Assembly: GCA_030066875.1 (NCBI GenBank) | Contig: JASJAS010000008.1 | Span: forward strand, 1-62,472 | Reading direction: 5' to 3' | Length of the DNA: 62,472 bases | Source of the DNA: Acidimicrobiia bacterium | GTDB lineage: Bacteria; Actinomycetota; Acidimicrobiia; Spongiisociales; UBA5794 | Shown here: positions 1-62,472 of the stretch, in pieces | Position numbering within the stretch: position 1 is the first letter of the stretch | Layout: the number at the start of each line of letters is the position of its first letter | Position numbers and translations under genes: made by a program | Notes under the pieces: model-generated | What the model was told of the DNA's origin: nothing | Seen by the model: the letters and a program-made list of their open reading frames with translations, nothing else | Database searches by the model: none

Positions 1-3
1 CCG

Positions 4-1227
4 ATGCTCTACGACCGTCAGATGAGCGATGCTGAGCTCAAACTGCGCGTCATGGAGATGCTCGAGTGGGCACTGGATCAAGAAGAGTCCGTGCCGCTCG
101 CCAGGGCCGATCGTGTAGCCCTGCTGCAGGAGATTGCCGACGACGTCCTGGGGTACGGCCCGATCGACCCCTATCTGTCCGACACCGATATCACCGAAGT
201 CATGGTCAACGGACCGCACCAGGTCTGGATCGAACGGTTGGGCAAACTCAGCCTCTCCGAAACCCGGTTTGTCGACGCGACGCACCTCGAGCGAATCATC
301 GAGAAGATCGTCGGCCAGGTCGGGCGTCGTATTGACGAGTCAACTCCGATGGTGGACGCCCGTCTTCCCGACGGCTCTCGTGTCAACGCGGTCATCCACC
401 CGCTGGCGATTGGCGGCCCCTTCCTGACGATCCGTAAGTTCAGCGCCGATCCGTTTACCTCCGATCAGCTCGTTGAGATGGGTTCCTTCACTGAACAGGT
501 GGCAGGTTTCCTCCGCCGCTGTGTCTACGGGCGCCTCAACGTGATCGTCAGTGGCGGTACCGGCTCCGGTAAGACCACTCTGCTCAACGTTCTCTCCAGC
601 TACATTCCGGACACCGACCGCATCATCACGGTCGAGGATGCGGCGGAGCTCCGTCTGAACCAGATGCACGTACTCTCGCTCGAGGGGCGCCCCCCGAACA
701 TCGAGGGTAAAGGCCGGGTCACCATTCGCGACCTGGTGCGCAATACGCTGCGTATGCGCCCGGACCGGATCGTGGTTGGTGAGGTTCGTGGCGGCGAGGC
801 TCTCGACATGCTCCAGGCCATGAACACCGGTCACGATGGCTCGTTGACGACGGTGCACTCCAACTCGCCGCGGGACACGTTGGCTCGTATCGAGACGATG
901 GTTCTCATGGCGGGCATGGACCTGCCGGTGCGTGCCATCCGCGAGCAGGTGTCGTCGGCCGTTGACCTGGTTGTGCACCTCAACCGGCTGCGCGACGGTA
1001 CGCGTCGAGTGACCCAGGTCACCGAGGTCGTCGGGATGGAGGGAGACGTCATCACGACCCAGGATCTCTTCATGTTCGACTACGGCATGGGTATCGATGG
1101 CGACGGCATGTACAAGGGCCGTCTCAAGGCAACGGGTATTCGGCCGACCTTCAGCGATCGGCTCACGGACTACGGCATCAACCTTCCGGCCGAGCTGTTT
1201 GCACCGGAACCCTTCGCAGGCAGGTAG
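4..1227 (+). CDS. tadA: Tad pilus assembly ATPase CpaF/TadA (probably 5'-truncated by the window edge)
   Basis: Walker [11 protein letters not shown], Asp-box [41 protein letters not shown]; followed by two T2SS-F genes. Confidence 0.95.
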
Positions 1228-1229
1228 AT

Positions 1230-2285
1230 ATGCGACGCCCGCTAACGGTGGCGACTCTGGCGCTGATCATGCTGATGAGCTTTGCCTCGCCGGCATTGGC
1301 GCAGAGCTCGGGCACCAGTAGCACGCGCTCAATGCTGTTGATTGCCGGCGCGATCGGCGCCGGCATCGCGTTGTTCCTTTTGATCGTCATTCTGTTCAAT
1401 CCAGCATCTTCGGTCGAGCGGGATCTACAGGGCCGGCTGGGTGCCTACACCGAGGGCGGCGAGGATCGGGGGCGTCTCGCCCGGATTCCGCTTCTCCGCC
1501 GCTTCGTCAGCGGCGCTGAAGACATCGCTCGCGATCGTGGGTTCATCAACCAGATCGAGACCGCGCTGGATCAGGCCAATCTCCCGCTTCGCCCAGGTGA
1601 GGCGATTGCAGGCATTGTCGGCCTTGCCGCGGTTGCCGGCATTGTGATCATGGTTGTCCAGCAGAGTCCGATCTGGGGGGCAATAACGGCGGCCGTTGTT
1701 CTGGCGGTGGCGGTTGTTCTCATCCAGGGCGTTGCGTCTCGTCACAAGACGAAGTTCGAGAACCAGCTCCCCGACACCCTCAACCTGCTTTCGACGTCGT
1801 TGCGTTCCGGGTACTCGTTGCTGCAGGCGGTGGAGGCAGTTGCCGCGGAGTCGCCGGAACCGACCGCGCGCGAGTTTGGTAGGGCCATGAACGAAACCCG
1901 GCTGGGGCGGTCGCCGGTTGCCGCGCTGAAGCACGTCGCGGACCGGATGGAATCAGTTGACTTCGACTGGGCAGTGCTGGCCATCAGTATCCAGCGCGAA
2001 GTCGGTGGCAACCTGGCCGAGGTGTTGCAGACCGCGTCCGACACGATGCTCCAACGCAACCGGTTGCGGCGTGAGATGAAGGCACTGACGGCCGAAGGTC
2101 GTGTGTCGGCAATCGTTTTGGGCTCGTTGCCTTTCTTCCTGTTCGCATTCTTGTTCACAACGCGTAGGGATTACCTACAGCCCATGCTGGACTCGACTTG
2201 GGGCCTCATCGCCCTCGGAGGGGCCTTCGGGCTGCTCCTCATCGGGATCTTCTGGCTGACACGCATCGTCAAGGTGGATGTCTAA
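1230..2285 (+). CDS. tadB: Tad inner-membrane platform protein TadB (T2SS F family)
   Basis: QLPDTLNLLSTSLRSGYSL, QREVGGNLAEVL, MKALTAEGRVSA motifs; position after tadA. Confidence 0.92.
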   Translation: MRRPLTVATLALIMLMSFASPALAQSSGTSSTRSMLLIAGAIGAGIALFLLIVILFNPASSVERDLQGRLGAYTEGGEDRGRLARIPLLRRFVSGAEDIARDRGFINQIETALDQANLPLRPGEAIAGIVGLAAVAGIVIMVVQQSPIWGAITAAVVLAVAVVLIQGVASRHKTKFENQLPDTLNLLSTSLRSGYSLLQAVEAVAAESPEPTAREFGRAMNETRLGRSPVAALKHVADRMESVDFDWAVLAISIQREVGGNLAEVLQTASDTMLQRNRLRREMKALTAEGRVSAIVLGSLPFFLFAFLFTTRRDYLQPMLDSTWGLIALGGAFGLLLIGIFWLTRIVKVDV

Positions 2286-3187
2286 TGGATCAAGCACTGT
2301 TTGCTGCAATAGCCGTCGGCGTCACCCTGGGAGCAGCCACCATCTTCATCGGCAGTGGCGTTCTCAAGGCTCGGGCGAGCGCCTCGCGCAGGCTTGCGGG
2401 ACTCCGCGAGACGAGAGCTGAAGTTCTGGAGAAAGGCTTCGGCGAACGAGCCGTGGCTCCCGTGTTCCAGGGCGTCGGACGATTCGCAATGCGGTACACG
2501 CCGCAAGGCTGGGGAGCACGCGTCGACAAGAAGCTCGTGATTGCGGGCTGGACGCCGCGCCTCGACGCCAATTCGTGGGCGGCCATCAGGGTGATTGCGT
2601 TCATAGCCGGCGTGTTCCTCGCCTGGTACGTCCAGGGAGTTCTGACCGGTACGGCGCGGCTTGCCGCAACCGTGGGCGCGCTGATCCTTGGTCTGCTTGG
2701 TCCGGAGGCGATCTTGAGCCGACGGGTTGACGAGCGCAAGGCTGCCATGGAACGAGACCTTCCTGACATCATTGACCTCCTCGTCATCAGTGTCGAGGCC
2801 GGTCTCGGCTTCGAGGGAGCTCTGGGTCGAGTGGTGCAGAATGTCCCAGGTGAACTGAGCGATGAGTTTTCGCGAATGCTGCAGGAAACGAGGGTCGGCG
2901 TGAGCAGGAACGCTGCGTTGAAGTCGTTGGCCGAACGCACAGACGTCGACGACCTCAACACGTTCATCATGGCCCTGACCCAGGCCGACGCCTTTGGTGT
3001 GTCGATTTCACGCATGCTTCGGGTTCAAGCCGACGAGATGCGTGTGCGGCGCCGCTTGCGGGCTCAGGAGCGAGCTTTTGCGGCTCCGGTGAAGATGACC
3101 TTCCCCCTCGTGCTTTGTATCTTCCCCGGAATCTTCACGGTGCTGCTCGGTCCGGCAGCAATTCAGATTGCCGACGCGATCCTCTGA
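2285..3187 (+). CDS. tadC: Tad inner-membrane platform protein TadC
   Basis: LPDIIDLLVISVEAGLGFEGAL, AFAAPVKMTFPLVLCIFP; ATG at 2285 overlaps the tadB stop (TAATG), so the track start at 2198 is too far upstream. Confidence 0.92.
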   Translation: MDQALFAAIAVGVTLGAATIFIGSGVLKARASASRRLAGLRETRAEVLEKGFGERAVAPVFQGVGRFAMRYTPQGWGARVDKKLVIAGWTPRLDANSWAAIRVIAFIAGVFLAWYVQGVLTGTARLAATVGALILGLLGPEAILSRRVDERKAAMERDLPDIIDLLVISVEAGLGFEGALGRVVQNVPGELSDEFSRMLQETRVGVSRNAALKSLAERTDVDDLNTFIMALTQADAFGVSISRMLRVQADEMRVRRRLRAQERAFAAPVKMTFPLVLCIFPGIFTVLLGPAAIQIADAIL

Positions 3188-3190
3188 TCT

Positions 3191-4534
3191 GTGAATCGAT
3201 TACGAGTCGCCCATCTTCGGCTGCTCGTTCCGTTTGTTGTACTGGCGTGGCGAGCCACCTTGCCCATCGGCGACAACTCGTTCCTGTGGCACGTACGCGC
3301 TGGAACGCTGCAGCTCGAAAGCGGCTCCGTACTTGCCGCGGACCCGTTCTCTTTCACCGCATTCGGTGAGCCGTGGCGGACTCAGTCCTGGCTGGCTGAA
3401 CTCGGCTACGGGTGGCTGGAGCGAGTGACGCACGGCATCGGATGGGTGCCTTTGATGAAGTTTGTCGCGATGTCGCTGACAATCGCGTTGCTCGGTCTGG
3501 TGATCTACCGAGTGGGAAAGGCGCGTCCATGGCTCACACTCGGCGGAATGCTTCTTCTCGTCTGGCAGGGGACACCGTTCGGGGTCGCCCGCCCTGCCCT
3601 GCTGGGATACTTGCTGCTTGCGATCGTTATAGCGGTCGCTCACACCAAGCCGGCGCCGCTGTGGATCTTGCCCCCGTTGTTCTGGCTATGGGCGTCGGTC
3701 CACGGGATGTTCGTCGTCGGTCTGGGCTACTTGTTTCTCGACGGGCTTCGCAAGCGCTCTCGCAAGCAGATCCTTGCGGCTGCAATCTCCGGCTTGGCCA
3801 CGGCATTGACTGCTCACGGCCTCGGAACGTGGTGGATCCTGGTGCAGTTCTTCGAGAACCGGGGCGCCCTCGACCTCATATCTGAGTGGCAGGCCCCGAA
3901 TTTCTCGAACCCGTTCATAGTCCCGATGCTCATTGTGCTGGTCGGCCTCATCGTGGCCGGTGCACTTGGCCGACTCGCCCCGGCCCAGTTGTGGATCGTC
4001 ATACCGTTCGTCGCTTTTGGCGTTCTCGCCGAGCGCAATCTGTGGCCCGCGGTATTGGCCCTGACACCCATAGCGATCTTGGGGTTTGCTCGTGAAGGGC
4101 CCATCAAGAAGCCCGCGACTTCCGAACCGGCAGCGATCAACTGGGCGATTGCGGTGACGATGATCGCAGTTGCGGGCTTGGGTGTCACTCGCCCTGTCGA
4201 GCTGCGCGACGACCGGTTCCCCTCCCGTGAGGCAGTGAGCTCATTGAATGAGGGTCCGGCGTTCCACGGAACCGCGGTCGGGGGGTACTTGATCTTCGCA
4301 GATTGGCCGGACCGTTCGGTGTTCATCGATGATCGCGCCGAACTCTACGGCGAATCAGGCTTCCAACGTTTCCATGATCTCCGCAACGGGGTTGACGTCC
4401 AGGACACGTTTGCCGAATTGGGGATCGACCAAGCTCTGGTCAGTGCCGACTGGCCGATTGTCGACTATCTCGAGCTCCTGGGCTGGGATTACCGTTACGA
4501 GGATGAGCACTTCGTCGTGATGGCGGCGTCCTAG
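3191..4534 (+). CDS. Polytopic membrane protein, putative GT-C-fold glycosyltransferase
   Basis: N-terminal TM followed by DNSFLWHVRAG...DPFSFT...W..QSWL loop, about 10 TM helices including LWASVHGMF and ISEWQAP, C-terminal soluble domain (GGYLIF...VFIDDRAELYG); 3 nt after tadC. Confidence 0.6.
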   Translation: MNRLRVAHLRLLVPFVVLAWRATLPIGDNSFLWHVRAGTLQLESGSVLAADPFSFTAFGEPWRTQSWLAELGYGWLERVTHGIGWVPLMKFVAMSLTIALLGLVIYRVGKARPWLTLGGMLLLVWQGTPFGVARPALLGYLLLAIVIAVAHTKPAPLWILPPLFWLWASVHGMFVVGLGYLFLDGLRKRSRKQILAAAISGLATALTAHGLGTWWILVQFFENRGALDLISEWQAPNFSNPFIVPMLIVLVGLIVAGALGRLAPAQLWIVIPFVAFGVLAERNLWPAVLALTPIAILGFAREGPIKKPATSEPAAINWAIAVTMIAVAGLGVTRPVELRDDRFPSREAVSSLNEGPAFHGTAVGGYLIFADWPDRSVFIDDRAELYGESGFQRFHDLRNGVDVQDTFAELGIDQALVSADWPIVDYLELLGWDYRYEDEHFVVMAAS

Positions 4535-4554
4535 GCCGAGAGGTAGAGGACGCG

Positions 4555-4580
4555 AAAAAGGGCCCCGGAGGGCCCTCTTC
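4555..4580 (-). terminator. Intrinsic terminator of the flp gene
   Basis: Minus strand reads GAAG-AGGGCCC-TCCG-GGGCCCT-TTTT: GC stem with a U tract, 17 nt after the flp stop. Confidence 0.8.
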
Positions 4581-4596
4581 CAGAGTAAGACTTCGC

Positions 4597-4761
4597 TTAC
4601 AGGGTCTGTGCAATCGAGTTGAACTCGGTGGAAACCGAACTACCCACAGCCGTGATGGCGATCAGGGCGACGATGGCGATGAGCGCAACCAACAGCGCAT
4701 ACTCGACGAGGCTGGCGCCCTCTTCATCGCGGTTCAAAAGTGCAGTCCACATATGGAGCAT
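4597..4761 (-). CDS. flp: Flp family type IVb (Tad) pilin, 54 aa, absent from the ORF track
   Basis: MLHMWTALLNRDEEG|ASLVEYALLVALIAIVALIAITAVGSSVSTEFNSIAQTL: G|xxxxEY prepilin motif plus hydrophobic helix; AAGGAGG RBS; own terminator. Confidence 0.96.
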   Translation of the reverse strand: MLHMWTALLNRDEEGASLVEYALLVALIAIVALIAITAVGSSVSTEFNSIAQTL

Positions 4762-4906
4762 GGTTTCTTCCTCCTTGGCAGGGTGATCCGAGATTGATTA
4801 TCCACAGATATGGGCGAGGCTCAATAGGTCGGACGCCCCAATTGGTAACTTTAAGTGGGTGAAACCACCGCGCGGAGTAGTCGAGGTCGGAAGGCCCCGC
4901 CGGGGC

Positions 4907-5536
4907 TCAGCGATGGATTCCGAGTCGAATCGCCTCCACGACGGCCTGGGCGCGATCCGTGATGGCGAGCTTCTCATAGATACTTGCCAGATGGTTCTTG
5001 ACGGTCTTTTGCGAGATGAAGAGCCGGTCGGCGAGATCCTCGGTGCCACTCACGCCGGAGGCGAGAAGCCGGAGAAGCTCGCGTTCCCGGCTGGTCAAGG
5101 CGGCCGCGCCCTCATCGAGAATGGGTTGACGGTGTCGATCTAGTACGTCGCGGATGGTGGCCTCGTCGAGGACCTCTTCTCCAGCGGCTACGGCACGAAT
5201 GGCTGCGGCCAGATCAGGAAGGGGTGCAGACTTCGAGAGGAATCCGGATGCCCCGGCCGCGGCCGCCTTGCGCCGCTGTTCATCCTCGGCATGCATGGTG
5301 ACGACAATCGAGGGAGGTGCTCCCTCCAACTTGCGCAAAGCTCCGATGCCGCTCAGTCGGGGCATTTCGATGTCGACCAGGATCACGTCGGGGGTCGCGC
5401 TGTCGAGTACCTCGATCAATTCGCGTCCGTCAGCGGCGGTGGCGATGACCTTGATGTCCGGCAGGCTGTCGAGTGCTTGGGAAAGCCCCTCCCGCAACAT
5501 TGTGTGGTCATCAGCGATGACGATCCTGATTGCCAT
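4907..5536 (-). CDS. NarL/LuxR-family response regulator
   Basis: REC domain (IVIADDH, VILVDIEMP, FLSK) plus LuxR HTH (LTSRERELL...ISQKTVKNHLASIYEKL). Confidence 0.95.
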   Translation of the reverse strand: MAIRIVIADDHTMLREGLSQALDSLPDIKVIATAADGRELIEVLDSATPDVILVDIEMPRLSGIGALRKLEGAPPSIVVTMHAEDEQRRKAAAAGASGFLSKSAPLPDLAAAIRAVAAGEEVLDEATIRDVLDRHRQPILDEGAAALTSRERELLRLLASGVSGTEDLADRLFISQKTVKNHLASIYEKLAITDRAQAVVEAIRLGIHR

Positions 5537-7039
5537 CTAGTGGTCCTCCCAGGTGATGGTAACGCGACTGCCCTGCTCGTCTCCGGAGTCTACGGTCAGG
5601 GTGCCGCCGATCTCGGCGGCGCGTTCCCTCATTCCGAGAACTCCGTAGTGGCCCTTGGGAAGGTCAGATGGGTCAAATCCACGTCCGTTGTCGAATACCG
5701 ATATTCGGCCGCGATCTCGATCCACCTCGCCTTCGATCCGAAGTACGGATGCGTGGGAATGTTCGATGGCATTGCGGACCGCCTCGGCCAGGATGGCACG
5801 CAGCTCGACGGCAACGGCTGGGCGGGGTGGGCGATGCTCCTCGATGGCGACCGATATCTCGGGCCCGGAGCCGGCCGCTTCAGCCGCAACCTCGTAGGCC
5901 TGCTCGACGATCGAAGCAACGTTGTCGTGGCGGAGGTCCGAGACCGTCGTACGCACCTCTTCGACGAGGGCCGTCACGGCCTCGCGGGTGCCCTCGAGAT
6001 GCCTGGCGAGCTCGGCATCCTCCGCCGTGTGGATGAGCATGTCGAGTCTCAGGCCGAGACTGGCCAGGGCCGGGCCTATGTTGTCATGCAGCTCGCGAGC
6101 CAGGCGGACCCGTTCCTCATGCACCGTCCGGTGTGCGATGCGCTGGAGGAGTGCGACATTGTCGAATGCCAGACCGACCTGGCTGACGATGGGCTGGATC
6201 GACGGGTTGTAGCGCCTCAGGTCATCTTCGGGCTGGGCCCAGAGCTCGATACGTCCCAGGCTGATCCCGCGCATCTCGATGGGGTAGACGACCGAGTCGG
6301 TCTCGCCGTTCGGTTCGCCGGTACGGGCGACGACTACCGCTTCGCCGTCGTCCCGGATGAGGCTCACCCGGCCTGCAGCGAACGGGACCGATCCGGCAAG
6401 ATCGCGTAGCGCAACGCTGCCGATTGTCACTGGATTGAGCTCCTGAGTGTTGGCCAGTTCGGAGAGACTGGTGAGAAGCGTGTGGGCAGTTTGGATGCGT
6501 TCGATGCGAACGGTCGCCGCCTGCAGCTCAGCGCTACGGGCGCTCGTCTCGGCCATGATCCTCCTCACCTGGGTGAAGGTGATCACGATCAACGCATAGA
6601 GGAAGGCCGGTTGGATCGTCGACTGGTCGAGAAGCGGCTGCTCGAGGGCGCGCGCAATGACAAACAACCCGGCGATGGCGAGGGCCGCCGTCTCGAGACC
6701 GACCCGCATACCCAGGAAGCTCGCAGCAAACAGAGGAGGTCCGGCGAGGAATATCACATAGGCCGATTCAGATCCGCCGGTCAACGCCATCGCGATCAAT
6801 GCCACGACGATGCCGAGCACTGCCATCAGCTCGCCCCATTGCTCGGAGTTGCGCAGTCGTCGGGGCAGGATCTGCATAGTGACCACCCAGGCTGCCGCTA
6901 ATAGCGCCGAGATACCCACCGTCGCCGTGGCGCCGCGAACGACTGCGCTCACGATCACCGAGAGGGTCAACGACGCCCAGAGCACCGCGGTCAGCGCCCA
7001 GTCGAGCCTCTGCTCCCAGGGGTCGTAGTCGGTGGTCAT
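5537..7039 (-). CDS. Membrane sensor histidine kinase (HisKA_3 type), cognate of the adjacent regulator
   Basis: N-terminal TM bundle, GAF-like segment, ERVRLARELHD H-box, EAVRNA / DNGRGF / GHYGVLGMRERA ATPase boxes; start set at ATG 7039; stop abuts the regulator start. Confidence 0.92.
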   Translation of the reverse strand: MTTDYDPWEQRLDWALTAVLWASLTLSVIVSAVVRGATATVGISALLAAAWVVTMQILPRRLRNSEQWGELMAVLGIVVALIAMALTGGSESAYVIFLAGPPLFAASFLGMRVGLETAALAIAGLFVIARALEQPLLDQSTIQPAFLYALIVITFTQVRRIMAETSARSAELQAATVRIERIQTAHTLLTSLSELANTQELNPVTIGSVALRDLAGSVPFAAGRVSLIRDDGEAVVVARTGEPNGETDSVVYPIEMRGISLGRIELWAQPEDDLRRYNPSIQPIVSQVGLAFDNVALLQRIAHRTVHEERVRLARELHDNIGPALASLGLRLDMLIHTAEDAELARHLEGTREAVTALVEEVRTTVSDLRHDNVASIVEQAYEVAAEAAGSGPEISVAIEEHRPPRPAVAVELRAILAEAVRNAIEHSHASVLRIEGEVDRDRGRISVFDNGRGFDPSDLPKGHYGVLGMRERAAEIGGTLTVDSGDEQGSRVTITWEDH

Positions 7040-7062
7040 TGCCACAGGGTACAGTCGAGTCC
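7040..7062. promoter_or_regulatory. Candidate bidirectional leaderless promoter with overlapping -10 boxes
   Basis: Plus strand TACAGT (7050-7055) then 7 nt to GTG 7063; minus strand TACCCT (7051-7046) then 6 nt to ATG 7039; no SD on either side. Confidence 0.55.
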
Positions 7063-7671
7063 GTGAGAGCTGAGGGCAATACTGATCAGCCACTCCGACT
7101 TGTCATCAGCGGCGGCATCGGCAGCGGCAAGTCGACCGTCTTGGCGATTCTCGCTGAGCTGGGAGCGGTCATCATCGAAGCCGATCGACTCGGCCACGAG
7201 GTTCTCGAACCCGGTGGCGCTGCCCATGGCGCCGTCGCCGACCAGTGGCCCGCCGTCGTAGACGGCGACAGAATCGATCGAACGTTGCTGGCTGCCGTTG
7301 TATTCAGTGATCCAGAGCAACTGGACACGTTGGAGCGACTCACTCACCCGCACATCCGCTTCGCGATTCAGGAGCTGGTCGATCGAAATCCCGATCGAGA
7401 CATCGCCGTCGAGCTGCCGGTCCGGTCGAATCTGGTTGGTCCGGGGTGGAGTCGGGTAGTGGTGGTCGCACCGGTCGAGGAAAGACTCGACCGAGCGGTC
7501 GCCCGAGGCTTTGCGGAGGGCGATGTTGCTCGCCGTATGGCGCTGCAGCCGTCCGATGCCGAATGGGCTGAATCTGCCGACCACATCATCGAGAACGCGG
7601 GAAGTCTCGGCGATCTGCGTCGAGCCGTGAGGAAACTGTGGGATGAGCTCCACGCAGATGCGGCCGGCTAG
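7063..7671 (+). CDS. coaE: Dephospho-CoA kinase
   Basis: ISGGIGSGKSTV P-loop, IEADRLGH, LERLTHP, DHIIENAGS; start set at GTG 7063 (track gives 7039). Confidence 0.9.
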   Translation: MRAEGNTDQPLRLVISGGIGSGKSTVLAILAELGAVIIEADRLGHEVLEPGGAAHGAVADQWPAVVDGDRIDRTLLAAVVFSDPEQLDTLERLTHPHIRFAIQELVDRNPDRDIAVELPVRSNLVGPGWSRVVVVAPVEERLDRAVARGFAEGDVARRMALQPSDAEWAESADHIIENAGSLGDLRRAVRKLWDELHADAAG

Positions 7672-7689
7672 CTAGCGGCACGGGTTTCT

Positions 7690-7711
7690 TGTCACCCTGA
7701 GGCGGTACGCT
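7690..7711 (+). promoter_or_regulatory. PafBC / RecA-NDp-type promoter of uvrB (leaderless)
   Basis: TGTCAC-N10-TACGCT, then 6 nt to the ATG; consensus is TGTCGG-N10-TA-N3-T. Confidence 0.65.
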
Positions 7712-7717
7712 GCCGCC

Positions 7718-9730
7718 ATGCGTCCTTTCAAGGTCCATTCCGACTTCGAGCCCGCGGGTGACCAGCCGGAGGCGGTTGCCCAGCTGGCTGCCGGCATCGA
7801 GAGGGGCGATCGTTTCCAAACGCTGATGGGTATCACCGGCTCTGGCAAGTCGGCGACTGTTGCCTGGCTCATCGAGCAGGTGCAGCGGCCGACCATCGTG
7901 CTAGCTCCCAACAAGGCGCTCGCGGCGCAACTCGCCAACGAGTTCCGTGAGTTCTTCCCCGAGAACCGGGTTGAGTATTTCGTCAGCTACTACGACTACT
8001 ACCAGCCCGAGGCCTACATCGCCCAAACCGACACCTACATCGAAAAAGAATCGACGATGAACGACGAGATCGATCGACTGCGCCACGCCGCAACTGCGGC
8101 CCTGTTGACGCGGGAGGACGTGATCATCGTGGCCTCGGTGTCGGCGATCTACGGGTTGGGTTCACCCGAGCAATACGAGGGAAGACTGCTGCGAGTGATC
8201 CGGGGTGTCGAGTATCCACTGGAGGATGCTGTGCGGCGGCTGGTCGACATCCAGTATGAGCGGAACGAAGTCAACCTGGTTCGCGGCAAGTTCCGCCTTC
8301 GCGGGGATACGCTCGAGATCTTTCCGGCATACGACGAGGCAATCTATCGCGTCGAGTACTTCGGTGATGAAGTCGACCGCATTCTGCGCATGAACCCGGT
8401 AACGGGGGAAATCCTCGAAGAGTTGCGTGAAGCGTTCGTCTATCCGGCTACCCATTACGTCGCCGGACAGGAGCGCATTCTTCGTGCGGTGCAGGACATC
8501 AATGAAGAACTGGCGGACCGGCTCGGCGAACTCCAAGACGCCGGGAAACTGCTCGAGGCGCAACGGCTGCGCATGCGGACTTCCTACGACATGGAGATGA
8601 TGCGAGAGATTGGCACCTGCGCCGGAATCGAGAACTACTCCCGTCACCTGGATCGGCGTGAACCCGGCGAGGCTCCTTACACCCTGCTCGACTACTTCCC
8701 GGCCGAGTACGTGACAATCATCGACGAAAGCCACGTCACCATTCCGCAGATCCACGGTCAATACGCTGGCGATCGGAGCCGCAAGGAGGTGCTCGTCGAG
8801 CACGGCTTCCGCCTCCCCTCGGCGATGGACAATCGCCCGCTCACCTTCGAGGAATGGTACGAGCGCACCAACCAGTGCGTGCTGTTGTCGGCGACCCCGG
8901 CAACCTGGGAAATGGACATCTCGACGCAGGTTGTCGAGCAGGTCATCCGGCCGACGGGCTTGGTCGACCCCGAGGTCGTGGTTCGACCCACGAAGGGGCA
9001 GATTGATGACCTGGTCGAGGAAATCAGACAGCGAGCCGAACGAGACCAGCGAGTCTTGGTGACGACGCTCACCAAGAAGATGTCGGAGGACCTCACCGAC
9101 TATTTGCTCGAGCTCGGGGTGAAGGCCCGCTACCTGCACTCCGACATCGACACGCTGGAGCGAGTGCAGATTCTCAGCGAGCTGCGGATGGGGGAGTACG
9201 ACGTGTTGGTAGGCGTGAACCTGTTACGGGAGGGTCTCGACCTACCGGAGGTAGCCCTGGTCGCGATCCTCGATGCCGACAAGGAGGGCTTCTTGCGTTC
9301 CCAGACTTCGCTGGTGCAGACGATCGGACGAGCGGCTCGCAACGTTGATGGTCAGGTCATCATGTATGCGGACCATGTCACAGATTCCATGCAGTGGGCG
9401 ATCAACGAAACCAACCGCCGTCGTCGCATCCAGATGGAGTTCAATGAAGCTCACGGAATCGATCCCCAGACGATCAGGAAGAAGGTCACCGACATTCTGC
9501 AGCTCGTCCAGAGTTCAGACATGCCCTCGGCCGACCGAAGGGCCAGGGAGACCAGGGAACGGGCACCGCTCGATCTGGGCACCGACGATCTGCGCCGGTT
9601 GATCCAAAGCCTCGAGGAAGAGATGCACGAGGCAGCGACGGAACTCAGGTTCGAATACGCGGCCCGCTTGCGGGATGAGGTCAACGAGCTGAAACGCGAG
9701 CTACGCGAGGTTGCCGAGGCCGCCAAATAG
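7718..9730 (+). CDS. uvrB: Excinuclease ABC subunit B
   Basis: [35 protein letters not shown]-terminal UVR coiled coil. Confidence 0.99.
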
Positions 9731-9765
9731 ACCGCTTTGGGCCGCGTCTTGGATATCGTCTCCTC

Positions 9766-10956
9766 GTGACCACCGACAACTCGACATCTTCGGGATGGCG
9801 ACTTCGTGTCTACCCGCTGGCTCTGGTTGTTGTGCTCGCAGCAGCGCTGCTCTTTGCGGTACTGACCTACGACATCGATCACCCCACCAGCCGTCTCGGA
9901 GGTGACTACCCGTCGTTCTACGGCGCCGGCGCTATTGCCCGGGCTGGAGACTGGGATGAGCTGTACAGCGCTGAGCGACAATCAGTCGAACAGGAGGGAC
10001 TGATCGACGATGCAGGGGGCTACCTGTATTTTTCGTATCCTCCGTTTGTTGCAGGGGCCTATTCGGTGCTCGCCTCGCTCGCCTACCGATGGTCTTTTCT
10101 GATTCACACCATTCTCATGGCGTTCGCGCTATTCGCTGCGATCAGATTGCTGGGGCCGTGGTTGCAGCGAGCGCAATGGCCTCCGCTGGCTCTGTTTGCC
10201 CTTGCTGTGGCGTTCTACCCGTTGCTGCGGGCTATTCCGGGTGGCCAGAACACCGCGTTGAGCCTGCTTCTGCTGGCTGCGGCGATTCGCTTGGACCTCG
10301 ACGAAGCGCCGTTTCTCTCGGGCCTAGCTCTTGCCGCGCTTCTGTTCAAGCCGCAGTTCGGTGTGGTCATCGTTCCACTGCTGATTGTGGGTCGGCGGTG
10401 GCGAGTGCTAGTCGGGTGGGCGACCGGTGCGGTGATTCTCTTCGTGACGTCGACACTGCTGATGGGCGGGACCTGGCTGGCCGAATGGTGGGAGCAGGCG
10501 AGTGCCTTCCGTGAACAGAACGTTGCTGCGAACGGGGTGAACTTCGTCTCTCTTCCCGGGTTCTTCGAGAACCTCCTGGGTGCCGGGACGACGTCGGCTT
10601 TCCTCTTCGGCTATGGGCTGGCCGCGCTCTTTGGTACGGCAGTCGTCTACTACTGGTGGCAGCATCCCCAATCTCACGCGCTCGAGCGCTACGCCCTGGC
10701 CGGCGCGGCGGTAGTGCTCGCAGCTCCTCAGACCTTGTACTACGACGCCGGGATACTGCTTCTCGGTCTGGTCGCCGCCTTTGCGCTGCTACCGCGGCGA
10801 GCTGTTCTGCTTATCGCGATGATTGTGTTGTCGTGGTCACACATCGCAGCTGACGACCTGGGTTGGTCACCGCTCGGGCCGCTGTCGTGGGCGGCGGCGG
10901 CCTGGCTTGCTTGGTGGCTGACCGCCAACCGCGAAACCGAAGCTACGTCTGTGTAA
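9766..10956 (+). CDS. GT87 / DUF2029-like polyprenol-dependent glycosyltransferase
   Basis: GGDYPSFYGAG, YFSYPPFVA, GGQNTALSL, LLFKPQ, TLYYD motifs in a multi-TM protein. Confidence 0.78.
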   Translation: MTTDNSTSSGWRLRVYPLALVVVLAAALLFAVLTYDIDHPTSRLGGDYPSFYGAGAIARAGDWDELYSAERQSVEQEGLIDDAGGYLYFSYPPFVAGAYSVLASLAYRWSFLIHTILMAFALFAAIRLLGPWLQRAQWPPLALFALAVAFYPLLRAIPGGQNTALSLLLLAAAIRLDLDEAPFLSGLALAALLFKPQFGVVIVPLLIVGRRWRVLVGWATGAVILFVTSTLLMGGTWLAEWWEQASAFREQNVAANGVNFVSLPGFFENLLGAGTTSAFLFGYGLAALFGTAVVYYWWQHPQSHALERYALAGAAVVLAAPQTLYYDAGILLLGLVAAFALLPRRAVLLIAMIVLSWSHIAADDLGWSPLGPLSWAAAAWLAWWLTANRETEATSV

Positions 10957-10959
10957 TTC

Positions 10960-10981
10960 TGTCGGGGGCGCGAACTACAAT
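10960..10981 (+). promoter_or_regulatory. PafBC / RecA-NDp-type promoter of uvrA
   Basis: TGTCGG-GGGCGCGAAC-TACAAT, an exact match to TGTCGG-N10-TA-N3-T. Confidence 0.8.
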
Positions 10982-11025
10982 CGCCGTCGGTTGCGCAATT
11001 GGTCGAGGCGGAGGACGGCGCACCG

Positions 11026-13854
11026 GTGGGTAGTAACAAGATCATCGTCAAAGGTGCTCGCGAGCACAATCTGGCCAACGTCGACCTGGAGTTGCCGCGC
11101 GACCAGCTGATCGTGTTCACCGGCCTTTCCGGATCGGGCAAGTCGTCGCTTGCCTTTGACACGATCTACGCTGAAGGGCAACGCCGCTATGTCGAGAGCC
11201 TCTCTGCCTATGCCCGCCAGTTCCTCGGGCAGATGGATAAACCAGACGTCGACTTCATCGAAGGCCTATCTCCTGCCATTTCGATAGATCAGAAGACGGC
11301 CAGTCGCAATCCGCGGTCGACCGTCGGCACGGTCACTGAGATTCACGACTACCTCAGGCTGTTGTACGCCCGTATCGGAGTGCCGCATTGTCCCAACGAT
11401 GGATCGGTGGTCGCTCGGCAAACCCCGCAACAGATCGTCGATCAGATCCTCGATCTCGCTGAGGGGACCCGATTTCAGATCCTTGCCCCGGTAGTCCAAG
11501 GTCGCAAGGGCGAGTACGAGTCTCTGCTGTCGGACCTTGCGAAGGATGGCTTCAGCCGAGCCCGTATCGATGGAGAAGTGCGCGACCTCACGGACGACGT
11601 CAAGTTGGACCGCTATTTCCAGCACACCATCGAGGTGATTGTCGACCGCCTGGTTCGCAAGGAAGGAATCGACCGGCGGCTCACCGACTCGCTCGAGACG
11701 GCTCTTTCGCTGTCAGAAGGAGTCGCGCTCATCGACATCATCGATGGGCCCACTCTGACGTTCAGTCAGCACTTTGCGTGTCCGCAGTGCGGGTTCTCGT
11801 TCGAGGAACTCCAGCCGCGCAACTTCTCGTTCAACAGTCCCTACGGGGCCTGTACGGCTTGCAGCGGGATCGGGACGCGCTATCAGGTCGATGCCGAGCT
11901 GGCTATTCCCCAGACCGACAAGAGCATTGGAGAAGGCGCCATCGCACCTTGGGCCGGTCGGCACCGCATGCGGTACTTCCAGCGGCTACTCGGGTCGGTT
12001 GCCGAGGAAGAAGGCATCGATCTCGATAAGCCGTTCGCCAAGCTATCGCAGCGACACAAGGACATCTTGATCAACGGCGCCGGCGACAAGCCGTTCACTG
12101 TCACGTATCAGAACAGATTCGGGCGGCGCCGTCGCTATGAAACGACTTACGAAGGGGTAGTTCCCTGGCTGCAGCGTCGCTACAAGGATGCGGAATCCGA
12201 CGCTGCACGCGACCAGTACCGCCAGTTCATGCGCGAGGTCCCCTGTGGCGAGTGCCATGGAGGGCGGCTCAACCCAATCTCGCTTGCCGTCACTGTGGGC
12301 GGCATGGGCATCTTCGACCTGTCGTCGTTGCCGCTGCGGCGTGCGGTGAATTGGCTCGACGATATCGAGCTCTCTGAGCGTGACGCACAGATTGCCCGGC
12401 TGGTAATCAAGGAAATCAGAGCGCGGCTTTCGTTCCTCGTCGATGTCGGGCTCGACTACCTCACGCTCATGCGGTCGGCCGCCACCCTGGCAGGCGGCGA
12501 GGCACAGCGAATTCGACTCGCCACTCAGATTGGTTCTGGTCTAGTCGGTGTTCTCTACATTCTCGACGAGCCTTCTATCGGTCTCCACCAGCGCGACAAC
12601 CGGCGGCTCATCGAGACCCTGCTTCGGTTGCGCGACCTGGGTAACACGCTCATCGTGGTCGAACACGACGAGGAAACCATCCGGGTTGCGGATCACATCG
12701 TGGACATAGGGCCCGGCGCCGGAGCGCACGGAGGCAAGATCGTGGCCGCCGGGAATCTCGACACCATTACGTCCTCCGCCCAGTCCATCACCGGTGACTA
12801 TCTGGTGGGGAGAAGATCCATCGAGGTGCCGTCGGTACGACGGCTGGGCACCGGGGGTGCCATCGTCGTAGAGGGTGCCGCGGAGAACAATCTCCAGGAC
12901 ATTGCGGTCGAGTTTCCGCTTGGCAAGATGACGGTGGTGACCGGCGTATCCGGGAGCGGCAAATCGTCTTTGGTGCAGGAGATTCTCTCCAAGGGCCTGC
13001 ATCACGACTTGCATGGCTCGCACGCCTTGCCGGGCAAGCATCGAAGGATCGTCGGCGTTGACCAAGTCGACAAGGTCATCAACATCGATCAGTCGCCGAT
13101 CGGCCGGACCCCGCGATCCAACGCAGCTACCTACACCAAGGTCTTCGACCGGATCAGAGAACTCTTCGCCGCCACTCCTGATGCACGAATGCGCGGCTAC
13201 AAGCCGGGGCGGTTCTCGTTCAACGTGGCCGGCGGCCGCTGTGAAACCTGCAAAGGTGACGGCACGATTCGCATTGAGATGCACTTCCTCCCCGATGTCT
13301 ACATCCCCTGCGAGGTCTGTAGGGGGAGGAGGTATAACAGGGACACCTTGCAGATCGGTTTCAAAGGTCACTCGATTGCCGACGTGCTCGAGATGTCGGT
13401 CGAAGAAGCCCTTCACTTCTTCGAGAATCAGCCTCGCATTGCTCGAGTTCTCGAGACCTTGTTCGACGTGGGCCTTGGGTATATCCGGCTGGGTCAACCG
13501 GCGCCGACCCTCTCCGGTGGCGAAGCGCAACGCGTCAAGCTCGCATCCGAACTGGGCAAGCGATCGACCGGCAGCACCTTCTACATCCTCGACGAACCGA
13601 CTACAGGACTTCACTTCGAAGATGTGCGCAAGCTGCTTGGGGTTCTGCAACGCCTCGTCGACGCAGGCAACACCGTGGTAGTGATCGAGCACAACCTGGA
13701 TGTTGTGAAGACGGCAGACTGGATCATCGATCTAGGTCCGGAGGGTGGCGAGGACGGCGGCCGGGTCGTCGCCGCCGGAACCCCGGAGGAGATCATCGCC
13801 GTTCCGGAGTCGTACACCGGTAAGTTCCTCCGGGAGTTATTGGTATCGGCGTGA
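11026..13854 (+). CDS. uvrA: Excinuclease ABC subunit A
   Basis: [30 protein letters not shown], two ABC ATPase modules, zinc fingers, LSGGEAQR; GTG 11026 has a GGAGGA RBS (alternative TTG at 10999). Confidence 0.99.
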
Positions 13855-14552
13855 GCGAATCGGCGACCGACTGGCCCGACTTGACCGACTGGTGGCTCGG
13901 CGAGGTCGCTACCGACCCTATCTATGAGCTCGATGTGCTACCGCTCGTCGTTGCGCTTGCCGGCGAGGAGCGCGGGTTGACTATCGACCTCGGTTGCGGT
14001 GAGGGGCAGGTGATGCGCCGCTTGCCAGGCAACGTCGTCGGAACCGACGTGGTGCTCCCGTTGCTCAAACGGGCATCTTCAGCTGGGCCGGTCGTGCAGA
14101 GCCGGTTGCCGGATCTCGGATGGCTCAGGACCGACGCGGTCGACACGGCGCTGCTGGTGCTGGTCCTCGAACACCTCCCCGACATGAGTCTCTTGGCCGG
14201 GGTTGCCCGAGTGGTGAAATCGGGTGGCCGGCTCGTTGCCGTGATGAACCATCCAGCCTTCACCGCGGCTGATGCCGGCCCGGTGATGGATCCAAGTGAC
14301 GGCGAGATCTTCTGGCGCTGGGGCGACTACTTCACGGCTGCGCGGGTGCAGATGGAAACGGGGGCCGGACCCAGAGTCCAGTTCTTCCACCGTCCGCTTT
14401 CGACGATCCTCAACGCTGCCGCGGATGCGGGATGGATGCTCGAACGCTTCGTCGAGTGCGGGTTCAGCGCTGCCGCCATAGAAGCGCAGCCGGGCTACGC
14501 CGGGCAGGAGCAAATGCCCAGACTCCTAGCCGTCCGCTGGAGAAGGGGTTAG
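13851..14552 (+). CDS. Class I SAM-dependent methyltransferase
   Basis: IDLGCGEG motif [24 protein letters not shown]; GTGA overlap with the uvrA stop. Confidence 0.85.
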
Positions 14553-14644
14553 CCGCTCGACTAGCCAACCACGGGGAGTGCTCAAGATCAACACTCAAGG
14601 TGGTGGCCATCTCGACCGATGACCTCGTGTTGACCAACGGAGGA

Positions 14645-14896
14645 ATGATGGACGGTTTCTACGTCGCCTACGAATACGGGAGCGGGGCCGCATGGGCATT
14701 CGTCAAGGCTGATACGGCCGCCGCAGTCACCGCCGAGTTTCCCGAGCTGGATGTGTATGACACACCGCCGGAGTGGATGACGGTCGAAGATTTACACCAG
14801 GTGCGGGAACACGCTGTGGTCGAGCTACACGCGACCCCGAACTTGGATCACATTCTCGATGCCAGCCGCAGGATGTCGCTGGCCGCAGCTTCCTAG
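14645..14896 (+). CDS. Small acidic hypothetical protein (83 aa)
   Basis: GGAGGA RBS before ATG 14645; MMDGFYVAYEYGSGAAWAFV... has a protein-like composition; the longer track start at 14432 overlaps the previous gene. Confidence 0.6.
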   Translation: MMDGFYVAYEYGSGAAWAFVKADTAAAVTAEFPELDVYDTPPEWMTVEDLHQVREHAVVELHATPNLDHILDASRRMSLAAAS

Positions 14897-15010
14897 TAAG
14901 CCACCGCAACCGATCACCGGGTCCGATTCGGGCCCGGTGATGCGCGTCCCGAGCTCCGGTAGGTCGGGAGATCGTGTACCGAACTCGGCACGTGGCGTAC
15001 CATCGCTGCG

Positions 15011-16858
15011 GTGATGGAACGGCCGCCTGCTTCGTCGATACCTGATAGCCCCGGGGTATACCTGTTCCACGGGAGCGACGACCGCGTTCTCTACATCGGC
15101 AAAGCAAAGTCCCTCAGGAAACGGCTCGCCAACTACTTCGGTGATGACCTGCTGGCGCGCACCCGGCTGATGATCGAACAAGCTCACCGGGTCGATTGGA
15201 TCGTCACCGACGGCGAGGTCGATGCTCTCATGCTGGAGTACACGCTCGTTCAGAAACACCAGCCCCGGTTCAATATCAAGCTGCGAGATGACAAGAGCTT
15301 CCCGTATCTAGCGATTACCCGCTACCAGGAATGGCCCCGCGTGATGGTCATGCGAGGCAAACGGCGCAAGGGTGTTCAGTACTTCGGCCCGTACGCGCAC
15401 GCGTACGCCATCCGGCAAACTCGGGATCTGCTGCTCCGCACGTTCCCGATCCGTTCCTGTACCGACTCGAAGTTCAACAGCCATGCTTCCCTGGGTCGAC
15501 CCTGTCTCCTGTTCCACATCGAGCGCTGTTCCGGGCCGTGCGTTGGTGAGGTTGCTCCGGCAGAGTACGCCGCCTCCGTCGACGGCCTGGCGGCGTTCCT
15601 CGACGGAGATCGCTCGGACCTGACTGCACAGTTGCGAGCCGAGATGGCCGCCGCAGCCGATCGTCTCGAATACGAGCATGCGGCCAGGCTGCGCGATCAG
15701 CTGGCGTCCGTCGAGAAGGCGCTCCAGCGCCAGGAGTTGGTATCGGATCGTCCGGAGACGTTCGATCTCATTGCGATCGAGGAGGACGAGCTCGAGGCCG
15801 CCGTGGTGGTCTTCAACGTGACCAGGGGACGCCTCACCGGCCGCAAAGCGAGCGTTCTCGACAAGGTGGAGGATGTATCACCCGGCGAGTTGGTCGGGAT
15901 CGTGCTCCGACAGACCTACGGCGGCGACGTGCCGCCACGGCTCGTGCTGGTCAGCGAACTGCCGGTCGATCCGGGCCTATGGATCGAATGGCTGGGCAGG
16001 CTTCGTCAAACAAAGGTCGAACTTCGAGTCCCGGCAAGAGGAGCAAAACGCCGGCTGCTGGAAACGGCCGGAGCCAACGCTCGCGAGGAGTTTGCCCGGC
16101 ACCGGTTGCGACGGGCTTCCGATCACAATGCGCGCGCCAAGGCGCTGCGAAGCCTCCAGGAACACCTCGGTCTCGAAACGGCACCGCTCCGCATCGAGTG
16201 CTACGACATCTCAACCATCCAGGGCACCGACACCGTCGGGTCGATGGTGGTGTTCGAGGATGGGCTGCCCAAGAAAGCCGACTACCGCAGGTTCAGGGTC
16301 AAGTCGGTCATGGGCCAAGATGATTTCGCGGCGATGGAGGAGGTTCTGCGTAGACGCTTTGCTGCCTATGTTGCGGATCAGGACCGGCCTGTCGAAGAGA
16401 GGGGTAAGTTCGCCTACCCACCGTCTTTGATCATCATTGATGGGGGCGCCGGCCAGCTGGGTCGAGCCGTCAAGGTGCTTGATCACTTTGGGCTAGACAT
16501 ACCAGTTGCCGGGTTGGCAAAGCGACTCGAAGAGGTCTACCGGCCGGAACAGTCGGAGCCGCTGTTGATCCCGCGTGGCGAAGACGCCCTCTATCTGCTG
16601 CAAAGCGTGCGGGATGAGGCTCACCGGTTTGCGGTGACGTACCACCGCCGTCTCCGCAGCAAGCGCATGGTCGACTCGGTTCTCGACTCGGTAGCGGGGA
16701 TCGGCCCGAAACGGAAGCGCCAACTGCTGCGCAGGTTTGGCTCGCTGAAGCGCTTGCGTGACGCTACCTTCGCAGAGATCGCCGAGGTCATTCCTGAGGC
16801 AGTTGCCACCGATCTGGTAGCGGCGCTTGGAAGACCCAACGATGGGAGTCAGGAGTGA
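15011..16858 (+). CDS. uvrC: Excinuclease ABC subunit C
   Basis: GIY-YIG (GVYLF...YIGKAKSLRKR), RIECYDIS RNase H-like domain, RDEAHRFA, HhH GIGPKR. Confidence 0.99.
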   Translation: MMERPPASSIPDSPGVYLFHGSDDRVLYIGKAKSLRKRLANYFGDDLLARTRLMIEQAHRVDWIVTDGEVDALMLEYTLVQKHQPRFNIKLRDDKSFPYLAITRYQEWPRVMVMRGKRRKGVQYFGPYAHAYAIRQTRDLLLRTFPIRSCTDSKFNSHASLGRPCLLFHIERCSGPCVGEVAPAEYAASVDGLAAFLDGDRSDLTAQLRAEMAAAADRLEYEHAARLRDQLASVEKALQRQELVSDRPETFDLIAIEEDELEAAVVVFNVTRGRLTGRKASVLDKVEDVSPGELVGIVLRQTYGGDVPPRLVLVSELPVDPGLWIEWLGRLRQTKVELRVPARGAKRRLLETAGANAREEFARHRLRRASDHNARAKALRSLQEHLGLETAPLRIECYDISTIQGTDTVGSMVVFEDGLPKKADYRRFRVKSVMGQDDFAAMEEVLRRRFAAYVADQDRPVEERGKFAYPPSLIIIDGGAGQLGRAVKVLDHFGLDIPVAGLAKRLEEVYRPEQSEPLLIPRGEDALYLLQSVRDEAHRFAVTYHRRLRSKRMVDSVLDSVAGIGPKRKRQLLRRFGSLKRLRDATFAEIAEVIPEAVATDLVAALGRPNDGSQE

Positions 16859-17724
16859 GTGAATCCAGAGCTGTGATCATCACCGGAATGTCCGGCGCCG
16901 GCCGCTCGCAGGCAGCCAAGGTGATGGAGGACCTCGGCTACTTCGTCGTCGACAACCTTCCGACGGAGATGATCAAGTTCCTCGTCGACCAGATCGGCGT
17001 ACCGGAAGGCCGGCGAGAGCGTATCGCCGTGGTGGTCGATACCCGCGGCGGGGTCACTTTCGACGCGCTCGATGCTGCGTTGCGCAGCCTGCTGCAACGC
17101 AGCATTCGGACAACGGTGCTATTCATGGATGCCAGCGACGAAGCGCTCGAGCGCCGCTTCGAGGAGACCCGGCGCAGCCATCCGATTGCTGAAGGAACCT
17201 TGGCCGACCGGATCGCCACCGAGCGAGACTCCTTCGAAGAGATCCGTGGTTTGGCGGACGTCATCATCGATACCACCGAGCTCAATGTTCACGAGTTGCG
17301 CGACAAGGTGATCGAAGCCTTTGAGACGTCGGGGCATACCCGGCGGCTCCGAGTCGACGTGATCTCATTCGGGTTCAAGCGGGGAACGCCGCGAGTCGTC
17401 GATGTGCTGTTCGATGTGCGCTTTCTTCCCAACCCGCATTGGATACCGGAACTCCGGCCACTCACGGGCCACGACGACCCCGTGCGGGATCACGTCCTGC
17501 GTTCAGCGGACGCGGAGGAGTTCGTGGCGAAGGCAATGGACCTGTTGCAGTTCCTGCTGCCGCGCTATGAGGCCGAGGGCAAGGCGTATCTGACGATCGG
17601 CATCGGGTGCACCGGTGGCAAACACCGATCGGTGGCACTCGCCGATGAACTGACCCGGCTACTGCGAGAAGAGGGGTTCGACGCCAACGTGAGTCATCGC
17701 GACACTCCGGATGCGGATGAATAG
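16855..17724 (+). CDS. rapZ: RNase adapter RapZ (YvcJ-like P-loop protein)
   Basis: ITGMSGAGRS, VVDNLP, SFGFKRG, DVRFLPNPHW, IGCTGGKHRSV. Confidence 0.96.
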   Translation: MSESRAVIITGMSGAGRSQAAKVMEDLGYFVVDNLPTEMIKFLVDQIGVPEGRRERIAVVVDTRGGVTFDALDAALRSLLQRSIRTTVLFMDASDEALERRFEETRRSHPIAEGTLADRIATERDSFEEIRGLADVIIDTTELNVHELRDKVIEAFETSGHTRRLRVDVISFGFKRGTPRVVDVLFDVRFLPNPHWIPELRPLTGHDDPVRDHVLRSADAEEFVAKAMDLLQFLLPRYEAEGKAYLTIGIGCTGGKHRSVALADELTRLLREEGFDANVSHRDTPDADE

Positions 17725-18694
17725 GCCGCTGGACACGCCGCTCACTGAGGCTCTGGAGAAAGCGCTCGCTGCGGAGCGGAGCGGTCCGCATGTTGTCGCC
17801 ATCGGCGGCGGCAAGGGTCTGGCCAGCGCGCTCAGCGCCGTGTTGCGGTACGCAGGTCGAATCGACGCCATCGTGACCGTCGCGGACGATGGAGGGTCTT
17901 CGGGACGCTTGGCACCGGATCTCCAGATCCCGCCCCCCGGAGACATCCGCAAGTGTCTGATTGCGCTTACACCGGAGGATTCCATCTGGAAGCGCTTGTT
18001 TGAGTACCGGTTTCTCGGCGCCGACGTCAGTGGCCACTCGCTCGGCAACCTGCTGATCGCGTCCCTTGCCGACTTGGAGGGCGACTTTGCGAAGGCGCTG
18101 CAGGCCGCCGAGACATTGCTGGGCACCGTCGGATCGGTGATTCCGGTTTCGCCGGAACGTCTGCATATCGAGGCTACGGTCGATGGGGAGCCCGTCGACG
18201 GACAGGTAGCGCTGGCGCTCAGTCGGGGTCGGGTAGAGGAGATGAGGCTGGTTCCCGAACATGCGGTCGCCAGCCCGGAGGCTCTCGATGCGATTGCTGA
18301 TGCCGACCAGATTGTCATCGGTCCGGGCAGCCTGTACACCTCGTTGTTGGCGACTCTGCTGGTCCCCGGAATCACGGAAGCGATCAACGCGGCTCCCGCA
18401 CGTCTCGTATACGTTGCCAACCTCAGCACCCAGGACGGCGAGACGTTGGGCATGGACTGCACCGATCACTTGGATGCACTGATCGCGATGAGTGGGATGA
18501 GACCGCCCGCTGCTATCGTTGCCAACGAAGCGTCGGTGACGTTTCCGCCTCCCCTGACGCAGCTCGAGGCCGATGAGGAGGTGCTGGCAACCTATGGTGT
18601 TGACGTGGTCTTCGGCCATCTCGTGGAAATCACTTCCACAGTGCCGAGACATGATCCGGTTCGCCTCGGCGGCGTATTGGCGCGTCTCATCTGA
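17711..18694 (+). CDS. yvcK: YvcK / CuvA family (UPF0052) UDP-GlcNAc-binding protein
   Basis: VAIGGGKGL, VTVADDGGSSGRL, PPGDIR, GHSLGNL, IGPGSLYTS. Confidence 0.93.
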   Translation: MRMNRPLDTPLTEALEKALAAERSGPHVVAIGGGKGLASALSAVLRYAGRIDAIVTVADDGGSSGRLAPDLQIPPPGDIRKCLIALTPEDSIWKRLFEYRFLGADVSGHSLGNLLIASLADLEGDFAKALQAAETLLGTVGSVIPVSPERLHIEATVDGEPVDGQVALALSRGRVEEMRLVPEHAVASPEALDAIADADQIVIGPGSLYTSLLATLLVPGITEAINAAPARLVYVANLSTQDGETLGMDCTDHLDALIAMSGMRPPAAIVANEASVTFPPPLTQLEADEEVLATYGVDVVFGHLVEITSTVPRHDPVRLGGVLARLI

Positions 18695-19711
<1,017 letters not shown>

Positions 19712-19729
19712 CACGGAATCGCCAGCTAA

Positions 19730-20914
19730 ATGACGACGCTTCCAACGCTCGGCTCGCTACGCGTCGAGGGAGCCACAGTTCTGGTGCGCTCTGATCTGAA
19801 CGTGCCGCTCGACGCCGGTGAGGTTGCAGACGACTTCCGTATCGCCGCCAGTCTTCCCACCATCGAAGAGTTGCGCGGGCGTGGCGCCAAGGTAGTGGTC
19901 TGCAGCCACCTCGGCCGCCCCAAGGGTGTGGATGACTCCCTACGTCTCGACCCGGTCGCCGCTCGTCTCGCTGAACTTGGCGGGTTTCCGGTTACCAAGG
20001 TAGGTGTTGTTGCCGGGAAAGAGGCGGAGGCTGCTGTAGCCGCGGCCGATACGAGCACGGTAATCATGCTCGAGAACACCCGTTTCGAGGAGGGTGAGAA
20101 GAAGAACGACCCGGTTCTTGCCGACGCGCTGGCGCGACTGGCAGATTGCTTCGTTCTCGACGCTTTTGGGACTGCGCATCGGGCCCACGCCACCACCGTC
20201 GGGGTCGCGCAGCGGATTCCTTCGGCGGCAGGGCTCCTTCTCCAGAAGGAGGTTGATGCACTCGCAGCGCTACTCGGCGAGCCACGGCGACCGTACGTCG
20301 TGATCCTCGGCGGCGCCAAGGTTTCGGACAAGCTGGCGGTCATGGAACACCTCTTGCCCCGGGTCGACAGGATGCTGGTTGGTGGAGGCATGTGTTTCAC
20401 GCTGCTGGCTGCACAGGGGCTGGCTATAGGCAAGTCGTTGGTAGAGCAATCGATGGTGGAAGTTGTCGGCGACTTGCTCAACGGCGAACACGGACACAAG
20501 ATCCTCCTGCCGACGGACGTTGTAGTCGCAGACGAGTTTGCCGCCGATGCGAACCACCGTGTCACCGCGGCGGCCGCGATGCCCGAAGACATGATGGGGC
20601 TAGACATCGGACCGGCATCGATTGAGACGTTCCGGGATGCTATCGACGATGCCGCCAGTGTCTTCTGGAACGGCCCGATGGGTGTGTTCGAGTGGGAGGC
20701 GTTCCGCGCCGGCACCGCCGGGGTTGCAGAGGCACTCGCGGACACCGACGGTTTCACAGTCATCGGCGGTGGTGACAGCGTCGCCGCAATCCGGTTGCTG
20801 GAGCGAGAAGACCAAATCAGTCACGTTTCCAGTGGCGGCGGCGCCGGTCTCGAGCTGTTGGAAGGAAAAGAACTACCCGGAATCAAGGCTCTGGAGAGGT
20901 GGAAGGATGCGTAA
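19730..20914 (+). CDS. pgk: Phosphoglycerate kinase
   Basis: VRSDLNVP, SHLGRP, LENTRF, DAFGTAHR, GGAKVSDK, WNGPMGVFE, GGGDS. Confidence 0.99.
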   Translation: MTTLPTLGSLRVEGATVLVRSDLNVPLDAGEVADDFRIAASLPTIEELRGRGAKVVVCSHLGRPKGVDDSLRLDPVAARLAELGGFPVTKVGVVAGKEAEAAVAAADTSTVIMLENTRFEEGEKKNDPVLADALARLADCFVLDAFGTAHRAHATTVGVAQRIPSAAGLLLQKEVDALAALLGEPRRPYVVILGGAKVSDKLAVMEHLLPRVDRMLVGGGMCFTLLAAQGLAIGKSLVEQSMVEVVGDLLNGEHGHKILLPTDVVVADEFAADANHRVTAAAAMPEDMMGLDIGPASIETFRDAIDDAASVFWNGPMGVFEWEAFRAGTAGVAEALADTDGFTVIGGGDSVAAIRLLEREDQISHVSSGGGAGLELLEGKELPGIKALERWKDA

Positions 20915-21671
20915 AGATCTCATCGCGGGCAATTGGAAGATGCACTCGACCCATCTCGATGCAATCCAGATGGTGCAGAAGCTGAGCTACCGACTCGACC
21001 CCGGCGACTATGAGCGGGTCGAGGTGGTGGTGTGCCCTCCGTTCACTGCACTGCGGTCCGCACAGACGGTGATCGAGTCAGACAACCTCCAGATCGGTCT
21101 CGGTGCCCAGCACTGCTTCTATGAGGAACAGGGCGCCTACACCGGTGAGGTGTCTCCCCAGATGCTCGCCAAGTTGTCGGTCGACTATGTGATCGCCGGC
21201 CACTCGGAACGACGCCAGGTGTTCGGCGAAACGGACGAGGACGTCAACAAGAAGGTCAAGGCAATCTTTGCTGCCGGCATGACTCCGATCATGTGTTGCG
21301 GCGAAACCGAGGAAGAGCGCGAAGAGGAGATGACCGAGGCGAAAGTCGGTAGCCAGGTGCGGCTCGGCCTCCAGGGCCTGACGGCGGACCAGGTAGCCAA
21401 GCTGGTGATTGCCTACGAGCCGATCTGGGCGATTGGCACCGGGAAGACGGCGAGTGCGGATGATGCAGGCGACATGTGCACGTTCGTGAGGAACATGGTC
21501 GCCGAGCAGTTCGGCGAGGCCGCAGATTCCGTTCGAGTTCTCTACGGGGGTTCGGTCAAGCCCGGCAACATCGCGGGGCTGATGGCGAAGCGCGATATCG
21601 ATGGTGCTCTGGTCGGCGGGGCTTCACTCGATCCCGACAGCTTTGCCTCGATCGTGCGCTACTGGATGTGA
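20907..21671 (+). CDS. tpiA: Triosephosphate isomerase
   Basis: IAGNWKM, GAYTGEVS, GHSERR, AYEPIWAIGTG, LYGGSVK, LVGGASL; ATG 20907 overlaps the pgk end. Confidence 0.99.
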   Translation: MRKDLIAGNWKMHSTHLDAIQMVQKLSYRLDPGDYERVEVVVCPPFTALRSAQTVIESDNLQIGLGAQHCFYEEQGAYTGEVSPQMLAKLSVDYVIAGHSERRQVFGETDEDVNKKVKAIFAAGMTPIMCCGETEEEREEEMTEAKVGSQVRLGLQGLTADQVAKLVIAYEPIWAIGTGKTASADDAGDMCTFVRNMVAEQFGEAADSVRVLYGGSVKPGNIAGLMAKRDIDGALVGGASLDPDSFASIVRYWM

Positions 21672-21858
21672 GGCGCTGACCCGGCCTCTCTGTGCTCGGG
21701 CAGGACGCCGCCTCAGGCGCTCACGTGCGCAGCAACGACCCTAGTGTGACTAGTGCGTCGGAGCTCGGTCAAATAGTCATTGCGTATGTGCCCGGCGGAA
21801 ACCACCATTGGTTGCTACGGCACTGCAGGGGGTAGTGGCGACCGAGGCGGGGGAGACG

Positions 21859-22236
21859 ATGCTGTACAGGGCAGCATTCGATTTTCGGGTGACTCGACGA
21901 ATCGAATGGGCCGACGATTTAGCCGCGTTTCACGGGCACATTGAGCAGGTTCGGCAACGCATCGCTGACCGCAAGATCACCGACGATGTCCGCGTTATGG
22001 CCGACATCGGAGAGTCGACGCTCACCCTCGACTTCCTCATCGAGGGACAGGACGAGAGTTCCGCGGAGATGGAAGCGCTGGCCGTCGTCAGCTTGGCCAT
22101 TCGGGAATGTGGAGCTCGCCACGTCGGTCTGTACCCGATCGTGGAGGAACGTCGCCTGCGGTCGCGCGTGAACGCCTTCTCGGGATTACGGACACCACGA
22201 TGGGAACCGCGCCGGATACTGATTGCCGCCGCCTGA
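21859..22236 (+). CDS. Hypothetical protein (125 aa)
   Basis: GGGGAG RBS before ATG 21859; fills the gap between tpiA and gpmA; no family recognised. Confidence 0.6.
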   Translation: MLYRAAFDFRVTRRIEWADDLAAFHGHIEQVRQRIADRKITDDVRVMADIGESTLTLDFLIEGQDESSAEMEALAVVSLAIRECGARHVGLYPIVEERRLRSRVNAFSGLRTPRWEPRRILIAAA

Positions 22237-22318
22237 GCATCTGGCAACCGTCGGTATCGACGATCTATGACGTTTTCTCGTCCTCCGCTAGCTTTGAAGC
22301 AGCCTACGAGGAGCATCT

Positions 22319-23059
22319 ATGACGCAGCTCGTTCTTCTTCGCCACGGACAATCGACCTGGAATCTCGAGAACGTCTTCACCGGTTGGACGGACGTACCGC
22401 TCTCAGACAAGGGGGTTGCCGAAGCCCGATCCGCCGGCCAGATCATGAAGGAGGAAGGCTTCGCCTTTGATGTCGCCCACACGTCGCTTCTGGTGAGGGC
22501 CATCGACACGCTGCATCTCGCCCTCATTGAGATGGGCCAAGCTTGGATTCCGGTCGTCAAGCACTGGCGTCTCAACGAGCGTCATTATGGAGCCCTCCAG
22601 GGTCTCAACAAGAAGCAGACCGCAGAGCAGCACGGCAAAGAGCAGGTCCACATGTGGCGTCGTTCATACTCGACGCCGCCTCCCGCGCTGGATCCAATGG
22701 ACGAGCGCCACCCCGGTAACGATCCGCGGTACTCCTGGATGCCGCCGGATCTGCTCCCCGCTACGGAGTGCCTGGAGGATGTCGTCGACCGCATGCTGCC
22801 GTATTGGCACGACGCCATCGTTCCGGACCTGCGGGAAGGAAAGACTGTCTTGGTTGCCGCACATGGGAACAGCCTCCGTGCGCTGGTCAAACACCTCGAC
22901 GACATCTCAGATGAAGAGATCCCCGACCTGAACATCCCCACCGGAATGCCGTTGCTCTATGAGCTGGATGCGGATTTGAGGCCGGTTGCCAGCCGCTACC
23001 TCGGTGATGCAGAAGCCGCGGCCGCGGCCGCGGAAGCGGTAGCCAAGCAGGCCGGTTGA
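22319..23059 (+). CDS. gpmA: 2,3-bisphosphoglycerate-dependent phosphoglycerate mutase
   Basis: [44 protein letters not shown]. Confidence 0.98.
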
Positions 23060-23171
23060 CCCGTCACCTGGAATATGCTGTCTCGCGAGACTTGATTCAA
23101 TCCGCGAGGTGCTCCATACTTCTCCGCTGGTGGGCCCGCAACCGCGGGTCCAGTGTCAGAAAGGCAGGCTC

Positions 23172-23399
23172 TTGGCTTCGGTTGTCGCAGCAATTCACGC
23201 GCTCGTGTCGCTCGGCCTCATCTTTCTCATCCTGCTTCATGCTGGACGTGGCGGAGGGCTGTCCGACATGTTCGGTGGAGGTATGAGCAGCGGCTTTTCC
23301 GGGTCGAACGTGGTCGAGAGAAACCTCGACCGCATCACAGTCGTCGCATCTGTCGTCTTTGCGATAACGACTGTCACGCTGACGTTCATGTGGCGCTAG
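23172..23399 (+). CDS. secG: Preprotein translocase subunit SecG
   Basis: ILLHAGRGGGLSDMFGGG...VERNLDRIT, two TM helices; start set at TTG 23172. Confidence 0.93.
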   Translation: MASVVAAIHALVSLGLIFLILLHAGRGGGLSDMFGGGMSSGFSGSNVVERNLDRITVVASVVFAITTVTLTFMWR

Positions 23400-23446
23400 G
23401 GCGTCGCCACTAGGAGCCGCTGCGAGGGGTCGGAGGAGGCAGCACC

Positions 23447-25246
23447 TTGAACCGAGCGTGGCGTGGCCGCACCGCGGTGTGGCTGGGCTTCTTCGCGGTT
23501 GCATTGCTTGTCGCCGCCTGCGACGACTCGCCGGGTGCTGAGTCGTCACTCACGACTTCGCCGACGACCACCGCCGCGCCGCAACCGGTGACCTCAGCGC
23601 CGACGACGACCACCCTTGCCGAAACGACCACGACCCCGGCACCAAACCTGAAGCCAACCGGAGGAGAGGCGGTCATCGGTCTTACTCGGGACCAAGAGCC
23701 ACCGACGTTGAACCCCTTCCAACCGGGCGGCGACAAGCTCGTCGTAGCAATGATCGGCCAGGCCTATCTGACGGGTGTCTACGACATCGACGGCGTCACG
23801 CTCGAGCTCGTCCCCGAGGTCGTCACCGAACTGCCGTCCGTCGACAACGGCGGAGTTGTTATCAACGAAGACGGTTCCATGACGGTGCAGTACACCATCC
23901 GCGAGGAAGCCCGCTGGGCAGACGGTACGCCGATAAGCGGTGACGACTTCGAGTTCACTCTCCAGACCATCCTCGACCCGAACCTCCCGATCAACAAGGA
24001 CGTCTATCAGGACATCGTTGGCTACGAGGCCGGCAGGAAGAGCTTCCGGTTCACGTTGGTGGCGCCGACGGTCAGATATGAGCTGCTATTCGGCACGATC
24101 CTCCCCAAACACGACGTGGAGGGTTCCGACTTCGAGAACGACTGGAACGACAGCATCTGGGTCTCCGGCGGTCCCTTTGTGTTCGAGTCGTGGGAGAAAG
24201 GTCAGGCAATCCGGCTGGTTCGCAACGAGAACTACTGGAAGATTGACGAGGAATCCGGTTTGGATCTGCCTTTCCTCGACGGTCTGCGTTTCCAGTTCGT
24301 GGAGGACAACGAGTCGTTGGTTGCCAGATTCAAAGGCCGGATTCTCGATGTAGTTCGCCCGCCCAATTCGGCTATTCCCGAGCTGCATGAACTCGAGGCA
24401 GAGGGCATTGTGGTGGAGGCGCTGAGCGGCACCCTGTGGGAGCACCTGAACTTCCAGTTCGGGCCGGGTCGCTTCGAACGCAATCCGGCGTCGGCCAATG
24501 AGAACGTGGACTATCGCCGAGCCGTGGCCCACGCCATCGACCGCCAACGCATTGTGGACGAATTGGTCGGAGAGGGGGCTGTTCCATTGCAGTCATTCGT
24601 CGGGCAGTACATACCGGTGGCACCCGAAATGACGTGGGAGAAGTATGGGTACGACGTTGCGCTTGCTCGGGAGTATGCGATCGCCGCGTGGACGGACCTC
24701 GGGGTCGAACAACTGACGACGGTCTTTACGACAACGTCGAACGTGGACGAACGGGTCCGTATCTCTGAACTACTCGCCGAAATGATGGCTGAGGTCGGCA
24801 TTGTCTATGAGAACCAGCTCGAGATATCGCAACTCTTCTTCGACGAGACGCTCCGCGCAGGCACCTGGGACCTCGGGCAGTGGGCCTGGAATGGGGGGCC
24901 CGGATTCTCCGGACTGCTTGGTGTGCTCAACGAGTTCGATCCGGCGGCGGCACCCGGCGTCGGATTCAACTATTACCGGTGGGGGACGGAGGAGTCATCT
25001 GTGGTCAACGAGTTCACAGAGCGCTACTCCGAGATTCTCGCCGCCCTCAGCTCATCGATCGATCCTGACGTAGTCGAACCGCTGGCGCGCGAGGCCGAGG
25101 GCATCCTCGCCGACCAGGTCGTGATCATTCCGCTGTACGCCCGAATCGACGCTGCAGCGGTGTGGGCGGACACCATCGGCGGGTTCAAACACAACCCGAC
25201 CGCGGCGACGCTCACTTGGAATGTGGAGGACTGGTATCACCTCTGA
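23447..25246 (+). CDS. Family 5 (peptide/nickel) ABC substrate-binding lipoprotein, canonical domain order
   Basis: Lipobox LVAAC, Thr-rich linker, DQEPPTLNP, YTIREEARWADGTPISGDDF, SGGPF, RNENYW, WEHLNF, terminal WNVEDW. Confidence 0.93.
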   Translation: MNRAWRGRTAVWLGFFAVALLVAACDDSPGAESSLTTSPTTTAAPQPVTSAPTTTTLAETTTTPAPNLKPTGGEAVIGLTRDQEPPTLNPFQPGGDKLVVAMIGQAYLTGVYDIDGVTLELVPEVVTELPSVDNGGVVINEDGSMTVQYTIREEARWADGTPISGDDFEFTLQTILDPNLPINKDVYQDIVGYEAGRKSFRFTLVAPTVRYELLFGTILPKHDVEGSDFENDWNDSIWVSGGPFVFESWEKGQAIRLVRNENYWKIDEESGLDLPFLDGLRFQFVEDNESLVARFKGRILDVVRPPNSAIPELHELEAEGIVVEALSGTLWEHLNFQFGPGRFERNPASANENVDYRRAVAHAIDRQRIVDELVGEGAVPLQSFVGQYIPVAPEMTWEKYGYDVALAREYAIAAWTDLGVEQLTTVFTTTSNVDERVRISELLAEMMAEVGIVYENQLEISQLFFDETLRAGTWDLGQWAWNGGPGFSGLLGVLNEFDPAAAPGVGFNYYRWGTEESSVVNEFTERYSEILAALSSSIDPDVVEPLAREAEGILADQVVIIPLYARIDAAAVWADTIGGFKHNPTAATLTWNVEDWYHL

Positions 25247-25274
25247 TTACACACTGGGAACCGTGCTCCCGAGG

Positions 25275-25313
25275 AGGGTGTTGAAGCCGGACATTCTCCG
25301 CTATCAACACCCT
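25275..25313 (+). other. Long stem-loop between the two SBP genes (terminator or stabiliser)
   Basis: AGGGTGTTGA...TCAACACCCT perfect 10 bp stem, extended by AGC(C)GGA-CATTC-TCCGCT. Confidence 0.55.
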
Positions 25314-25441
25314 GTATGACCCTGTCAGAAAATGGCTGGGCAGAGCTTTGCGTTTTTATTCAGCAGCGTTAGCCTGCACCATTAGCTGGCCCCATTCGGG
25401 CCAGACTTCGCGAACTGTTCTCGTATGGAGGAGACAGAATC

Positions 25442-27205
25442 TTGAGAAAACCGAACCTGGTATGGCGCTTGCTCGCCATCCTCGCCGTGTTCAGTCTCAT
25501 TGTCGCTGCGTGTGGCGACGATGACGAGGGCACCGGCGAAACCACAACTGCTGCGCCGACGACGACGGAGGCACCGACGACGACTGCAGCACCGACCACG
25601 ACGACGACCACCACGTTGCCAGAGCCAGAAGGGCAAGCACCGGTGGAAGGCGCCGCGATGTCGGTGACTTACAACATCCACCCGGATGCAACGTGGTCTG
25701 ATGGTGTTGCTGTGACGGCTGCAGACTTCGCGTTCTCCCATGAGATCATCATGAACCCGGACCTCGACATTCTGTCGCGGGAGGGGAACAACAAGATCAT
25801 CAATTGGGAGATCATCGACGACAAGACGATCCGTTTCGACTTCGGTGAGGTCTACGCCCCGTGGCAGACCCTGTGGGCGACCACCGGCATCCTTCCTGAG
25901 CACGAGCTCGATGGCAAAGACTTCGACTCGTACTGGGATGAGCAGATCACTCTTGGTTCCGGCCCGTTCATCTTCAAGGAGTGGGTGAAGGACCAACAGA
26001 TCGTTCTCGAGCGGAACCCGAACTACTGGCGCGACACGTTTGTAGACGGCACGCCGGTTGGTGACGTGCAGACGATCATCATCCCGTTCCTCGAGGATTC
26101 GCAGACCCAGGTCCAGGCTCTCCGTGGCCGCGAGATCGATATGTTCTATCCGCAGCCGCAGCTCGACCTCGTCGAGCAGGTAGCAGGGATCGAAGGTGTG
26201 ACATCCGAGGCCGGGCTCGGCCCGGTGTGGGAGCACTTCGACTTCAACCACTCGGATCCGCTGCTGTCGCAGACGTTCATTCGCCAGGCGATCGCCAAGG
26301 GCATTGATCGGGCTGCGATCGTTGAGGCGATCATCCAGCCGCTAGCGCCGGCCGCGGTGCCGCTGAACAACTCGATCTGGATGAACGGAACTGCGTTCTA
26401 TCAGGACCATTTCAGCCAGTTCGACTATGACCCGGTGGGTGCCGAAGCCCTGCTGACGGACAACGGCTGCGCCAAGGGCGGCGACGGTGTATATGAGTGC
26501 GGTGGCGAGCGGCTGTCCTTCACCTGGACGACCACCGCCGGCAATGAAGCACGTGAGCTGCAGTTCGAGATCGCTCAGCAGCAGCTGGCCCAGATCGGCA
26601 TCGAGGTGACGCCGAAGTTTGGTCCTGCGAGCGAGGTGTTCGCCGATGAGAACTTCTACGGCGACAACTCCGCATGGCAGGTCTTCAACTTCGCCTGGGT
26701 TGGAAGCCCGGACCCGGCCGGTAGCAACACCCTCTACTACTGCGAAGGTGATGCTCCCAACGGCTTCGGTTCGATCAACAACCTGCGGTACTGCGATGAG
26801 GAAGTTGATGCCCTTATCCGCTCAACCGACGGTCTGGTCGATCCCGCCGCACGCGCTGCTGCCTACAACGAGGCAGATGAGATGTGGCTCGCCGAGGTTC
26901 CGCTGATCCCGATGTATCAGAAGCCGACCTTCTTCGCCTGGTACACCGACATCGTCGGTCCCGCGGACAACGCCACTCAGGTGGGTCCGATGTGGAACGT
27001 TGAGGCCTGGACCGGGGCCGAGCAGATCGTGTTCGGTGCTGACCAGCAGCCGGATAGCTTGAATCAGTACACCCCGGACGGAAACCTGTTTGCCGCCACC
27101 CTCGTGGCCGGCGCAGTCCAGCAGGGTGCGTACACGATCCTTCCGGACTTCTCATACGTCCCGAACCTGATCGAGTCGGCCGACGTTACTCTCTACGAGG
27201 AGTAA
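25442..27205 (+). CDS. Family 5 ABC substrate-binding lipoprotein, circularly permuted
   Basis: Lipobox IVAAC, Thr-rich linker, then directly YNIHPDATWSDG; the usual N-terminal segment (IVFGADQQPDSLN...GAY...PDFSYVPNL) follows WNVEAW at the C terminus; TTG start with GGAGGA RBS. Confidence 0.9.
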   Translation: MRKPNLVWRLLAILAVFSLIVAACGDDDEGTGETTTAAPTTTEAPTTTAAPTTTTTTTLPEPEGQAPVEGAAMSVTYNIHPDATWSDGVAVTAADFAFSHEIIMNPDLDILSREGNNKIINWEIIDDKTIRFDFGEVYAPWQTLWATTGILPEHELDGKDFDSYWDEQITLGSGPFIFKEWVKDQQIVLERNPNYWRDTFVDGTPVGDVQTIIIPFLEDSQTQVQALRGREIDMFYPQPQLDLVEQVAGIEGVTSEAGLGPVWEHFDFNHSDPLLSQTFIRQAIAKGIDRAAIVEAIIQPLAPAAVPLNNSIWMNGTAFYQDHFSQFDYDPVGAEALLTDNGCAKGGDGVYECGGERLSFTWTTTAGNEARELQFEIAQQQLAQIGIEVTPKFGPASEVFADENFYGDNSAWQVFNFAWVGSPDPAGSNTLYYCEGDAPNGFGSINNLRYCDEEVDALIRSTDGLVDPAARAAAYNEADEMWLAEVPLIPMYQKPTFFAWYTDIVGPADNATQVGPMWNVEAWTGAEQIVFGADQQPDSLNQYTPDGNLFAATLVAGAVQQGAYTILPDFSYVPNLIESADVTLYEE

Positions 27206-27236
27206 TCGAAGCACGACGAGACGCTAGATAGTGCGC

Positions 27237-27266
27237 ATTGAAGGGGGCCTCCGGGCCCCCTTCAAT
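27237..27266 (+). terminator. 13 bp hairpin between the SBP and the permease (partial terminator or 3' stabiliser)
   Basis: ATTGAAGGGGGCC-TCCG-GGCCCCCTTCAAT, perfect stem, no U tract. Confidence 0.75.
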
Positions 27267-27364
27267 CGCGATTCAAGTCGGTCTTCCGATGGTCGCCCTG
27301 GGCTGACGATGCCCTCGCTGGGCCGCTAAGCTGCACCGCGCACGTCGATCATCGGGAGGCGACC

Positions 27365-28330
27365 ATCGGGACTTACATAATCCGTCGGCTGCTGTACAGC
27401 ATTCCCGTGCTGGTGATAGCTACGATGCTCATCTTCTTTGGGATGTCCCTCGTCACCGACCCGATTTCCCAGATCCGCCTGGTGCCCGATGTCAGCCAAC
27501 AGACCATCCAGAACATCGTCGATCGGAAGCACTTGGATGACCCGGTCATCGTGCAATATGGGTTCTGGCTGAAGGACGTCTTCACCAATCAGTTTGGTAC
27601 CACCATGCTGGGCGACAAGCCGATCTGGCCCGACCTGAGCCGGGCCATGTGGCAGACCGCCCAGCTCGTACTGGTTGCGGAGTTCATCGCCGTGGCCATC
27701 GCAATCGTGCTCGGTGTCCTGGCCGCCAAGAAGCAATACTCGTTCTTCGACTACGCCACCACCACCATCAGCTTCTTCGGCTTCTCCGTCCCGATCTTCT
27801 GGTTCGCGCTGATCCTGCAATGGCTGACGGTGAGCCTGTTCCTGGCCACAGGCTTCCGATTAGCCTATACCTTCGGACTCAGTTCGCCGGACCCGGCGAA
27901 CTGGTTCATCGATCGACTCCAGCACATGATCCTGCCGGTGACCGCGCTGGCGTATGTGAGCATCGCCCAGTACAGCCGCTACATGCGGTCGTCGATGCTC
28001 GATGTGCTCCACTCCGACTATGTGCGGACGGCAAAAGCCAAAGGCCTCAGCGACCGGACTGTGACGATGAAGCACGCCCTGCGAAACGCGTTGATCCCGC
28101 TCGTGACCGTTGTCGCATTGAACGTGGGAGCACTGCTGGGCGGGGTTGTGATCACGGAGACCATCTTCGCCTGGCCCGGCATGGGCAAGTTGTTCATCAC
28201 CGCGTTGGCGCGCGCTGAGCTCTATACGCTGATGGCTTGGATGCTCGTGGCCGGGGTGATCATCATCGTGTTCAACTTGCTGGCGGACATACTGTACGCG
28301 GCTCTCGACCCACGGATTCGTTATGAGTGA
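27365..28330 (+). CDS. oppB: OppB/DppB-type ABC permease
   Basis: xGTYIIRRLLYSIPVL N terminus, EAA loop SDYVRTAKAKGL, TIFAWPGMG, LDPRIR; homology extends upstream to ATC 27365 (first standard start is GTG 27407). Confidence 0.93.
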   Translation: MGTYIIRRLLYSIPVLVIATMLIFFGMSLVTDPISQIRLVPDVSQQTIQNIVDRKHLDDPVIVQYGFWLKDVFTNQFGTTMLGDKPIWPDLSRAMWQTAQLVLVAEFIAVAIAIVLGVLAAKKQYSFFDYATTTISFFGFSVPIFWFALILQWLTVSLFLATGFRLAYTFGLSSPDPANWFIDRLQHMILPVTALAYVSIAQYSRYMRSSMLDVLHSDYVRTAKAKGLSDRTVTMKHALRNALIPLVTVVALNVGALLGGVVITETIFAWPGMGKLFITALARAELYTLMAWMLVAGVIIIVFNLLADILYAALDPRIRYE

Positions 28331-29372
28331 TCGACATGACCCCGGCCGGCCCATCCACACCAAGGGTGCCGACGACCTCGCCGAGACGGAAGGCGCGACC
28401 GAGGCCTGGACAGAGCTAGCCGGCGGCAAGACGCCACCGGCGGCCGTTGAACGCCCCGCAACCGACTTGGAGGCCCGCCTCGAAGCCGAGCTGCTACGGG
28501 AAGGGCTCGAGGTCGAGCACCTCACCCAGTGGCAGCTGATCCGGCGGAAGTTCCTTCAGCACAAACTCGCGGTGGTGAGCCTGATCGTCCTCGTGATCAT
28601 CATCCTTGCCGGCGTATTTGCCGGGACCATTGCCCCGTACGGATTCGAGGAGATCGATCTACAGAACCGCTCGCAGGCGCCGACCCTCGACGGGTTCCAC
28701 ATCATGGGGACCGACAAGATAGGGCGGGACTACTTCTCGCGCGTGCTGTTCGGCACCCGAACCTCGCTGATCGTTGCGAGCATCGTGGCCGGTGTATCCA
28801 CCCTGATCGGGACCGTCGTCGGCGGTCTGGCCGGCTACATGGGGGGAAGGACCGACAACTGGCTGATGCGGCTCACCGACCTGTTCCTCACACTGCCGGG
28901 ACTTGCGATTCTGCTCATCCTGTCAGCATTCCTTGGGCAGGGCTCGCCCATCCGGGTGGCCTTCATCCTGGCCTTCCTCTTCTGGACGGCCACCGCACGC
29001 ATCGTCCGCGGCGTGTTCCTGTCTTTGAGGGAGAAGGAGTTCGTCGAAGCGGCCAAGGCTGCCGGCGCCTCGGACGGGCGGATCATCTTCCGTCACATCC
29101 TTCCCAACGCCATGGGTCCGATCATCGTTTCGATGACCCTGACGGTGGCCACTGCGATCCTGGTCGAGGCGGCACTGTCCTTCCTCGGGTTTGGGATCCA
29201 GCCGCCCAATCCAGCACTTGGCAAGCTCATCGCGGACGGGCAGGATTCGATGACAACCCAGTGGTGGCTGGTCACCATGCCCGGTTTGCTCATCGTGACC
29301 ATCTCGCTGTGTATCAACTTCATCGGTGACGGCTTACGGGACGCCCTCGACCCGACACAGGTGATCTCATGA
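28323..29372 (+). CDS. oppC: OppC/DppC-type ABC permease
   Basis: HIMGTDKIGRDYFSR, EFVEAAKAAGASD, EAALSFLGFG, FIGDGLRDALDP. Confidence 0.95.
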   Translation: MSDRHDPGRPIHTKGADDLAETEGATEAWTELAGGKTPPAAVERPATDLEARLEAELLREGLEVEHLTQWQLIRRKFLQHKLAVVSLIVLVIIILAGVFAGTIAPYGFEEIDLQNRSQAPTLDGFHIMGTDKIGRDYFSRVLFGTRTSLIVASIVAGVSTLIGTVVGGLAGYMGGRTDNWLMRLTDLFLTLPGLAILLILSAFLGQGSPIRVAFILAFLFWTATARIVRGVFLSLREKEFVEAAKAAGASDGRIIFRHILPNAMGPIIVSMTLTVATAILVEAALSFLGFGIQPPNPALGKLIADGQDSMTTQWWLVTMPGLLIVTISLCINFIGDGLRDALDPTQVIS

Positions 29373-30427
29373 CGCAAGCGGCTCTCAAACTCTCAGATCT
29401 AACAGTCGAGTTCGACACCGTCGATGGCGTGGTCCATGCGGTTGACGGTGTCAGTTACGAGGTGTATCCCGGTGAGGTACTCGCCGTTGTCGGTGAGTCC
29501 GGCTCCGGCAAGAGCGTCACGTACCTGGCGGTGATGGGACTGCTCCCGAAGCCGGCCGGTCGTGTAACGAAGGGCGAGGTTTGGTTCGAAGGCGAGAACC
29601 TCGTTGGACTGACCGACAAGGAAATGGAGCACATACGCGGCAACCGGATGGCCATGGTCTTCCAGGACCCCATGACGTCGCTCAATCCGGTCTTCACTGT
29701 TGGCTACCAGCTTGCCGAAGCGCTGCAGACCCACAATCCGGACATGTCGGATGAGGCTGCCAAAGATCGGGCGGTGTATCTGTTGTCCGCAGTCGGTGTG
29801 CCCGAACCTGAGACCAGGTTCGACCAATACCCTCACGAATACTCGGGCGGCATGCGGCAACGGGCCATGATCGCCATGGCAATGGCCAACGAACCGGCAC
29901 TGCTCATCGCTGACGAACCAACGACTGCGCTCGATGTGACCATCCAGGCGCAAGTGATCGAGGTGATGAAGACCGCGCAGCGGGAAACCAACGCGGCCAC
30001 CATCCTGATCACGCATGACCTCGGGCTGGTAGCCGAACTGGCCGACCGGGTGGTCGTCATGTACGGCGGCAAGGTCGTCGAGACAGGCACCATCGACGAG
30101 ATCTTCCACTCTCCGCGTCATCCCTACACGCTGGGCTTGATGATGAGCTTGCCTCGGCTCACGGTGAACCTGACCAGGCTGCGGCCGATCCCAGGTCAGC
30201 CGCCGAGCCTGATCAATCGTCCGCCGGGGTGTGCGTTCCACCCCCGCTGTGGCATGTCGGCGGGGAGGGAGATTTGCCGGCAAGAGGTTCCGACCCTGGC
30301 GAGTACCAATGGAGGCGGCCATCACTCGGCCTGCCACTTCTTCACGGAGGTCGCTCGGGAGCTGGAGATGCAGGCTGCGGATCTCGGGATTCAGGCCGAA
30401 GGGGGTGTTCTCGATGACGTCGGCTGA
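29369..30427 (+). CDS. oppD: OppD-type ABC ATP-binding protein
   Basis: GESGSGKS, YPHEYSGGMRQR, ADEPTTALDV, HPYT, Cys-rich oligo_HPY tail. Confidence 0.96.
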   Translation: MTQAALKLSDLTVEFDTVDGVVHAVDGVSYEVYPGEVLAVVGESGSGKSVTYLAVMGLLPKPAGRVTKGEVWFEGENLVGLTDKEMEHIRGNRMAMVFQDPMTSLNPVFTVGYQLAEALQTHNPDMSDEAAKDRAVYLLSAVGVPEPETRFDQYPHEYSGGMRQRAMIAMAMANEPALLIADEPTTALDVTIQAQVIEVMKTAQRETNAATILITHDLGLVAELADRVVVMYGGKVVETGTIDEIFHSPRHPYTLGLMMSLPRLTVNLTRLRPIPGQPPSLINRPPGCAFHPRCGMSAGREICRQEVPTLASTNGGGHHSACHFFTEVARELEMQAADLGIQAEGGVLDDVG

Positions 30428-31448
30428 TACAGAAACGACGCCGACCGCCAATGGCAGCGAGATCATCCGGGCCGAGGATCTGAAGGTGCACTTCCCGATC
30501 ATGGCCGGTATCCGGCGCCACCAGGTGGGGACCGTATACGCCGTCGACGGACTCGATTTCGAAGTCCAGAAAGGCGAGACGCTCGGCCTGGTCGGTGAGT
30601 CGGGATGCGGCAAGTCGACGACGGCCCGGGCAGTGATGCGGCTCAACAACATCACGGAAGGCAAGGTCTACTTCGAGGGCACCGACATCACGAATCTGAG
30701 TCGCAAGGCGATGCGCCCGTTCCGCAAGCGGCTGCAAATAGTGTTCCAGGACCCGTATGCGTCGTTGAATCCGCGGATGACAGTGCATGACATCATTGCC
30801 GAGCCTTTGAAGGTCCATGACGTCGGCACCAAAGAGGAACGCAGTGAGCGGGTTGGGCAGCTGCTCGAGACGGTGCAGCTGAGCCCCGAGCACGGGAACC
30901 GATTCCCGCACGAGTTCTCGGGGGGCCAGCGGCAACGTATCGGTGTTGCTCGAGCCCTGGCCTTGAACCCTGAGGTGATGATCCTGGATGAGCCAGTGTC
31001 GGCGCTCGATGTGTCGATTCAGGCACAGGTGATCAACCTTCTCGAAGCCATTCAGGAGGAGTTCGGGCTCGCCTACCTGTTCATTGCCCACGATCTCTCG
31101 GTGGTTCGTCACATTTGCGACAGGGTCGCCGTGATGTACCTGGGCAAGATCGTGGAGATCGGGCCCCGCGACCAGATCTTCGAGGATCCGAAGCACCCCT
31201 ACACGAAGGCGCTTCTGTCGGCGGTGCCGATCCCGGAGCCGCGCGGCCGCGAGGAGCGAGGTCGTATCGTCTTAGAGGGCGACGTGCCGACGCCCGTGGA
31301 TCCTCCGTCGGGTTGCAGGTTCCGTACTCGGTGCTGGATGGCTCAAGGGATCTGTGCGGAGGAGGAACCCCCGTTGGTTGGCGACGGTCACCGGGCGGCG
31401 TGTCACTTCGTCGACAGCGTCGTGATGCCACCTTCGGTCAAGGCCTGA
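30414..31448 (+). CDS. oppF: OppF-type ABC ATP-binding protein
   Basis: GESGCGKST, FPHEFSGGQRQR, DEPVSALDVS, HPYT, PPSGCRF; start set at ATG 30414. Confidence 0.96.
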   Translation: MTSADTETTPTANGSEIIRAEDLKVHFPIMAGIRRHQVGTVYAVDGLDFEVQKGETLGLVGESGCGKSTTARAVMRLNNITEGKVYFEGTDITNLSRKAMRPFRKRLQIVFQDPYASLNPRMTVHDIIAEPLKVHDVGTKEERSERVGQLLETVQLSPEHGNRFPHEFSGGQRQRIGVARALALNPEVMILDEPVSALDVSIQAQVINLLEAIQEEFGLAYLFIAHDLSVVRHICDRVAVMYLGKIVEIGPRDQIFEDPKHPYTKALLSAVPIPEPRGREERGRIVLEGDVPTPVDPPSGCRFRTRCWMAQGICAEEEPPLVGDGHRAACHFVDSVVMPPSVKA

Positions 31449-31492
31449 GGTCGGGGTCAGGTCGGCGAGATCGGCAGGAACCGGCGGCCGGG

Positions 31493-31498
31493 TATACT
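31493..31498 (+). promoter_or_regulatory. -10 box of the tRNA-Leu promoter
   Basis: TATACT 15 nt upstream of the mature tRNA 5' end. Confidence 0.55.
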
Positions 31499-31513
31499 CT
31501 CGCCGCCGTGCTC

Positions 31514-31601
31514 GTCGGAGTGGCGGAATTGGTAGACGCGCTAGGTTGAGGGCCTAGTGGGACATTGTCCCGTGGAGGTTCGAGTCCTCTCTCCGACACC
31601 A
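31514..31601 (+). tRNA. tRNA-Leu(GAG), CCA encoded
   Basis: Acceptor GTCGGAG/CTCCGAC, D-loop TTGGTA, anticodon arm CTAGG-TTGAGGG-CCTAG, long variable arm GGGACATTGTCCC, GTTCGAG T-loop, ACCA end. Confidence 0.97.
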
Positions 31602-31604
31602 ATG

Positions 31605-31633
31605 AACCCGGGGGTCTTCACCGCTCCCGGGTT
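31605..31633 (+). terminator. Hairpin after tRNA-Leu
   Basis: AACCCGGG...CCCGGGTT followed by T-rich sequence. Confidence 0.55.
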
Positions 31634-31894
31634 TGTCACGTCTAGCGCACGAACTGTGGATTGCAACCCGTTTACAGCCCGAATAGGGGCAACAAGCGTT
31701 TGATGGCTCGTCATTTGCCGAACACTTCGGCGACGGTTTCGGCTGCAGCACGGTCCATGCCGTCAACGAGATGCGAGCATCGATCGAGCGTTCTCCGACG
31801 CACCATAAGCATTTCCGAGCAGTCGCAAGGACCAGAAGCCAATCGACTGATTCGCACGCATGGGGCCGGCTAGCGACCGGTAGGAAAGGGTGCC

Positions 31895-32494
31895 TCATTC
31901 AGAGAATCCGAAGCCGCAGTGAGGGATGGCGTACTCGTCGATTGTGATGAGGCCACGGACCGCAGCAGCCGACGCCTCATCATTCATTCTTACCCGGTCG
32001 TCAAGCAGAGTCCCGATCTTTGCAACGTCCGCCACGCTTTGCACATCGGCGAGAATCACGGTTGTGTAGGCAAGCACAAGAAAGCTGAAGTCACGCACTG
32101 CCTGGACAGCGTTCGCAAGCTCGTCGTCGGAGGCCGATCGCATCGCCCGGTCGTAGGCGGCTATCAGATCCGGCAACAGCGCCTCCAGATGGTTGGCTAC
32201 GTCGTGGACCTCATCCAGGAACCGTTCCTCATCGATGGATCCGGTATCAACTGCATCCAGAGCCACACGCAGCACGACATTGGTCGACAGCGTGAACTCG
32301 GTGGACAAGCGACGGACTGTGGCGAGAGACTCACAGAAGGCGCTGTCAGCGGCACTGCGCGACTCAGATTCGGCTTCCGTAGTAGTCGGTTCCGAAGACC
32401 CCGGTGCGCTAGTAGTCGATGTCGAATCAGTCGACGATGTACACCCCGCAACGAGAGCTGCAGCGACAACGATTGCCAAGACCGTGCGTTCCAT
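31895..32494 (-). CDS. Hypothetical lipoprotein (199 aa)
   Basis: MERTVLAIVVAAALVAG|C lipobox, Ser/Thr linker, helical body with FC...C pair; GGAG RBS at ATG 32494. Confidence 0.75.
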   Translation of the reverse strand: MERTVLAIVVAAALVAGCTSSTDSTSTTSAPGSSEPTTTEAESESRSAADSAFCESLATVRRLSTEFTLSTNVVLRVALDAVDTGSIDEERFLDEVHDVANHLEALLPDLIAAYDRAMRSASDDELANAVQAVRDFSFLVLAYTTVILADVQSVADVAKIGTLLDDRVRMNDEASAAAVRGLITIDEYAIPHCGFGFSE

Positions 32495-32689
32495 GGTGTA
32501 CTCCAACGCCCGTAGGCCCTTCCACCCGCCCGGTACGCTCAGCATCTCACCACCCGTTTTGCTGGTCAACATCCACCACGCTCACATCGGCACTTCGGCG
32601 CGGTCGCTTCTCGATAGCCGAGCAGAGCAATCGGCGGCCGCATCATCACGGCATCACTGCAACCCGATTGCAATCCAACACGCTCCGAC

Positions 32690-32777
32690 GGGACGGGACT
32701 GGTTTGGATGAAGCGTCCCAGGTTTAGGTCCGGGTGGGCGAAGGTTCGTGGGGGTTCGAGTCCTCTCTCCGACACCA
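32690..32777 (+). pseudogene. Degenerate tRNA-Leu(TAG)-like copy (attR remnant)
   Basis: Aligns with the upstream tRNA from the D-loop onward (TTGG, CCAGG-TTTAGGT-CCGGG, GGGC-GAAG-GTTC variable arm, T-arm, CTCCGACACCA), but the 5' acceptor strand does not pair. Confidence 0.6.
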
Positions 32778-32808
32778 ATGCCGGGAGATATCACGACCTC
32801 CGGTTTCT

Positions 32809-33192
32809 CTATGTCTCGTTGTCGTGGCCGATGAGCGCGGAACCGCCACCATTGTCGATAGTGAACTTCCACGACCCATCGCTCTGTCGACGCAGCACCT
32901 CTGCGCTCGCCCCCTCGGCAACTCGGCCGTCGGGCAACGTCATCGTCCACGCCCAATGGACCAGCGCGAGGTCACCAGCCTCGAACGCCACCGACTCGTT
33001 CATGACAATGGATGCACCGGTCGAGAGATACCCGGCGACTACCTCGCCGATCGCATCCAGGCCTTCGTGGGCTCCCTGGGCGGTGACAAACACGGCGCCA
33101 TCCTCGTAGAGGTCAATCACCCCGTCGAGGTCGCCAGCGGCGAACCGTTCTTCGAAGAGCTTGCCTGCCTGCTGCGGATGAATCGCACCCAT
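32809..33192 (-). CDS. NTF2-like / SnoaL (YybH/DUF4440-type) protein
   Basis: FAAGDLDGVIDLYEDGAV, GDLALV, SAEVLRRQSDGSWKFTIDN; TATAGT -10 and GGGAG RBS. Confidence 0.85.
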   Translation of the reverse strand: MGAIHPQQAGKLFEERFAAGDLDGVIDLYEDGAVFVTAQGAHEGLDAIGEVVAGYLSTGASIVMNESVAFEAGDLALVHWAWTMTLPDGRVAEGASAEVLRRQSDGSWKFTIDNGGGSALIGHDNET

Positions 33193-33265
33193 GAAAGATC
33201 TCCCGGTACGGTGTCCTCGACTATACGCAACGGACGTTTGCGCGGGCCGAAGCCTGAGCCGGACC

Positions 33266-33730
33266 CTACGCTCCGAACTCGGCGCCGAGACCCTTGACGA
33301 GGAAGAAGCGCTGATGCCCCGGCGGGTAGTCGTCCAGCGTTGCGAACACCTCGTAGCCGTGGCGCTCGTAGAACGGCTTGGCTTGAAACGCGAAGGTGTC
33401 AAGGTGTGCCCGTGTGCATCCGCGCGCCGCCGCGGCCACCTCGATTTCCTCGAGGAGCCGGGAGCCCAGGCCCTTGCCTCGTTGCTCAGCTGCCACCCAG
33501 AGCAGGGAGATCTGGAGCCACGTCCAATTGACGAAGCCGTAGGCGCCACCGACCAAATCCCCGTCCTTCCCGCGCGCGAAGACCGCGAGGGGGCGAAAGC
33601 CGAGGGTACCGACAATCGCCCCCGAGTGCTCGTTCAGCCCCACCGCGAGCGCCTCGACGTCCGCCGGGTCCGGCTCGGTCTCGATTGAAACAGCGAGTTG
33701 CGGCAGCTGAGGTTCTCCGGGCCCTGACAC
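33266..33730 (-). CDS. GNAT family N-acetyltransferase
   Basis: LWVAAEQRGKGLGSRLL acetyl-CoA motif, LDTFAFQAKPFYERHGY. Confidence 0.92.
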   Translation of the reverse strand: MSGPGEPQLPQLAVSIETEPDPADVEALAVGLNEHSGAIVGTLGFRPLAVFARGKDGDLVGGAYGFVNWTWLQISLLWVAAEQRGKGLGSRLLEEIEVAAAARGCTRAHLDTFAFQAKPFYERHGYEVFATLDDYPPGHQRFFLVKGLGAEFGA

Positions 33731-33981
33731 GAGCGCAGTCTACCTACGGTCCGCGCCCATGCCCCGCCGGCACCATGAGGCAGGCTCACTGAATGCCGCT
33801 GGGCTCAGTACGCGTTCGTGCGCATCCCGTGGCGCAACGTCATCCACAGGATCTCGAGGTGGTATTGGGGCCCTCTTCTTGATCGAGGTGTTTCGGCGCC
33901 ACCCGTGCACCCGCACCCAGCTGGTGATGCCCGACTTGGCGCTGCAAGGCATCAGTCAACCCTGATCCGGTCGACTTCAGC

Positions 33982-34791
33982 TCAAACCAACTCGAGCTGG
34001 CGTTCACCACGGGGTTGCTCGTCGGCCGGCGGGGGCCGTTGGCGGTCCTGGTGGGGCCGGCCCGGATTCCCGGTGAGCACCATGACGCCGACACGTGCGA
34101 TCCGCCAGGCCACGATGGTGGTCGCCAATGCTGCCAACGCAAACAGGAACACAACAACAGCGCCTCGCGCGGAACGGCCGATGGAGCCGAGGGCCCCGTC
34201 GAGCGTCGCAGAGATTTCGTCGCCCACGTCACCGACGGCGTCTGTCAGGCTCGCCTCGATGTCCATGTTGAGGAGTGCATCGATCTGGCCCGCGGTGCCG
34301 GAGGTCGCATCCACGCCGGGTATGGCGACCTCGCCGGCGAGGGTGTTGGTGGCACCATCGGCATCTTCCACCGTCAGTGTCACGATGTAGCTGCCGTAGT
34401 TGTCATAGTCGTGGACGACGGACTCGCCATCAAGCGAGGTGCCGTCTCCGAAGTCCCATCGCCACGCGACGAGGTCGGCCTGGCCTGGTGTCGATGTCGA
34501 TTCGAGTCGAATTCGATACACCGGCGGGCTGACAGACTCGACGACGATTGCCTCCCAACGGAATCGTGCGAGTGGCCCGGGCCGGACGACGTTGTCGTCG
34601 GCTACGGTCGCGACCACCGGGCCTTGGTTTTCTGTGGTGGGGAACCATCGGTCATACGTCGTCACCGGGTCACGCAGGATTGGAAACAGCGTGTAGAAGA
34701 CGATCATGAAGAGGGCGAGGCCGATGAGAACCAGCGCGCTCCCCAGCACGGTGGCCCACTCGGGTCGGCGATAGACGAAGCGATCGATCAC
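33982..34791 (-). CDS. PKD-domain membrane protein (TM-PKD-TM)
   Basis: AWRWDFGDGTSLDGESVVHDYDNYGSYIVTLTVED PKD signature, flanked by hydrophobic helices. Confidence 0.8.
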   Translation of the reverse strand: MIDRFVYRRPEWATVLGSALVLIGLALFMIVFYTLFPILRDPVTTYDRWFPTTENQGPVVATVADDNVVRPGPLARFRWEAIVVESVSPPVYRIRLESTSTPGQADLVAWRWDFGDGTSLDGESVVHDYDNYGSYIVTLTVEDADGATNTLAGEVAIPGVDATSGTAGQIDALLNMDIEASLTDAVGDVGDEISATLDGALGSIGRSARGAVVVFLFALAALATTIVAWRIARVGVMVLTGNPGRPHQDRQRPPPADEQPRGERQLELV

Positions 34792-35010
34792 GATCTATCC
34801 GTCGGCGAGTGGACCCCGCGTGTTAGGGGCGGTGGCCCGCGCCGACACCGCTGGAAGCGTCGCCCAAGCGCACCGTTGTGGAAGCAGCGAGATTGACGTG
34901 ACCACGCCCTGAGTCGGCTTGTTTGCGGTCACCCGGCTACATAGCAACCGCAGCCCGATCGCGGCGACCAGGGTCGGCCACACGTAAGGCGACAGCCCTA
35001 GGTGGCTCGA

Positions 35011-35285
35011 TCAGGACGACCGAAAGTAGACAGAAACCGGCTCGCCATGACGCTGCGGCTTGTTCGCTGGCTCACCCTCCGCCTGCACCTGAGGAAGCAC
35101 CCGTTCCATGTAGAAGTCCGATATCGCCCCGGGTGTGTCCCATACATTGACGGTCGTGATCATCCCGTTGCCAGCATTCCATGCGATGGAAGCCACCAGC
35201 GCACCAGGCGGTTCGGCGTGCATGGCCACTTGTCGTTCCACAGGTGCCAATCATTGCTCGGCTGCGTGATGGTCTCAACGAACAT
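35011..35285 (-). pseudogene. Small hypothetical gene split by an apparent 1 nt deletion
   Basis: Frame A, MFVETITQPSNDWHLWNDK, continues in frame B as (L)AMHAEPPGALVASIAW...NVWDTPGAISDFYMERVLP; the junction AAG TG GCC needs one extra base. Confidence 0.5.
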
Positions 35286-35353
35286 AGATCGACTCTACCT
35301 GCCACGTAGCTCTCACCGCAGGTTGCCTAGATCGACGATGCCCTTGGCATGGT

Positions 35354-35992
35354 TCACTTGAACGCCAGCTTCATCACGATGCTCGATGCGCTCGCTAGCG
35401 CACAGCCGCCGAGAACACCCACTACAGGCACGAACCACAACGGGGTGACCCGCGCCCTCGGGAGCACGTCATCCCAGGAGCCCTTCGCCTCGAACGCCGA
35501 GTGCGACTGGGGTACACAACCATCCGTCGGGGCGAAGCGCACGGCTAACGTGACCATTCCGCCTCCCGTCCGCATGCCATAGCAGGTTCCGGCTGCCGTT
35601 GGTTGAGAGTGGGTCAACACCCAGGTTGTTCGCCCGCCGACCGTGAAGTCGTACAGTCGCACACCATCAGGGATGGCAGCGTCTTCGATCGAAATGTCAC
35701 CTTGCCACACAGATTCGAGCACATCTTGCAGACGATCTGCTTCGGATCGCGCCTCCGGGTAGTCAGTTGTCTCCACTTCTGCGTAAGGCCAAAGAGGGAA
35801 CATGACAGCGACCACGATGGCAAGGAGTGCCACTTCGCGCACGATGCGCGGCTTTGGCTCAGGAGCATCCGTAGAAGCAGCTAGGGATCGAAGTCGGCGG
35901 GCGCGATGTTCAACTGAGAACTGGCTCAGGTTCTCATCGCGAGACCCGCTCTCCGACCGATCCCGCGCACTGCTTGCGGCTTCCTCCTCCAT
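35354..35992 (-). CDS. Hypothetical membrane protein with an extracytoplasmic loop
   Basis: Two TM segments flanking a domain with a Cys pair (GTCYG, DGCV); start set at ATG 35992. Confidence 0.6.
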   Translation of the reverse strand: MEEEAASSARDRSESGSRDENLSQFSVEHRARRLRSLAASTDAPEPKPRIVREVALLAIVVAVMFPLWPYAEVETTDYPEARSEADRLQDVLESVWQGDISIEDAAIPDGVRLYDFTVGGRTTWVLTHSQPTAAGTCYGMRTGGGMVTLAVRFAPTDGCVPQSHSAFEAKGSWDDVLPRARVTPLWFVPVVGVLGGCALASASSIVMKLAFK

Positions 35993-36212
35993 ACCTCTCT
36001 GCCCGAGCGTCTGTCCGATTCTCCGAGGCTTGACCGTCAAGAGCAACTCAGTGCACGCGGGTCATCGTTGCAGGGATCGGAAACGAGGCTCAATCTGTCG
36101 TTCGTCTCCAAGCCTATCCGAACCGTCCAAATGGGCGCGTTCCTCCACCGATGAGTGCTGCGGGGTATTGCTGTGTGTAGCGTTGATGTGCAGCTAGAGA
36201 GGAGAATGCCGG

Positions 36213-36860
36213 TTGAGCATTCTTCGGTATCCGTTCGATCGGTACGTGTTGTGCATCTTCGGAGTTGCAAGCCTTATCAGCGCGTGCACCCCCACGGAAG
36301 TTGAGAGCTCGCCAGCTGAGGCTTCCAGAGCGCCGTCGACCGTCGTTTCGGTGGCGCCGCCCCGAGCAGCATCAAGCCCCGCCACAACGGACGCGATCTA
36401 CTCGATAGCGGCCCATGGCGTAATCCCGGGCCCCCTGCCCGGCAGTGGCGAGTATCTCGGATCGGGATGCACCCCGGCGTCCGACGCCTTGCCGGATGGA
36501 ATCTGGTTTGGCTTGGTACGGGGCGCAGGTGAGGGCGCGATTGGACTCGATCTCGCCTGTTTCAGATGGATCGACGATCCGGCTGATGCGATCGAACCCG
36601 GGGGCTGGGGGGTCGATAACAGCGGTCCCGAGGTGTGGAGTGTGCCGGTCGCTTCAGGGACTGCGGTGACCTGCCAGCCATCGGATTGCCCGCAGCCCTA
36701 TATGGCGTATGCGGCCTGGGCTCAACTCACTCGTGACTATCTCGACGCCCATCCCGAAGCCGCAATGTGGATCGAAGGCAACGACTTCGGCATCATGGTC
36801 TGGCTGTACGTGAACGGCGGCAGAACCACGGAGATAGTTGAGCCCGTTCTCGGTGGCTGA
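36213..36860 (+). CDS. Hypothetical lipoprotein
   Basis: LISA|C lipobox, Ser/Pro linker, Cys-containing domain (GSGCTP, DLACF, TCQPSDC); GGAG RBS before TTG. Confidence 0.65.
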   Translation: MSILRYPFDRYVLCIFGVASLISACTPTEVESSPAEASRAPSTVVSVAPPRAASSPATTDAIYSIAAHGVIPGPLPGSGEYLGSGCTPASDALPDGIWFGLVRGAGEGAIGLDLACFRWIDDPADAIEPGGWGVDNSGPEVWSVPVASGTAVTCQPSDCPQPYMAYAAWAQLTRDYLDAHPEAAMWIEGNDFGIMVWLYVNGGRTTEIVEPVLGG

Positions 36861-36882
36861 GAATCGAGGCAGTGTGTCGCGC

Positions 36883-37266
36883 TCAGCCTTCGTCGAGGTG
36901 TTTCTGGGCGGTGTCGGGGTCGTCGACTGCGAGAGCGAAGCGGAGCCCCTCTGAACTGGAATGGACCAGATACATCGCATCGATGTTCACGCCGGTCGCT
37001 GCCAGAGCTTCGGCCATCTGTGCGAGCGCACCCGGATGATCGTGAAGAGTTGCCGAGACGATGCGACGCTCCTCGAACGGCACGCCCGCGTTCTTGAGCA
37101 CGATGCGCGCGGTGTCGTCGTTGTCGACGACGAGCTTCACATACGCTTCAGGACCCGTCGAGAAGGCGGCCAACGTTTCTATGTTGACACCGGCGGATCC
37201 CAGTTCACGCGCCAAGGTGGCGAGCTGTCCGGGGCGGTTGACCATGTTGACTGAGAATTCGATCAT
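36883..37266 (-). CDS. Stand-alone tandem ACT domain protein
   Basis: Two ACT repeats: NRPGQLATLARELGSAGVNI and DHPGALAQMAEALAATGVNI; leaderless-type TAACCT-N6-ATG. Confidence 0.9.
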   Translation of the reverse strand: MIEFSVNMVNRPGQLATLARELGSAGVNIETLAAFSTGPEAYVKLVVDNDDTARIVLKNAGVPFEERRIVSATLHDHPGALAQMAEALAATGVNIDAMYLVHSSSEGLRFALAVDDPDTAQKHLDEG

Positions 37267-37375
37267 GCCTGAAGGTTACGCCTGCGACGGTGACGCGTCG
37301 AGTCGAAATCGCGCGGCGGGATCGTCGACGAGGGTCAACCCGACATTGGACGCCCGAGGAACCACAGGAGACCCC

Positions 37376-37425
37376 GTTGAGTCTCGTGCAAGGAACCGTT
37401 GAGCGGACCGTCTCATGGTGTTGAG
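37376..37425. promoter_or_regulatory. Three GTTGAG direct repeats at 22 bp spacing (candidate SARP operator)
   Basis: GTTGAG starts at 37376, 37398 and 37420 in the divergent ACT/SGNH intergenic region. Confidence 0.6.
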
Positions 37426-37442
37426 CAGCATGAGAGGAGAGT

Positions 37443-38180
37443 GTGATGCTCGTGTCTGCAAGCCGACGCAAGGCGGTTGCCCGCGTGGTTTCTGCCCTGG
37501 TGCTCTTGGGCGCGATCTCGTCGTGCAACGGCGATACCGGCCCGATCGCAATCATGCCGATCGGGGACTCGATTACCCATGGTGAGGCGGGCACGCCGTC
37601 CTACCGCTGCTATCTCGACCAGATGCTCACCGAGGCAGGAGTCGCTTTCGACTTAGTCGGCACTCAGTCCATGCCATATTGGGGAACCAGCTACAGGTGT
37701 CCCACGACGTTCGATCAGGACCACGAGGGCTACACAGGCGCCCGCATCCAGGATGTCGTCGAAGACGTCACTGCCAGCGTGGCAGCTCTGCAGCCCGATG
37801 TAGCGCTGATCCACCTCGGAACCAACGATCTAGGAGGGCGGACCGAACCTCTCGAGGACGCCGCCACCCTGGAATCGTTCATCACGGGACTGCAAGCGGT
37901 CAACCCCGACATGGCGATCTTGGTGGCGAAGATCATTCCCTGCAATCCAGGACCTGTCGCCGAGTACGGTTCCGCCTGCACCGCTGAGGTACCGGCATTC
38001 AACGAGCTACTGGATTCGTTCGGACGGCTGTCAACCGCCGACTCGTCGGTGATCGTGGTCGACATGGAGACCGGCTTCGGTTACGACCTGCTCCGCGATA
38101 AGTGGCATCCAACGGACGACGGTGACGAACTGATGGCCACCCGTTGGATGACAGCCCTCAAAGACGAGGGACTCATCTAG
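37443..38180 (+). CDS. SGNH/GDSL hydrolase-family lipoprotein
   Basis: IMPIGDSIT block I, HEGYTG, HLGTND block III, DKWHP block V; ISSC lipobox. Confidence 0.9.
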   Translation: MMLVSASRRKAVARVVSALVLLGAISSCNGDTGPIAIMPIGDSITHGEAGTPSYRCYLDQMLTEAGVAFDLVGTQSMPYWGTSYRCPTTFDQDHEGYTGARIQDVVEDVTASVAALQPDVALIHLGTNDLGGRTEPLEDAATLESFITGLQAVNPDMAILVAKIIPCNPGPVAEYGSACTAEVPAFNELLDSFGRLSTADSSVIVVDMETGFGYDLLRDKWHPTDDGDELMATRWMTALKDEGLI

Positions 38181-38246
38181 CGGCCGGGATCACCCGGGCG
38201 CGGCCAACGGCGTGTAGGTTGGAGCCAGCTTGCGGGGAGGGCTCCG

Positions 38247-41200
38247 ATGCAGAACGGCAGACAAACGCGCGCCTCCGAGCGGCGCGTTGTCACCGCGTTG
38301 TTCTGTGACGTCGTCGGTTCGACCTCCCTTGCGGAGACAATGGATCCGGAGGATTGGGCGGAGATCGTCAACGAAGTCGTCGCCGGTATGGTGGTCTGCA
38401 TTGAGCGCTACGGCGGCACGGTGGCGCAGTTCGCGGGAGACTCGATACTTGCCATCTTCGGCGCTCCCGCCGCGCATGAAGACGATCCGTATCGGGCGGT
38501 GCGTGCCGGGCTCGACATCATCGCCAACGTTGGCCGGGGCTCGGACTATGCCGTTGACATAAGCGTGCGCGCCGGAATCCACACTGGGCTGGTGGTTGTC
38601 GGCGATCTGACCGCCGGCGATCTCAACGTCTATGCAGCCTTGGGTGACACCACGAATGTGGCCGCCCGGATCCAGGCCCTGGCGGAGCCCGGTAGCCTGC
38701 TCGTCTCCGAAGACACGCACCGGCTCGTAGCGAACGACGTGGTGGTCCGGGAGTTGGGCCCGGTCGAAATGAAGGGCAAGAAGGAGCCGGTCGCGGTCTT
38801 TGAGATCAGGGACGCTCGTGACGTCAGTTCGCGCCGACGGGGGATCCCAGGCTTCGAGAGCCCGATGGTGGGCCGGGCCGCCGAGCTGGCACAACTTGTC
38901 GAGATGGTGGGTTACTCCCAAGCAGGATCCGGTCGCGTCGGCGTCATCGTCGGTGATCCAGGCGTCGGCAAGAGCCGGTTGGTCGCCGAACTGCACGACG
39001 TGGTTGTCGGGATTGGCGGGGCGCGCTGGGTGTTGGGCCGCTGTGCGGCCTACGACCAGCACCGGCCGTACCACCTTGCTGCATCCATCGTGCTGGCCCT
39101 CGCCGGAGTGACCGAGAGCGACGATCCCGAGGTCATCAGCAAGGCTCTCGAGGATATTGCCCAGCCCGCCTTCGGCGAAGACAGCGCATCGTTGGGGCAT
39201 TTGCTGCAGCTGCTCGGGCTTGCCGATGGGCATCCGGACGACGACCCGGACGTGCTCCACAAGCAGTACGACCAAGCCCTCTTCCACCTGCTTTCGGCAA
39301 CTGCAGCAGTCAGTAACCCTCTGGTTCTCGTTTGTGAGGATGTCCATTGGGCCGACGCATCCTCGGCCGAGCTGCTGGCAGGGCTTCTCGAGAGGATTCG
39401 GCAGACGACAACGACTCTCATCATCGTGACCCGCCCAGAGCGTCAGTCGCATGGCTGGGAGATGGTGGTCACCCGTGCCGAGCGTGAGCTCGGCGAAGCG
39501 TTCGTGGAAAGCAAACTGCAGCCCCTCGACGATAGGGAGAGTCGGCAACTCGTTGCCAACCTTCTCGAGATCGAATCCCTACCCGCCGACGTGCGCGCTC
39601 TAGTCCTCAGCCGCACCGAAGGCAATCCGTTCTTCATCGAGGAAGTTGTTCGGATGCTGGTCGACCGCGGGCTGATCGAGAAACAGGGGGACCGCTGGGT
39701 CGCAAGCGCGGAGATCAGCACGCTCGATGTGCCGGAGACCCTCCACGGTCTGCTGGCCTCTCGAATCGACTCCCTGCCCGCAGAAGTGCGTCGCGTCGCG
39801 CGCATTGCCGCCGTGATCGGCCGTCGCTTCGAAGCTCGATTGCTGAATGCAGTTCTATCAAAGACTGGTGAGGATCCGGTCCCGGCGGAGCTCAACACGC
39901 TCGAGGCGCGCGGTGTGGTGAAGCTGGTCGCGGTGCAGCCCGAGTTGGCCTTCAGCTTCCGTCATGCCCTCATCCACGATGTCGCCTACGAATCAATCCT
40001 GAGGAAGGAGCGACGCAGTCTTCATGCCCAGGTGGGTGCGGCCCTGGCCGTGCTCTACAACGATCGTTTGGAGGAGCATGCCCCAACCCTGGCTCGCCAC
40101 TACGAGGAGGCAGGAGACCATGATGAGGCTGTTCGCTACCTGGTCATGGCCGGAGGGACGGCCCGGGCCCGACATGCGATGCCGGAGAGCCATCGGTTCT
40201 ACAGCCGGGCGTTGGAGCTGATCGAAACCGATCCTGACAGCCCTGCCGGCCAACGAATCGACGTAGCGTTGTCCATGGCAGCGGCCGGGATGAGGTTCGT
40301 TCCGGGCCTCGAAACCCTGGCCGCGCTTGATGCCGTGCGCGCCGAGGCAGAACAGATCGGTGACCCGGACGTCCTAGCTCGGGTCTATGCACTATCGCTC
40401 GAGGTGCGGGCGATGATGGAGGAAAGTTATGCAGACCCCGGGTTCCGGGAAACGATGGACCGCGCCTACGCCCTCGCGCCGCGTGTCCATCAGCCTGATC
40501 TCAGGGCCTTTCTCGAAGGAATGATGGGCCAGGCGCTGCGTAGTGCTGACGAGTATGCGAAGGCTGCCCAGTTGGTGGGAGGCTCCGTCGGTCCTCTCGA
40601 GGAGGCCGGGCGAGTCGGCGAGGCGGGTTTCAATGCCGCTCTCACGGCCGACGTTGAAGCATCGCGCGGTCGATTCGCAGAGGCCGATCGATGGATCAGG
40701 CATGCTTGCGAATTGGCCGAGGAGAGCGGCAACCCAAACGTCATCGCCGATGTCGAGCTGATGCGAGGTCGGATCGCTGCGGCTCGAGGGGAGTTGGAGA
40801 CGGCGCTTGCCCACACCCAACTAGGAACGGAGACTGCAGAAGGTGCCGGCAATATCGAATGCACCCTCGTCGGCAACTTCCTGATTGCCGACCAGCATCT
40901 GCGGAGCGGCGACGCTGCTGCGGCGATTCCGTATCTCGAGCGTACCTTTGAGCTCGGGGAGTACTGCAACGCCGAAGCCATGGTGGGGCTGGGACAGGCA
41001 TGGCTCGCCACGGCGAAAGCGCGCCTCGGTGAGCTCAATGCGGACGATTATTCGCGGCCTCTCGAGATGGCTCAGGCCGGCGGTAGCCGGAGCGGCGAAG
41101 CCGCAGTGCGCTTGCAGCGCGCGATCGCCGTTGCCGGTGAGCCGAGTTCGAGCTGGAAGCAGGTGGTGGCTGATTTCGAACGGGCCATCGAGTTGTTCGA

Positions 41201-41348
41201 GAGCATCGACGCTCGGCCCGATCAGGCACGGGCAATCCACGCCTATGCGAATGCACTCGAGGCGGCCGGACGCCACGAGGAGAGTCAAGTCCAGCTGAAC
41301 ACGGCAATGGAGATGTTCGGCGCCATGGGTATCAGCCCCGACGGGTAA
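38247..41348 (+). CDS. Class III adenylate/guanylate cyclase - AAA/STAND ATPase - TPR protein
   Basis: VTALFCDVVGST, AQFAGDSILAIFG, LGDTTNVAARIQ; GDPGVGKSRL Walker A, EDVHWAD Walker B, EGNPFFIEE; helical repeat tail. Confidence 0.93.
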   Translation: MQNGRQTRASERRVVTALFCDVVGSTSLAETMDPEDWAEIVNEVVAGMVVCIERYGGTVAQFAGDSILAIFGAPAAHEDDPYRAVRAGLDIIANVGRGSDYAVDISVRAGIHTGLVVVGDLTAGDLNVYAALGDTTNVAARIQALAEPGSLLVSEDTHRLVANDVVVRELGPVEMKGKKEPVAVFEIRDARDVSSRRRGIPGFESPMVGRAAELAQLVEMVGYSQAGSGRVGVIVGDPGVGKSRLVAELHDVVVGIGGARWVLGRCAAYDQHRPYHLAASIVLALAGVTESDDPEVISKALEDIAQPAFGEDSASLGHLLQLLGLADGHPDDDPDVLHKQYDQALFHLLSATAAVSNPLVLVCEDVHWADASSAELLAGLLERIRQTTTTLIIVTRPERQSHGWEMVVTRAERELGEAFVESKLQPLDDRESRQLVANLLEIESLPADVRALVLSRTEGNPFFIEEVVRMLVDRGLIEKQGDRWVASAEISTLDVPETLHGLLASRIDSLPAEVRRVARIAAVIGRRFEARLLNAVLSKTGEDPVPAELNTLEARGVVKLVAVQPELAFSFRHALIHDVAYESILRKERRSLHAQVGAALAVLYNDRLEEHAPTLARHYEEAGDHDEAVRYLVMAGGTARARHAMPESHRFYSRALELIETDPDSPAGQRIDVALSMAAAGMRFVPGLETLAALDAVRAEAEQIGDPDVLARVYALSLEVRAMMEESYADPGFRETMDRAYALAPRVHQPDLRAFLEGMMGQALRSADEYAKAAQLVGGSVGPLEEAGRVGEAGFNAALTADVEASRGRFAEADRWIRHACELAEESGNPNVIADVELMRGRIAAARGELETALAHTQLGTETAEGAGNIECTLVGNFLIADQHLRSGDAAAAIPYLERTFELGEYCNAEAMVGLGQAWLATAKARLGELNADDYSRPLEMAQAGGSRSGEAAVRLQRAIAVAGEPSSSWKQVVADFERAIELFESIDARPDQARAIHAYANALEAAGRHEESQVQLNTAMEMFGAMGISPDG

Positions 41349-41382
41349 GCGAGCAAGAGCCTCCGAGCTCGCTGACGTTTGC

Positions 41383-41829
41383 CTAGGCCGCGTGCCCCAA
41401 CAAGGTCGACTTGATGTGGTCGTTGTCACCGGCCAGCAAGAGCCGATAGACCCATCCCCAGTACCGTCGATGAGCGGCGTCGAAGCGAAGGCGATTCTCC
41501 CATTCTTCGATATATGTGAGGGCGTTCTCCAGGAGCGATTGGATCGCTTCCGCCAGGTTGTCGCCATCGCCGCTGATGGGCGGACCATCGACGAGGACTA
41601 TTTCGACCGCAACACGTTTGCGATCGTCAACGGGTGCCATATGCGCCCGGAAGGGAAATCGTTCCGCGAGTAGGTCTTCGAGGTCTTGTCTGCTGCTGAC
41701 CGCGGTCGAGGTAGACAACGTGGGAGATGTCCCGCAATCGAGCTCGACCGACTGGTGCTCGGCAAGGGCTTCGAGAACCGATCCGATGTCGGGTTGGGGT
41801 AGGTCCGGTCTAACTGCAAGTAGTGTCAT
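41383..41829 (-). CDS. Orphan antitoxin-like protein (actinobacterial PHD/HicB-like fold)
   Basis: C-terminal ISGDGDNLAEAIQSLLENALTYIEEWENRL...HRRYWGWV resembles the actinobacterial HicB-like pattern A.G....EA...........Y..DW..RL....H...W; recognised from memory. Confidence 0.55.
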   Translation of the reverse strand: MTLLAVRPDLPQPDIGSVLEALAEHQSVELDCGTSPTLSTSTAVSSRQDLEDLLAERFPFRAHMAPVDDRKRVAVEIVLVDGPPISGDGDNLAEAIQSLLENALTYIEEWENRLRFDAAHRRYWGWVYRLLLAGDNDHIKSTLLGHAA

Positions 41830-42072
41830 CGCAGTCTGTTCCTTGTGTGGCCCCGACGGCCTGTCGGGGGGCTGCCGTTCAGTCCGTTCTCTCCCATTAC
41901 TGTCGGCAGGTCCATCAGTGGTTTGAGCTCACACGGCTCGTCATTTCCCAAGAGCCCGACCTATCTAGACACAGGTTGTGGGCGGAGCCACACGATTCTC
42001 CGCCCAAATCCCTGCCCGCCTGCTAACGATGGTGGGTGGAGTGCTTCCACGACTGAAAGGAGGGAAGGAATC

Positions 42073-42426
42073 ATGTGGAACGCAGCACTCATGCACAGCT
42101 ACACGAAGCCGATCACCGGCCGTGAAGCAAAGGCGATGGAAGTGTTTGCGGATGCCTTGACGCTGTACGGCAAGCTCGCTGCAGACGGCAGGTGTGCCGA
42201 GCCCGAGGTCTTCCACCACTTCGTCGGCGGCGGGATGTTCATCGTCAAGACCGAGACTCTCGAGATCGCACACGAGATTCTTGATATGGACGACATCCGC
42301 AAGATGCTCGACACGGCCATGTTCACGGTCGAGGACTTCAAAGTGGAGATCATGGTCACCGGCGAGCAGCTGATGAACAACATGTCGCTCTACACCGCTA
42401 TCGGCACGGAGCTGGGCTACATCTGA
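42073..42426 (+). CDS. Conserved-looking hypothetical protein (117 aa)
   Basis: Strong RBS GAAAGGAGGGAAGGA; GREAKAMEVF; followed by a terminator hairpin. Confidence 0.75.
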   Translation: MWNAALMHSYTKPITGREAKAMEVFADALTLYGKLAADGRCAEPEVFHHFVGGGMFIVKTETLEIAHEILDMDDIRKMLDTAMFTVEDFKVEIMVTGEQLMNNMSLYTAIGTELGYI

Positions 42427-42446
42427 TCATCCGCAACTTGACGTAC

Positions 42447-42478
42447 GAGAGAGGCATGGGACGGGGGATGCCTCTCTC
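42447..42478 (+). terminator. Terminator hairpin
   Basis: GAGAGAGGCAT-N10-ATGCCTCTCTC perfect 11 bp stem. Confidence 0.7.
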
Positions 42479-42516
42479 CGTCGTAGGAACCGTGGTCCCA
42501 ACGACCGGGTAATCAC

Positions 42517-44196
42517 TTGAGGCTCAGACGTAAGCTGCCGAATCTCTATCCAATGATTGTTTCGTCGTCTACGCGTGCGGGCGCAGATCGCACCGCGCAC
42601 GACATGGATCGCCTCGAGGAAGTCATTGTTCGGGTCACGACCTGGGTGTCATTGGCCTTCCTCGTGTTGCTCCTTGCCACGGGAGCCATCACCGGTGATG
42701 AGAAGTTCTTCGTGCGTGCGCTCAACCCGCTATTGCCGGGCGCAGCCGGAGTCTGGATGCTGCTCAAAGAGCAGCCGCGAGCCCTAGTGCAGCTCGGCGC
42801 CGGCGCAATCGCGGTGGCGACGACCACCGGCCTGGCCGACATCGCGTCACGGCCGGGGGCACTGCTCGGTTTGCTCAGCATGGGGATCGTGGGTGCGCTG
42901 TTGGTGCGGCGCCACGTGGTGATCTACCTGGTAGTGGCCGGCACAGCGCTGTTCGCCGTATCCATGTGGTGGGCATCGAGCGACCTATCACCACGCGACC
43001 GGGCGGTGGAAGCCGCCGGACCCGTATTCGCCCTACTGCTGACTGCAGGTCTGGTCATCTGGTTGAAGCGGGCCCTGCTAATGGAGGGCGAGCGTCGTCA
43101 CGAGGCGGCTAAGGCGCTTGCCGCTTCTGAAGAGCAGTTCCGGACGGCGTTCGAGACCTCGGCGGCAACGATGGCTCTGGTTCGTGCCAGTGACTTGCAG
43201 TTTCTCAGGGTGAACCAAGCTGGGTGTGAGATGCTCGGATACACCGAGGACGAGCTATTGAGAATGACTGTTCCTGAGGTGATTCATCCCGACGATCAGG
43301 TAGCCAGTCGAACACGTATGAGACAACTGCTGGCAGGAGAAGAGCAGGGTACGAGAGGTGTAGTTCGCTACCTCAAGAGCGACGGGTCGATCGTCTACGG
43401 GCTCGTGTCGGCGGCACTCGTCAGCGATGCGGACGGAAACCCGAGTCATTTCGTGGCGCAACTGGTTGACACAACGGACCAGCATCACGCCGAGCAGCGC
43501 CTCATGGATCTGCTCGCCTCCCGGGACGAGCTCATCGCGTCGGTGTCGCACGAGCTGCGGACACCGCTCACCGCGGTTCTGGGTTATGCGAGTCTGTTGC
43601 TCGAAGAGTTGCCGGGGACACCCGAAGGCTACGAGGACATGCTCCGCGAGATCTTCAGTCAGGGCCGAGACCTCGTCGGAATCATCGAAGACCTGCTCGT
43701 CTTTGCGCAATCCGACTCAGACTCGATAACGGTCAAGCCGGTTCAGCTCGATGTGCGCGATCAGGCGACGCTGGTGCTGGAGTCGCTACGGACCGAGCTC
43801 TCGGTGGATCACATCGATCTGGTTGGCCCGCGGGTCGAAGCATTCGGAGATCCGCTACGAGTCCGGCAGGTGCTGCGGAATCTGCTCTCCAATGCCGTGC
43901 GCTATGGAGGTAGCTCCATCGTCGTCGAGATGTCCGAATCCAATTCCACGGCTCGCATCGTGGTCTCCGACGACGGCTCAGGAGTACCCCGGGAGGATCG
44001 CGAACGGATCTTTGAGCCGTATCAACGGTCCCAGCCGAAAGATGGGTTGACGGCTTCCATTGGCGTTGGGCTTACCGTCGCCCGCCGGCTGGCCCGACTC
44101 ATGAACGGCGACCTCACCTACGAGTATCGGGACGGACGGAGCCGATTCTCGCTCTCGTTGCCGAAGTACCAAGCTCGCAAGCTCCGCTCAGCCTGA
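42517..44196 (+). CDS. Orphan TM-PAS sensor histidine kinase (HisKA)
   Basis: About 6 TM helices, PAS (VNQAGCEMLGY, IHPDD), ASVSHELRTPLT, NLLSNAVRY, DDGSG, GVGL; start uncertain; no adjacent response regulator. Confidence 0.92.
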   Translation: MRLRRKLPNLYPMIVSSSTRAGADRTAHDMDRLEEVIVRVTTWVSLAFLVLLLATGAITGDEKFFVRALNPLLPGAAGVWMLLKEQPRALVQLGAGAIAVATTTGLADIASRPGALLGLLSMGIVGALLVRRHVVIYLVVAGTALFAVSMWWASSDLSPRDRAVEAAGPVFALLLTAGLVIWLKRALLMEGERRHEAAKALAASEEQFRTAFETSAATMALVRASDLQFLRVNQAGCEMLGYTEDELLRMTVPEVIHPDDQVASRTRMRQLLAGEEQGTRGVVRYLKSDGSIVYGLVSAALVSDADGNPSHFVAQLVDTTDQHHAEQRLMDLLASRDELIASVSHELRTPLTAVLGYASLLLEELPGTPEGYEDMLREIFSQGRDLVGIIEDLLVFAQSDSDSITVKPVQLDVRDQATLVLESLRTELSVDHIDLVGPRVEAFGDPLRVRQVLRNLLSNAVRYGGSSIVVEMSESNSTARIVVSDDGSGVPREDRERIFEPYQRSQPKDGLTASIGVGLTVARRLARLMNGDLTYEYRDGRSRFSLSLPKYQARKLRSA

Positions 44197-44294
44197 CCTG
44201 CGTTGGTCGCCCCGAAATGGGGCCCATTCCTCATGCGAACTAGGCTCAGCTGGCCGGGTCGGTACTGGGCAAACGGGATTGGAGGTGACCGCGG

Positions 44295-46937
44295 GTGGGC
44301 GGCATGGTTCCGCTTCGAGTGAACCACGAACAGCGCACGTACGTGTTCACTCAGCCAGAGGTCACCATCGGCCGTGAAGCGGGTGTAGACGTCGTCATAG
44401 ATGTGCCCGACGTGTCACGGGTTCACGGCATCGTCAGATGGATCCATGACGAGTGGCATTTCACCGACAATTCGAGCCGCAACGGGAGCTTCCTGGCGGG
44501 GAGTCGTGTCAACGAGGTGGTGATCGATGGTTCGCTCACGGTCAATCTCGCGGGTCGAACCGGACCGGAGGTCACGTTCTCCCCAGCGATCGATCTTGCC
44601 ACGGAGGTGACCGCTACGACATCTCGGCTCGTGGGCGATATTGGCGTCGTTTCCGCAGTGCACGACACGAGGAGGGACTCGACAACTCTGGGGCGGGCTC
44701 CGGACAACGACATCGTGGTCGACGACCTTGAGGTCTCTCGCCACCACGCCGAGATGAGGACATCGACCGAGGGCCAGCTCGAAATCGTTGACCTGGGGAG
44801 CCACAACGGCACCTATGTCAATGGTGTTCAGGTGGAACGAGCCACGCTGAACGACTTCGATCTCGTGACTGTCGGTCACCACATGTTCCGGGTTCTCGAC
44901 GGTGTGCTAGAAGAGTTCGTCGATGCGGGCGCGGTGCAGTTCGAAGCCATTGGTCTCGGGGTGGAGCTCCCGGGGGGTTTTCGGATCCTGGATCAGGTCA
45001 GCTTCACGTTGCCGGAACGTAGCTTGGTCGCGGTCCTGGGGCCAAGCGGTTCCGGCAAGACGACCCTGTTGCGGGCGCTCACCGGGTTCAGTCCCGCCAC
45101 CGAGGGTCAGGTCATCTACGGCGGCCGGGATATGTATGCCTCGTACGCAGATGTGCGGCAACGTATTGGCTACGTTCCCCAGGACGACATTCTCCATAAC
45201 GAGCTCACCGTGCGCCAGGCACTGCGTTACGCAGCCCGGCTGCGCTTCCCGCCTGATGTACCGGCCGAAGACATCGCCGAGCGGGTTGACCAAGTCATCA
45301 ACGAATTGGGACTGGCGCATCGCGCCGACGTCGCCATCTCATCGCTCTCCGGGGGTCAGCGCAAACGAGCCTCGGTGGGGTTCGAGCTACTGACGAAGCC
45401 GTCGCTGCTGTTCCTCGACGAGCCGACCTCAGGACTGGATCCGGGATACGAGCGCGCCCTGACCCAGTTGCTGCGGGAGCTGGCAGACGGCGGCAGAAGT
45501 ATCGTCGTGGTCACTCACAGCGTGCAGAGTCTCGACCTGTGCGATCGGGTCGTCATGCTGGCACCGGGCGGCCGGTTGGCCTACTTCGGGCCACCTGACG
45601 AGGCTCTTCGCTATCTCGGCTGCGACTCGTTCGCCGAGGCGTATGTGCTGCTTGCCGACCCGGACGGACCGGATTGGCACCAGAACTACCAGGCAAGTCC
45701 GGCTCATCGAACCTATGTAGAGCTGCCCAACGCAGGCACCCGTGTGGAAGAGGCTGAGGCGCCAGAGGCGGCCGCACCAGTCCGGCAACGCGGCTGGTTC
45801 CGCCAATACCGCACCCTGACACGCCGCTACGCATCGGTCATCTGGCAGGATCGCAAACTCACCACCTTGCTGGCATTGCAGGCCCCTTTGCTGGCGCTGT
45901 TGATGCTGATTGCGATGGGGGAGGGTCGTCTCGCCCCGAGGACCGGACCCGGACTGTCGACGGCCTCCCTGGTCCTGGCGGTGCTTGTGCTGGCCGCCAC
46001 CTGGCTGGGTATGTCGAACTCGGGTAGGGAGATTGCCAAGGAAACCGCAATCTATCGGAGAGAGCGGGCGATTGGCCTGTCCACCTCGGCGTATGTCGCT
46101 TCCAAGGTGACGGTGCTGGCCTTCATAACGCTGTTGCAGACCACTGTTCTGGTAGTCGTCGGCCTGGCACGTCAGGGGGTCTCATCGCAGGCTGCTCTCA
46201 TTGAACCGGGCATGCTCGAATTGGTGCTTGGGGTCGGGCTCAGCGGCATCGCCGCGGTGAGTCTGGGGTTGCTGATATCGGCCTTGGCCAAGACACCGGA
46301 CCGCGCCATGAGCCTGCTCCCTGTGGTGCTTATCGTGCAGCTGGTTGTTGCCGGCGGTTTCAAGGACATGGCCGAGAAGCCGCTGCTGCGTGAGATCAGC
46401 TATGTGGCAACCGCCCAGTGGGGCTTCTCCGCGGCGGCATCAACCGTCGACCTCAACGACCTGCAGTTGCCCAACGACTGCCTGGCAGAAGTAACCCGGA
46501 TCGACGACGAGACCGGGATCGAGGATCGGGCGGCATCGTTGGCGCGCTGCGCGTTGTCTGATGCGGCGCTCATGCAAGCGATGCAGACCGTGATCGCACG
46601 ATCCCAAGAACCGCTACCGATCGAGGCCGACTGTGTTACCCAACTCGAAGGCCTCGATGCCGCAACCGTGGAAGGAATGAGTTCCGCGGAGATCGATGAG
46701 GCGCTGCTGTGTACGGCGGCTCACCCTGAGGCGGCGACCGCCGCGGTTGCGGACGAAACGGCTCTCGAGACTCTGGCAGCCCGGGCGGGACCGGTAAACG
46801 ACAATCATCCATTTCGCTTCTGGGATCAGACACCGCGTCACTGGCTCATCAACATGACACTGCTCGGGTTGCTCACAGCGTTCGGATTGGTCGGTACGTG
46901 GTGGGTGCTGCGCCGACGCGATCCTGAATCGAGCTAG
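44295..46937 (+). CDS. FHA-FHA-ABC ATPase-permease fusion transporter (Rv1747-like)
   Basis: Two FHA domains (IGR/VSRVH/SRNG; LGR/VSRHH/SHNG), GPSGSGKT, LSGGQRKR, DEPTSGLD, ABC-2 membrane domain (AKETAIYRRER). Confidence 0.95.
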   Translation: MGGMVPLRVNHEQRTYVFTQPEVTIGREAGVDVVIDVPDVSRVHGIVRWIHDEWHFTDNSSRNGSFLAGSRVNEVVIDGSLTVNLAGRTGPEVTFSPAIDLATEVTATTSRLVGDIGVVSAVHDTRRDSTTLGRAPDNDIVVDDLEVSRHHAEMRTSTEGQLEIVDLGSHNGTYVNGVQVERATLNDFDLVTVGHHMFRVLDGVLEEFVDAGAVQFEAIGLGVELPGGFRILDQVSFTLPERSLVAVLGPSGSGKTTLLRALTGFSPATEGQVIYGGRDMYASYADVRQRIGYVPQDDILHNELTVRQALRYAARLRFPPDVPAEDIAERVDQVINELGLAHRADVAISSLSGGQRKRASVGFELLTKPSLLFLDEPTSGLDPGYERALTQLLRELADGGRSIVVVTHSVQSLDLCDRVVMLAPGGRLAYFGPPDEALRYLGCDSFAEAYVLLADPDGPDWHQNYQASPAHRTYVELPNAGTRVEEAEAPEAAAPVRQRGWFRQYRTLTRRYASVIWQDRKLTTLLALQAPLLALLMLIAMGEGRLAPRTGPGLSTASLVLAVLVLAATWLGMSNSGREIAKETAIYRRERAIGLSTSAYVASKVTVLAFITLLQTTVLVVVGLARQGVSSQAALIEPGMLELVLGVGLSGIAAVSLGLLISALAKTPDRAMSLLPVVLIVQLVVAGGFKDMAEKPLLREISYVATAQWGFSAAASTVDLNDLQLPNDCLAEVTRIDDETGIEDRAASLARCALSDAALMQAMQTVIARSQEPLPIEADCVTQLEGLDAATVEGMSSAEIDEALLCTAAHPEAATAAVADETALETLAARAGPVNDNHPFRFWDQTPRHWLINMTLLGLLTAFGLVGTWWVLRRRDPESS

Positions 46938-47569
46938 TCGAGAGGTTCTAGCCGCCACTCGCTGAAGCGGAAGTTGTGATCGCCGACGGCCACCCGGTCG
47001 AGTTCCAGGATCGGGGTTCGGGTCACTCGCTGACCGTTCAGATAGGTTCCGTTGTGACTGCTCAGGTCGACGAGTTCGTACTCGTTGTTGGGGGTCACTC
47101 TGATCTCGGCGTGATGCCACGACACGGCTGGGTCTTCGACAACTACGTCGTTGTCCGGAGCTCGTCCGATTGTGATCACTTGGGCGGACTTCCGCAGCGA
47201 CCGGGTTGCCCCGGTAGCCTCCGGTTCCGAGGCGCGGGGGAGCGCGGTGGTCTTCTCACTGAGATAGGGCAAGGCTGGGGTCAGGGTGAGGAAAGGTCCG
47301 GTGGGGTCTCCGAGAGCGATCTGCATAGGCGCTCGGATTTCGACCCTGGTGACCCGGGCACCGTTGAGAAAGGTGCCGTTGGCGCTGTCCTTGTCTTCGA
47401 GGATCCAGATGTCATCCTCGAAGGCGAGCACGGCGTGCCTTCGGGATACGCGGCGGCTGGCAACGTGCAATGCAGCATCGGGATGACGCCCGATGGTCAC
47501 TATCTCATCGGGCCGGAAAGTGACGGTGGTTCCGTCGTGGGTCACCCTTATCAGCCCAGCGTCGTTCAT
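46934..47569 (-). CDS. Stand-alone tandem FHA-FHA protein
   Basis: IGRHP..VSRRH..SANGTF and IGRAPDND..VSWHH..SHNGTY; start set at ATG 47569. Confidence 0.92.
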   Translation of the reverse strand: MNDAGLIRVTHDGTTVTFRPDEIVTIGRHPDAALHVASRRVSRRHAVLAFEDDIWILEDKDSANGTFLNGARVTRVEIRAPMQIALGDPTGPFLTLTPALPYLSEKTTALPRASEPEATGATRSLRKSAQVITIGRAPDNDVVVEDPAVSWHHAEIRVTPNNEYELVDLSSHNGTYLNGQRVTRTPILELDRVAVGDHNFRFSEWRLEPLD

Positions 47570-47667
47570 ACTGCCCGGCTCATTTTTGGCACATGCGTAC
47601 TGTAGGCGATGGCCCGCGATGAGCAGTGGAAACGGACCGAAATGGGGTGGTGGAGTACACTGCAGCA

Positions 47668-50600
47668 ATGGCGCAATCCGCACCTCTCGATTTGGGGATT
47701 CCCGGTCTCGAAGATGCGATGCTCTTGGGTCGAGGTGGGTTTGCGGTGGTTTATCGGGCGTATCAGCCTGCCTTCCGACGCACAGTTGCGGTCAAGGTTG
47801 TCTCGGTCACCGAGGTCGATGAACTGACCCGCGAGCGATTCCGCCGCGAGTGCCAGGCAATGGGTCTGCTGTCGGAGCACCCATCGATTGTCACCGTGCT
47901 TGAGGCTGGCTTTCTCGACGATGGTCGTCCCTTCCTGGTCATGGCATACATGCCGGAAGGCTCACTGCAGGACCGGCTGCGCCAAGGCCCCCTCGGATGG
48001 CAGGAAGCGACCCGGATCGCGGTGAAACTGGCTGGAGCCCTTGGGACCGCCCACCAGGCCGGGGTGCTGCACCGTGATGTGAAACCGGCCAATGTGCTCG
48101 TATCGCAATACGGCGAACCGCAACTGGCCGACTTCGGCATCGCCCGCGTGGCGGGCGGTCAAGAGACGTCGTCTGGGGTCATCACCGCTTCGTTGTCCTA
48201 CGCGCCTCCGGAGATCGTCGATGGGCAGCGCCCGTCTGTAGCTTCCGATGTGTACTCGCTGGGAGCCACAGTCCATGCGCTGATGACTGGAGCCGCTCCT
48301 TTCTGGAAGGATCGCGAGGACTCGATTGCCGCGCTGTTGAATCGGGTGATGAATCACCCGCCGCGTGATCTCAGGGAGTTCGGTGTCCCCTCCAACGTAG
48401 CTGAGGTGCTCGAGCTCACGATGGCGAAGGATCCTCAGGATCGGCCGGCATCCGCTGCCCAGTTCGGCAGGCTGCTCCGTCTGGCTGAGGACGAGAACGG
48501 GTTGCGCCCTACCCAGATGACGGTCTACAAGCCGGCTGACGAGCCACATCCCCCGACTCCGCCGGTCGAAGCACCACCGACCGAAGTAGCGCCCAGCATC
48601 GAGGATTCCGAGGACTTCACCGACTCACCGACGGATATCGTCGACACCGACGAGATGCTCACTGCCGCCGCCACAGCGACGGCAGCTGCCACATCGATCA
48701 ACGAGACCCCATCAGTGGACGGTCCGCCGACCGGTACCGTCGAGCAAGATGCAGCCGAAACCGAAGTGATCGACGAGCAGCAGACGGCTGAAGTTGTGGC
48801 TCCGGTTGCGGATGGGCTGGTGGCGGCGCCGGACGTGGAGGCATCGGAGCCCGTTGTGGAACCCGAGATGGCCCCTACTGCCACGGTGGCTGCCGCCAGC
48901 GCTGCAGCGCCCCCGGACGCGACGACTGACCTGCCCGCCGGGCCCGAGGCCGGTCAGGAACCGGAGGCGCCGGGCCGGCGCCGTGGCCTTTGGCTTGGGG
49001 TGGCGGCGGTTGTGGCGCTGCTCGCGGTGGTCGGCGGGTTCTTCTTGACCAGAGGCGGCGACGCCGGGCCTATAGACACGACGATACGAAGCACAAGCGA
49101 CGGGAGCTCAGATTTCGAACCGCCGCCTTGGTGGACAGCCGACCCGGTTCTCGGCTCGGCGGTGCTGGTTGATCATGAATCGCATGTAGACCGAAACTTC
49201 GAGCAGCTCGCTGTAGGCTCGGGGCCGGTGACCGGCGAGCAGCGCTGGGTCGCACCCACTCCGCCGGCGTGGTCGCCGGAGTTCTATCACGGCTGGATGC
49301 TCGTAGGATTGTCCGAGGGCGAACAGGATCCGTACACCGAACAGCAGATTGAAGAGAAACGCTTCTTTCGCGAGCCGGCGTCGGCCGAAGGCGACTATGC
49401 CGCCGTAGTCCGCTTCACGCCCACGCAGCTCGACGGCTATCTCCTGTTCAACCTCGAACACAACTCGGCAGACGGCAGTGAGCACCGGATGTTCTCGATT
49501 GATCTCGGGACCAACAGCTCGGGGTTTGCTTTCACCACTCAAGATGGGGACCAATCCGGCGATGACCCCTTCCAGCGGCCAATCGAACTCGAGGTCGATA
49601 AGTCGTACGACTTAGCCCTCGTGGCGACTACAACTGGGGCATTCCGGGCTTTGGTCTGGCCTTCCGGAGAGATGGCGGCCGGAGTCGATGAAGTCGCCGG
49701 AATCGAAACCGAAGCCGGACATGAGTTCGTCACCGACAACTGGATCGCAAGCATCGGGGTGGGTCCGGGTTCGGCGATATCGATAGACGAGTTTTGGGGC
49801 TTCCGGCTTCCGACCCCAGGCGGTGATGCGGCGGTGCCGGACGACGAGGCCGAGCCCGGGCCGACGATTACATTCGATTTCCCGCAGTGGTGGCTCGCCG
49901 ACCCTGACTGGTCGCGGGCTGAGCTGGTCGATCACGAAACCCACGACAGTTACAACTGGGTTGTCGGCGACACCGCGGCCTCTGTGTGGCACTCGCCCCC
50001 ACCTCCGCCGACGTGGCGTGGGACGTTTGGAGGGGGGCTGATGACGATTGCGACGGAAAGGGGAGAGTCCGACAACATCGGTATTCCGATTGAGAGCAAA
50101 CGCTTCTGGCGGGCACCAACCACTTCGACAAACGAGTATGCAGCGGTGTTCCGTTTGATCGTCAACGAGCTCGGTGACGGGTTCCAGATCTTCATTGAGA
50201 GCGGGGCCTTCGACGCAGGCTTCTTTCGCAACGTCGTGCTCGTCGTAGACGGAGAGGGGCAGGTGTTTGCGCATTACTCACAGGGTGATGACGACTCTTT
50301 CCTAATCCAAGACCTTGACAACCCCATGAAGCTCCTCCCCGGCACCTCTTACGATGTTGCACTCTTCGCCGAAGGAGGTGGCGTCTTCAACCTCCGCCTT
50401 TGGCCCACCGGCCAGTCGCCACAGGAGCTAGAAGATGTCCCAGGAATACGGCTCGAACTAGGGGATGAGTTCGTGGTGACAGGGGGGTGGGACCCCGGCA
50501 TGGACGTTGTCGCCGGGGCATCCGTTTCCATTGACGAGTACTGGGGCTTCGAGCTACCCGGCGCTGGCGATGAGGCGCCGCTGGCGTCAGCCGATGTCGG

Positions 50601-51522
50601 TCTGGTGTTCGACATTGGTGGTCGCGGCGACCAGTCGTTCAATGACGCCGCCGCCGCAGGACTCGACCAGGCCACCGCCGAGCTCGGCATCCGCCCATCC
50701 GAAGCCTCGGCCAACCAGGACGGTTCGAACCGGGAGGAACTGTTGGCACTGCAGGCCGACGAGTCCGATCTGGTGTTTGGTGTCGGTTTCTTGTTTGCCG
50801 AACCGATGTTGAGTGTTGCTGAGGCATACCCAGACGTGAGTTTCGCCATCGTTGACGACTCGTCGATCGATCTGCCCAACGTCGCCAACCTGGTGTTTGC
50901 AGAGGAGGAAGGCTCTTATCTTGTCGGTGTCGCTGCCGCGCTCAACAGTCCGAATCTGCGGGTGGGTTTCATCGGGGGAGTCAACATGGAGTTGATCCAG
51001 CGGTTCGAGGCCGGGTTCACCGCGGGAGTCACCGCGGTCAACCCGCTCGTGACCGTCGATGTGCAGTACCTGACGGAACCCCCCGACTTTGCCGGTTTCA
51101 ATGACCCGGCGGCGGCCCGAGTTGTCGCCGAGGCGATGTATCAACGCGGCGCCGATGTGATCTACCACGCCGCCGGCGGATCCGGGGCCGGGCTGTTCCA
51201 GGCGGCCAAGGACTACTCGGAGGCCAACAACACCAAGGTCTGGGCCATCGGGGTGGACTCCGACCAGTATTTGACAGCGGATGAGGGAGTGCGGCCCTAC
51301 ATCTTGACTTCGATGATGAAACGGGTCGATACCGCGGTGTACACAACAGTCCAGGACTTCGTGAGCGGCAGGTTCACGTCGGGAACCACGGTCCTCGACC
51401 TTTCGGTCGATGGGGTCGGCTACGCCACCAGCGGCGGGTTCGTGAACGCCATCATCGACCAGCTCGAGGACTACAAAACCCAGATCATCTACGGAAGTAT
51501 CCAGGTACCGACTGTGCCTTGA
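47668..51522 (+). CDS. Hanks-type Ser/Thr kinase - acidic linker - TM - two ~230 aa repeats - BMP (PnrA/TmpC-like) binding domain
   Basis: LGRGGF, VAVK, HRDVKPAN, DFG, YAPPE; TM at 48988-49050; repeats at 49114-49812 and 49873-50559; BMP motifs GGRGDQSFND, EEEGSYLVG, IYHAAGGSG, AIGVDSDQ, SMMKRVD; leaderless TACACT-N6-ATG. Confidence 0.93.
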   Translation: MAQSAPLDLGIPGLEDAMLLGRGGFAVVYRAYQPAFRRTVAVKVVSVTEVDELTRERFRRECQAMGLLSEHPSIVTVLEAGFLDDGRPFLVMAYMPEGSLQDRLRQGPLGWQEATRIAVKLAGALGTAHQAGVLHRDVKPANVLVSQYGEPQLADFGIARVAGGQETSSGVITASLSYAPPEIVDGQRPSVASDVYSLGATVHALMTGAAPFWKDREDSIAALLNRVMNHPPRDLREFGVPSNVAEVLELTMAKDPQDRPASAAQFGRLLRLAEDENGLRPTQMTVYKPADEPHPPTPPVEAPPTEVAPSIEDSEDFTDSPTDIVDTDEMLTAAATATAAATSINETPSVDGPPTGTVEQDAAETEVIDEQQTAEVVAPVADGLVAAPDVEASEPVVEPEMAPTATVAAASAAAPPDATTDLPAGPEAGQEPEAPGRRRGLWLGVAAVVALLAVVGGFFLTRGGDAGPIDTTIRSTSDGSSDFEPPPWWTADPVLGSAVLVDHESHVDRNFEQLAVGSGPVTGEQRWVAPTPPAWSPEFYHGWMLVGLSEGEQDPYTEQQIEEKRFFREPASAEGDYAAVVRFTPTQLDGYLLFNLEHNSADGSEHRMFSIDLGTNSSGFAFTTQDGDQSGDDPFQRPIELEVDKSYDLALVATTTGAFRALVWPSGEMAAGVDEVAGIETEAGHEFVTDNWIASIGVGPGSAISIDEFWGFRLPTPGGDAAVPDDEAEPGPTITFDFPQWWLADPDWSRAELVDHETHDSYNWVVGDTAASVWHSPPPPPTWRGTFGGGLMTIATERGESDNIGIPIESKRFWRAPTTSTNEYAAVFRLIVNELGDGFQIFIESGAFDAGFFRNVVLVVDGEGQVFAHYSQGDDDSFLIQDLDNPMKLLPGTSYDVALFAEGGGVFNLRLWPTGQSPQELEDVPGIRLELGDEFVVTGGWDPGMDVVAGASVSIDEYWGFELPGAGDEAPLASADVGLVFDIGGRGDQSFNDAAAAGLDQATAELGIRPSEASANQDGSNREELLALQADESDLVFGVGFLFAEPMLSVAEAYPDVSFAIVDDSSIDLPNVANLVFAEEEGSYLVGVAAALNSPNLRVGFIGGVNMELIQRFEAGFTAGVTAVNPLVTVDVQYLTEPPDFAGFNDPAAARVVAEAMYQRGADVIYHAAGGSGAGLFQAAKDYSEANNTKVWAIGVDSDQYLTADEGVRPYILTSMMKRVDTAVYTTVQDFVSGRFTSGTTVLDLSVDGVGYATSGGFVNAIIDQLEDYKTQIIYGSIQVPTVP
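49114..50559 (+). repeat. Two tandem copies of an unrecognised ~230 aa extracellular domain
   Basis: Shared motifs WW.ADP....A.LVDHE.H, IE.KRF.R.P, YAAV.R, SYD.AL.A, WP.G, GI..E.G.EFV, SIDE(F/Y)WGF.LP. Confidence 0.9.
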
Positions 51523-51577
51523 GCGTGGTGCGGAGGGGTGACGGCTAGTCTCGGCTGTGCGCGTTTGCGGAGGGTGG

Positions 51578-53881
51578 ATGGAGTTCAGGATTCTCGGGTC
51601 GCTCGAGATCGAGGCTTCTGACGGATCACCGCTGCAGGTTTCAGGACCCAAGCAACGCGGTCTTCTTGCATTGCTCGTGATTCATGCGAACGAAGTCCTC
51701 TCCACCGATCGGATCATCGATGCGCTCTGGGGGGAGGAGCCTCCGTCAGGAGCCCTGAACTCGTTGCGCTTTCACATTTCCAAGCTCCGGTCGGCTCTCG
51801 GGGATGAGCAGGAGAGGCTGGCAACCAAGGGGCCCGGCTACGTGTTGCTTGCAAGTCCCGGGGAAGTCGACGCGCAACGATTCGAATCTGCAGTGGCCGA
51901 GGCGGTTGCACTGGTTCCCGACAACCCGGAAGCGGCTGTCGCTCGATATCAAGACGCCATCGAGTTGTGGCGGGGTCCCACCCTCGCCGATTTCGAATAC
52001 GAGGACTTCGCTCGCACCGAAATCGCCCGATTGCGGGAGCTGCGTCTCGCCGCCGTCGAGGGAAGGTTCGAAGCAGAGCTCGCTGCCGGTCGTCATGACG
52101 AGTTGGTAGGAGAATTGCGCACACTGGTTGACGAGCATCCCCTACGCGAGCGGCTCTGGGCCTCACTGATGACTGCGCTGTACCGCAGTGGCCGCCAGGC
52201 GGAAGCTCTCCGGGCGTATCAGGAAGCGCGCTCCACGCTGGGTGATGAACTCGGCATTGAGCCCTCCGAGGAGCTACGTGATCTCGAGGAGAAGGTGCTC
52301 CTCCAGGACGAATCAATCAAGACCCCGGACGCCCCTCGTCGCGCGCACAACCTTCCCGCCAGAGTCAGTCGCTTCGTTGGCCGTGATCAGGAGATCTCGA
52401 CCATCGGCAAGCTGCTTGGTCGGAGCCGGTTGGTAACGCTCATGGGCGTTGGTGGTGTCGGTAAGACGAGTCTTGCTCTCGAGGTTGCCGGGCGTCACGT
52501 CGACGAGTTCCGGGACGGTGTCTGGTTGGTCGACCTGGCGACGGTGACGGACGCTACTGGGGTGTTGGTTGCTGCTGCGGAAGCCCTTCGAGTGCGCACC
52601 CGATCTTCCGAGCACATCCTCGCCGACATCCAGCTGCGGATGGCCAACACCGAAGTGCTTGTCATCTTGGACAACTGCGAACACGTAATCGCTGCCGCGG
52701 CTGATCTCGCCGCCGACCTCCTTGCGAAGTGCCCTGGAGTGAAGATTCTGGCCACAAGCCGGGAACTGCTGTCAGTTCCCGGCGAGATCACCTTTGGTGT
52801 GTCGCCGATGACGCTCGGCGATGACCATGTTGCGGGCGATGCTGTCGCGCTGTTCACCGACCGGCTTGAGGCCTTCTTGCCGGGCACCGGCCTAGGCGAT
52901 GAAGAGCAGCAGACGGTGTACCGGATTTGTCGTGCGGTCGATGGCTTGCCTCTCGCAATCGAGCTCGCCGCCGCCCGCACCCGTGCCCTCTCGCTCGACG
53001 AAGTGGAACGTCGCCTGAGTGACCGCTTTGCACTGCTGGCCGGGGGCAGCCGAACCGCAGCCCCCCGGCAGCGAACTCTGCGGGCAACCATCGACTGGAG
53101 CTACGACTTGCTCTCGGACTCCGAGCAAGGGCTCTTTGCCGTGTTGTCGGTGCTGCCGGGCTCGTTCACCGCCGAAGCTGTGGAAGCGATTGTTCGAGCA
53201 GGCAAGTGGGAAGATGATGCGCTCGACCTGCTCGCAGCCCTGGTAGACAAGTCGTTGGTCGCCCGGATCGGCGGCCGCTACTACCTGCTGCCTACGTTGC
53301 GGCGCTACGCCGCCGGGAAGGTAGACGGGAAAGCGATAGCACGAACGAGGCGCGTCCTGGTCGAACACTATGCCGGACTCGCTTCCCGGCTCGAAGACAG
53401 CTTCTTTGCCACAGAAGAGCCTCAGTTAGCCGAGCACGTTGTCGACGAACGCTCCAATATGCGATCGGCCTTGGCGTGGTCAATGGAAAGCGGTGACACG
53501 GATGCGGCGCTGACTGTTGCTGCGTCTCTGGCCTTCTATTGGATCCGATCGGGCGTTTGGACAGAGGGCTGGTTGAGACGGGGAGTAGGTGCCGGGGACG
53601 ATGTTCCACAGACGGTCCAGCTCCAGGAGGGATTGTTGCTGCTGGAAGGGATTGCGGAACCGGCCGACGCTCTAGCGGCCCTTGCGCAGCTAGTCGAGAA
53701 GGAGGGCGAGGCGGCTAGAGCCACCCGTCTCCTCGGAGCTGCGCACCAGATCCGCCATGACCTCGGCCACGAGCCACCGCGGGCGGAAGACGACCTCGCG
53801 GGCCGTCTGGAGCTCGCTCTAGGCAAGGAGTCGTTTGACGACGAGTGGCAAGCAGGACGAACTGTGGCGCAGCGCCGGTGA
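51578..53881 (+). CDS. SARP (wHTH-BTAD) - STAND ATPase regulator (AfsR-like) with a short C terminus
   Basis: MEFRILGSLE, LVDEHPLRERLW, ALYRSGRQAEAL, HNLPARVSRFVGR, GVGGVGKTSLA, LDNCEHV, DGLPLAIELAAAR. Confidence 0.93.
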   Translation: MEFRILGSLEIEASDGSPLQVSGPKQRGLLALLVIHANEVLSTDRIIDALWGEEPPSGALNSLRFHISKLRSALGDEQERLATKGPGYVLLASPGEVDAQRFESAVAEAVALVPDNPEAAVARYQDAIELWRGPTLADFEYEDFARTEIARLRELRLAAVEGRFEAELAAGRHDELVGELRTLVDEHPLRERLWASLMTALYRSGRQAEALRAYQEARSTLGDELGIEPSEELRDLEEKVLLQDESIKTPDAPRRAHNLPARVSRFVGRDQEISTIGKLLGRSRLVTLMGVGGVGKTSLALEVAGRHVDEFRDGVWLVDLATVTDATGVLVAAAEALRVRTRSSEHILADIQLRMANTEVLVILDNCEHVIAAAADLAADLLAKCPGVKILATSRELLSVPGEITFGVSPMTLGDDHVAGDAVALFTDRLEAFLPGTGLGDEEQQTVYRICRAVDGLPLAIELAAARTRALSLDEVERRLSDRFALLAGGSRTAAPRQRTLRATIDWSYDLLSDSEQGLFAVLSVLPGSFTAEAVEAIVRAGKWEDDALDLLAALVDKSLVARIGGRYYLLPTLRRYAAGKVDGKAIARTRRVLVEHYAGLASRLEDSFFATEEPQLAEHVVDERSNMRSALAWSMESGDTDAALTVAASLAFYWIRSGVWTEGWLRRGVGAGDDVPQTVQLQEGLLLLEGIAEPADALAALAQLVEKEGEAARATRLLGAAHQIRHDLGHEPPRAEDDLAGRLELALGKESFDDEWQAGRTVAQRR

Positions 53882-53884
53882 GCC

Positions 53885-53901
53885 CTCAACAAGTTCTCAA
53901 C
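53885..53901 (+). promoter_or_regulatory. Two CTCAAC direct repeats at 11 bp spacing
   Basis: CTCAAC at 53885 and 53896, upstream of the amino-acid SBP gene. Confidence 0.6.
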
Positions 53902-53926
53902 GGAACCGGCGCAAAGTAAGGGCGTT
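53902..53926 (+). promoter_or_regulatory. Candidate ECF sigma (SigH/SigE/SigR-like) promoter
   Basis: GGAAC-N17-GTT immediately after the CTCAAC repeats. Confidence 0.3.
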
Positions 53927-53949
53927 ACGAAGGTGAAAGGAGATATCTG

Positions 53950-55035
53950 ATGATCCGGCGACTGGCGCTAGTAGCCGTCCTTTTGCTCATCGGGCCTGCT
54001 TGCAGTGGTGACGACCAGACCGTCGCTGAAACCACCACGACTCAGGTGACGACTACGACGGTCGCCGAAGCCGGCCCCACCGAAACCCTGGAGATCGTGC
54101 GCGCCCGGGACCGGCTGGTCTGCGGACACGGTCTAGGGATCCCTGGTTTCGCCGACTTGGGACCGCGCGGCGAGCTCACCGGTCTCATGCTCGATTTCTG
54201 CCGCGCGGTTGCAACTGCGGTTGTCGGAGATGCAGCCAAGGTGGATTGGGTCTCCCTGGAGCCCAGTGAGATGATCGATGTCCTGGCTCAAGGTGATGTG
54301 GACTTACTGACCCACTTCACCACCTGGACCTTCAGTCGGGACAACGCTTCTCCGGTCGATTTCGGTCCAACGTACTTCTTTGATGGACTCGGGATTCTGG
54401 TTGCGGCCGCGGAGCATCAGGCGTCCGATGGCTTGGACTCGCTGCAGGGCGAGACGGTCTGCACCGTCGCAGGGACAACAAGCGAAGCGAACCTACGGTC
54501 GGCGGCTGAACACGCAGGAGTCGTGCTCGACATCCGAACCTTCCCGGACCCCTTCCAGATCTGGGACGCCTTCCGGGCCGGAGAGTGCGAGGCCAACGTA
54601 GGGGAGCGTTCGGTGCTCTTTCTGACGCGCGGCGAGCACTTCGACTCGCCCGAGGATGGGCTGGTGCTCGACCTCGTTCTGGCGCAGGAGCCACTTGGTC
54701 CGGTTTACCGGGAGGGTGACCCCACGTGGGCGGACATCGTCAACTGGACCATGTATGCCCTGCTGGTAGCCGAGGAGAAGGGGCTGACGAGCGAGAATAT
54801 CGAAGAGAGGGTGGCGACGAGCACCGATCCTGAAGTCCTGGCGCTATTCGCTGGCCAAGGGCTCTCGCTGTCTGAGTCGATGGATTTGGATCGCGAGGCC
54901 TTCCGAAGGGTGATCAGGGTTCTCGGCAACTATGACGAGATCTTCGAACGCAACCTCGCCCCGCTGGGTGTGAGTCGAGGGCTGAATGCATTGTGGCGTG
55001 ATGGCGGGCTGATGTTTGCACCGCCGGCGCGCTAG
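53950..55035 (+). CDS. Orphan AapJ/BztA-like amino-acid ABC substrate-binding lipoprotein
   Basis: GPA|C lipobox, DFCRAVATAV, TTWTFSRD, FGPTYFFDG, VCTVAGTTSE, EPLGPV, WADIVNW, GNYDEIFERNL, WRDGGLMFAPP; no permease nearby. Confidence 0.92.
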   Translation: MIRRLALVAVLLLIGPACSGDDQTVAETTTTQVTTTTVAEAGPTETLEIVRARDRLVCGHGLGIPGFADLGPRGELTGLMLDFCRAVATAVVGDAAKVDWVSLEPSEMIDVLAQGDVDLLTHFTTWTFSRDNASPVDFGPTYFFDGLGILVAAAEHQASDGLDSLQGETVCTVAGTTSEANLRSAAEHAGVVLDIRTFPDPFQIWDAFRAGECEANVGERSVLFLTRGEHFDSPEDGLVLDLVLAQEPLGPVYREGDPTWADIVNWTMYALLVAEEKGLTSENIEERVATSTDPEVLALFAGQGLSLSESMDLDREAFRRVIRVLGNYDEIFERNLAPLGVSRGLNALWRDGGLMFAPPAR

Positions 55036-58000
55036 CCCTCCGATCCAGCCTGCCCTTTCGACCAGGCTTCGTACGCCTGCCAGTCGGCTTCGATGAGCGA
55101 GAAGATGGCTTCGACCCCACCAAGTTCGCCGGCGTGGATTTCAGCAATGCCGGCCAGGAAGCTCCCCGGGGTCCCCAACTCGAATATGTACCCGGGGTGG
55201 AGTTCCCGCATTGATCCCGGGCCCGCGGTGCCGATTGCGCCCGGCATAAGGTCCGACCCGTCGAAGCGGAAACGATTCTGCTGCAGCCCGCTGCGAATCA
55301 GCTCCCGGGCGTGTTGCTGAAGGGGGTCTGCAGCGGTAGGGGGGTCATTGTCGAGGTGAGGAAGCGACGACCACAAGCCTGGGTAGTCGGACGATGCGAG
55401 AAAGCGCATCAATTCCCGAATCTCGGGCCTGTCGCGCATCGCCATGATCATTTCGCCACCGCCGAGGATGTAAGGCGACCGTTCTTCGGAGATCGGGGGG
55501 AGCGGAAACATGTCGTAGCCAATGCCGAACTCCAGATCCGGAGGCGGTGCTGGTCCCATGTACATGGCGCAGCCAGGAGGGTCGGAGGCGAACAGGCGAT
55601 GGACCTCCTCGAAGTCGATCAGCAACACGCCTCCTTCGCCTGTTTCCACAAGACCCTCACCAAGTGCGATCTTCGCAAACTCCTCTCCGGCAGACACGAT
55701 GTCCGGATGATCAAACGGTATGTCGTTGCGTATCCACTGGTCGTAGATCGCCGCGCCGGAGTTCGCCAGCACCAGGCTCTCAACCCAGTCGGTTCCCGGC
55801 GCGCCAGTCCAGTGCCCCAGGAATTCGCCCATGCACCATGGGCCCTGGCCATCCGCAGCCAGACGCTCGGTCACCGCCAGCAACTCACCCCAAGTTTGCG
55901 GGACGTCATAGCCGGCGGCGCTGAAGACGTCCGCCCGGTAGAACACGAGGTTCTTGATGCTGAGCTGTGACCACAAACCGAGGGTGGATCCCGAGGTGGC
56001 AGGCCATTCTCCCGATTCGCCGATCGTGACTAGCGAGAGCAAGTAGTCACCGTATCGGTCGCCCAGGGCACCTCGGTCGAGGTACATCCCGATGTCGATC
56101 ACTGTGTCCGTACCAGCGGAGACAATCCGGCCCGGATCGCTTGCGACGACCAGGTCGGGCAAGAACTGTGGTGGGCTGTTCCCGGTAAAAAGCCCAGTCT
56201 CGTATTCGATCTCTATCCCGGTCGATTCTTGGAATTCGCCGAGGGCCGCGGCGAATCCGGAAACCTTGGGTTCGCCCCAGAACGGATCCCGCAGCACTGC
56301 AGTCGTGCCGGCCAGAGGCTGGTTGGGATCTGCGGTGTCACCGTTCGGCTCGACAACGGCCGTCATCAGAACCGTGGTGTCGGAGAGCGAGCATGATGCG
56401 GTCTGGAAGTATGTCAGGCACTCGGAGTTGCCGAAGACCCTACCGTCGGCGGCTAGCGTCAGTGCCTCGGCCACCCACGACAGCGGAACGTCGTATAGCC
56501 CCTGCGGACCGTCCGGGCCGGGACGCACTAACACGGGGCCGCCGTCGGCGGGGTACGGGACTTGCGAGGCTTGCAGCGTCCAATGCATGGCATCCCTGAC
56601 CTCGGGCAGCACCTCACCCGAGATGTCGGCTGTGACTGTTGCGGCCTCGAGGCTCAGCAATGCTGCCAATTGCGGGTCGATCGTCAGTCGATCGAGTGCC
56701 GCAGCAGCCAACTCGCGGGCCCGGGGCGTCGCCTCCACCAATGCCAGCTCCCGTTGCCGATCGGCCTCGCGTCGTTGCGCAACCGCAAAGACCGTAAGCG
56801 TCACCGCCGTCACGATGGCGGTGGCCAGCACGGCGACCAGCCCCCAGGTACGCCGCTTCGACCGCCGCTCGAGCCGTAGTTGTGCCGCTACCCGGGCTCG
56901 CTCGATTTCCTCGGCCTCTTCCCGGGCACCCACACTCGCCTGCAAGAAGGTCCGCTCGGCAGCAGTGAGGGCAATCTCCGAATCCTCCGCCCAGACGGCA
57001 AGCCGGTCGAGGGCGCCACCGCTGAGCAAGTAGTCGTCACTGCGATCCGCTTCGACCCACTCGCGGCATGCCGCAGTGAGTCTGCGGTGGGAGCGAACAT
57101 CATCGCGATGATCCTCGATCCATTGGCGCAGCCGAGACCATTCGCGAAGCAGCGCTTCGTGCGCGACCTCGACGGTCGCCGCTCGGGTCCGCGGATCGCG
57201 ATCGAAAGAGAGCAGACGGTACCTGCCAAAAGCTTCAAGCACGTCCTGTGTTGCCTTATGGAAGCCGAAGATGGAGTCGAGTTCACCCCGCCGCACCCTG
57301 CGCCGAGAGTCCTCGGCGCCCTCCTCGACCGTCACCAGTCTGAGGAAGATTTGACGGGCAGCGGCCTGAGCGGCCGCCGACAAGGATTCGAAGACCTGTT
57401 CGGCCCGGGTCGCCAAAGCTGCCGAGACACCTCCTGAAGCGTCGTAGGCAGCAGCCGGTATCAGGTGCCCGTCGCGGCGCTCGAAGGCCTCGGTCATCGC
57501 ATATTGAACGAGCGGGAGCATCCCGGGCTGACCGGCAACATCTCCGGCGATTCGTTCTGCGAGACCGGGTTCGAGGCCAACGCCAATCGTTCGCGCCGGC
57601 TCGGATATGGCCCGCAGCATCTCTGCTGCGCTGAGTGGCATCACTGTGACCATCTGACTGCGCACCAACTCGCCAAACCCGGCGTACTGAAGTGGCCGGT
57701 CGTAGAAGTCGGCCCGCAACGTGATCACGACGCGAACGCGGTTGCGTTCGTCGGCCACGGTCTCAGCCAGCATGTGGAGAAAGGCAGAGCGGGTCGCTTC
57801 GTCTTCGACCAACGTGAACAATTCCTCGAATTGGTCCACCACCAGCAGCAGCTCTGCGGAGTCATCACGCAGAATGGCCGCCGCTGCTGCAGACAGGACG
57901 GTGAGATCAACGGAGGCGTGTTCGCCGGCTGAGATGCGACGCAATGCCGCGGCAAGTGCATCGAACGGGTACTGACCTGGATACATGGAGACGATGAACC

Positions 58001-59714
58001 ACCGGTTTGATCCGGGCACGGCTCCTCTTCGCAGCGCAGGGATCAGACCCGCGTTGACGGCACTCGATTTCCCGGACCCGCTCGGACCAACCACCGCGAG
58101 GAAGCGACCTGTCGGGCCGCGTTGTGAGAGGAAGTCCACAAGGTCGGCGGTCAGCCTCTCGCGGCCGAAGAACACGCCGGCGTCTCCTTCTGCGAAGGGG
58201 CGTAGGCCCAGATATGGGTTGGGCAGGTCGGCGTCTCCGGCGGGCGTTGGCTTTGCCCGCCCGGCCGCCTCGCCGAAGGACGCGACGAATTCCAAAGCCG
58301 ACATCGATTCGCCGGCCGCTGTCGCTTCGGCCAGTTCGCGGAGAGCCGGGGACGCACCCTCCATGGAGTCGAGGATCGATAGGACGACTCGAGCCAATCC
58401 GGCAACGTCCGCTGACATCACAGCGTCGCGGTCCGTGCCAGTCGCCGCATCCGCGGCGAGGTCACGGGCGACACCGAAGTCCGATAGATAGGCGTTACGA
58501 TCCTCGTCGAAGAGGATGTTCGAGCCTTTCACATCGCCGTGAACGACACCCTGTCGATGGGCGGCGTCCAAACCGCCCCCGACCTGTTCAACCATCCTGA
58601 ACAGCGCATCCCAGGTCCATGCTGAGGTGACGCTGGCAGCGCTGCCTCCACGAAAGAGACGCATCACGATGAAGGCGCCCCGGGGCTCCCTCCAGAAGTC
58701 ATAAAGCGGCACGATATGGGGGTGCTCCAACCTGGCAACCAACTGGGCCTCTGCATCGAAGGCACGGACAAAGGCGGGATCGTCGGCGAACCTGGGCCGG
58801 ATCACCTTCACTGCGACCTCGCGTCCGATTGAGTGCTGGTAGGCGACGTGGACCTCTCCAAAGCGACCGGCACCGATTTGTTCCCTGAGCTCGTACCCAC
58901 GTATGGAGCGCCCGGTAGCCGCAGCGGTCTCGGTGGGCTCGAGAACCGACACTGGACCGGATGGGGTCACGTTGAGAGAGGCGTCCTGCATCAAGATCTG
59001 CCGCTCGAGCTCCTTTAGCTCTGGAGAAGGATCGATCCCTAGTTCCTCGACCAGCGTCCGGCGGGTACGTTCATACGCGCGGAGCGCTTCGGACTGTCGC
59101 CCGGAGCGATACAAGGCAAGCATGAGCTGCCCACCGAACCGCTCTCGGAGCGGGTACTCCTGCACCAGAGTTTCGAGTTCGCCAACCAACCCGCTGTCGT
59201 AACCCAATGCCAGCTCTGCATCGATGCGGTACTCGATCGCGGTGAGCCGAAGTTCGTCGAGGCGGGTGATCTCTGGGCGCAACGCCGGTTCACCGCCGAG
59301 GTCTGCATAGGGTGCGCCCTGCCACAGCTCCAATGCTTCCCAGAGCATCCGGGTAGCGGCTGCCGGGTCGGCATCGATGACTGCTCGCGCCTGCGTCGTG
59401 AGCGCGGAGAAACGATGAGCGTCGATCAGCTCAGGCTCAACCGTGATTACGTAGCCGGGATCCTTGCGGAGCAAGGTCTCCGGTCGAGCGCCCTCGATGG
59501 CGCGCCGCAGGTGCGAAACGTAGGACTGCAGAGTTCGCTTCGCTCCTTCGGCGGGCTCGCCACGCCAAACATCTTCTAGGAGGCGATCGGTCGACACCAC
59601 CTCGTTGGCATGGGCGAGAAGGAGAGCGAGTACCAGGCGCTGCCGCGGGCCACCCAGGGGCAGCCGTTCACCCTCGTGATGGACCTCGAGAGGCCCCAGC
59701 ACCCGAAAATCCAC
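55032..59714 (-). CDS. SARP - degenerate Ser/Thr kinase - nSTAND1-type NTPase - TM - extracellular family-1 (AglE-like) solute-binding domain
   Basis: MDFRVLGPLE/BTAD; VAVK, HGDVKGSN, DFG; NPYLGLRPF, GPSGSGKSS, VVDQFEELF, LRADFY, VAHEALL..W; one TM; SIKNLVFY...VPQTWGEL...PWCMG...TDWVE..YDQW..IPFDHP. Confidence 0.9.
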   Translation of the reverse strand: MDFRVLGPLEVHHEGERLPLGGPRQRLVLALLLAHANEVVSTDRLLEDVWRGEPAEGAKRTLQSYVSHLRRAIEGARPETLLRKDPGYVITVEPELIDAHRFSALTTQARAVIDADPAAATRMLWEALELWQGAPYADLGGEPALRPEITRLDELRLTAIEYRIDAELALGYDSGLVGELETLVQEYPLRERFGGQLMLALYRSGRQSEALRAYERTRRTLVEELGIDPSPELKELERQILMQDASLNVTPSGPVSVLEPTETAAATGRSIRGYELREQIGAGRFGEVHVAYQHSIGREVAVKVIRPRFADDPAFVRAFDAEAQLVARLEHPHIVPLYDFWREPRGAFIVMRLFRGGSAASVTSAWTWDALFRMVEQVGGGLDAAHRQGVVHGDVKGSNILFDEDRNAYLSDFGVARDLAADAATGTDRDAVMSADVAGLARVVLSILDSMEGASPALRELAEATAAGESMSALEFVASFGEAAGRAKPTPAGDADLPNPYLGLRPFAEGDAGVFFGRERLTADLVDFLSQRGPTGRFLAVVGPSGSGKSSAVNAGLIPALRRGAVPGSNRWFIVSMYPGQYPFDALAAALRRISAGEHASVDLTVLSAAAAAILRDDSAELLLVVDQFEELFTLVEDEATRSAFLHMLAETVADERNRVRVVITLRADFYDRPLQYAGFGELVRSQMVTVMPLSAAEMLRAISEPARTIGVGLEPGLAERIAGDVAGQPGMLPLVQYAMTEAFERRDGHLIPAAAYDASGGVSAALATRAEQVFESLSAAAQAAARQIFLRLVTVEEGAEDSRRRVRRGELDSIFGFHKATQDVLEAFGRYRLLSFDRDPRTRAATVEVAHEALLREWSRLRQWIEDHRDDVRSHRRLTAACREWVEADRSDDYLLSGGALDRLAVWAEDSEIALTAAERTFLQASVGAREEAEEIERARVAAQLRLERRSKRRTWGLVAVLATAIVTAVTLTVFAVAQRREADRQRELALVEATPRARELAAAALDRLTIDPQLAALLSLEAATVTADISGEVLPEVRDAMHWTLQASQVPYPADGGPVLVRPGPDGPQGLYDVPLSWVAEALTLAADGRVFGNSECLTYFQTASCSLSDTTVLMTAVVEPNGDTADPNQPLAGTTAVLRDPFWGEPKVSGFAAALGEFQESTGIEIEYETGLFTGNSPPQFLPDLVVASDPGRIVSAGTDTVIDIGMYLDRGALGDRYGDYLLSLVTIGESGEWPATSGSTLGLWSQLSIKNLVFYRADVFSAAGYDVPQTWGELLAVTERLAADGQGPWCMGEFLGHWTGAPGTDWVESLVLANSGAAIYDQWIRNDIPFDHPDIVSAGEEFAKIALGEGLVETGEGGVLLIDFEEVHRLFASDPPGCAMYMGPAPPPDLEFGIGYDMFPLPPISEERSPYILGGGEMIMAMRDRPEIRELMRFLASSDYPGLWSSLPHLDNDPPTAADPLQQHARELIRSGLQQNRFRFDGSDLMPGAIGTAGPGSMRELHPGYIFELGTPGSFLAGIAEIHAGELGGVEAIFSLIEADWQAYEAWSKGQAGSEG

Positions 59715-59841
59715 GGCTCCCTTTCCGCGGTCGCGACCTGCCAGATGTTAACGGTTGAGTCGGATTCCTCTGCTTCGCATCCGGGTCTCAGTGCTCGTCG
59801 ACACTGGAACGGGTCCTCGTAGCCCAGAACAGCTCCGGGGT

Positions 59842-59869
59842 CTCAACATCCTCTCAACACCTGACCAAC
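59842..59869 (+). promoter_or_regulatory. Three phased (C/A)(T/C)CAAC repeats at 11 bp spacing
   Basis: CTCAAC 59842, CTCAAC 59853, ACCAAC 59864; an additional GTTGAG at 59754, 40 nt upstream of the SARP start. Confidence 0.65.
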
Positions 59870-59902
59870 AAGCCCGCAAGCGCTCGGGCGGACGCTGCAG
59901 AT

Positions 59903-60577
59903 ATGCAGCAAACAACCCGCCTCCTCAGCACAATCGCACTGATCTTCTCGCTACTCCTGGCCGCTCAGCCAGCATTCGCCAGTTCATCGTCAGGTCGCCG
60001 GGCGGGTGCAGATCGCCCGGCCACCTCCGTGCTCGGGGCGACCGAGCAGGAAACGGAGATGGTGGAATGGGCACTCGGACGTTTTGCGGCGGCGGGCATG
60101 GAACTCCCAGCGGTGAAGGTTGGGTTCTTCACCGATTATGAGGACTGCCTGGGGTTCATTGGATACTTCCGCACGTCGACCCGCACGGTGTTCATGTGCA
60201 ACCGGGGCGGGGAAGAGAGAGTTCCGGAGCATACGCTGATTCATGAACTCGGTCATGCTTGGGCGGATCACAACCTTGAGGCGGCGGATCGGGAAGCCTT
60301 TATGGAACTCCGTGGCGTTGAGTTCTGGAACACGGGTGGAAGCGGTGCAGCGTCCCCGGCCTGGTGGCAACGAGGCTACGAACACGCTGCAGAGATCATC
60401 GCGTGGGGCCTTGCCGAGACGCCGTTCCACAGCATGTGGTTGCACACCGAACTGTGCACCGATCTCGCTAGCGCATTCACCGCACTTACTGGTATCGAGC
60501 CGCTCAACGACTCGACCAGCTTTTGCAAGTGCCAAGAGGCAGGCTCGCCTTACAAGCAAGCGTGCCCGGCGGACTAG
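59903..60577 (+). CDS. Secreted zincin-like (HExxH) protein
   Basis: Signal peptide ending AQPAFA, HTLIHELGHAW, downstream YEHAAEIIAWGL as candidate third ligand, several Cys. Confidence 0.7.
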   Translation: MQQTTRLLSTIALIFSLLLAAQPAFASSSSGRRAGADRPATSVLGATEQETEMVEWALGRFAAAGMELPAVKVGFFTDYEDCLGFIGYFRTSTRTVFMCNRGGEERVPEHTLIHELGHAWADHNLEAADREAFMELRGVEFWNTGGSGAASPAWWQRGYEHAAEIIAWGLAETPFHSMWLHTELCTDLASAFTALTGIEPLNDSTSFCKCQEAGSPYKQACPAD

Positions 60578-60636
60578 CCGCATTCGCAATAGGCTGGAGA
60601 CGACGAGAGCCGAGCAACCGTGGTGTTTGATTGCCG

Positions 60637-61113
60637 ATGACGAGTCCTCCTGAACGAAGCGCCGGGATCCTGCTCTTCAGGACTGAGCCATCGCTCGGGG
60701 TTCTGATAGGTCACCCGGGCGGACCCTTCTGGCGGAACAAGCATGAAGGTGCGTGGAGCATTCCAAAGGGTCTTGTCGAACCGGGAGAAGACGAACGGAA
60801 CGCAGCGCTGCGTGAGTTCGCCGAAGAAACCGGCGTGAAGCTGGAACCGGCGGCGATGATCGACCTGGGCGAAGTGCAGCTTCGTTCCGGCAAGGTGGTG
60901 GTGGCATGGGCGGTGCGGGGCGACCTCGATGCATCGCTGCTGGCCTCCAACCCGGTTCGATTGGAGTGGCCGCGAGGGAGCGGCCGGGTACTTGAATTCC
61001 CCGAAATCGACGAGTTCCGCTGGTGCTCACCGGCGGAGGCTGGATTACTGCTCAATGAACGCCAGGAACCGCTACTCCGCAGGCTCGAAGAATACCTTGA
61101 CCACGAGGAGTAG
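60637..61113 (+). CDS. NUDIX hydrolase (COG4119-like)
   Basis: HPGGPFW, WSIPKG, AALREFAEETG Nudix box, FPEID. Confidence 0.92.
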   Translation: MTSPPERSAGILLFRTEPSLGVLIGHPGGPFWRNKHEGAWSIPKGLVEPGEDERNAALREFAEETGVKLEPAAMIDLGEVQLRSGKVVVAWAVRGDLDASLLASNPVRLEWPRGSGRVLEFPEIDEFRWCSPAEAGLLLNERQEPLLRRLEEYLDHEE

Positions 61114-61170
61114 TTGACGATACACTCTTAGTGGCGGTAGAAAGGCTGCTACGGAAACGCGGAGGCGGCC

Positions 61171-61851
61171 ATGAAACTGTGGACAGAATTGGAAGGGGCA
61201 CAATTCGACCTCTCTGTTCGCGGCTACGACCGAGATGAAGTCGACGACTTCATCGACGCAGCCGTGATAGCGGTGCGCGAGATCGAGGACAAGAACTCGG
61301 CACTGCATGCAAAGGTCAAGGCGCTGGAGTCCGAATTGGCGGCTCGCAAGCAGACCTCGTCGAGCATCGAGCATGCCTTTCTCGAAGCTGTTGAGAAGAA
61401 GCAGCTGATGTTGGAGGACGCGGAGAAGCGTGCCAACGAGATCCTGGAGAGAGCCGAAAGCCACGCCTCCAATGCCCGCGCTGCTGAGGATGTTGAAGCG
61501 CTACGCGCCCAAGCGCGACTGATGCTCGAACAGGCATCAACGATGTTGTCGGATGCGCAGCGGGAAGCCGCCATGATTCGCTCGAACGCGGCCACCGAAG
61601 GCGAGACCGCGTTTGCACAGATCAGGGCCGAAGCAGACCGGATGCTGGCCGCTGCCCAAGCCGAAGCCGCGGCAATCGTTGCCGGTGCCGAGCAGCAGCA
61701 CGATCGGCTTGCTGCCGCGCTTCGCCTCCTCCAGGATGCGGTCACCGAGATGCTGACAACCGGTGCTGAGCAGCACGAGGTCATCAAGGTTGTGCTGGAC
61801 GGCGAGCAGCCCCAGTCTGAGACGTCGGACCGGGGCGCCGCCATCGCCTGA
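61171..61851 (+). CDS. DivIVA-domain coiled-coil protein
   Basis: FDLSVRGYDRDEVDDFID DivIVA motif followed by a long Ala/Glu-rich coiled coil. Confidence 0.85.
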   Translation: MKLWTELEGAQFDLSVRGYDRDEVDDFIDAAVIAVREIEDKNSALHAKVKALESELAARKQTSSSIEHAFLEAVEKKQLMLEDAEKRANEILERAESHASNARAAEDVEALRAQARLMLEQASTMLSDAQREAAMIRSNAATEGETAFAQIRAEADRMLAAAQAEAAAIVAGAEQQHDRLAAALRLLQDAVTEMLTTGAEQHEVIKVVLDGEQPQSETSDRGAAIA

Positions 61852-61939
61852 ACAGATCGATCGCGAAATCTCGATCTCCAGTACCATTGCTCAGCGGTAG
61901 GCCCAAGGTGTCGGGCAGCAACACCTATTGACGAGGACC

Positions 61940-62472
61940 ATGGCTAGGAAAAAGGTATCGAACCGGCTCAAACAGATCGGTGACAGCGAGCCGCGCGGAC
62001 CGATGCCGCCGATGCCGGGAACGCGCAGCGATGCACAGCTGGTGGAGATCGGGGCTTTCATATCCGTCACCGTCATCGGCACCTTGATCCTCGTCGGGAT
62101 GGCCGTCTTCTTCGGCCTCAAGGCTATTGAGAATCATCTGGAGTCAGAGTCGCTTCGGGCAGTCGATGCCGTGGTATTTGCGGCTGCAGAGGAGGACCCG
62201 TCCTTCCGCAATATCACGGATATCTCTGCTGAGGCGTCAGGTTTGAATGTGCATCTCCGCGGCACTGTCGACAACGAAGAGATGATCGAAACAATCCCCG
62301 CTTTGGTCGGCACGATCAACGGCATCGGCACCGTGACTGCGGAATTGGAATGGGTGCCTCCCCTCAACGCCGAACAGCCGGCGGTGACGACAATACCGAT
62401 CACCCTGACCTGGAGCGGCAATTCCGCAACAATTGTCGGTGAAGTATCCGACGAGTCGAGTCGCACGGCGGT
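61940..62472 (+). CDS. TM-anchored BON-like domain protein (ArfA/OmpA-type candidate), 3'-truncated and absent from the track
   Basis: Open frame from ATG 61940 to the window end: MARKKVSNR...TM (FISVTVIGTLILVGMAVFFGL)...GLNVHLRGTV...INGIGTVTAEL...TIVGEVSDE; GAGG RBS. Confidence 0.6.
   Translation, partial: MARKKVSNRLKQIGDSEPRGPMPPMPGTRSDAQLVEIGAFISVTVIGTLILVGMAVFFGLKAIENHLESESLRAVDAVVFAAAEEDPSFRNITDISAEASGLNVHLRGTVDNEEMIETIPALVGTINGIGTVTAELEWVPPLNAEQPAVTTIPITLTWSGNSATIVGEVSDESSRTA

Follow-up and report, generated by a model that had tools for sequence, protein, structure and literature searches.

The 62,472-nucleotide stretch of Acidimicrobiia DNA analysed here (the window) contains two neighbouring genes for family-5 solute-binding proteins, SBP1 and SBP2, and the second raises the question of whether a receptor of this family can be kept in use with its polypeptide chain in rotated order. 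In canonical family-5 proteins, a unit termed segment A forms the first part of the chain. A sequence-only reading of the locus had placed this unit at the C terminus of SBP2 and proposed a natural circular permutant, which was borne out by sequence and profile comparisons, a structural model, selection and phylogeny. With a probability of roughly 0.9, we regard SBP2 as a functional substrate-binding lipoprotein, tethered to the membrane, that serves the OppBCDF-type importer encoded next to it and whose polypeptide is circularly permuted relative to the cluster C fold.

Chain order of SBP2

SBP2 is encoded on the forward strand, like all features described below, at positions 25442–27205 (587 amino acids, TTG start). 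It was assigned to the family-5 (cluster C, OppA-like) solute-binding lipoproteins, in circularly permuted form, from its reading frame, its PF00496 match, its homologues, an AF2 model and Foldseek. A predicted signal peptide with a lipobox is followed by a Thr/Pro-rich linker and by core B (aa 73–523, 25658–27010), which was delimited by BLASTP, PDB profile alignment and a rotated MAFFT alignment and ends in the canonical C-terminal motif WNVEAW. A four-residue joint, T524-G-A-E527 (27011–27022), then bridges the two canonical termini and leads into the relocated strand–helix–strand–strand–strand unit (segment A', aa 528–587, 27023–27202). Checked against the reading frames and the sequence, the positions given earlier for SBP1, SBP2 and their motifs were all correct: M73 of MSVTYNIHPDATWSDG, the start of core B, lies at 25658; T524 of TGAEQIVFGADQQ starts at 27011, with the stretch extending to 27202; and G72 of GGEAVIGL in SBP1 lies at 23660. 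About 60 N-terminal residues are thus now C-terminal, across a joint of 3–4 residues (W523-T-G-A-E-Q528). The canonical order, with the β1–α1 unit first and WNxxW near the C terminus, is not that of SBP2, in which the unit follows WNVEAW. As in the general definition of a circular permutation, two collinear segments have been swapped, the old termini are joined and the new termini lie at one site.

A split BLASTP alignment against SBP1, a canonical-order family-5 lipoprotein (23447–25246; reading frame, BLASTP, Pfam), was rotated, with SBP2 residues 55–523 matching 125–596 (E 7e-46) and residues 524–566 matching 71–114 (E 3e-4). Taken alone, the second match is modest (32% identity over 44 residues), and the tail was not reported by the Pfam and NCBIfam models, as might be expected if the C-terminal 64 residues were an unrelated or non-integrated extension that resembles segment A by chance, the N-terminal segment being simply missing. 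However, the Pfam family model (‘SBP_bac_5 Middle’) omits this segment in canonical proteins too, its match to SBP1 starting only at residue 141. A far stronger match was obtained with the closest canonical relative, L075 from a Nitriliruptorales metagenome-assembled genome (MAG): SBP2 residues 63–523 aligned to L075 residues 110–551 (E 2e-168) and residues 529–583 to 61–116 (E 8e-15). Core (52–54% identity) and tail (54–55%) are equally close to this protein. Comparison of the tail profile (A2) with the canonical profile (A3) using hhalign gave a probability of 97.9% and an E-value of 6.4e-13 over canonical columns 66–124. Segment 27011–27202 therefore does align with the canonical N terminus (BLASTP, hhalign), the reverse of the outcome that the sequence-only reading had named as evidence against itself. 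The same rotation was found when the SBP2-family profile was compared with PDB sequences, in which EppA (6wm6) residues 48–105 matched profile positions 519–574 and residues 107–560 matched positions 63–516, and a rotated MAFFT alignment was collinear. The rotated match is far above chance expectation.

Family membership and predicted structure

PF00496 (SBP_bac_5) matched SBP2 residues 74–433 with 208.8 bits against a cut-off of 32.4, and the SBP2 family profile matched 106 PDB cluster C sequences at E ≤ 1e-3. No NCBIfam equivalog model reached its cut-off on SBP2 (the best, TIGR04028, scored 110 bits versus 468), and an NCBIfam scan of the tail alone gave no match. At the sequence level, SBP2 is homologous to the SBP_bac_5 family and topologically a variant of it. 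Judged by its family and operon, its ligand may be of the peptide or chelate type.

The AF2 model of SBP2 (mean pLDDT 80, pTM 0.75) was confident in the tail (pLDDT 76–90) and in the block bearing the joint (residues 521–530, pLDDT 94). Its tail elements (E528–533, H550–559, E564–566, E572–574 and E577–584) repeat those of the N-terminal unit in the model of the canonical sister (E60–65, H82–91, E96–98, E104–106 and E114–117), the pattern and spacing (E-22-H-14-E-8-E) being identical in the two models, which also argues against an unrelated tail. Foldseek recovered the three-domain OppA-type fold with probability 1.00 and TM scores on the target of 0.65–0.81 (Mycobacterium tuberculosis (Mtb) OppA, EppA, NikZ and AppA), Mtb OppA and EppA being the best matches. 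In sequential Foldseek alignment with EppA (6wm7), SBP2 covered 474 columns (TM 0.74) and the canonical sister 537 (TM 0.88); the deficit of 63 columns approximates the length of the tail. Taken together, pLDDT, secondary structure and these column counts suggest that the three-dimensional fold of SBP2 is the same as the canonical one.

The rearrangement can be pictured as follows. The canonical mature chain opens with a unit of about 60 residues, made up of strand β1, helix α1 and a trio of short strands, and the final strand of this trio pairs as a hairpin with the strand that begins the remaining protein. Past the lipid anchor and a flexible linker of about 45 residues, the SBP2 chain begins with the second half of this hairpin and crosses the whole core up to the canonical WNxxW motif. 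The four-residue joint then leads into the β1–α1–strands unit, whose closing strand, the first half of the opened hairpin, ends the chain. On the simplest reading, the change in chain order is functionally near-neutral for ligand binding.

Conservation, selection and distribution

More than 120 full-length homologues with 51–76% identity to SBP2 were found. Across 27 homologues in this identity range, the tail residues F531, P537, N541, G547, G562, A563, P568, Y572 and L576 were invariant or nearly so, and the joint motif WN[VI]xxW-[TSA]G-xxx-[IV] was conserved in all permuted proteins. The tail was under the same purifying selection as the core (dN/dS 0.13 and 0.14, respectively; 18–19 pairs). 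Along with the L075 and hhalign matches, this ruled out the unrelated-tail explanation, which we consider very improbable, and showed that the moved unit belongs integrally to the SBP2 fold and is under selection.

A different doubt concerns the gene itself. SBP2 could be a misassembly, or a decaying fusion of a 5'-truncated binding-protein gene with the 5' fragment of a lost following one, without function. The source MAG is fragmented (171 contigs, 81% complete), and tandem binding-protein genes do occur in the family. However, a search for homologues with the same order, as the earlier reading had advised, located the architecture and its joint motif at about 65 loci among species-representative genomes; two of these lie on a MAG whose deposited sequence is a single chromosome of 2.6 Mb. 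The presence of permuted copies on this chromosome and in independent assemblies excludes misassembly. All 64 permuted reading frames examined were intact, and the low dN/dS, the conserved lipobox and the intact translocator genes downstream all speak against decay; fusion and trimming are in any case the proposed origin of the gene, yet its product is maintained. On the independent loci, the intact frames and the selection, this explanation was rejected as scarcely credible. Far from being a one-off, the permutant is maintained by selection across dozens of Acidimicrobiia. Several genomes carry two permuted copies, and one fast-evolving subclade occupies another operon position.

Origin of the rearrangement

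In a tree of 79 cores, the permuted proteins (64 of 64) formed one clade (SH-aLRT 100, one change) nested among canonical proteins, with the canonical proteins L075, L076 and L077 as its nearest outgroups. This nesting indicates a single origin. On the tree, the rearrangement took place once, in an ancestor resembling the canonical proteins of today's Nitriliruptoria MAGs. Separate permutations for the close (at least 53% identity) and distant (33–40%) permuted groups were considered and rejected, the distant group being a long branch inside the single clade. The equal closeness of tail and core to canonical L075 shows that the tail derives from the lineage of the gene itself.

SBP1 had been taken as a canonical paralogue beside the permutant. 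Its canonical order and adjacency stood; it is, however, only distantly related (29–33% identity) and was not the partner in the rearrangement. As a donor it was rejected on its identity to SBP2, which is only 27–33% in both tail and core, and no SBP1 orthologue adjoined the permuted genes in the other loci. Most probably, a tandem duplicate would have been fused in frame, after which both ends were trimmed away. Such tandem duplication and trimming, suggested earlier from the sequence, is plausible, and no A-B-A' intermediate was found among the best 150 representatives at 50% identity. Tandem binding-protein genes are seen in the family as SBP1–SBP2 here and as two canonical copies in L017.

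A possible trace of the event lies between tether and core (aa 63–72, EGQAPVEGAA, 25628–25657), where weak similarity hints that the final strand and turn of segment A may have left a remnant, these elements also being represented at the C terminus; this similarity is only suggestive. In BLASTP, L075 residues 110–116 aligned with both SBP2 63–69 and SBP2 577–583. A CxxxFC pair found at the new N terminus of most family members is absent from the copy in the window, the new N-terminal end of which may therefore be less rigid.

Expression signals, anchor and operon

The intact frame, strong ribosome-binding site and downstream hairpin described in the sequence-only reading were all present. A Shine–Dalgarno-like GGAGGAG (25429–25435) lies 6 nt ahead of the TTG start, and a G+C-rich hairpin of 13 bp (27237–27266), whose loop has 4 nt and which lacks a T run, separates SBP2 from the permease genes. 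RNA folding gave a centroid energy of −31 kcal/mol, with z = −3.45 for a 95-nt stretch, and the hairpin may act as a 3' stabiliser or partial terminator. OppB, OppC, OppD and OppF genes follow directly downstream, as recognised by Pfam: an OppB-type permease (BPD_transp_1 and its N-terminal domain, 27365–28330), an OppC-type permease (OppC_N and BPD_transp_1, 28323–29372) and OppD- and OppF-type ATPases (both ABC_tran and oligo_HPY; 29369–30427 and 30414–31448). The OppB gene probably starts with ATC at 27365; its homologue in L014 begins MGTFIARRLLYSIPVL. The OppF domains were found on the reading frame 30231–31448, in which the start was placed by eye at the ATG of MTSADTE.

SBP2 is a predicted lipoprotein. 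Its signal peptide and lipobox (..LIVAAC, Cys24; 25442–25513) read MRKPNLVWRLLAILAVFSLIVAAC, A23 and C24 are invariant in the 27 homologues (alignment A1), and AF2 placed an N-terminal helix at residues 7–21. Residues 1–63 had pLDDT < 50, and the Thr/Pro/Ala-rich low-complexity tether (aa 25–62, 25514–25627) varied in sequence and length between homologues in the same alignment. As proposed earlier, the lipid anchor meets the fold at a different point, the tether entering SBP2 at another strand. That the tether exits the folded body at a different surface point is the sole certain consequence of the permutation, and any effect of this shift on docking to the translocator is speculation.

The permutation might nevertheless have been adaptive, the re-sited tether or the freed N-terminal region altering presentation to, or recognition by, OppB and OppC and so driving the radiation of the clade; this would add to the explanation favoured here rather than exclude it. 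Besides the altered entry point of the tether, contacts in the Mtb DppABCD importer fit this idea, where the lipid anchor and N-terminal loop of the lipoprotein DppA touch DppB and recognition of the DppA N-terminal region was proposed as a prerequisite for assembly (PMC10954201). Tethering was also raised as a possible reason by the authors who described the cluster B permutant TpMglB-2 (PMC4990184), and the permuted clade has radiated, with its duplicate copies and its fast-evolving subclade in another operon position. However, the low-complexity linker of about 45 residues (pLDDT < 50) should uncouple anchor position from docking geometry and argues for a weak geometric constraint; canonical lipoprotein paralogues such as SBP1 occur in the same operon; and neutral fixation of the rearrangement explains the data equally well. 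We consider an adaptive origin unlikely.

Implications

Cluster C binding proteins (OppA, DppA and NikA) are among the best-studied bacterial receptors and serve as scaffolds for biosensors and drug-uptake studies. A conserved permutant that arose once and has a canonical sister with 54% identity indicates that the fold tolerates having a specific hairpin opened and its termini fused, and the opened hairpin points to a ready-made site for domain insertion or engineered circular permutants. The pair also provides a natural system for asking whether chain order and tether position matter in the docking of lipoprotein receptors, a question raised by recent Mtb Dpp structures. Because coverage by the Pfam and NCBIfam models is confined to the ‘middle’ of these proteins, such rearrangements are invisible to routine annotation. 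Tentatively, and with considerable doubt, family-5 proteins may be unusually prone to permutation owing to abutting termini and tandem genes, with lipid-tethered lineages repeatedly fixing rotations for altered receptor presentation. If so, the effects of chain order on folding, tethering and docking could be measured on a natural matched pair, the Acidimicrobiia clade and its canonical sister (54% identity).

Comparison with known systems

The best sequence and fold matches of SBP2 are Mtb OppA (Rv1280c; 8j5u, 8j5q–t) and the EDTA-binding EppA (6wm6/6wm7). Like SBP2, they have a three-domain OppA-type fold, a WNxxW C-terminal motif, a lipoprotein or periplasmic localisation and an OppBCDF-type partner. 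In contrast, their chains start with the β1–α1 unit, which comes last in SBP2 and leaves about 60 residues unaligned sequentially, and their identity to SBP2 is only 22–29%. The canonical sisters from Nitriliruptorales/Egibacteraceae MAGs (L075, L076 and L077; representative P0123) are closer, with 50–54% identity in the core, 55% in segment A and the same motifs throughout. Unlike SBP2, they have the canonical order, and their chains end 4–6 residues past WNxxW.

The sequence-only reading knew of no described natural permutant in the family. This held for cluster C, as full-text searches of the literature brought up no account of a permuted binding protein from family 5 or cluster C, but cluster B has one. 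TpMglB-2 (Tp0684) of Treponema pallidum is a natural circularly permuted binding lipoprotein of an ABC transporter, termed ‘Type Ic / Cluster Bc’, in which ligand binding is kept and the permutation is shared across a family (Brautigam et al. 2016, PMC4990184). TpMglB-2 belongs to cluster B (MglB/ribose type) and SBP2 to cluster C, and their folds, cut sites and lineages differ; the likeness is an analogy of process rather than homology at the family level, and SBP2 is not a member of Cluster Bc. Within the same Pfam family, a parallel is P0181, a family-5 binding protein in which, as in SBP2, the two canonical termini are linked to each other, with a cut site at about 160 residues versus about 60 in SBP2. 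The differing cut sites and lineages point to independent events, so that at least two independent rotations, that of the SBP2 clade and that of P0181, have occurred in this actinobacterial group.

Gene organisation and permuted order of SBP2

Two genes for family-5 solute-binding lipoproteins were located in tandem on the + strand of the window, SBP1 (23447–25246, 599 aa) and SBP2 (25442–27205, 587 aa, TTG start). They were preceded by a phosphoglycerate-mutase-like gene and secG, and followed by OppB-type and OppC-type permeases and then by two OppD/F-type ATPases with oligo_HPY domains. A GGAGGAG Shine–Dalgarno sequence was present 6 nt 5′ of the SBP2 start, and a 13-bp G+C-rich hairpin lacking a T run was present 31 nt 3′ of its stop. 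Such a hairpin would fit unequal expression of the SBP and translocator genes, and terminators of this type within ABC operons have been described (PMC9045158). At window 27354–27410, the OppB-type permease had an apparent ATC start at 27365 (IGTYIIRRLLYSIPVL), 5 nt after GGGAGG. Its homologue at locus L014 begins MGTFIARRLLYSIPVL, and Pfam BPD_transp_1_N matched the permease from residue 4. The first ATG/GTG/TTG codon was GTG 27407, and starting there would lose the conserved N terminus. Either translation begins at a non-canonical codon here, or the sequence has a base error.

The SBP1 and SBP2 segment coordinates given in the sequence-only reading were all correct when read against the window, and the permuted order proposed there for SBP2 was borne out by rotated BLASTP, hhalign, PDB-profile and MAFFT alignments. 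SBP2 starts with a signal peptide and lipobox (..LIVAAC24) and a Thr/Pro/Ala linker of approximately 40 residues (pLDDT < 50 in the AF2 model). The core follows (first strand MSVTYNI, aa 73–79) and ends in the canonical C-terminal motif WNVEAW523, to which a T-G-A-E joint directly attaches the relocated tail (aa 528–587). By BLASTP, SBP2 55–523 aligned with SBP1 125–596 (E 7e-46), and SBP2 524–566 with SBP1 71–114 (E 3e-4). At the sequence level, the clearest single result is the comparison with the nearest canonical relative, L075 from a Nitriliruptorales MAG, in which SBP2 63–523 aligned with residues 110–551 (52% identity, E 2e-168) and SBP2 529–583 with residues 61–116 (54% identity, E 8e-15). 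A profile of 27 homologues matched the PDB sequence of EppA (6wm6) twice (chain residues 48–105 with profile positions 519–574, and 107–560 with 63–516). When a profile of 20 tails was compared with one of nine canonical relatives, hhalign mapped the tail to canonical columns 66–124, the segment directly before the core (probability 97.9%, E 6.4e-13), and permuted sequences rotated in silico were collinear with canonical relatives in a MAFFT alignment. The Pfam ‘SBP_bac_5 Middle’ model spans the core alone in both SBP1 and SBP2, which explains why annotation missed the rearrangement.

Structural consequences and predicted function

In the AF2 models, the relocated unit of SBP2 (E528–533, H550–559, E564–566, E572–574, E577–584) showed the same elements with the same spacing (22, 14 and 8 residues) as the N-terminal unit of the canonical sister (E60–65, H82–91, E96–98, E104–106, E114–117), which leads at once into core strand E120–126. 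Therefore, the cut corresponds to the tight turn of the β-hairpin that the unit's final strand makes with the opening strand of the core, and the old termini are bridged by approximately four residues. The pLDDT was 94 for the block containing the joint (521–530) and 76–90 for the tail. Foldseek aligns in order and should drop a permuted tail; against EppA (6wm7), it aligned 474 columns of SBP2 (TM 0.74) versus 537 of the canonical sister (TM 0.88), a deficit of 63 columns that is near the tail length. In most permuted members, a pair of cysteines (G-[ED]-C-P-D-A-F-C-V; columns ~88–100 of the 27-homologue alignment, SBP2 aa 63–72) sits near the new chain start, flanking the former hairpin turn (canonical T-E-D-P-F-T), and this pair may form a disulfide staple. 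SBP2 and its nearest relatives are without the pair (EGAAMSV).

SBP2 has cluster C SBP homology, a lipobox and a cognate translocator. It would be expected to fold like OppA, take ligand in the inter-lobe cleft and pass it to OppBCDF; none of the NCBIfam equivalog models attained its cut-off against SBP2. The one certain structural consequence of the permutation is that the tether joins the fold at the opened hairpin, not at β1. DppA of Mycobacterium tuberculosis (Mtb) DppABCD contacts DppB through its N-terminal loop and its lipid anchor (PMC10954201), so an effect of the permutation on assembly is conceivable. However, the long disordered linker of SBP2 speaks against a strong geometric effect, and we consider it unlikely that the permutation is adaptive through a tether or docking role.

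Conservation and distribution

The architecture was common to more than 120 full-length homologues (51%–76% identity, 560–590 aa), and the joint motif WN[VI]xxW-[TSA]G-xxx-[IV] was found in every permuted protein. Nine tail residues (F531, P537, N541, G547, G562, A563, P568, Y572 and L576) were invariant or nearly so among the 27 aligned homologues, and pairwise Nei–Gojobori estimates over 18–19 pairs gave summed dN/dS values of 0.13 (tail) and 0.14 (core). The tail is an integral, selected part of a maintained protein. Approximately 65 loci in species-representative genomes, mostly MAGs labelled Acidimicrobiia, had the permuted architecture, and two permuted copies occurred on one MAG whose deposited assembly is a single chromosome of 2.6 Mb; misassembly is therefore excluded. 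Nor is the permutation a one-off: the permuted proteins make up a clade of single origin. Across 201 genomes of the class, tail-containing matches were confined to the window's own order (12 genomes, down to 34% identity), and other families had canonical relatives at 31%–41% identity.

The closest relative of SBP2 (75%–80% identity) was on a 3.8-kb contig (JBFIZG010000380.1, locus L018) of a MAG labelled Gemmatimonadales, and several further loci were labelled Acidobacteriota. Transfer seems a less likely explanation for these labels than mis-binning or mislabelling. A fast-evolving permuted subclade (L001–L005, e.g., L002:2954–4648) showed 33%–40% identity. Its permuted gene is the last in the operon, after the permease and two ATPases. 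Next come genes that, on visual inspection of their ORF translations, encode a CaiB-like CoA-transferase and a long-chain acyl-CoA synthetase, a setting that hints at a changed substrate. Several relatives of 900–1700 aa (P0175, P0213, P0222 and P0161) contain one canonical SBP core in a much longer protein and may be fusions.

Origin of the permutation

A maximum-likelihood tree of 79 cores placed all permuted proteins (64/64) in one clade (SH-aLRT 100) with one state change; the nearest outgroups were canonical L075, L076 and L077 from Nitriliruptorales and Egibacteraceae MAGs. The low-identity group (L001–L005 and L083) was considered as a second event and rejected, because it forms a long branch nested within the permuted clade. 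Similarity to L075 was 55% for the tail and 54% for the core (27% and 33% to SBP1). Since tail and core are equally near L075, the relocated unit derived from the gene's own lineage. This source agrees with a route in which a tandem duplicate would have been fused in frame and then trimmed to the SBP2 order. No intermediate carrying the segment at both ends of the core (A-B-A′) was found among the best 150 50%-identity representatives. A stretch of approximately 10 residues that corresponds to the final strand and turn of the canonical N-terminal unit seems to be represented at both SBP2 ends (window 25628–25657, EGQAPVE; 27170–27202, ESADVT..), and L075 residues 110–116 aligned with both SBP2 63–69 and 577–583, with weak similarity. 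The doubled residues may have been retained because the trim points overlapped when the fused duplicate was shortened.

The interpretation given in the sequence-only reading is supported, with a correction on the role of SBP1: at 27%/33% identity (tail/core) and with no orthologue beside permuted genes elsewhere, SBP1 is a distant bystander paralogue and was rejected as donor or partner of the rearrangement. No SBP1 orthologue (> 31% identity) was found in the 95 loci examined, and the tandem looks specific to the window's genome or close kin.

Comparison with known systems

The closest solved relatives of SBP2, Mtb OppA and EppA, have the canonical order, whereas SBP2 is permuted. This kind of event is already known, since a published cluster B protein, TpMglB-2, is an ABC binding lipoprotein with a naturally permuted chain and was proposed as ‘Cluster Bc’ (PMC4990184); SBP2 differs in belonging to cluster C. 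The sequence-only reading knew of no described natural permutant in family 5, and full-text literature searches likewise found no description of a permuted family-5 or cluster C SBP. A further rotation, independent of that in SBP2, was recognised in P0181, a single representative protein from a related actinobacterial clade of otherwise canonical order. Its residues 45–400 aligned with 206–564 of the L011 protein (2691–4397; 54% identity) and 409–569 with 45–204 (64% identity), so approximately 160 N-terminal residues now stand at the C-terminal end. Its former termini are joined in the manner seen in SBP2 (WNAQRW-TRTDGGDS-ITVAAEQE), but the cut site differs from that of SBP2. The SBP2 permutation is thus one independent instance of a seemingly recurrent, apparently undescribed phenomenon, and it stands out by its well-resolved single origin and close canonical sister.

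Follow-up and report, generated by a model that had tools for sequence, protein, structure and literature searches.

Phased CTCAAC repeats are real in the analyzed 62,472-nt stretch of Acidimicrobiia DNA (hereafter, the window), where they form three intergenic clusters, sites A, B, and C. These repeats are probably SARP boxes through which one regulator, SARP2, activates the gene of a secreted zincin via site B and likely a solute-binding protein (SBP) gene via site A. The mechanism itself, the SARP box, is already known; the multi-copy module combining a STAND receptor with a zincin is new.

Site C (37376–37425, no strand assigned) consists of three exact GTTGAG hexamers, reading CTCAAC on the minus strand, at 37376, 37398, and 37420, with a step of 22 bp. 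Site A (53885–53901, plus strand) comprises two exact CTCAAC hexamers at 53885 and 53896, 11 bp apart. Site B (59842–59880, plus strand) contains CTCAAC, CTCAAC, and ACCAAC at 59842, 59853, and 59864, also with a step of 11 bp, followed in phase by a fourth, degenerate unit, CGCAAG at 59875, absent from the original prediction. All positions given in that prediction, including a single GTTGAG at 59754, were exact, and all of these repeats were indeed found between called ORFs. The window contains 50 copies of CTCAAC versus 30.2 ± 4.9 expected, the majority of them in coding sequences. Exact CTCAAC-N5-CTCAAC occurs three times on both strands of the 3.16-Mb genome, twice here and once inside a gene (C151), and both 22-bp-spaced CTCAAC pairs found genome-wide (n = 2) come from the triple at 37.4 kb. 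Three intergenic regions that each repeat one hexamer in phase are ordinary on the scale of the whole genome, where the maximum in shuffled sequences was usually 3–4. A group of three of them within 25 kb did not appear in any of 200 shuffles, with a maximum of two. No CTCAAC dyad was found near the other seven BTAD genes of the genome, which makes the motif specific to this locus rather than a general SARP motif.

The presence of two SARP genes in the window was confirmed, both products carrying Trans_reg_C and BTAD domains with scores above the curated Pfam cut-offs. SARP1 (51557–53881, plus strand, likely start at 51578) is an AfsR-like wHTH-BTAD-AAA protein (BTAD, 161.8 bits; Trans_reg_C, 48.4 bits) that lacks a kinase domain and whose nSTAND1 match is below the cut-off. 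SARP2 (55032–59714, minus strand; BTAD, 152.2 bits; Trans_reg_C, 43.9 bits) consists of wHTH-BTAD, a kinase domain that breaks off behind the DFG region (positions 1–152 of the 263 in the Pfam profile), an nSTAND1 NTPase, a likely transmembrane stretch, the hydrophobicity of which was judged by eye, and an SBP_bac_1 domain. The core of this architecture recurs in other zincin-paired SARPs. The ORF at 38247–41348 encodes a cyclase-AAA-TPR protein, not a SARP. Divergent from SARP2 is the zincin gene (59903–60577, plus strand), encoding a secreted protein of 224 aa with a signal peptide and a gluzincin-like HEXXH motif. The protein contains HELGH, a conserved Glu downstream, and two conserved Cys; H114, E115, H118, and E160 are shared by all of 22 homologues. 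It was not assigned to any Pfam family, and its AF2 model had a pLDDT of 82; the best PDB fold matches were weak and generic for zincins (E at least 2.8e-3, TM at most 0.37). The anti-phage defence models of PADLOC matched neither the zincin nor SARP1, and in SARP2 the kinase segment alone was matched by generic kinase models.

Relative to the A of the zincin ATG (59903, +1), the four units of site B are located at -61 to -56, -50 to -45, -39 to -34, and -28 to -23. They are followed, after a gap of 10 nt, by the -10-like hexamer GACGCT (59891–59896, plus strand), positioned 6 nt before the ATG (GACGCT-gcagat-ATG, 59891–59905). In leaderless actinobacterial promoters, known from transcription start site maps of Mycobacterium and Streptomyces, an ANNNT -10 element ends 7 nt before the start codon. 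The same arrangement was found here, and the zincin ORF has a single start codon and no Shine-Dalgarno sequence; its mRNA is probably leaderless, with transcription predicted to start at the A of the ATG. A sigma-70 consensus promoter was found in none of the intergenic regions that hold sites A, B, and C. The properties of SARP promoters are present, namely repeats spaced by 11 or 22 bp at sites A, B, and C, a weak or absent -35 combined with suboptimal predicted -10 elements (GACGCT and CAAAGT), and, at sites A and B, a 3' repeat about 8 bp from the predicted -10. The distance from the end of the hexamer to the -10-like hexamer at these two sites is 10 nt, or 8–9 nt if the unit is 7–8 nt long. 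At site B, the units occupying the canonical SARP positions are the degenerate pair. Site B can be read as an activator-dependent promoter of the HEXXH gene.

This genome carries seven zincin-family genes, and relatives together with GTDB genomes contribute about 150 loci; the promoter set of the family included 86 unique promoters. Within these promoters, 5-mers matched themselves 241 times at a lag of 11 and 93 times at a lag of 22, compared to 2–19 times for the majority of the remaining lags. Lesser peaks (23–42) at lags 9, 20, 31, and 33 are consistent with an occasional spacing of 9 bp and with a third turn. A lag-11 repeat was present in 66 of the 86 promoters versus about four of 86 at lags 12–17, and a control of 991 upstream regions, scaled to 40 promoters, gave about four self-matches per lag. 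When each position is compared with the one 11 bp further downstream, the repeat cores of the family show maxima around -58, -47, and -36, and this fixed register holds although the repeat sequence varies among modules. A natural control is provided by a zincin paralogue located after a LuxR-type STAND gene (C77); the 95 nt preceding this paralogue contain no 11-bp repeats. The hexamer NANNNT was found exactly 6 nt before the start codon at 48/64 and 57/83 zincin-family loci, while its chance frequency, estimated from base composition, is about 0.035 per start codon, with several candidate starts scanned per ORF. An ATG followed by a signal peptide was present at that start at 57/57 and 42/48 loci. 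Core positions unused for selection were 60%–87% conserved, and a consensus CGGACGGTGcGGgC-ATG is common to the 86 promoters. The conserved GACGGT could be recognized by an alternative (e.g., ECF-type) sigma factor instead of the principal one. An inverted repeat around the -10 was not significant in a fixed register and was enriched with the register left free. A SARP gene is divergent at 48 of the 86 promoters and lies downstream or in tandem at four more. Phased repeats without a SARP gene within 1.5–3 kb were found at 25–30 promoters, and thus SARP adjacency is not obligatory.

Site A begins 4 nt past the SARP1 stop codon and directly abuts SARP1, not SARP2. Sequence inspection revealed a candidate -10 element CAAAGT (53912–53917, plus strand; A at position 2 and T at position 6) 10 nt past the second unit. 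Relative to the predicted start near 53924, the two units are at -39 to -34 and -28 to -23, so that the geometry is identical to that of site B. The gene downstream (53950–55035, plus strand) encodes an SBP_bac_3 lipoprotein-type solute-binding protein, has a Shine-Dalgarno sequence, and is convergent with SARP2. A metagenome scan for this protein yielded one useful orthologue (60% identity, locus L037), other matches being paralogues with 30%–47% identity. Homologous units CTCAACAgttCCCAACA are present upstream of the L037 gene, and its synteny with SARP2 is retained. The site B-like geometry and the conservation in L037 make this amino-acid SBP gene, proposed earlier as a target, a probable one. 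An ECF-type reading of site A, with GGAAC-N16-CGTT after the second unit, was rejected; the element is missing in L037 and would leave nearly no leader before the Shine-Dalgarno sequence.

In the promoters of L106, L105, and L037, the CAACA cores are kept while the spacers drift; invariant positions number 16 out of 20 in the cores versus three in the spacers (T12, C22, and C45). The conserved core of the putative SARP boxes is CAACA. The recognition helix of SARP2, AKRTLQSYVSHLRR, is common to its orthologue in L106, where the boxes are likewise CTCAACA, and SARP2 is most likely the reader of CTCAAC/CAACA boxes. The helix of SARP1, ALNSLRFHISKLRS, is unlike that of SARP2. Among the modules, the helix A(K/R)RTLQSY(V/I)SHLRR pairs with the box CTCAACA, ARNSLQxMxSNLRK with YCACATG, AxRSIQTYVSNLR with TTGAC, KQNALWVHVSNLR with CTTAAG, and AANSLQSYVSRLR with CTGCAC. 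The repeat type thus appears to track the helix of the adjacent SARP, this relation being confounded with the shared descent of orthologous modules. The original prediction had treated the repeats as SARP boxes, and the geometry and the register in 86 promoters fit this assignment, with the units as putative binding sites. The zincin gene as a target is supported by that register, core conservation in orthologous promoters, and helix/box covariation. Of the two SARPs supposed to act as regulators, SARP2 is retained as likely the sole one; SARP1, of the AfsR-like class and with a different helix, is the less likely candidate. The similarity between TTGAG and the TCGAG core, cited in favor of SARP binding, carries no weight, as related modules use quite different repeats.

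Site C is non-random, and no -10 at the SARP distance was found on either strand. It is not a recent tandem duplication, since only CCGTTGAG is common to the 22-bp units and the intervening sequence is unrelated. An RNA element was also rejected (no Rfam match; fold z-score of -0.21), and no convincing small leaderless ORF follows the site. The ACT-domain gene on one side (36883–37266, minus strand) has its own leaderless-type promoter, TAACCT (37278–37273)-N6-ATG, conserved as TAAyCT-N6-ATG in genomes G006, G010, and G018 and located about 100 nt downstream of the site C repeats. Upstream of its orthologues (86%, 80%, and 73% identity) lie other genes, and the site C repeats are absent there. 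On the other side lies an SGNH/GDSL lipoprotein gene (37446–38180, plus strand), the Shine-Dalgarno sequence of which, GAGGAG, begins 8 nt past the last repeat; no orthologue was found in 60 relatives. With the own promoter of the ACT gene, the 8-nt distance to the SGNH Shine-Dalgarno sequence, and no fitting -10, the proposed role of either gene as a target found no support. Autoregulation of SARP2 through the GTTGAG at 59754 likewise found no support, because this single copy (59754–59759, minus strand when read as CTCAAC), which precedes the SARP2 start by 40 nt and is immediately followed by TAACAT, is within chance (about 0.12 expected per 188-bp intergenic region).

As in AfsR acting on the afs box (afsS promoter of Streptomyces coelicolor), ActII-ORF4, DnrI, and RedD, successive repeats are offset by one or two turns of the helix, about 8–10 nt separate the 3' unit from a suboptimal -10, and no usable -35 is present; the proposed regulator, like AfsR, combines wHTH and BTAD with a following STAND-type NTPase. 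In published SARP promoters, the repeats are spaced at 11 or 22 bp and the 3' repeat is 8 bp from the -10; the afs box spans -40 to -19 and is followed by a suboptimal -10, CACTGT (PMC10936776). The units at -39 and -28 described here fall within this span. Unlike in those promoters, the phased units number four to six rather than two, the best copies are distal, the mRNA is predicted to be leaderless, and the -10 is a family-specific GACGGT. The target is a secreted zincin instead of an antibiotic pathway or AfsS, and the host belongs to Acidimicrobiia. The regulator differs from AfsR in that it carries nSTAND1 instead of NB-ARC/TPR and additionally has half a kinase, an extracytoplasmic sensor, and a membrane span. 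Coupling of a SARP module to Ser/Thr-kinase-type signaling and a sensor is also characteristic of EmbR/PknH-type and other "large SARP" proteins of Actinobacteria, but SARP2 fuses everything in one polypeptide, its kinase is truncated, and there is no FHA domain. The tandem, helically phased direct repeats resemble the multi-site promoters of OmpR and PhoB (OmpR F1–F3, pho boxes), as does the combination of strong distal and weak proximal sites, which suggests cooperative filling. However, the proposed reader here is a SARP (wHTH and BTAD) without a receiver, and the proximal site is nearer the -10 than in class II promoters. Leaderless actinobacterial promoters share the A-N3-T hexamer at -12 to -7, the absence of a Shine-Dalgarno sequence, and a signal peptide from the first codon; the family differs from them in G-A-C-G-G-T with conserved G/C flanks, instead of TANNNT, before a predicted start.

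It is unlikely that SARP1, by itself or jointly with SARP2, reads sites A and C, with SARP2 then serving site B only. The position of site A right behind SARP1 would agree with this division, as would genome G010 (82% complete), where a SARP1 orthologue (76% identity) adjoins the ACT operon with CTCAAT-N4-CTCAAC upstream. In both G010 and G006, the zincin promoters have CAACA-type boxes, and the search for a SARP2 orthologue gave nothing above about 51% identity. However, the units in G010 are spaced by 10 instead of 11 bp and have no -10 at the SARP distance. The SARP1 helix resembles that of L055, whose boxes are CCTAAC, rather than the helices of SARP2 and L106, and one specificity would have to be shared by two different helices. 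Moreover, L037 keeps the SBP box and the SARP2 synteny with no SARP1 upstream on its short contig.

It is considerably less probable still that the repeats are bound by the product of a distant non-SARP gene, such as a response regulator of the OmpR/PhoB type, and that SARP genes adjoin them by coincidence. OmpR/PhoB-family boxes, too, typically consist of 11-bp direct repeats near the -35, and the promoters with no SARP gene nearby could be explained in this way. Against it, a SARP gene is adjacent at 52/86 promoters, the repeat type tracks its recognition helix, and module-private repeats would require equally many unlinked regulators; the proximal unit at -28, about 8–10 nt from the -10, is also in the SARP position and not in the class II position of -41.5. 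That the repeats are functionless leftovers of chance, composition, or local duplication seems hardly credible. The general excess of CTCAAC in the window, the ordinary genome-wide number of regions sharing a phased hexamer, and site C, which has neither promoter geometry nor an orthologue, are in line with such an origin, but the clustering within 25 kb, the unrelated sequence between copies, the preservation of cores in orthologues, and the family-wide register are not, and for sites A and B it is already disfavored.

With SARP2 as the reader of the boxes, a mechanism of activation can be proposed. SARP2 would be a one-polypeptide receptor uniting wHTH-BTAD, half a kinase, an nSTAND1 NTPase, and a membrane span with a solute-binding domain outside. 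Activated SARP2 would oligomerize via the STAND module, filling the two perfect distal units of site B and then the degenerate proximal pair at -39 and -28. The bound protein would replace the -35/sigma region 4 contact, as AfsR does on the afs box, at a zincin promoter with no -35, a weak -10 (GACGCT), and a probably leaderless mRNA. SARP2 would most likely also activate the SBP gene through site A, where the units at -39 and -28 are perfect, and site C is probably bound by SARP2 on one helix face.

The wiring of a giant membrane sensor-regulator to a secreted protease-like protein most likely recurs with different repeat "codes" across uncultured Acidimicrobiia. More tentatively, and with somewhat less than even confidence, these bacteria could be viewed as possessing insulated "transcriptional NLR-like" modules, each consisting of a STAND (nSTAND1) receptor, a SARP domain fused to it that recognizes a private 11-bp code in a fixed register ahead of a leaderless promoter, and its own secreted mini-zincin under the control of that promoter; the variable sensor may be a solute-binding ectodomain, a WD40 propeller, or another domain. 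If so, dozens of helix/box pairs would represent a readable recognition code of the SARP winged helix, and the receptor described here would also have extended its regulon to a solute-binding gene and possibly to a third site. For genome annotation, the gain is concrete start codons and promoters, and these modules make it possible to test SARP specificity, cross-talk between paralogues, and multi-unit boxes with an oligomerizing STAND regulator. To our knowledge, SARPs are known almost solely as switches of antibiotic pathways in Streptomyces. In this uncultured class, the SARP promoter mechanism seems to serve a sensor-to-secreted-protease circuit present in several copies per genome.

The repeats lie exactly where the original prediction placed them: GTTGAG at 37376, 37398 and 37420 (site C, 37376-37425), CTCAAC at 53885 and 53896 (site A), a lone GTTGAG at 59754, and CTCAAC at 59842 and 59853 followed by ACCAAC at 59864 (site B). 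Every copy was intergenic, as had been claimed. The assembly GCA_030066875.1 (3.16 Mb, 171 contigs, 62.7% GC) is 81% complete, and the genome-wide statistics rest on gene calls from a crude custom ORF scorer. On both strands of this genome exact CTCAAC-N5-CTCAAC occurred three times, twice in the window and once within a gene, and the only two 22-bp pairs both came from the 37.4 kb triple. In a test of all hexamers a phased identical hexamer in three intergenic regions was not unusual; three such regions inside 25 kb were obtained in 0 of 200 shuffles. Since none of the other seven BTAD genes of the genome had the CTCAAC dyad nearby (0/7), it is a locus-specific motif. Autoregulation through the lone GTTGAG found no support, its occurrence being within chance (about 0.12 copies expected).

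Site B precedes the zincin gene (59903-60577, plus strand), which has no Pfam family and encodes a signal peptide and HELGH. Divergent from it is SARP2 (55032-59714, minus strand), with Pfam domains wHTH-BTAD, a truncated protein kinase, nSTAND1 and SBP_bac_1, between which a hydrophobic stretch was read as a putative membrane span. The HEXXH zincin has seven paralogues in this genome and many more in relatives. An adjoining divergent wHTH-BTAD gene was very frequent, being present on contigs C78 and C55 of this genome, at 22 loci among 61 relatives, and at 39 of 83 zincin matches in GTDB genomes, nearly all of them Acidimicrobiia MAGs. The zincin-paired SARPs share a wHTH-BTAD-half kinase-nSTAND1 core and differ in their sensors (SBP_bac_1 in the window, WD40 in C78). 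Their kinase domain (residues about 274-427 of SARP2; also L189, L190 and L106) matches the profile only over positions 1-152 of 263 and stops shortly past the DFG motif, and SARP2 has HGD in place of HRD; a pseudokinase and a nucleotide-binding module are both possible readings. Full-text searches found no literature on SARPs in Acidimicrobiia, nor any linking SARPs, nSTAND1 and zincins.

Promoters of the family were aligned on the ATG opening the signal peptide, with its A as +1. NANNNT stood exactly 6 nt before a start codon at 48 of 64 and 57 of 83 family loci, against an estimated chance of about 0.035 per start codon from base composition, with several candidate starts scanned per ORF and the promoters being related by descent and not independent. 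At unselected positions 86 unique promoters shared C-G-G-A-C-G-G-T-G-c-G-G-g-C-ATG, conserved at 60-87%. No Shine-Dalgarno sequence was found before the family ATG, and the ATG at 59903 is the sole start codon of the window zincin ORF. This -10/ATG anatomy matches that of actinobacterial leaderless promoters, and we infer that transcription would start at the leaderless position. In 16 of the 86 promoters (e.g., that of the C65 zincin of this genome, L058, L072 and L093) the six nucleotides separating the -10 from the ATG were complementary over at least 5 nt to a stretch just upstream of the -10, versus 5.6 +/- 2.2 in permutations, and compensatory changes occurred (GCCCCG/CGGGGC, GCCTCC/GGAGGC, CCCCC/GGGGG). 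The window zincin promoter is outside these 16 and instead carries GCCCG-N8-CGGGC directly upstream of the -10 (59872-59889).

Upstream of the -10, the highest counts of 5-mer self-matches were 241 (lag 11) and 93 (lag 22); most other lags had 2-19, and 991 control upstream regions gave about 4 per lag after scaling to 40 promoters. Lags 9, 20, 31 and 33 formed secondary peaks (23-42), consistent with a 9-bp spacing now and then and with a third turn. Of the 86 promoters, 66 had a lag-11 repeat and about 4 had one at lags 12-17. The cores fell in one register, matches to the base 11 bp downstream peaking near -58, -47 and -36. The repeated sequence is module-specific: CTCAAC in the window, CACTAAC in C78, CTGCAC in C55, and elsewhere cTTGAC, CCTAATCG, CTTAAG, YCACATG, TTCCAGCG and others. 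Tandem zincin pairs in the relatives L061, L093 and L104 have a phased-repeat promoter for each copy, with differing box types (TTGAC and CCTAATCG in L093). At C77:2042-5332 (L191), the C77 paralogue lies downstream of an AAA_16...GerE (LuxR-type) STAND regulator, not a SARP; the 95 nt upstream of it had no 11-bp phased repeats, and its promoter retains GACGGT-gcgggc-ATG with two GAAyTGGGTG copies at 23-bp spacing. Outside the window, TGTCCG-N5-TGTCCG was observed in four intergenic regions of this genome (C55:4909, C55:9751, C77:5561 and C42:1945), one upstream of this LuxR-STAND/zincin pair; two of the four have CATAAT or CATATT 9 nt further on. It looks like another activator box, which we take to resemble PafBC-type TGTCGG promoters.

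At site B the units stand at -61, -50, -39 and -28, including a degenerate fourth unit, CGCAAG at 59875, and the -10 is GACGCT (59891-59896, plus strand). SARP targets contain direct repeats spaced 11 or 22 bp apart, of which the 3' one lies 8 bp from the -10, and the afs box spans -40 to -19, with the suboptimal CACTGT as the afsS -10 (PMC10936776); the window units at -39 and -28 fall within that span. No sigma-70 consensus promoter was found in the three repeat-bearing intergenic regions. Orthologous promoters kept the cores while the spacers drifted: CAACA core positions were invariant at 16 of 20, compared with three invariant spacer positions (T12, C22, C45). In L106, where a SARP2-type gene is divergent from a zincin of 52% identity, the sequence is CTCAACaatctCTCAACagtccCCAGCA...GACGCTgcggatATGCAGCAT, and L105 (zincin 55% identical) has TCCAAC, TGCAAC and CCCAAC at 11 bp.

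At site A the two perfect units are separated by 10 nt from a downstream hexamer, CAAAGT, with A as its second and T as its sixth base. Relative to the start predicted from it near 53924 the units stand at -39 and -28; this start precedes the SBP gene (53950-55035, plus strand, SBP_bac_3), which has a Shine-Dalgarno sequence. Immediately behind the second CTCAAC stands GGAAC, and CGTT follows after 16 nt (53902-53927); the combination presumably resembles an ECF-sigma promoter consensus. In the metagenome contig JAAUYE010149114.1 (L037), where the SBP is 60% identical and the convergent SARP2 C-terminus is kept, CTCAACAgttCCCAACA precedes the SBP orthologue. Positions 226-330 of L037 align throughout with site-B promoters, as far as GACCCT-N5-ATGCAGCAA, with a stop after 14 codons; this full copy of the zincin-type promoter leads either into the remnant of a zincin gene start or into a small leaderless ORF. 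As the same boxes precede the SBP gene in the window and L037, it appears to be wired to that box in two genomes.

Site C has three exact copies, one every 22 bp, and the stretches between them are unrelated; a chance origin is very unlikely. It lies between the ACT gene (36883-37266, minus strand) and the SGNH/GDSL gene (37443-38180, plus strand), whose Shine-Dalgarno sequence is 8 nt past the last copy; the next gene (38247-41348) encodes a cyclase-AAA-TPR protein, not a SARP. Neither strand has an A-N3-T hexamer at SARP distance from the site, and neither an RNA family match nor an unusual fold was detected. The ACT promoter, TAACCT (37273-37278)-N6-ATG (37264-37266), is about 100 nt away and of canonical leaderless type. 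It is conserved as TAAyCT-N6-ATG in the related genomes G006, G010 and G018, where the site C repeats are absent upstream of the ACT orthologues; no SGNH orthologue was found in 60 relatives. Site C is probably an extra, putative binding site.

A reader of sites A and C could alternatively be SARP1 (51557-53881, plus strand; wHTH-BTAD-AAA), which adjoins site A and whose orthologue in G010 is beside an ACT operon with CTCAAT-N4-CTCAAC upstream, while a SARP2 orthologue was detected in neither G010 nor G006. Against this, SARP1 is of another class than SARP2 and its recognition helix differs. Synteny also differs between these close relatives, as seen by comparing G010:C268 (L033) with window positions 36883-53881. 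The G010 orthologue of SARP1 and the ACT gene are convergent; their window counterparts are separated by signalling genes (SGNH, cyclase, histidine kinase, FHA-ABC, kinase-Bmp) spanning about 14 kb.

Across the family, box type tracks the recognition helix of the adjoining SARP: the helix A(K/R)RTLQSY(V/I)SHLRR of SARP2 and L106 pairs with CTCAACA, alongside at least five further helix/box groups. This covariation, which is confounded with common descent, would fit direct readout. The logic of the modules, together with L106, points to SARP2 as the probable reader of site B.

Follow-up and report, generated by a model that had tools for sequence, protein, structure and literature searches.

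The 18-kb stretch described here is, in our reading, a chance juxtaposition of three independently inherited signaling units, one of which, module B, is built around g7, a one-component STAND receptor that would drive SARP-type promoters; we give this reading a probability of about two-thirds. The stretch lies in a window of 62,472 nucleotides, the whole piece of DNA that was analyzed, and divides into a lone histidine kinase gene (g1), module A (g2 to g5), and module B (g6 to g8). Locus comparison found g3, g4, and g5 together without g6 to g8 in other genomes, and g6, g7, and g8 together without g1 to g5 on other contigs; among the loci examined, the two modules adjoin only in this genome. 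In the relative G010, the contig stops inside g5, so that adjacency of the two modules is possible there, and no g7 ortholog was found in that 82%-complete assembly. An earlier note had read the stretch as a single integrated 18-kb network, a claim that synteny does not support and that fails the refuting condition set in the note: across relatives the genes shuffle as separate units, with g1, g3 to g5, and g6 to g8 inherited separately, and we no longer read the locus as a single system. The functional coupling proposed in the same note stands for parts of the cluster, on conserved synteny and shared cis-elements, and is not supported for all eight genes as one network. A compositional island was rejected, since the GC content is flat at 0.61 to 0.645 across the window.

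A Pfam domain search bore out the gene content claimed for positions 42517 to 60577, with corrections (Table 1). The free FHA-FHA gene g3 is indeed present, on the minus strand and not as the plus-strand open reading frame first assigned to it. The proposed use of SBP-type domains as extracytoplasmic sensors of single-pass signaling proteins holds for g4 and g7, and, as had been stated, neither an importer permease nor an importer ATPase is encoded within 42.5 to 60.6 kb. Free-standing paralogs of the Bmp and amino acid SBPs are encoded elsewhere in the same genome.

Table 1. Genes, domains, and promoter elements of the 18-kb stretch (positions in the window).
Feature	Positions	Strand	Description
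g1	42517-44196	+	4-5 TM helices, then PAS, HisKA, HATPase (Pfam; hydrophobic segments)
g2	44295-46937	+	FHA-FHA, ABC_tran, ABC2_membrane in one chain; Rv1747-like exporter (Pfam)
g3	46934-47569	-	Free FHA-FHA protein, 211 aa; two FHA domains, E = 2.8e-38
Conserved TACTGTAGGCGA	47598-47609		g3-g4 spacer; invariant in the window, G010, and L061 (alignment)
g4	47668-51522 (ORF from 47626)	+	Pkinase, one TM, two ~235-aa repeats, Bmp (Pfam)
g4, concanavalin-A-like modules	49111-49824 and 49867-50568	+	Predicted fold
g4, Bmp domain	50578-51519	+	Nucleoside-type SBP; Pfam PF02608, E = 8.3e-56
g5	51557-53881	+	Trans_reg_C, BTAD, AAA/STAND (NB-ARC-like); soluble, 774 aa; 34 nt past g4
Candidate SARP box of g6	53884-53902	+	CCTCAAC + TCTCAAC, 11-bp spacing
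g6	53950-55035	+	Lipoprotein-like amino acid-type SBP (SBP_bac_3); convergent with g7 (Pfam)
g7	55032-59714	-	1560 aa: Trans_reg_C, BTAD, Pkinase, nSTAND1, TM, SBP_bac_1 (Pfam)
g8 promoter	59841-59902	+	TCTCAAC 59841, TCTCAAC 59852, GACCAAC 59863, CCGCAAG 59874
g8 promoter core	59891-59896	+	GACGCT, 10 nt past the array, 6 nt before the ATG at 59903
g8	59903-60577	+	Signal peptide + HELGH; divergent from g7

The sequence of g7 is probably that of an undescribed single-pass, N-in/C-out one-component receptor, a putative DNA binder that switches on its neighbor g8. Topology prediction places the TM helix at residues 960 to 978, with ~960 residues in the cytoplasm and ~580 aa outside it. The SARP profile is recovered through BTAD (E = 1.6e-44) and Trans_reg_C (E = 2.6e-11), and nSTAND1 (PF20703) aligns over positions 1 to 378 of 379 at E = 6.5e-119, with Walker A (GPSGSGKSS) and Walker B (LLLVVDQFEE) both present. 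The kinase is shortened and is not a complete domain: it covers Pfam positions 1 to 152 of 263, aligns to PknA residues 12 to 180 only, and keeps the G-loop, Lys, Glu, the HGD Asp, Asn, and DFG without an activation segment or APE. The kinase domain is absent or degenerate in the g7 paralogs. The family comprises more than 5,000 database proteins at E <= 1e-20, with several paralogs each in this genome and its relatives, and its ectodomains vary, being beta-propeller-like (as read from sequence), Bmp, or SBP_bac_1. The architecture of g7 itself is common to more than 100 independent full-length homologs, which rules out a misassembly or fusion artifact. We found no paper in the literature that describes a transmembrane SARP-STAND receptor system, and a review of SARP classes covers small, medium, large, and SARP-LAL proteins only and never mentions transmembrane forms (PMC10972967).

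The full triad of g8, g7, and g6 is kept in the same order and orientation, at 55 to 60% identity and with unrelated flanks, on two metagenome contigs, L040 and L042; the g6 ortholog occupies the same position in both and is 60% identical in L040. A further locus, L043, keeps g7 and g8, its contig ending inside g7, before the g6 position, and a g7 homolog at 44% identity pairs with a different divergent partner. The g8 orthologs are 52 to 55% identical and divergent from those of g7. In 13 genomes of the order, this one included, at least 15 g8-like genes diverge from a SARP-nSTAND1 gene no more than 1 kb away, and the divergent pairing is seen across genus, family, and order; some g8-like genes are paired with a LuxR-type STAND regulator, and others have no regulator beside them.

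We infer that g8 is a divergent gluzincin-like secreted protein and a putative protease. Residues H114, E115, H118, and E160 are invariant in 35 homologs, and the AF2 model (pLDDT 84) gave weak zincin-fold matches (Foldseek best E = 5e-3, TM-score <= 0.37). No match was obtained in Pfam or NCBIfam. Relatives are rare, with only 41 among 5.8 billion proteins; a peptide-pattern search of reference genomes returned none, whereas homolog and whole-genome searches did find relatives. Minigluzincins and other small zincins (selecase, Wss1/SprT, IrrE) share with g8 the HExxH with a downstream Glu, a small helical core, and a weak likeness in fold; g8 differs from them by its signal peptide, by two conserved cysteines, and by falling in no Pfam or NCBIfam family.

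Arrays of heptamers precede both g6 and g8, and it is there only that the shared operator-like repeats described in the earlier note hold up. The word CCGAAATGGGG, which occurs in the g1-g2 and g3-g4 spacers, is not kept in the orthologous locus in G010; it is probably a chance word, and an operator common to g1/g2 and g3/g4 was rejected. SARP sites cover the -35 region with directly repeated heptamers, in many cases three, separated by 4 nt (PMC10972967), and by sequence both promoters look like such targets, with four units at g8 ending 10 nt before a -10-like hexamer and two units at g6. The pattern CTCAAC-N5-CTCAAC has three sites in the 3.16-Mb assembly (both strands), two of which are the g6 and g8 promoters, pointing at the gene, and the third of which is inside a coding ORF; from base composition, the expected genome-wide count of this 12-base pattern is ~0.26. 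In the g6 box, which starts 3 nt past the g5 stop codon, only two heptamers are clear, and L040 carries a GCTCAAC/CCCAAC pair upstream of its g6 ortholog. Four orthologous loci keep the g8 array, L040, L042, and L043 among them, and in L044, where g8 is 47% identical, (T/C)CACAyG is repeated four times at 11 bp with the downstream core unchanged. Five of the six g8-like promoters examined in this genome follow one identical geometry, each with its own heptamer: three or four units of heptamer + N4, 10 to 11 nt, GACNGT (GACGCT at g8), N6, and ATG. Loci with triple heptamers number only about 15 in the assembly, four of them at g8-like genes. Eight further loci have GACNGT-N6-ATG at the start of the g8-like gene, and an exact-seed search detected heptamer arrays at 10 to 11 bp in 6 of 12 other divergent spacers and none in the other 6. 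We infer from these sequences that g7 activates g8 and g6 via the arrays, which would form part of putative SARP-type leaderless promoters.

In the mechanism that we propose, the extracellular SBP_bac_1 domain of g7 would take a ligand and the signal would pass the membrane to the nSTAND1 NTPase switch. The g7 oligomer would align its N-terminal SARP DNA-binding domains on three to four heptamers 11 bp apart, and the bound arrays would fill the -35 region of the g8 promoter, with a two-heptamer array upstream of g6. RNA polymerase would be recruited to a promoter that has no -35 element and carries its -10-like GACNGT 6 nt ahead of the g8 ATG, and the g8 mRNA would be leaderless. The outputs of module B would thus be the secreted gluzincin-like g8 and the amino acid-binding lipoprotein g6. 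That a membrane-tethered SARP with ~960 cytoplasmic residues may bind chromosomal DNA is plausible only by its likeness to ToxR. Like ToxR and CadC, g7 has a cytoplasmic N-terminal OmpR-type wHTH, one TM, and an extracytoplasmic sensor, with direct repeats near the promoter; unlike in these two, the part of g7 from the DNA-binding domain to the membrane also holds a BTAD, a kinase, and a ~400-aa STAND NTPase, and its sensor has an SBP fold. The likeness is a functional analogy only.

In Streptomyces, SARP-STAND regulators serve as cytoplasmic switches of antibiotic genes, and few of the signals that they sense are known. The large SARPs and the AfsK/AfsR pair of Streptomyces resemble the present proteins in the N-terminal OmpR-type wHTH and BTAD fused to a STAND NTPase, in the heptamer direct repeats over the -35 region, and, as proposed here, in Ser/Thr phosphorylation that modulates activity; g4 and g5 mirror AfsK and AfsR, and g7 holds a kinase within the same chain. 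Unlike AfsR, g7 belongs to the nSTAND1 and not the NB-ARC clade, is without the TPR sensor, and has a single membrane pass with an SBP outside. It combines a SARP-STAND switch with a recognizable outside ligand-binding domain and a readable adjacent promoter code, which opens to direct test a putative path from an extracellular ligand via STAND oligomerization to transcription, in a family that is found in abundant uncultured Actinomycetota and has so far been annotated merely as "extracellular solute-binding protein." More tentatively, and at somewhat short of even odds, module B may stand for a class of one-component receptors, transmembrane and NLR-like, that is widespread in Acidimicrobiia and other Actinomycetota and has gone undescribed, with the sensor outside (SBP, Bmp, or beta-propeller), the STAND switch and the SARP head inside, and a separate heptamer code for each paralog, linking it to its private leaderless gene, which encodes a small secreted zincin. 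If this is true, one 3-Mb genome runs several insulated circuits leading from an outside cue to a secreted protease. As receptor-promoter pairs, the paralogs with their own heptamers would make up a natural orthogonal set.

The core of module A, in which g3 is divergent from g4 and g5 follows g4, is kept in four loci, and the exporter gene g2, convergent with g3, is present in two only. The order g2-g3-g4-g5 is kept in G010, with g2 82% identical and with different upstream neighbors; L061 and L062 keep g3/g4/g5 or g4/g5, without g2, g6, and g7. The g3 gene is conserved in G010 and L061, and g5 always comes directly after the STPK-Bmp gene in G010, L061, and L062. Judged by gene content, the conserved core can do without g2, which L061 lacks, and we count g2 as accessory to module A. 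Its architecture is of the Rv1747 type, two N-terminal FHA domains with an ABC ATPase and ABC-2, and the STPK gene g4 is 0.7 kb off; its residues 7 to 207 are 41% identical to g3, and its paralogs (47 to 49%) are encoded directly downstream of an STPK in this genome (G000:C58) and in G006:C22.

The g4 start codon at 47668 was set by conservation with G010, and the TM helix spans residues 457 to 475 of the ORF. A fold search with the AF2 model of its repeats (pLDDT 80), which we read as two lectin-like beta-sandwiches, found lectins, CBMs, and GH16 in 203 PDB matches at E <= 1e-3, and a search of the PDB with the sequence of the repeat module gave no match at E <= 1. The Bmp domain matches 7x0r (E = 1.9e-49) and 2fqw (E = 3.9e-41) in the PDB and belongs to PF02608, its pocket motifs D.GG..D.SFN, HAAGG.G, and GVDSDQ aligning with solved family members. 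Free-standing transporter Bmp proteins from this lineage are 67 to 78% identical to it, and an importer ATPase gene follows one of these free-standing genes, which indicates that g4 recently captured a transporter SBP. The SARP profile of g5 (BTAD E = 1.8e-47, Trans_reg_C E = 1e-12) is accompanied by a match to the AfsR model NF053617 of 218.7 bits, against a cut-off of 1430 and over positions 29 to 634 only, so that g5 is not an AfsR equivalog; no TPR was detected in g5, the AfsR model consisting of SARP, NB-ARC, and TPR over about 990 aa. No SARP boxes for g5 were found in the spacers of module A, and their sole conserved element, TACTGTAGGCGA, is probably the -10 element of the g3 promoter (TACAGT on the minus strand). 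By analogy with PknF/Rv1747, a ligand on the g4 ectodomain would lead g4 to phosphorylate threonines that g3 and g2 would recognize through their FHA domains, and g4 may also phosphorylate the co-transcribed SARP-STAND protein g5, as in AfsK/AfsR.

Sensing by SBPs and relay through pThr and FHA domains have precedents in GlnH-GlnX-PknG-GarA, PknF-Rv1747, and AfsK-AfsR. As in the PknF-Rv1747 system of M. tuberculosis, a two-FHA ABC exporter is encoded beside a receptor-type Ser/Thr kinase (PMC3138270, PMC8339232), and a paralogous operonic pair of STPK and FHA-ABC genes exists in this genome; unlike in that system, a free FHA-FHA gene, g3, stands between exporter and kinase, g4 has a lectin-lectin-Bmp ectodomain, and the exporter is absent from the L061 core. 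In GlnH-GlnX-PknG-GarA/OdhI, to which SBP-stimulated receptors in general may be added as related systems, SBPs serve Ser/Thr kinase and FHA sensing and not uptake (PMC6069109, PMC8050422). There, the SBP is GlnH, of the same SBP_bac_3 class as g6, whereas g4 and g7 carry an SBP covalently fused to the receptor. The best solved relative of g6 in the PDB is the transporter-type, amino acid-binding 4z9n (E = 2e-61), GlnH structures reaching only E = 5e-9, and the locus encodes no GlnX-like multi-pass partner or PknG for g6, which does not qualify as a GlnH-type sensor. A SARP box of its own makes g6 look less like a sensor than like an output under regulation.

It is unlikely that the CTCAAC boxes are bound by the soluble g5 under the kinase g4 and not by g7, which would wire modules A and B together here. 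The SARP DNA-binding domain of g5 is 51% identical to that of g7, its gene is directly upstream of the g6 box, 3 nt from the stop codon, and some arrayed g8-like genes have no adjacent SARP, which implies that regulation in trans occurs; however, on the short contigs L040, L042, and L043 the TCTCAAC arrays and a g7 ortholog are kept and no g5 is seen, and the loci with g5 orthologs, L061 and L062, are without g6 and g8. We consider it very improbable that the arrays are remnants of promoter duplication or chance, with synteny due to recent common descent and no regulatory link. The closest orthologous loci are indeed few (three to four) and 6 of the 12 other divergent spacers have no heptamer array at 10 to 11 bp by the exact-seed search, but two occurrences of a pattern expected ~0.26 times lie exactly at the flanking promoters, paralogs with different heptamers have identical geometry, and the same divergent arrangement turns up at the level of genus, of family, and of order.

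That all eight genes form one surveillance network, with SBPs as sensors, pThr/FHA and STAND proteins as relays, and SARPs plus the exporter as output, has a slight chance in our view. The genes are contiguous and rich in signaling domains, with a cyclase-STAND-TPR gene just upstream, g5 ends 3 nt before the g6 box, and the g4 kinase could in principle act on g7 or g5; yet the modules are inherited separately, no cis-element is common to both, the sole word on the side of module A is not conserved, and there is no compositional island. An equally slim prospect is that module B is a conflict or defense system, in which an NLR-like nSTAND1 protein senses a foreign cue outside and the secreted metalloprotease is the effector. 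nSTAND1 was defined in predicted conflict systems (PMC8195603), an origin that fits this idea, as does the expansion of the family into many paralogs with varied ectodomains, each with a private promoter code. Against it, the N-terminal effector is a transcription factor domain and not a toxic enzyme, the sensors are nutrient-type SBPs, and one output is an amino acid SBP. Membership of g5, g7, and g8 in known PADLOC/Avs-type defense systems was rejected on generic kinase matches only, PADLOC matching g7 solely via its generic kinase segment and giving no match for g8 and g5.

Within the reading of three independently inherited units, g1 is, by its domains and surroundings, a stand-alone membrane PAS histidine kinase outside both conserved modules. 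It has no conserved neighbors, its relatives in G002 and G018 sit elsewhere, and a SulP/STAS permease occupies its position upstream of the g2 ortholog in G010.

An earlier note had read the eight genes g1 to g8 as a single 18 kb signalling island, a reading to be given up if the genes shuffled independently among relatives and showed neither cross-phosphorylation nor co-regulation. Whole-genome searches of 40 relatives, with g7, g4, g2, g8, g6, and g1 as queries, were supplemented by contig look-ups for the closest database homologs. In G010, a genome of the same genus, g2 (FHA-ABC exporter, 82% identity), g3 (FHA-FHA protein), g4 (receptor STPK-Bmp), and g5 (SARP-STAND) are kept in the same order, with a SulP permease upstream of the g2 ortholog in place of g1 (PAS histidine kinase); the whole-genome search found no ortholog of g7 (SARP-kinase-nSTAND1-TM-SBP_bac_1). 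The loci of two STPK-Bmp homologs (L061 and L062, 50 to 52% identity) keep the divergent FHA-FHA and STPK-Bmp genes followed by SARP-AAA, and the FHA-ABC exporter, g6 (amino-acid SBP, SBP_bac_3), and g7 are all absent from them. At the loci of two g7 homologs (L040 and L042, 58 to 59% identity), a gene similar to g8 (secreted HExxH protein, 55%) diverges from the g7-like gene, which converges with a g6-like gene (60%), and unrelated genes flank this triad; at L043, the g7/g8 pair is kept and the contig ends inside g7, leaving the position of g6 out of view. The sole relatives of g1 found by whole-genome search lie elsewhere. Co-occurrence and synteny among relatives thus split the region, and the single-island interpretation is unsupported: the 18 kb are not a conserved system, and what is conserved is two submodules, g3/g4/g5 with the accessory g2 (module A) and g6/g7/g8 (module B). 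GC content is flat across the region, which therefore is no compositional island.

The observation behind that interpretation was largely correct. ORF listing and Pfam scans confirmed the domain content with three corrections: g3 lies on the minus strand, g8 has no profile match, and the internal kinase of g7 is partial, covering only Pfam profile positions 1-152 of 263. The absence of an importer also held, the segment from 42.5 to 60.6 kb containing neither an importer permease nor an importer ATPase. Hydropathy predicts a single TM helix each in g4 and g7, and because of these single helices and the basic residues that precede the one in g7, the SBP-type domains are placed outside the cell, with the kinase, the NTPase, and the DNA-binding parts in the cytoplasm.

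Coordinates of the features discussed (window positions unless another locus, contig, or residue numbering is named)
Feature	Location	Strand	Detail
Class III cyclase-AAA_16(STAND)-TPR gene	38247-41348	+	1,033 aa, just upstream of g1-g8
Small ORF	41383-41829	-	
g1-g8	42517-60577		
g3, FHA-FHA protein	46934-47569	-	
Plus-strand ORF	46976-47605	+	no domain match (Pfam scan)
Spacer element	47598-47609		TACTGTAGGCGA
g4 start codon	47668		conserved ATG
g4 concanavalin-like modules	49111-50568		tandem duplicate
Same module, G010 ortholog of g4	L033:14065-14772		single
g4 TM helix	residues 457-475		predicted
g7 TM helix	residues 960-978		predicted
g6 box	g5-g6 spacer		CCTCAAC + TCTCAAC, 11 bp apart
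g8 array	g7-g8 spacer		TCTCAAC, TCTCAAC, GACCAAC, CCGCAAG at exact 11-bp steps, then 10 nt, GACGCT, 6 nt, g8 ATG
L034, locus in relative G001	G001:C122:9000-28999		
L034, three tandem g7-like genes	12476-27425		
L034, g8-like gene	11669-12223		divergent
L041, partner of g7 homolog	L041:7349-8000		
g8-like gene + LuxR-type regulator	C77:2042-5332		this genome
g8-like genes, no adjacent SARP gene	C65:5562-6204; C23:15948-16700		this genome

The valuable part of the finding is module B: judged from sequence, its SARP-STAND receptor spans the membrane, and a conserved, cognate promoter code stands on a private gene for a putative secreted zincin; we infer DNA binding, the ligand, the role of the kinase, leaderless transcription, and protease activity. 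Counting both strands, the 3.16 Mb assembly contains the pair CTCAAC-N5-CTCAAC at three sites, against ~0.26 occurrences expected from base composition. Two sites are the g6 and g8 promoters, each oriented toward its gene; the remaining one falls within a coding ORF. L040, L042, and L043 all conserve the g8 array, and a related heptamer pair precedes the g6 ortholog of L040. This geometry is the one described for SARP-dependent promoters, where direct repeats of a heptamer, often three of them, are separated by 4 nt and lie over the -35 region (PMC10972967).

A g8-like gene lies within 1 kb of, and divergent to, a SARP-nSTAND1 gene in at least 15 places, three in this genome and twelve in twelve other genomes of the genus, family, and order. 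Triple heptamers at 11 bp occur at only ~15 loci in the assembly, 4 of them directly upstream of g8-like genes. Five of the six g8-like promoters examined here read (heptamer + N4) x3-4, 10-11 nt, GACNGT (GACGCT at g8), N6, ATG, with paralog-specific heptamers (CTCAAC, CTAAC, CTGCAC, GCTAAT, or CTAAG). Elsewhere, the strict core GACNGT-N6-ATG coincides with the start of a g8-like gene at eight further loci, and arrays at 10-11 bp are present in 6 of 12 other divergent spacers. At L044, where a 47% relative of g8 adjoins another SARP-kinase-nSTAND1 gene, a different heptamer, (T/C)CACAyG x4 at 11 bp, is followed by the same core GGCGGACGGTGCGGGC-ATG. The partner can differ as well: a g7 homolog with 44% identity (L041) diverges from the gene of a membrane-anchored protein of 166 aa in which LINQGLIPRETL-like motifs recur, across a spacer with four CTTCCAG-like heptamers at 11 bp.

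Other g8-like genes have arrays without an adjacent SARP gene, which suggests that regulation in trans also occurs. Those on contigs C65 and C23 carry full arrays and GACNGT-N6-ATG beside genes that, read from sequence, resemble nitroreductase and xylose isomerase; possible trans regulators of both are SARP-STAND proteins without a target of their own, e.g., C13, C86, C118, or g5. For some g8-like genes, the partner is a LuxR-type STAND regulator. On C77 (also L047 and L048), a regulator of 853 aa, AAA_16...LuxR/GerE (LAL-type STAND), takes the place of the SARP, and the C77 promoter keeps GACGGTGCGGGC-ATG and lacks the heptamer array.

The g8 product has a signal peptide and an HELGH motif, with H114, E115, H118, and E160 invariant in 35 homologs, and belongs to a family of 41 proteins without a described domain. 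Its confident predicted model (pLDDT 84) matched solved structures weakly (best E = 5e-3, TM-score 0.37 or lower), namely generic zincin folds (Wss1, IrrE, minigluzincins) and the catalytic domain of a large gluzincin toxin; these model-based matches point to a "zincin-like" fold and say nothing about toxicity. Since g6 is a transporter-type amino-acid SBP, one may speculate that a putative protease and an amino-acid binder fit protein scavenging.

The g7 family is large, with 5,423 proteins matching at E <= 1e-20; the best 120 of these all carry SARP, Pkinase, nSTAND1, and SBP_bac_1 in 1,460-1,750 aa. Homologs come from metagenome bins of Acidimicrobiia and other Actinomycetota, under the sole NCBI name "extracellular solute-binding protein". 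Paralogs in this genome have other C-terminal regions after the TM helix, beta-propeller-like as read from sequence in C78 and C86, and Bmp in C13. The kinase is an optional module of these proteins: g7 has a shortened copy, C78 a degenerate one, C86 a complete one, and C13 none. At L034, one divergent g8-like gene precedes three adjacent full-length SARP-kinase-nSTAND1-SBP_bac_1 genes. A class 3 adenylate cyclase domain is also part of the annotation of some g7 homologs (~1,740 aa); the cyclase gene upstream of g1 gave only partial PycC-like cyclase matches in PADLOC.

SBPs are well documented as signal sensors (PMC8050422, PMC6069109). The literature searched, whose coverage is incomplete and thus no proof of novelty, yielded no description of a transmembrane SARP or SARP-nSTAND1 receptor; a SARP review has no transmembrane class (PMC10972967), and the publications found on nSTAND1 present it as an NTPase of conflict systems, with no mention of SARPs. 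PADLOC assigned no defence-system membership. The small ORF downstream of the cyclase gene resembles a PHD-like antitoxin only weakly, with an E-value of 2.7e-4 that does not reach the Pfam cut-off.

What is new in module A is the combination of domains; the signalling schemes themselves are known, as are FHA-ABC + STPK and STPK + SARP-STAND pairs. The exporter g2 is built like Rv1747, with two FHA domains attached to an ABC-2 exporter. A paralog (47-49%) in this genome and relatives immediately follows the gene of an STPK that has a DUF6777 ectodomain, an arrangement matching that of the PknF-Rv1747 operon (PMC3138270). Identity between g3 and the FHA-FHA part of g2 is 41%. The regulator g5, always directly 3' of the kinase gene, is a medium-size SARP-STAND of AfsR-like type whose score falls short of the AfsR equivalog cut-off. 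By analogy with PknF-Rv1747 and AfsK-AfsR (PMC10972967), g4 would transfer phosphate to g3, g2, and g5.

The STPK + Bmp architecture of g4 is rare (three proteins in a 5.8-billion set, plus G010). Its repeat module has no sequence match in the PDB, and its predicted fold (pLDDT 80) is a concanavalin-A-like beta-sandwich with 203 PDB matches at E <= 1e-3 (lectins, carbohydrate-binding modules, GH16 enzymes). The module is tandemly duplicated in g4, P0163, and P0164 and single in the G010 ortholog. A comparison of this genome with G010 gives near identity for the kinase domain and only 59-65% identity for the ectodomain; the sensor evolves much faster than the kinase. The Bmp domain matches nucleoside-binding lipoproteins, with aligned pocket motifs. 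Its identity to free-standing Bmp proteins from this lineage is 67-78%, and one of those is followed by an importer ATPase gene; this indicates a recent domain capture. In the g3-g4 spacer, TACTGTAGGCGA, probably the -10 element of g3, is invariant at three loci whose proteins are only ~50% identical. TACACT stands 7 nt before the g4 ATG, and the g4 leader appears very short or absent.

Follow-up and report, generated by a model that had tools for sequence, protein, structure and literature searches.

Few ligands are known for bacterial Hanks-type receptor kinases, and their ectodomains are poorly catalogued. In the PASTA kinases the number of ectodomain repeats varies between species. The pairing of a receptor kinase with an exporter has a precedent in PknF-Rv1747 (PMC3138270), and nucleoside binding is documented for the PnrA family (PMC7093131, PMC13325309). 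We analysed a stretch of 62,472 nucleotides from an Acidimicrobiia bacterium (the window), in which one gene encodes a receptor Ser/Thr kinase with two tandem domains, predicted to be concanavalin A (ConA)-like, followed by a Bmp/PnrA-like domain (Table 1). By sequence the tandem domains are a new family, but the fold predicted for them is familiar, and they do not make up a new kind of system.

Table 1. Features of the kinase gene and its neighbours, with positions in the window
Feature	Position	Strand	Remarks
FHA-FHA-ABC_tran-ABC2_membrane exporter, Rv1747-like architecture	44295..46937	+	Its orthologue in G010 is 82% identical and lies at the corresponding place
Protein with two FHA domains (phospho-Thr readers)	46934..47569	-	Divergently transcribed
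Receptor Ser/Thr kinase gene, 1284 aa from ATG	47668..51522	+	ORF open from GTG 47626 (1298 aa); gene-caller protein P0003
Hanks-type kinase domain, cytoplasmic	47716..48450	+	Pfam PF00069, E 1.3e-45; VAVK, HRDVKPAN, DFG and APPE intact
Juxtamembrane linker, acidic, low-complexity, Pro/Ala/Glu/Thr-rich	48538..48984	+	pI 4.05, 22% D+E
Single TM helix LWLGVAAVVALLAVVGGFFL, aa 455-474	48988..49047	+	RRRG just before; read directly from the sequence
Copy 1, ConA-like domain, aa 497-729, 233 aa	49114..49812	+	Family-wide core at about nt 49255-49812
Inter-copy linker TPGGDAAVPDDEAEPGPTIT, 20 aa, Pro/Asp/Glu/Ala-rich	49813..49872	+	
Copy 2, ConA-like domain, aa 750-978, 229 aa	49873..50559	+	Core at about nt 49999-50559
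C-terminal Bmp/PnrA-like periplasmic-binding-protein domain	50602..51510	+	Pfam PF02608, E 8.3e-56
SARP (Trans_reg_C + BTAD)-STAND ATPase regulator, AfsR-like architecture	51557..53881	+	Directly downstream of the kinase gene

The orthologues P0004, P0005 and P0026 begin with equivalent N-termini (MAQSAPL or MGQSAPL). The kinase domain, at aa 31-275 of the 1298-aa ORF, is a Hanks-type Ser/Thr kinase (156 bits to PF00069). NF033483 matches the kinase part only, with 190 bits where the cut-off is 450, and no PASTA repeat was matched by Pfam in the ectodomain, which sets the protein apart from the PASTA kinases. The juxtamembrane linker is 31-47% identical between orthologues. Because the RRRG sequence precedes the TM helix, the positive-inside rule places everything downstream of the helix, by inference, outside the cell. 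The Bmp domain (PF02608, aa 993-1295) scores 189.6 bits, above the gathering cut-off of 24.1. The copies lie between the TM helix and the Bmp sensor, as an earlier note on this DNA had proposed.

The 482-aa interval that holds both copies (49114-50559) translates without stops. Minus-strand ORFs at 49108-49554 and 49612-50274 were rejected as antisense frames of the kind usual in high-GC DNA, since it is the frame on the plus strand that has conserved orthologues and is under purifying selection. In a BLASTP comparison the two copies align end to end with 87/237 identities (37%, E 2e-38), a similarity far beyond chance, and the motifs listed in the earlier note, WW.ADP, LVDHE.H, IE.KRF, YAAV.R, SYD.AL, WP.G and SIDE[FY]WGF.LP, all occur in register in both. 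The aromatic-rich and acidic composition described there was also found, with 12.0-13.5% F, W and Y, 3.4-4.4% Trp and a pI of about 4.1; the copies contain no Cys. Acidity is common to the whole ectodomain, the Bmp domain having a pI of 4.05. Six aligned ConA-like copies, with 30-39% identity elsewhere, have some 34 invariant positions in common, among them the polar and aromatic residues R100, R125, Y165, D166, W182, D225, E226 and W228 (copy 1 numbering). The invariant charged and aromatic residues lie on strands, and the SIDE[YF]W.F motif is also kept. The first 45-50 aa of copy 1 (F..P.WW..DP...LVDH) extend the domain at its N-terminus and are peculiar to the kinase-linked subfamily.

To place the domain among described families, the interval, a 6-copy profile and a 21-member profile were compared with Pfam-A (2025 copy), NCBIfam 20.0 and the PDB. 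No Pfam-A family was found on the interval up to E 10, so that a confident match to an existing Pfam domain, which would have spoken against novelty, is absent; NCBIfam gave a single chance-level DnaJ match (E 0.04). Neither copy, nor any of 16 remote relatives, matched Pfam, NCBIfam or PDB sequences. Pfam families of the concanavalin-A-like clan (among them LamG_3, Laminin_G_2, 3keto-disac_hyd/DUF1080, Lectin_legB, Gal-bind_lectin and Glyco_hydro_16) were absent up to E 10 on the interval and up to E 5 across 21 family members, and the HMMs thus do not assign the domain to the clan. The sole PDB profile match was marginal (4mgq, E 0.008 over 49 columns); this entry is deposited as glycosyl hydrolase family 10, and we take it to be a carbohydrate-binding module. 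Weak PDB matches to CTPR390 and a GFP-like protein (E 0.3-1) were dismissed as chance.

A profile search of 1.84 billion (1.84e9) representative proteins returned 20 weak matches at E<1e-3 (best 1.4e-13), a count that describes remote relatives only, since no match fell below 1e-30 and the library therefore appears to be without the query or its orthologues. Most of the 20 form a wider unannotated family with a core of roughly 180 aa, the alignment of which shares the motifs W..G, YR.FG, PG.WY.L, G.F..VW, W and D.Y. Its members are secreted single domains, tandems and fusions to EEP phosphoesterases, to WD40 repeats or to another TM Ser/Thr kinase, P0025, which has two copies and no Bmp domain. 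Local jackhmmer from a stand-alone protein of 185 aa (P0019) recovered both copies. As judged by these comparisons, the pair belongs to this wider family as a divergent branch linked to kinases. The statement that the inserted pair belongs to no recognised family hence stands with respect to curated families, but the pair is not wholly isolated. Two of the 20 matches were rejected as members: P0023, a repetitive T/S-rich protein, and P0018, whose LamG_3-like repeats might have formed a bridge into the ConA clan but gave an hhalign probability of only 12%.

The domain is rare. A word-indexed search of 5.8e9 proteins with the interval returned only two orthologues, and with the wider profile one extra protein, a yield that mostly reflects the sensitivity and length limits of that search. 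Three other kinases of this type were found to carry the ConA-like domain, which makes four proteins among billions. Searches of 59 further related genomes and of 300 genomes from across the phylum did not find it.

The earlier note had guessed at a lectin or concanavalin-like sandwich, and structure prediction agrees with it at the level of the superfamily. AlphaFold2 models were built from a 6-sequence alignment (pLDDT 72, pTM 0.75) and a 21-sequence alignment (pLDDT 81.7, pTM 0.84, about 15 strands), in which the N-terminal 55 residues are of low confidence. Foldseek comparison of the two models with the PDB gave 265 and 158 matches at E<=1e-3, and essentially all of the best 50 in both lists belong to the ConA-like superfamily, with E from 1e-6 to 1e-4. 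They include CBM66 (4b1m), the calreticulin lectin domain, galectin-7/9, the L-type lectins Emp46p/VIP36, C-terminal domains of GH43 proteins, a phage Dit CBM2 and the GH16 lichenase 3i4i_B (TM 0.54/0.58, rmsd 3.8 Å). Matches in a viral structure library, where named, were of the same kind (LamG, GH16, alginate lyase 2). With identity of at most 16%, TM scores of 0.35-0.66 and no single family standing out, the likeness does not go beyond the level of the superfamily. The predicted fold is thus a two-sheet jelly-roll of about 15 strands, of the ConA-like lectin/glucanase superfamily.

The genes around the kinase suggest possible outputs. The order FHA-FHA / kinase / SARP-STAND is kept among four loci, with FHA-FHA present in 3/4 and SARP-STAND in 4/4; in the fourth locus the contig starts at the kinase gene. 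One locus (L003) has a free FHA-FHA protein in place of the exporter. Both the architecture and the kinase-exporter adjacency of a PknF/Rv1747-type module, in which the kinase phosphorylates the FHA linker, are present in the window, which makes the pair a candidate for such a module.

Based on these results, we propose that the protein is a composite sensor, in which ConA-like modules that bind a glycan or envelope polymer and the Bmp input together act through the kinase on the FHA proteins, the exporter and the SARP-STAND regulator; we give this reading a probability of about 0.5. In this protein a Hanks kinase, predicted to lie inside the cell, is followed by a disordered linker and one TM helix, and then, on the predicted outer side, by two ConA-like modules of about 225 aa each and the terminal Bmp domain. 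The ConA-like modules may be binders of a glycan or of a polymer in the cell envelope; they would localise the receptor or gather it into clusters, and keep the Bmp domain extended. Clustering or dimerisation of the ectodomain on ligand would lead to trans-autophosphorylation of the kinase, a mode of activation shared with other Hanks receptor kinases. Readers of the resulting phosphorylation could be the neighbouring FHA-FHA protein and FHA-ABC exporter, following the logic of PknF/Rv1747, and the co-transcribed SARP-STAND regulator, following that of AfsK/AfsR. Indirect hints of sugar binding are a Trp content (3.4-4.6%) of the level usual in carbohydrate-binding modules, the invariant Arg, Asp, Glu, Trp and Tyr residues on strands and the marginal match to 4mgq. 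Against the proposal we counted that ConA-like domains in many cases have protein partners or are scaffolds and nothing more, and in our reading the pair is a ligand-binding (probably glycan-binding) or scaffold module of the composite sensor. A bolder and speculative form of the proposal, in part suggested already by the earlier note and to which we would give little weight, is a two-input receptor: the ConA-like modules would read a polymer, either an envelope or an environmental glycan, and the Bmp domain a nucleoside-like metabolite, and only their combination would activate the kinase and through it the FHA-gated exporter and the AfsR-like SARP-STAND factor. The modules would then found a new CBM family, patchily and possibly horizontally spread, as their absence from the 300 other genomes of the phylum suggests.

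The evolution of the copies bears on whether they have a ligand at all. Compared with P0004, the ConA-like copies are 38% identical, the kinase 85% and the Bmp domain 69%; the copies therefore diverge faster than the two other domains, and no other folded part of the protein evolves as fast. Between P0004 and P0005 dN/dS is 0.2-0.5, reaching 0.48 in one copy, and the copies are under purifying selection; the value of 0.08 against the G010 orthologue is unreliable because dS is saturated (>1.2). That orthologue, P0026 from the same genus, has one copy, a counterpart of copy 2 with 62% identity, whereas the other orthologues have two. In a tree the copies group by lineage (support 89/92), and an ancestral duplication was not rejected by the AU test (p 0.085). 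Fast divergence and variable copy number also fit a passive spacer, in which the ConA-like domains are rigid beads without a ligand, free to vary in number, whose only task is to raise the Bmp domain through the cell wall. The flexible Pro/Asp/Glu linkers between the domains and the dN/dS of up to 0.48 point the same way. Such a spacer would, however, hardly need the 34 or so invariant positions of the six copies, with their charged and aromatic strand residues and SIDE[YF]W.F; the core is kept in stand-alone secreted proteins and EEP fusions, where no spacer is required; and low-complexity stalks, which this protein and its relatives already have, would be cheaper. We consider this explanation unlikely, though it deserves serious attention.

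The Bmp domain offers a further alternative. Its best PDB sequence matches are PnrA-family nucleoside-binding lipoproteins, namely a pneumococcal PnrA-type lipoprotein (E 1e-48) and T. pallidum TmpC/PnrA (E 4e-41), and its motifs DxGGxxDxSFN, GVDxDQ and LTSxxKR align with identical residues in the structures of this family. It probably binds a nucleoside-like small molecule. Among 120 listed of 145 long Bmp proteins (714-2271 aa), only this protein and two orthologues are fused to a kinase, and none of the 117 others, among the matches listed, has a kinase or a ConA-like pair. Kinase-Bmp fusions, which the earlier note took to exist, were thus seen within this clade, and among the listed proteins of 714-2271 aa none occurred outside it. 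All those found carry the ConA-like domain, each time between the TM helix and the Bmp domain, as would be expected if the pair served as a platform that docks the closed, ligand-bound Bmp domain or dimerises the receptor, and so couples small-molecule binding to the kinase. LuxP-LuxQ and TorT-TorS are cases in which a separate binding protein docks on the ectodomain of a sensor kinase, and the conserved N-terminal cap (F..P.WW..DP), confined to the kinase-linked subfamily and absent from the wider family, could be an interface. On the other hand, P0025 has two copies on a kinase without a Bmp domain, and many SARP-nSTAND-Bmp receptors work without any ConA-like domain, which makes a platform rather improbable. 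The idea that the domains are GH16- or alginate-lyase-type hydrolases or lyases acting on the envelope draws on the structural comparison, where some of the better matches are to GH16 lichenases and alginate lyases, but was rejected as very improbable, since the GH16 catalytic motif E-[ILV]-D-[IVAF]-x-E occurs in 0/7 copies (regex), the acidic LVDHE.H differs in orthologues (VVVDRDTS, TVIHHDPH) and no glycoside-hydrolase family model matches.

The ConA-like pair adds to a well-known lectin fold a sequence family missing from Pfam-A, NCBIfam and the PDB, and documents a rare kinase ectodomain with lectin-fold modules strung to a solute-binding domain. If the modules bind a glycan, as the composite-sensor reading proposes, they would represent a new CBM-type family and a tractable case in which a bacterial Ser/Thr kinase integrates signals and the candidate outputs are clear, namely the FHA proteins, the Rv1747-like exporter and the AfsR-like regulator. 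If they serve as spacers and nothing else, the finding amounts to an ordinary gap in the annotation of an uncultured Acidimicrobiia lineage.

Compared with known systems, the locus resembles PknF-Rv1747 of M. tuberculosis in that the kinase adjoins an FHA-FHA-ABC exporter with the architecture of Rv1747, and AfsK-AfsR of Streptomyces in that a SARP-STAND regulator with the architecture of AfsR comes after the kinase. It differs from both in that phosphorylation of the neighbours is here deduced solely from gene order, and PknF and AfsK are not known to have a comparable ectodomain. With ConA-like modules (CBM66/DUF1080-type, LamG_3, L-type lectins, galectins and calreticulin) the copies share the predicted jelly-roll of about 15 strands in two sheets (Foldseek probability 1.00 to many), a predicted extracytoplasmic location, richness in Trp and a last strand with the hydrophobic-D-x-aromatic motif of LamG-like modules, but they have no sequence-level match and possess a 45-50-aa N-terminal extension, the WW..DP cap and a motif set of their own. 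Like plant L-type LecRKs and PASTA kinases (PknB/StkP/PrkC), the protein is a single-pass receptor Ser/Thr kinase with lectin-fold or repeated ectodomain modules, the number of which varies here as in the PASTA kinases. In contrast to the LecRKs it has the bacterial orientation, with an N-terminal kinase and a C-terminal ectodomain, and its modules are neither legume-lectin nor PASTA and are followed by an additional terminal Bmp solute-binding domain. This C-terminal PF02608 domain, with conserved binding-loop motifs, is shared with PnrA/Bmp lipoproteins and SARP-nSTAND-TM-Bmp receptors, and a Bmp ectodomain is common in SARP-STAND proteins of Actinomycetota; here, by contrast, the Bmp domain is joined to a Hanks kinase, and the ConA-like pair stands between it and the membrane.

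Downstream of its acidic low-complexity linker, the receptor kinase P0003 is predicted to cross the membrane once, and the regions past the hydrophobic helix should be extracytoplasmic according to the positive-inside rule. The linker follows a kinase domain in which the VAVK, HRDVKPAN, DFG and APPE motifs are all retained. Pfam placed no family between the Hanks kinase and the Bmp domain, and the middle region was without a match in NCBIfam. The tandem domain pair that the earlier note had described there, at 49114-50559, was confirmed: the two copies aligned end to end with 37% identity (BLASTP E 2e-38), with all of the motifs it had listed in register. Both copies contain 3.4-4.4% Trp, 12-13.5% aromatic residues and no cysteines, and have a pI near 4.1; the Bmp domain is as acidic.

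Features of P0003, its orthologues and the surrounding loci
Feature	Position	Strand	Details
Kinase ORF	47626-51522	+	1298 aa
P0003, gene caller's ATG start	47668	+	1284 aa
Hanks kinase	aa 31-275		Pfam, E 1e-45
Single hydrophobic helix	aa 455-474		RRRG directly before
Copy 1	aa 497-729		
Pro/Asp/Glu linker	between copies 1 and 2		20 aa
Copy 2	aa 750-978		
Bmp/PnrA-like domain	aa 993-1295		Pfam, E 8e-56
Cyclase protein, just upstream	38247-41348	+	adenylate/guanylate cyclase-AAA_16-TPR
PAS histidine kinase, just upstream	42517-44196	+	
Multidomain polypeptide	55032-59714	-	1560 aa; wHTH-BTAD + Pkinase + nSTAND1 + C-terminal SBP_bac_1
P0004, orthologue	L003 2277-6044		Logan run ERR15087774
P0005, orthologue	L004 49-3612		JGI 3300045962
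P0026, same-genus orthologue	L006 (G010:C158) 8589-11717		1042 aa; Acidimicrobiia sediment MAG, contig JARFRN010000276.1
P0025 locus	L008 458-8826		three TM Ser/Thr kinase genes in a row

Neither single sequences nor a 6-copy profile found a match in Pfam-A (up to E 10), NCBIfam or PDB sequences, which bore out the claim that the domain matches no recognised family; it is absent from all family and structure databases searched. Of 5.8 billion proteins searched by word index, only two others, P0004 and P0005, were found to contain the region; they share the kinase-TM-2x-Bmp layout of P0003, and whole-genome searches added one orthologue, P0026. Searches of the 13 remaining genomes of the genus, of 46 from the same family and order and, with a broader profile included, of 300 from across the phylum did not find the domain.

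AlphaFold models were built from MSAs of 6 sequences (pLDDT 72, pTM 0.75) and 21 sequences (pLDDT 81.7, pTM 0.84). The latter is all-beta with about 15 strands, and the first 55 residues have the lowest confidence in both. Foldseek against the PDB returned hundreds of matches, the top 50 belonging essentially all to the concanavalin-A-like lectin/glucanase superfamily; they include CBM66, the calreticulin lectin domain, galectins, Emp46p/VIP36 L-type lectins, GH43 C-terminal domains, phage Dit CBM2 and GH16 lichenases (3i4i_B: TM 0.54/0.58, rmsd 3.8 Å). A viral library gave the same picture. Identity was at most 16% and no one family was prominent; these predicted structures support the previously guessed lectin or concanavalin-like sandwich at the superfamily level only. 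Profile-profile comparison with LamG_3-like repeats was insignificant (12%), and a marginal profile match to PDB 4mgq, deposited as glycosyl hydrolase family 10 (E 0.008), is consistent with the ConA-like assignment without proving it. The copies are a new sequence family inside a very familiar fold.

When 1.84 billion cluster representatives were searched exhaustively with HMMER, the 6-copy profile had just 20 matches at E<1e-3 (best 1.4e-13), most of them without a Pfam domain across the matched part. Local jackhmmer seeded with one of these remote relatives, the stand-alone 185-aa P0019, retrieved both P0003 copies. The 21-sequence alignment has common ordered motifs (W..G, YR.FG, PG.WY.L, G.F..VW, W, D.Y), with Y165, W182 and W210 (copy 1 numbering) invariant. 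Judged by sequence, most of the 20 matches and the P0003 copies clearly make up one family. None of the 21 domain segments matched Pfam or NCBIfam, which, together with the common motifs, makes the P0003 copies a divergent branch of a wider family left unannotated in the databases searched; relative to it they have, at the N terminus, 45-50 extra aa (F..P.WW..DP...LVDH), as well as a variable Pro-rich insertion. The HMMER search, whose profile came from the window's copies and their orthologues, gave nothing below 1e-30 in this 50%-identity representative library, so the P0003 clade is seemingly not represented there. Some wider-family members are single secreted or lipoprotein domains; others are tandem (P0006, P0008, P0010), lie C-terminal to an EEP phosphoesterase (P0013, P0014) or occur with WD40 repeats (P0016). 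P0025 (NCBI GCA_021463245.1), another TM Ser/Thr kinase, has two family domains in its ectodomain. At its locus only the third kinase gene encodes the two copies; the kinase parts of genes one and two share about 90% identity, and their Thr/Pro-rich ectodomains differ.

The ConA-like region diverges faster than its neighbours. Identity to P0004 is 85% in the kinase, 69% in Bmp and 38-39% in the copies, and to P0026 93%, 69% and 62%, respectively. P0026 has one copy, 62% identical to P0003 copy 2, and a longer Thr/Pro-rich stalk in place of copy 1, which is natural copy-number variation. All dN/dS values were below 1: 0.08 for P0003 copy 2 versus the P0026 copy, where dS is saturated, and 0.48 and 0.2-0.3 for the two copies of P0004 versus P0005. 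Combined with the lower identity, this indicates a constrained yet fast-evolving domain. The tree clusters copies by lineage (support 89/92), but the AU test did not reject ancestral duplication (p 0.085), and the grouping therefore does not settle gain versus loss. Between P0004 and P0005, dS is 0.09 and 0.2 for copies 1 and 2 and 0.76 and 0.66 for kinase and Bmp, suggesting a recombination mosaic or chimeric metagenome assembly centred on this region. Variable copy number and fast divergence would suit a passive spacer; however, some polar and aromatic positions are invariant and the core recurs in proteins with no need of a spacer, which makes this rather unlikely.

The P0003 Bmp domain matched nucleoside-binding PnrA-family structures (E 1e-48 to 4e-41; ligand data in PMC7093131, PMC13325309) and retains the DxGGxxDxSFN, GVDxDQ and LTSxxK motifs. 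Among the best 120 of 145 long Bmp proteins (E<=1e-10, at least 714 aa), only P0003 and two orthologues are kinase fusions, and none of the 117 others has a ConA-like domain or Hanks motif. Many of those others are SARP(BTAD)-nSTAND-TM-Bmp one-component receptors: dozens of Actinomycetota proteins of about 1000-1100 aa (P0087-P0143) have this fusion, apparently a sizeable group of STAND regulators with Bmp outside the membrane. A Bmp ectodomain is thus common in the phylum, whereas the kinase version with a lectin-fold pair is not. Further long proteins combine 2x-4x Bmp, SBP_bac_3+Bmp or OpuAC+Bmp.

The order FHA-FHA protein (divergent), kinase, SARP-STAND regulator is kept across the four loci, the fourth contig starting at the kinase gene with nothing visible upstream. 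The regulator (wHTH+BTAD, AfsR-like architecture) lies 20-55 nt 3' of the kinase on the same strand. Just upstream, both the window and the P0026 genome encode an FHA-FHA-ABC exporter with the architecture of Rv1747, whose FHA domains mediate its activation by the neighbouring kinase PknF in M. tuberculosis (PMC3138270). Signalling genes are dense over the window's final 25 kb, and the 1560-aa polypeptide, ending in SBP_bac_1, is a second receptor there with a solute-binding domain as sensor.

We propose, with a probability of about 0.5 for the whole reading, that the ConA-like pair is a glycan- or envelope-polymer-binding module within a composite sensor. Binding would localise or cluster the receptor and present the Bmp domain at its end, whose probable ligand is nucleoside-like; clustered ectodomains would switch on the kinase, with the FHA proteins, the exporter and the SARP-STAND regulator as likely receivers of the phospho-signal. 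It seems improbable that the pair instead serves Bmp as a platform for intramolecular docking or dimerisation. That the domains are enzymes is very hard to credit, a GH16-type enzyme being unlikely because the catalytic motif occurs in 0 of 7 copies and the acidic LVDHE.H motif differs between orthologues and is not conserved. The sequence family is new; its fold and its role, that of a lectin-fold module in a receptor-kinase ectodomain, are well known, and the composite of kinase, ConA-like pair and Bmp is rare.
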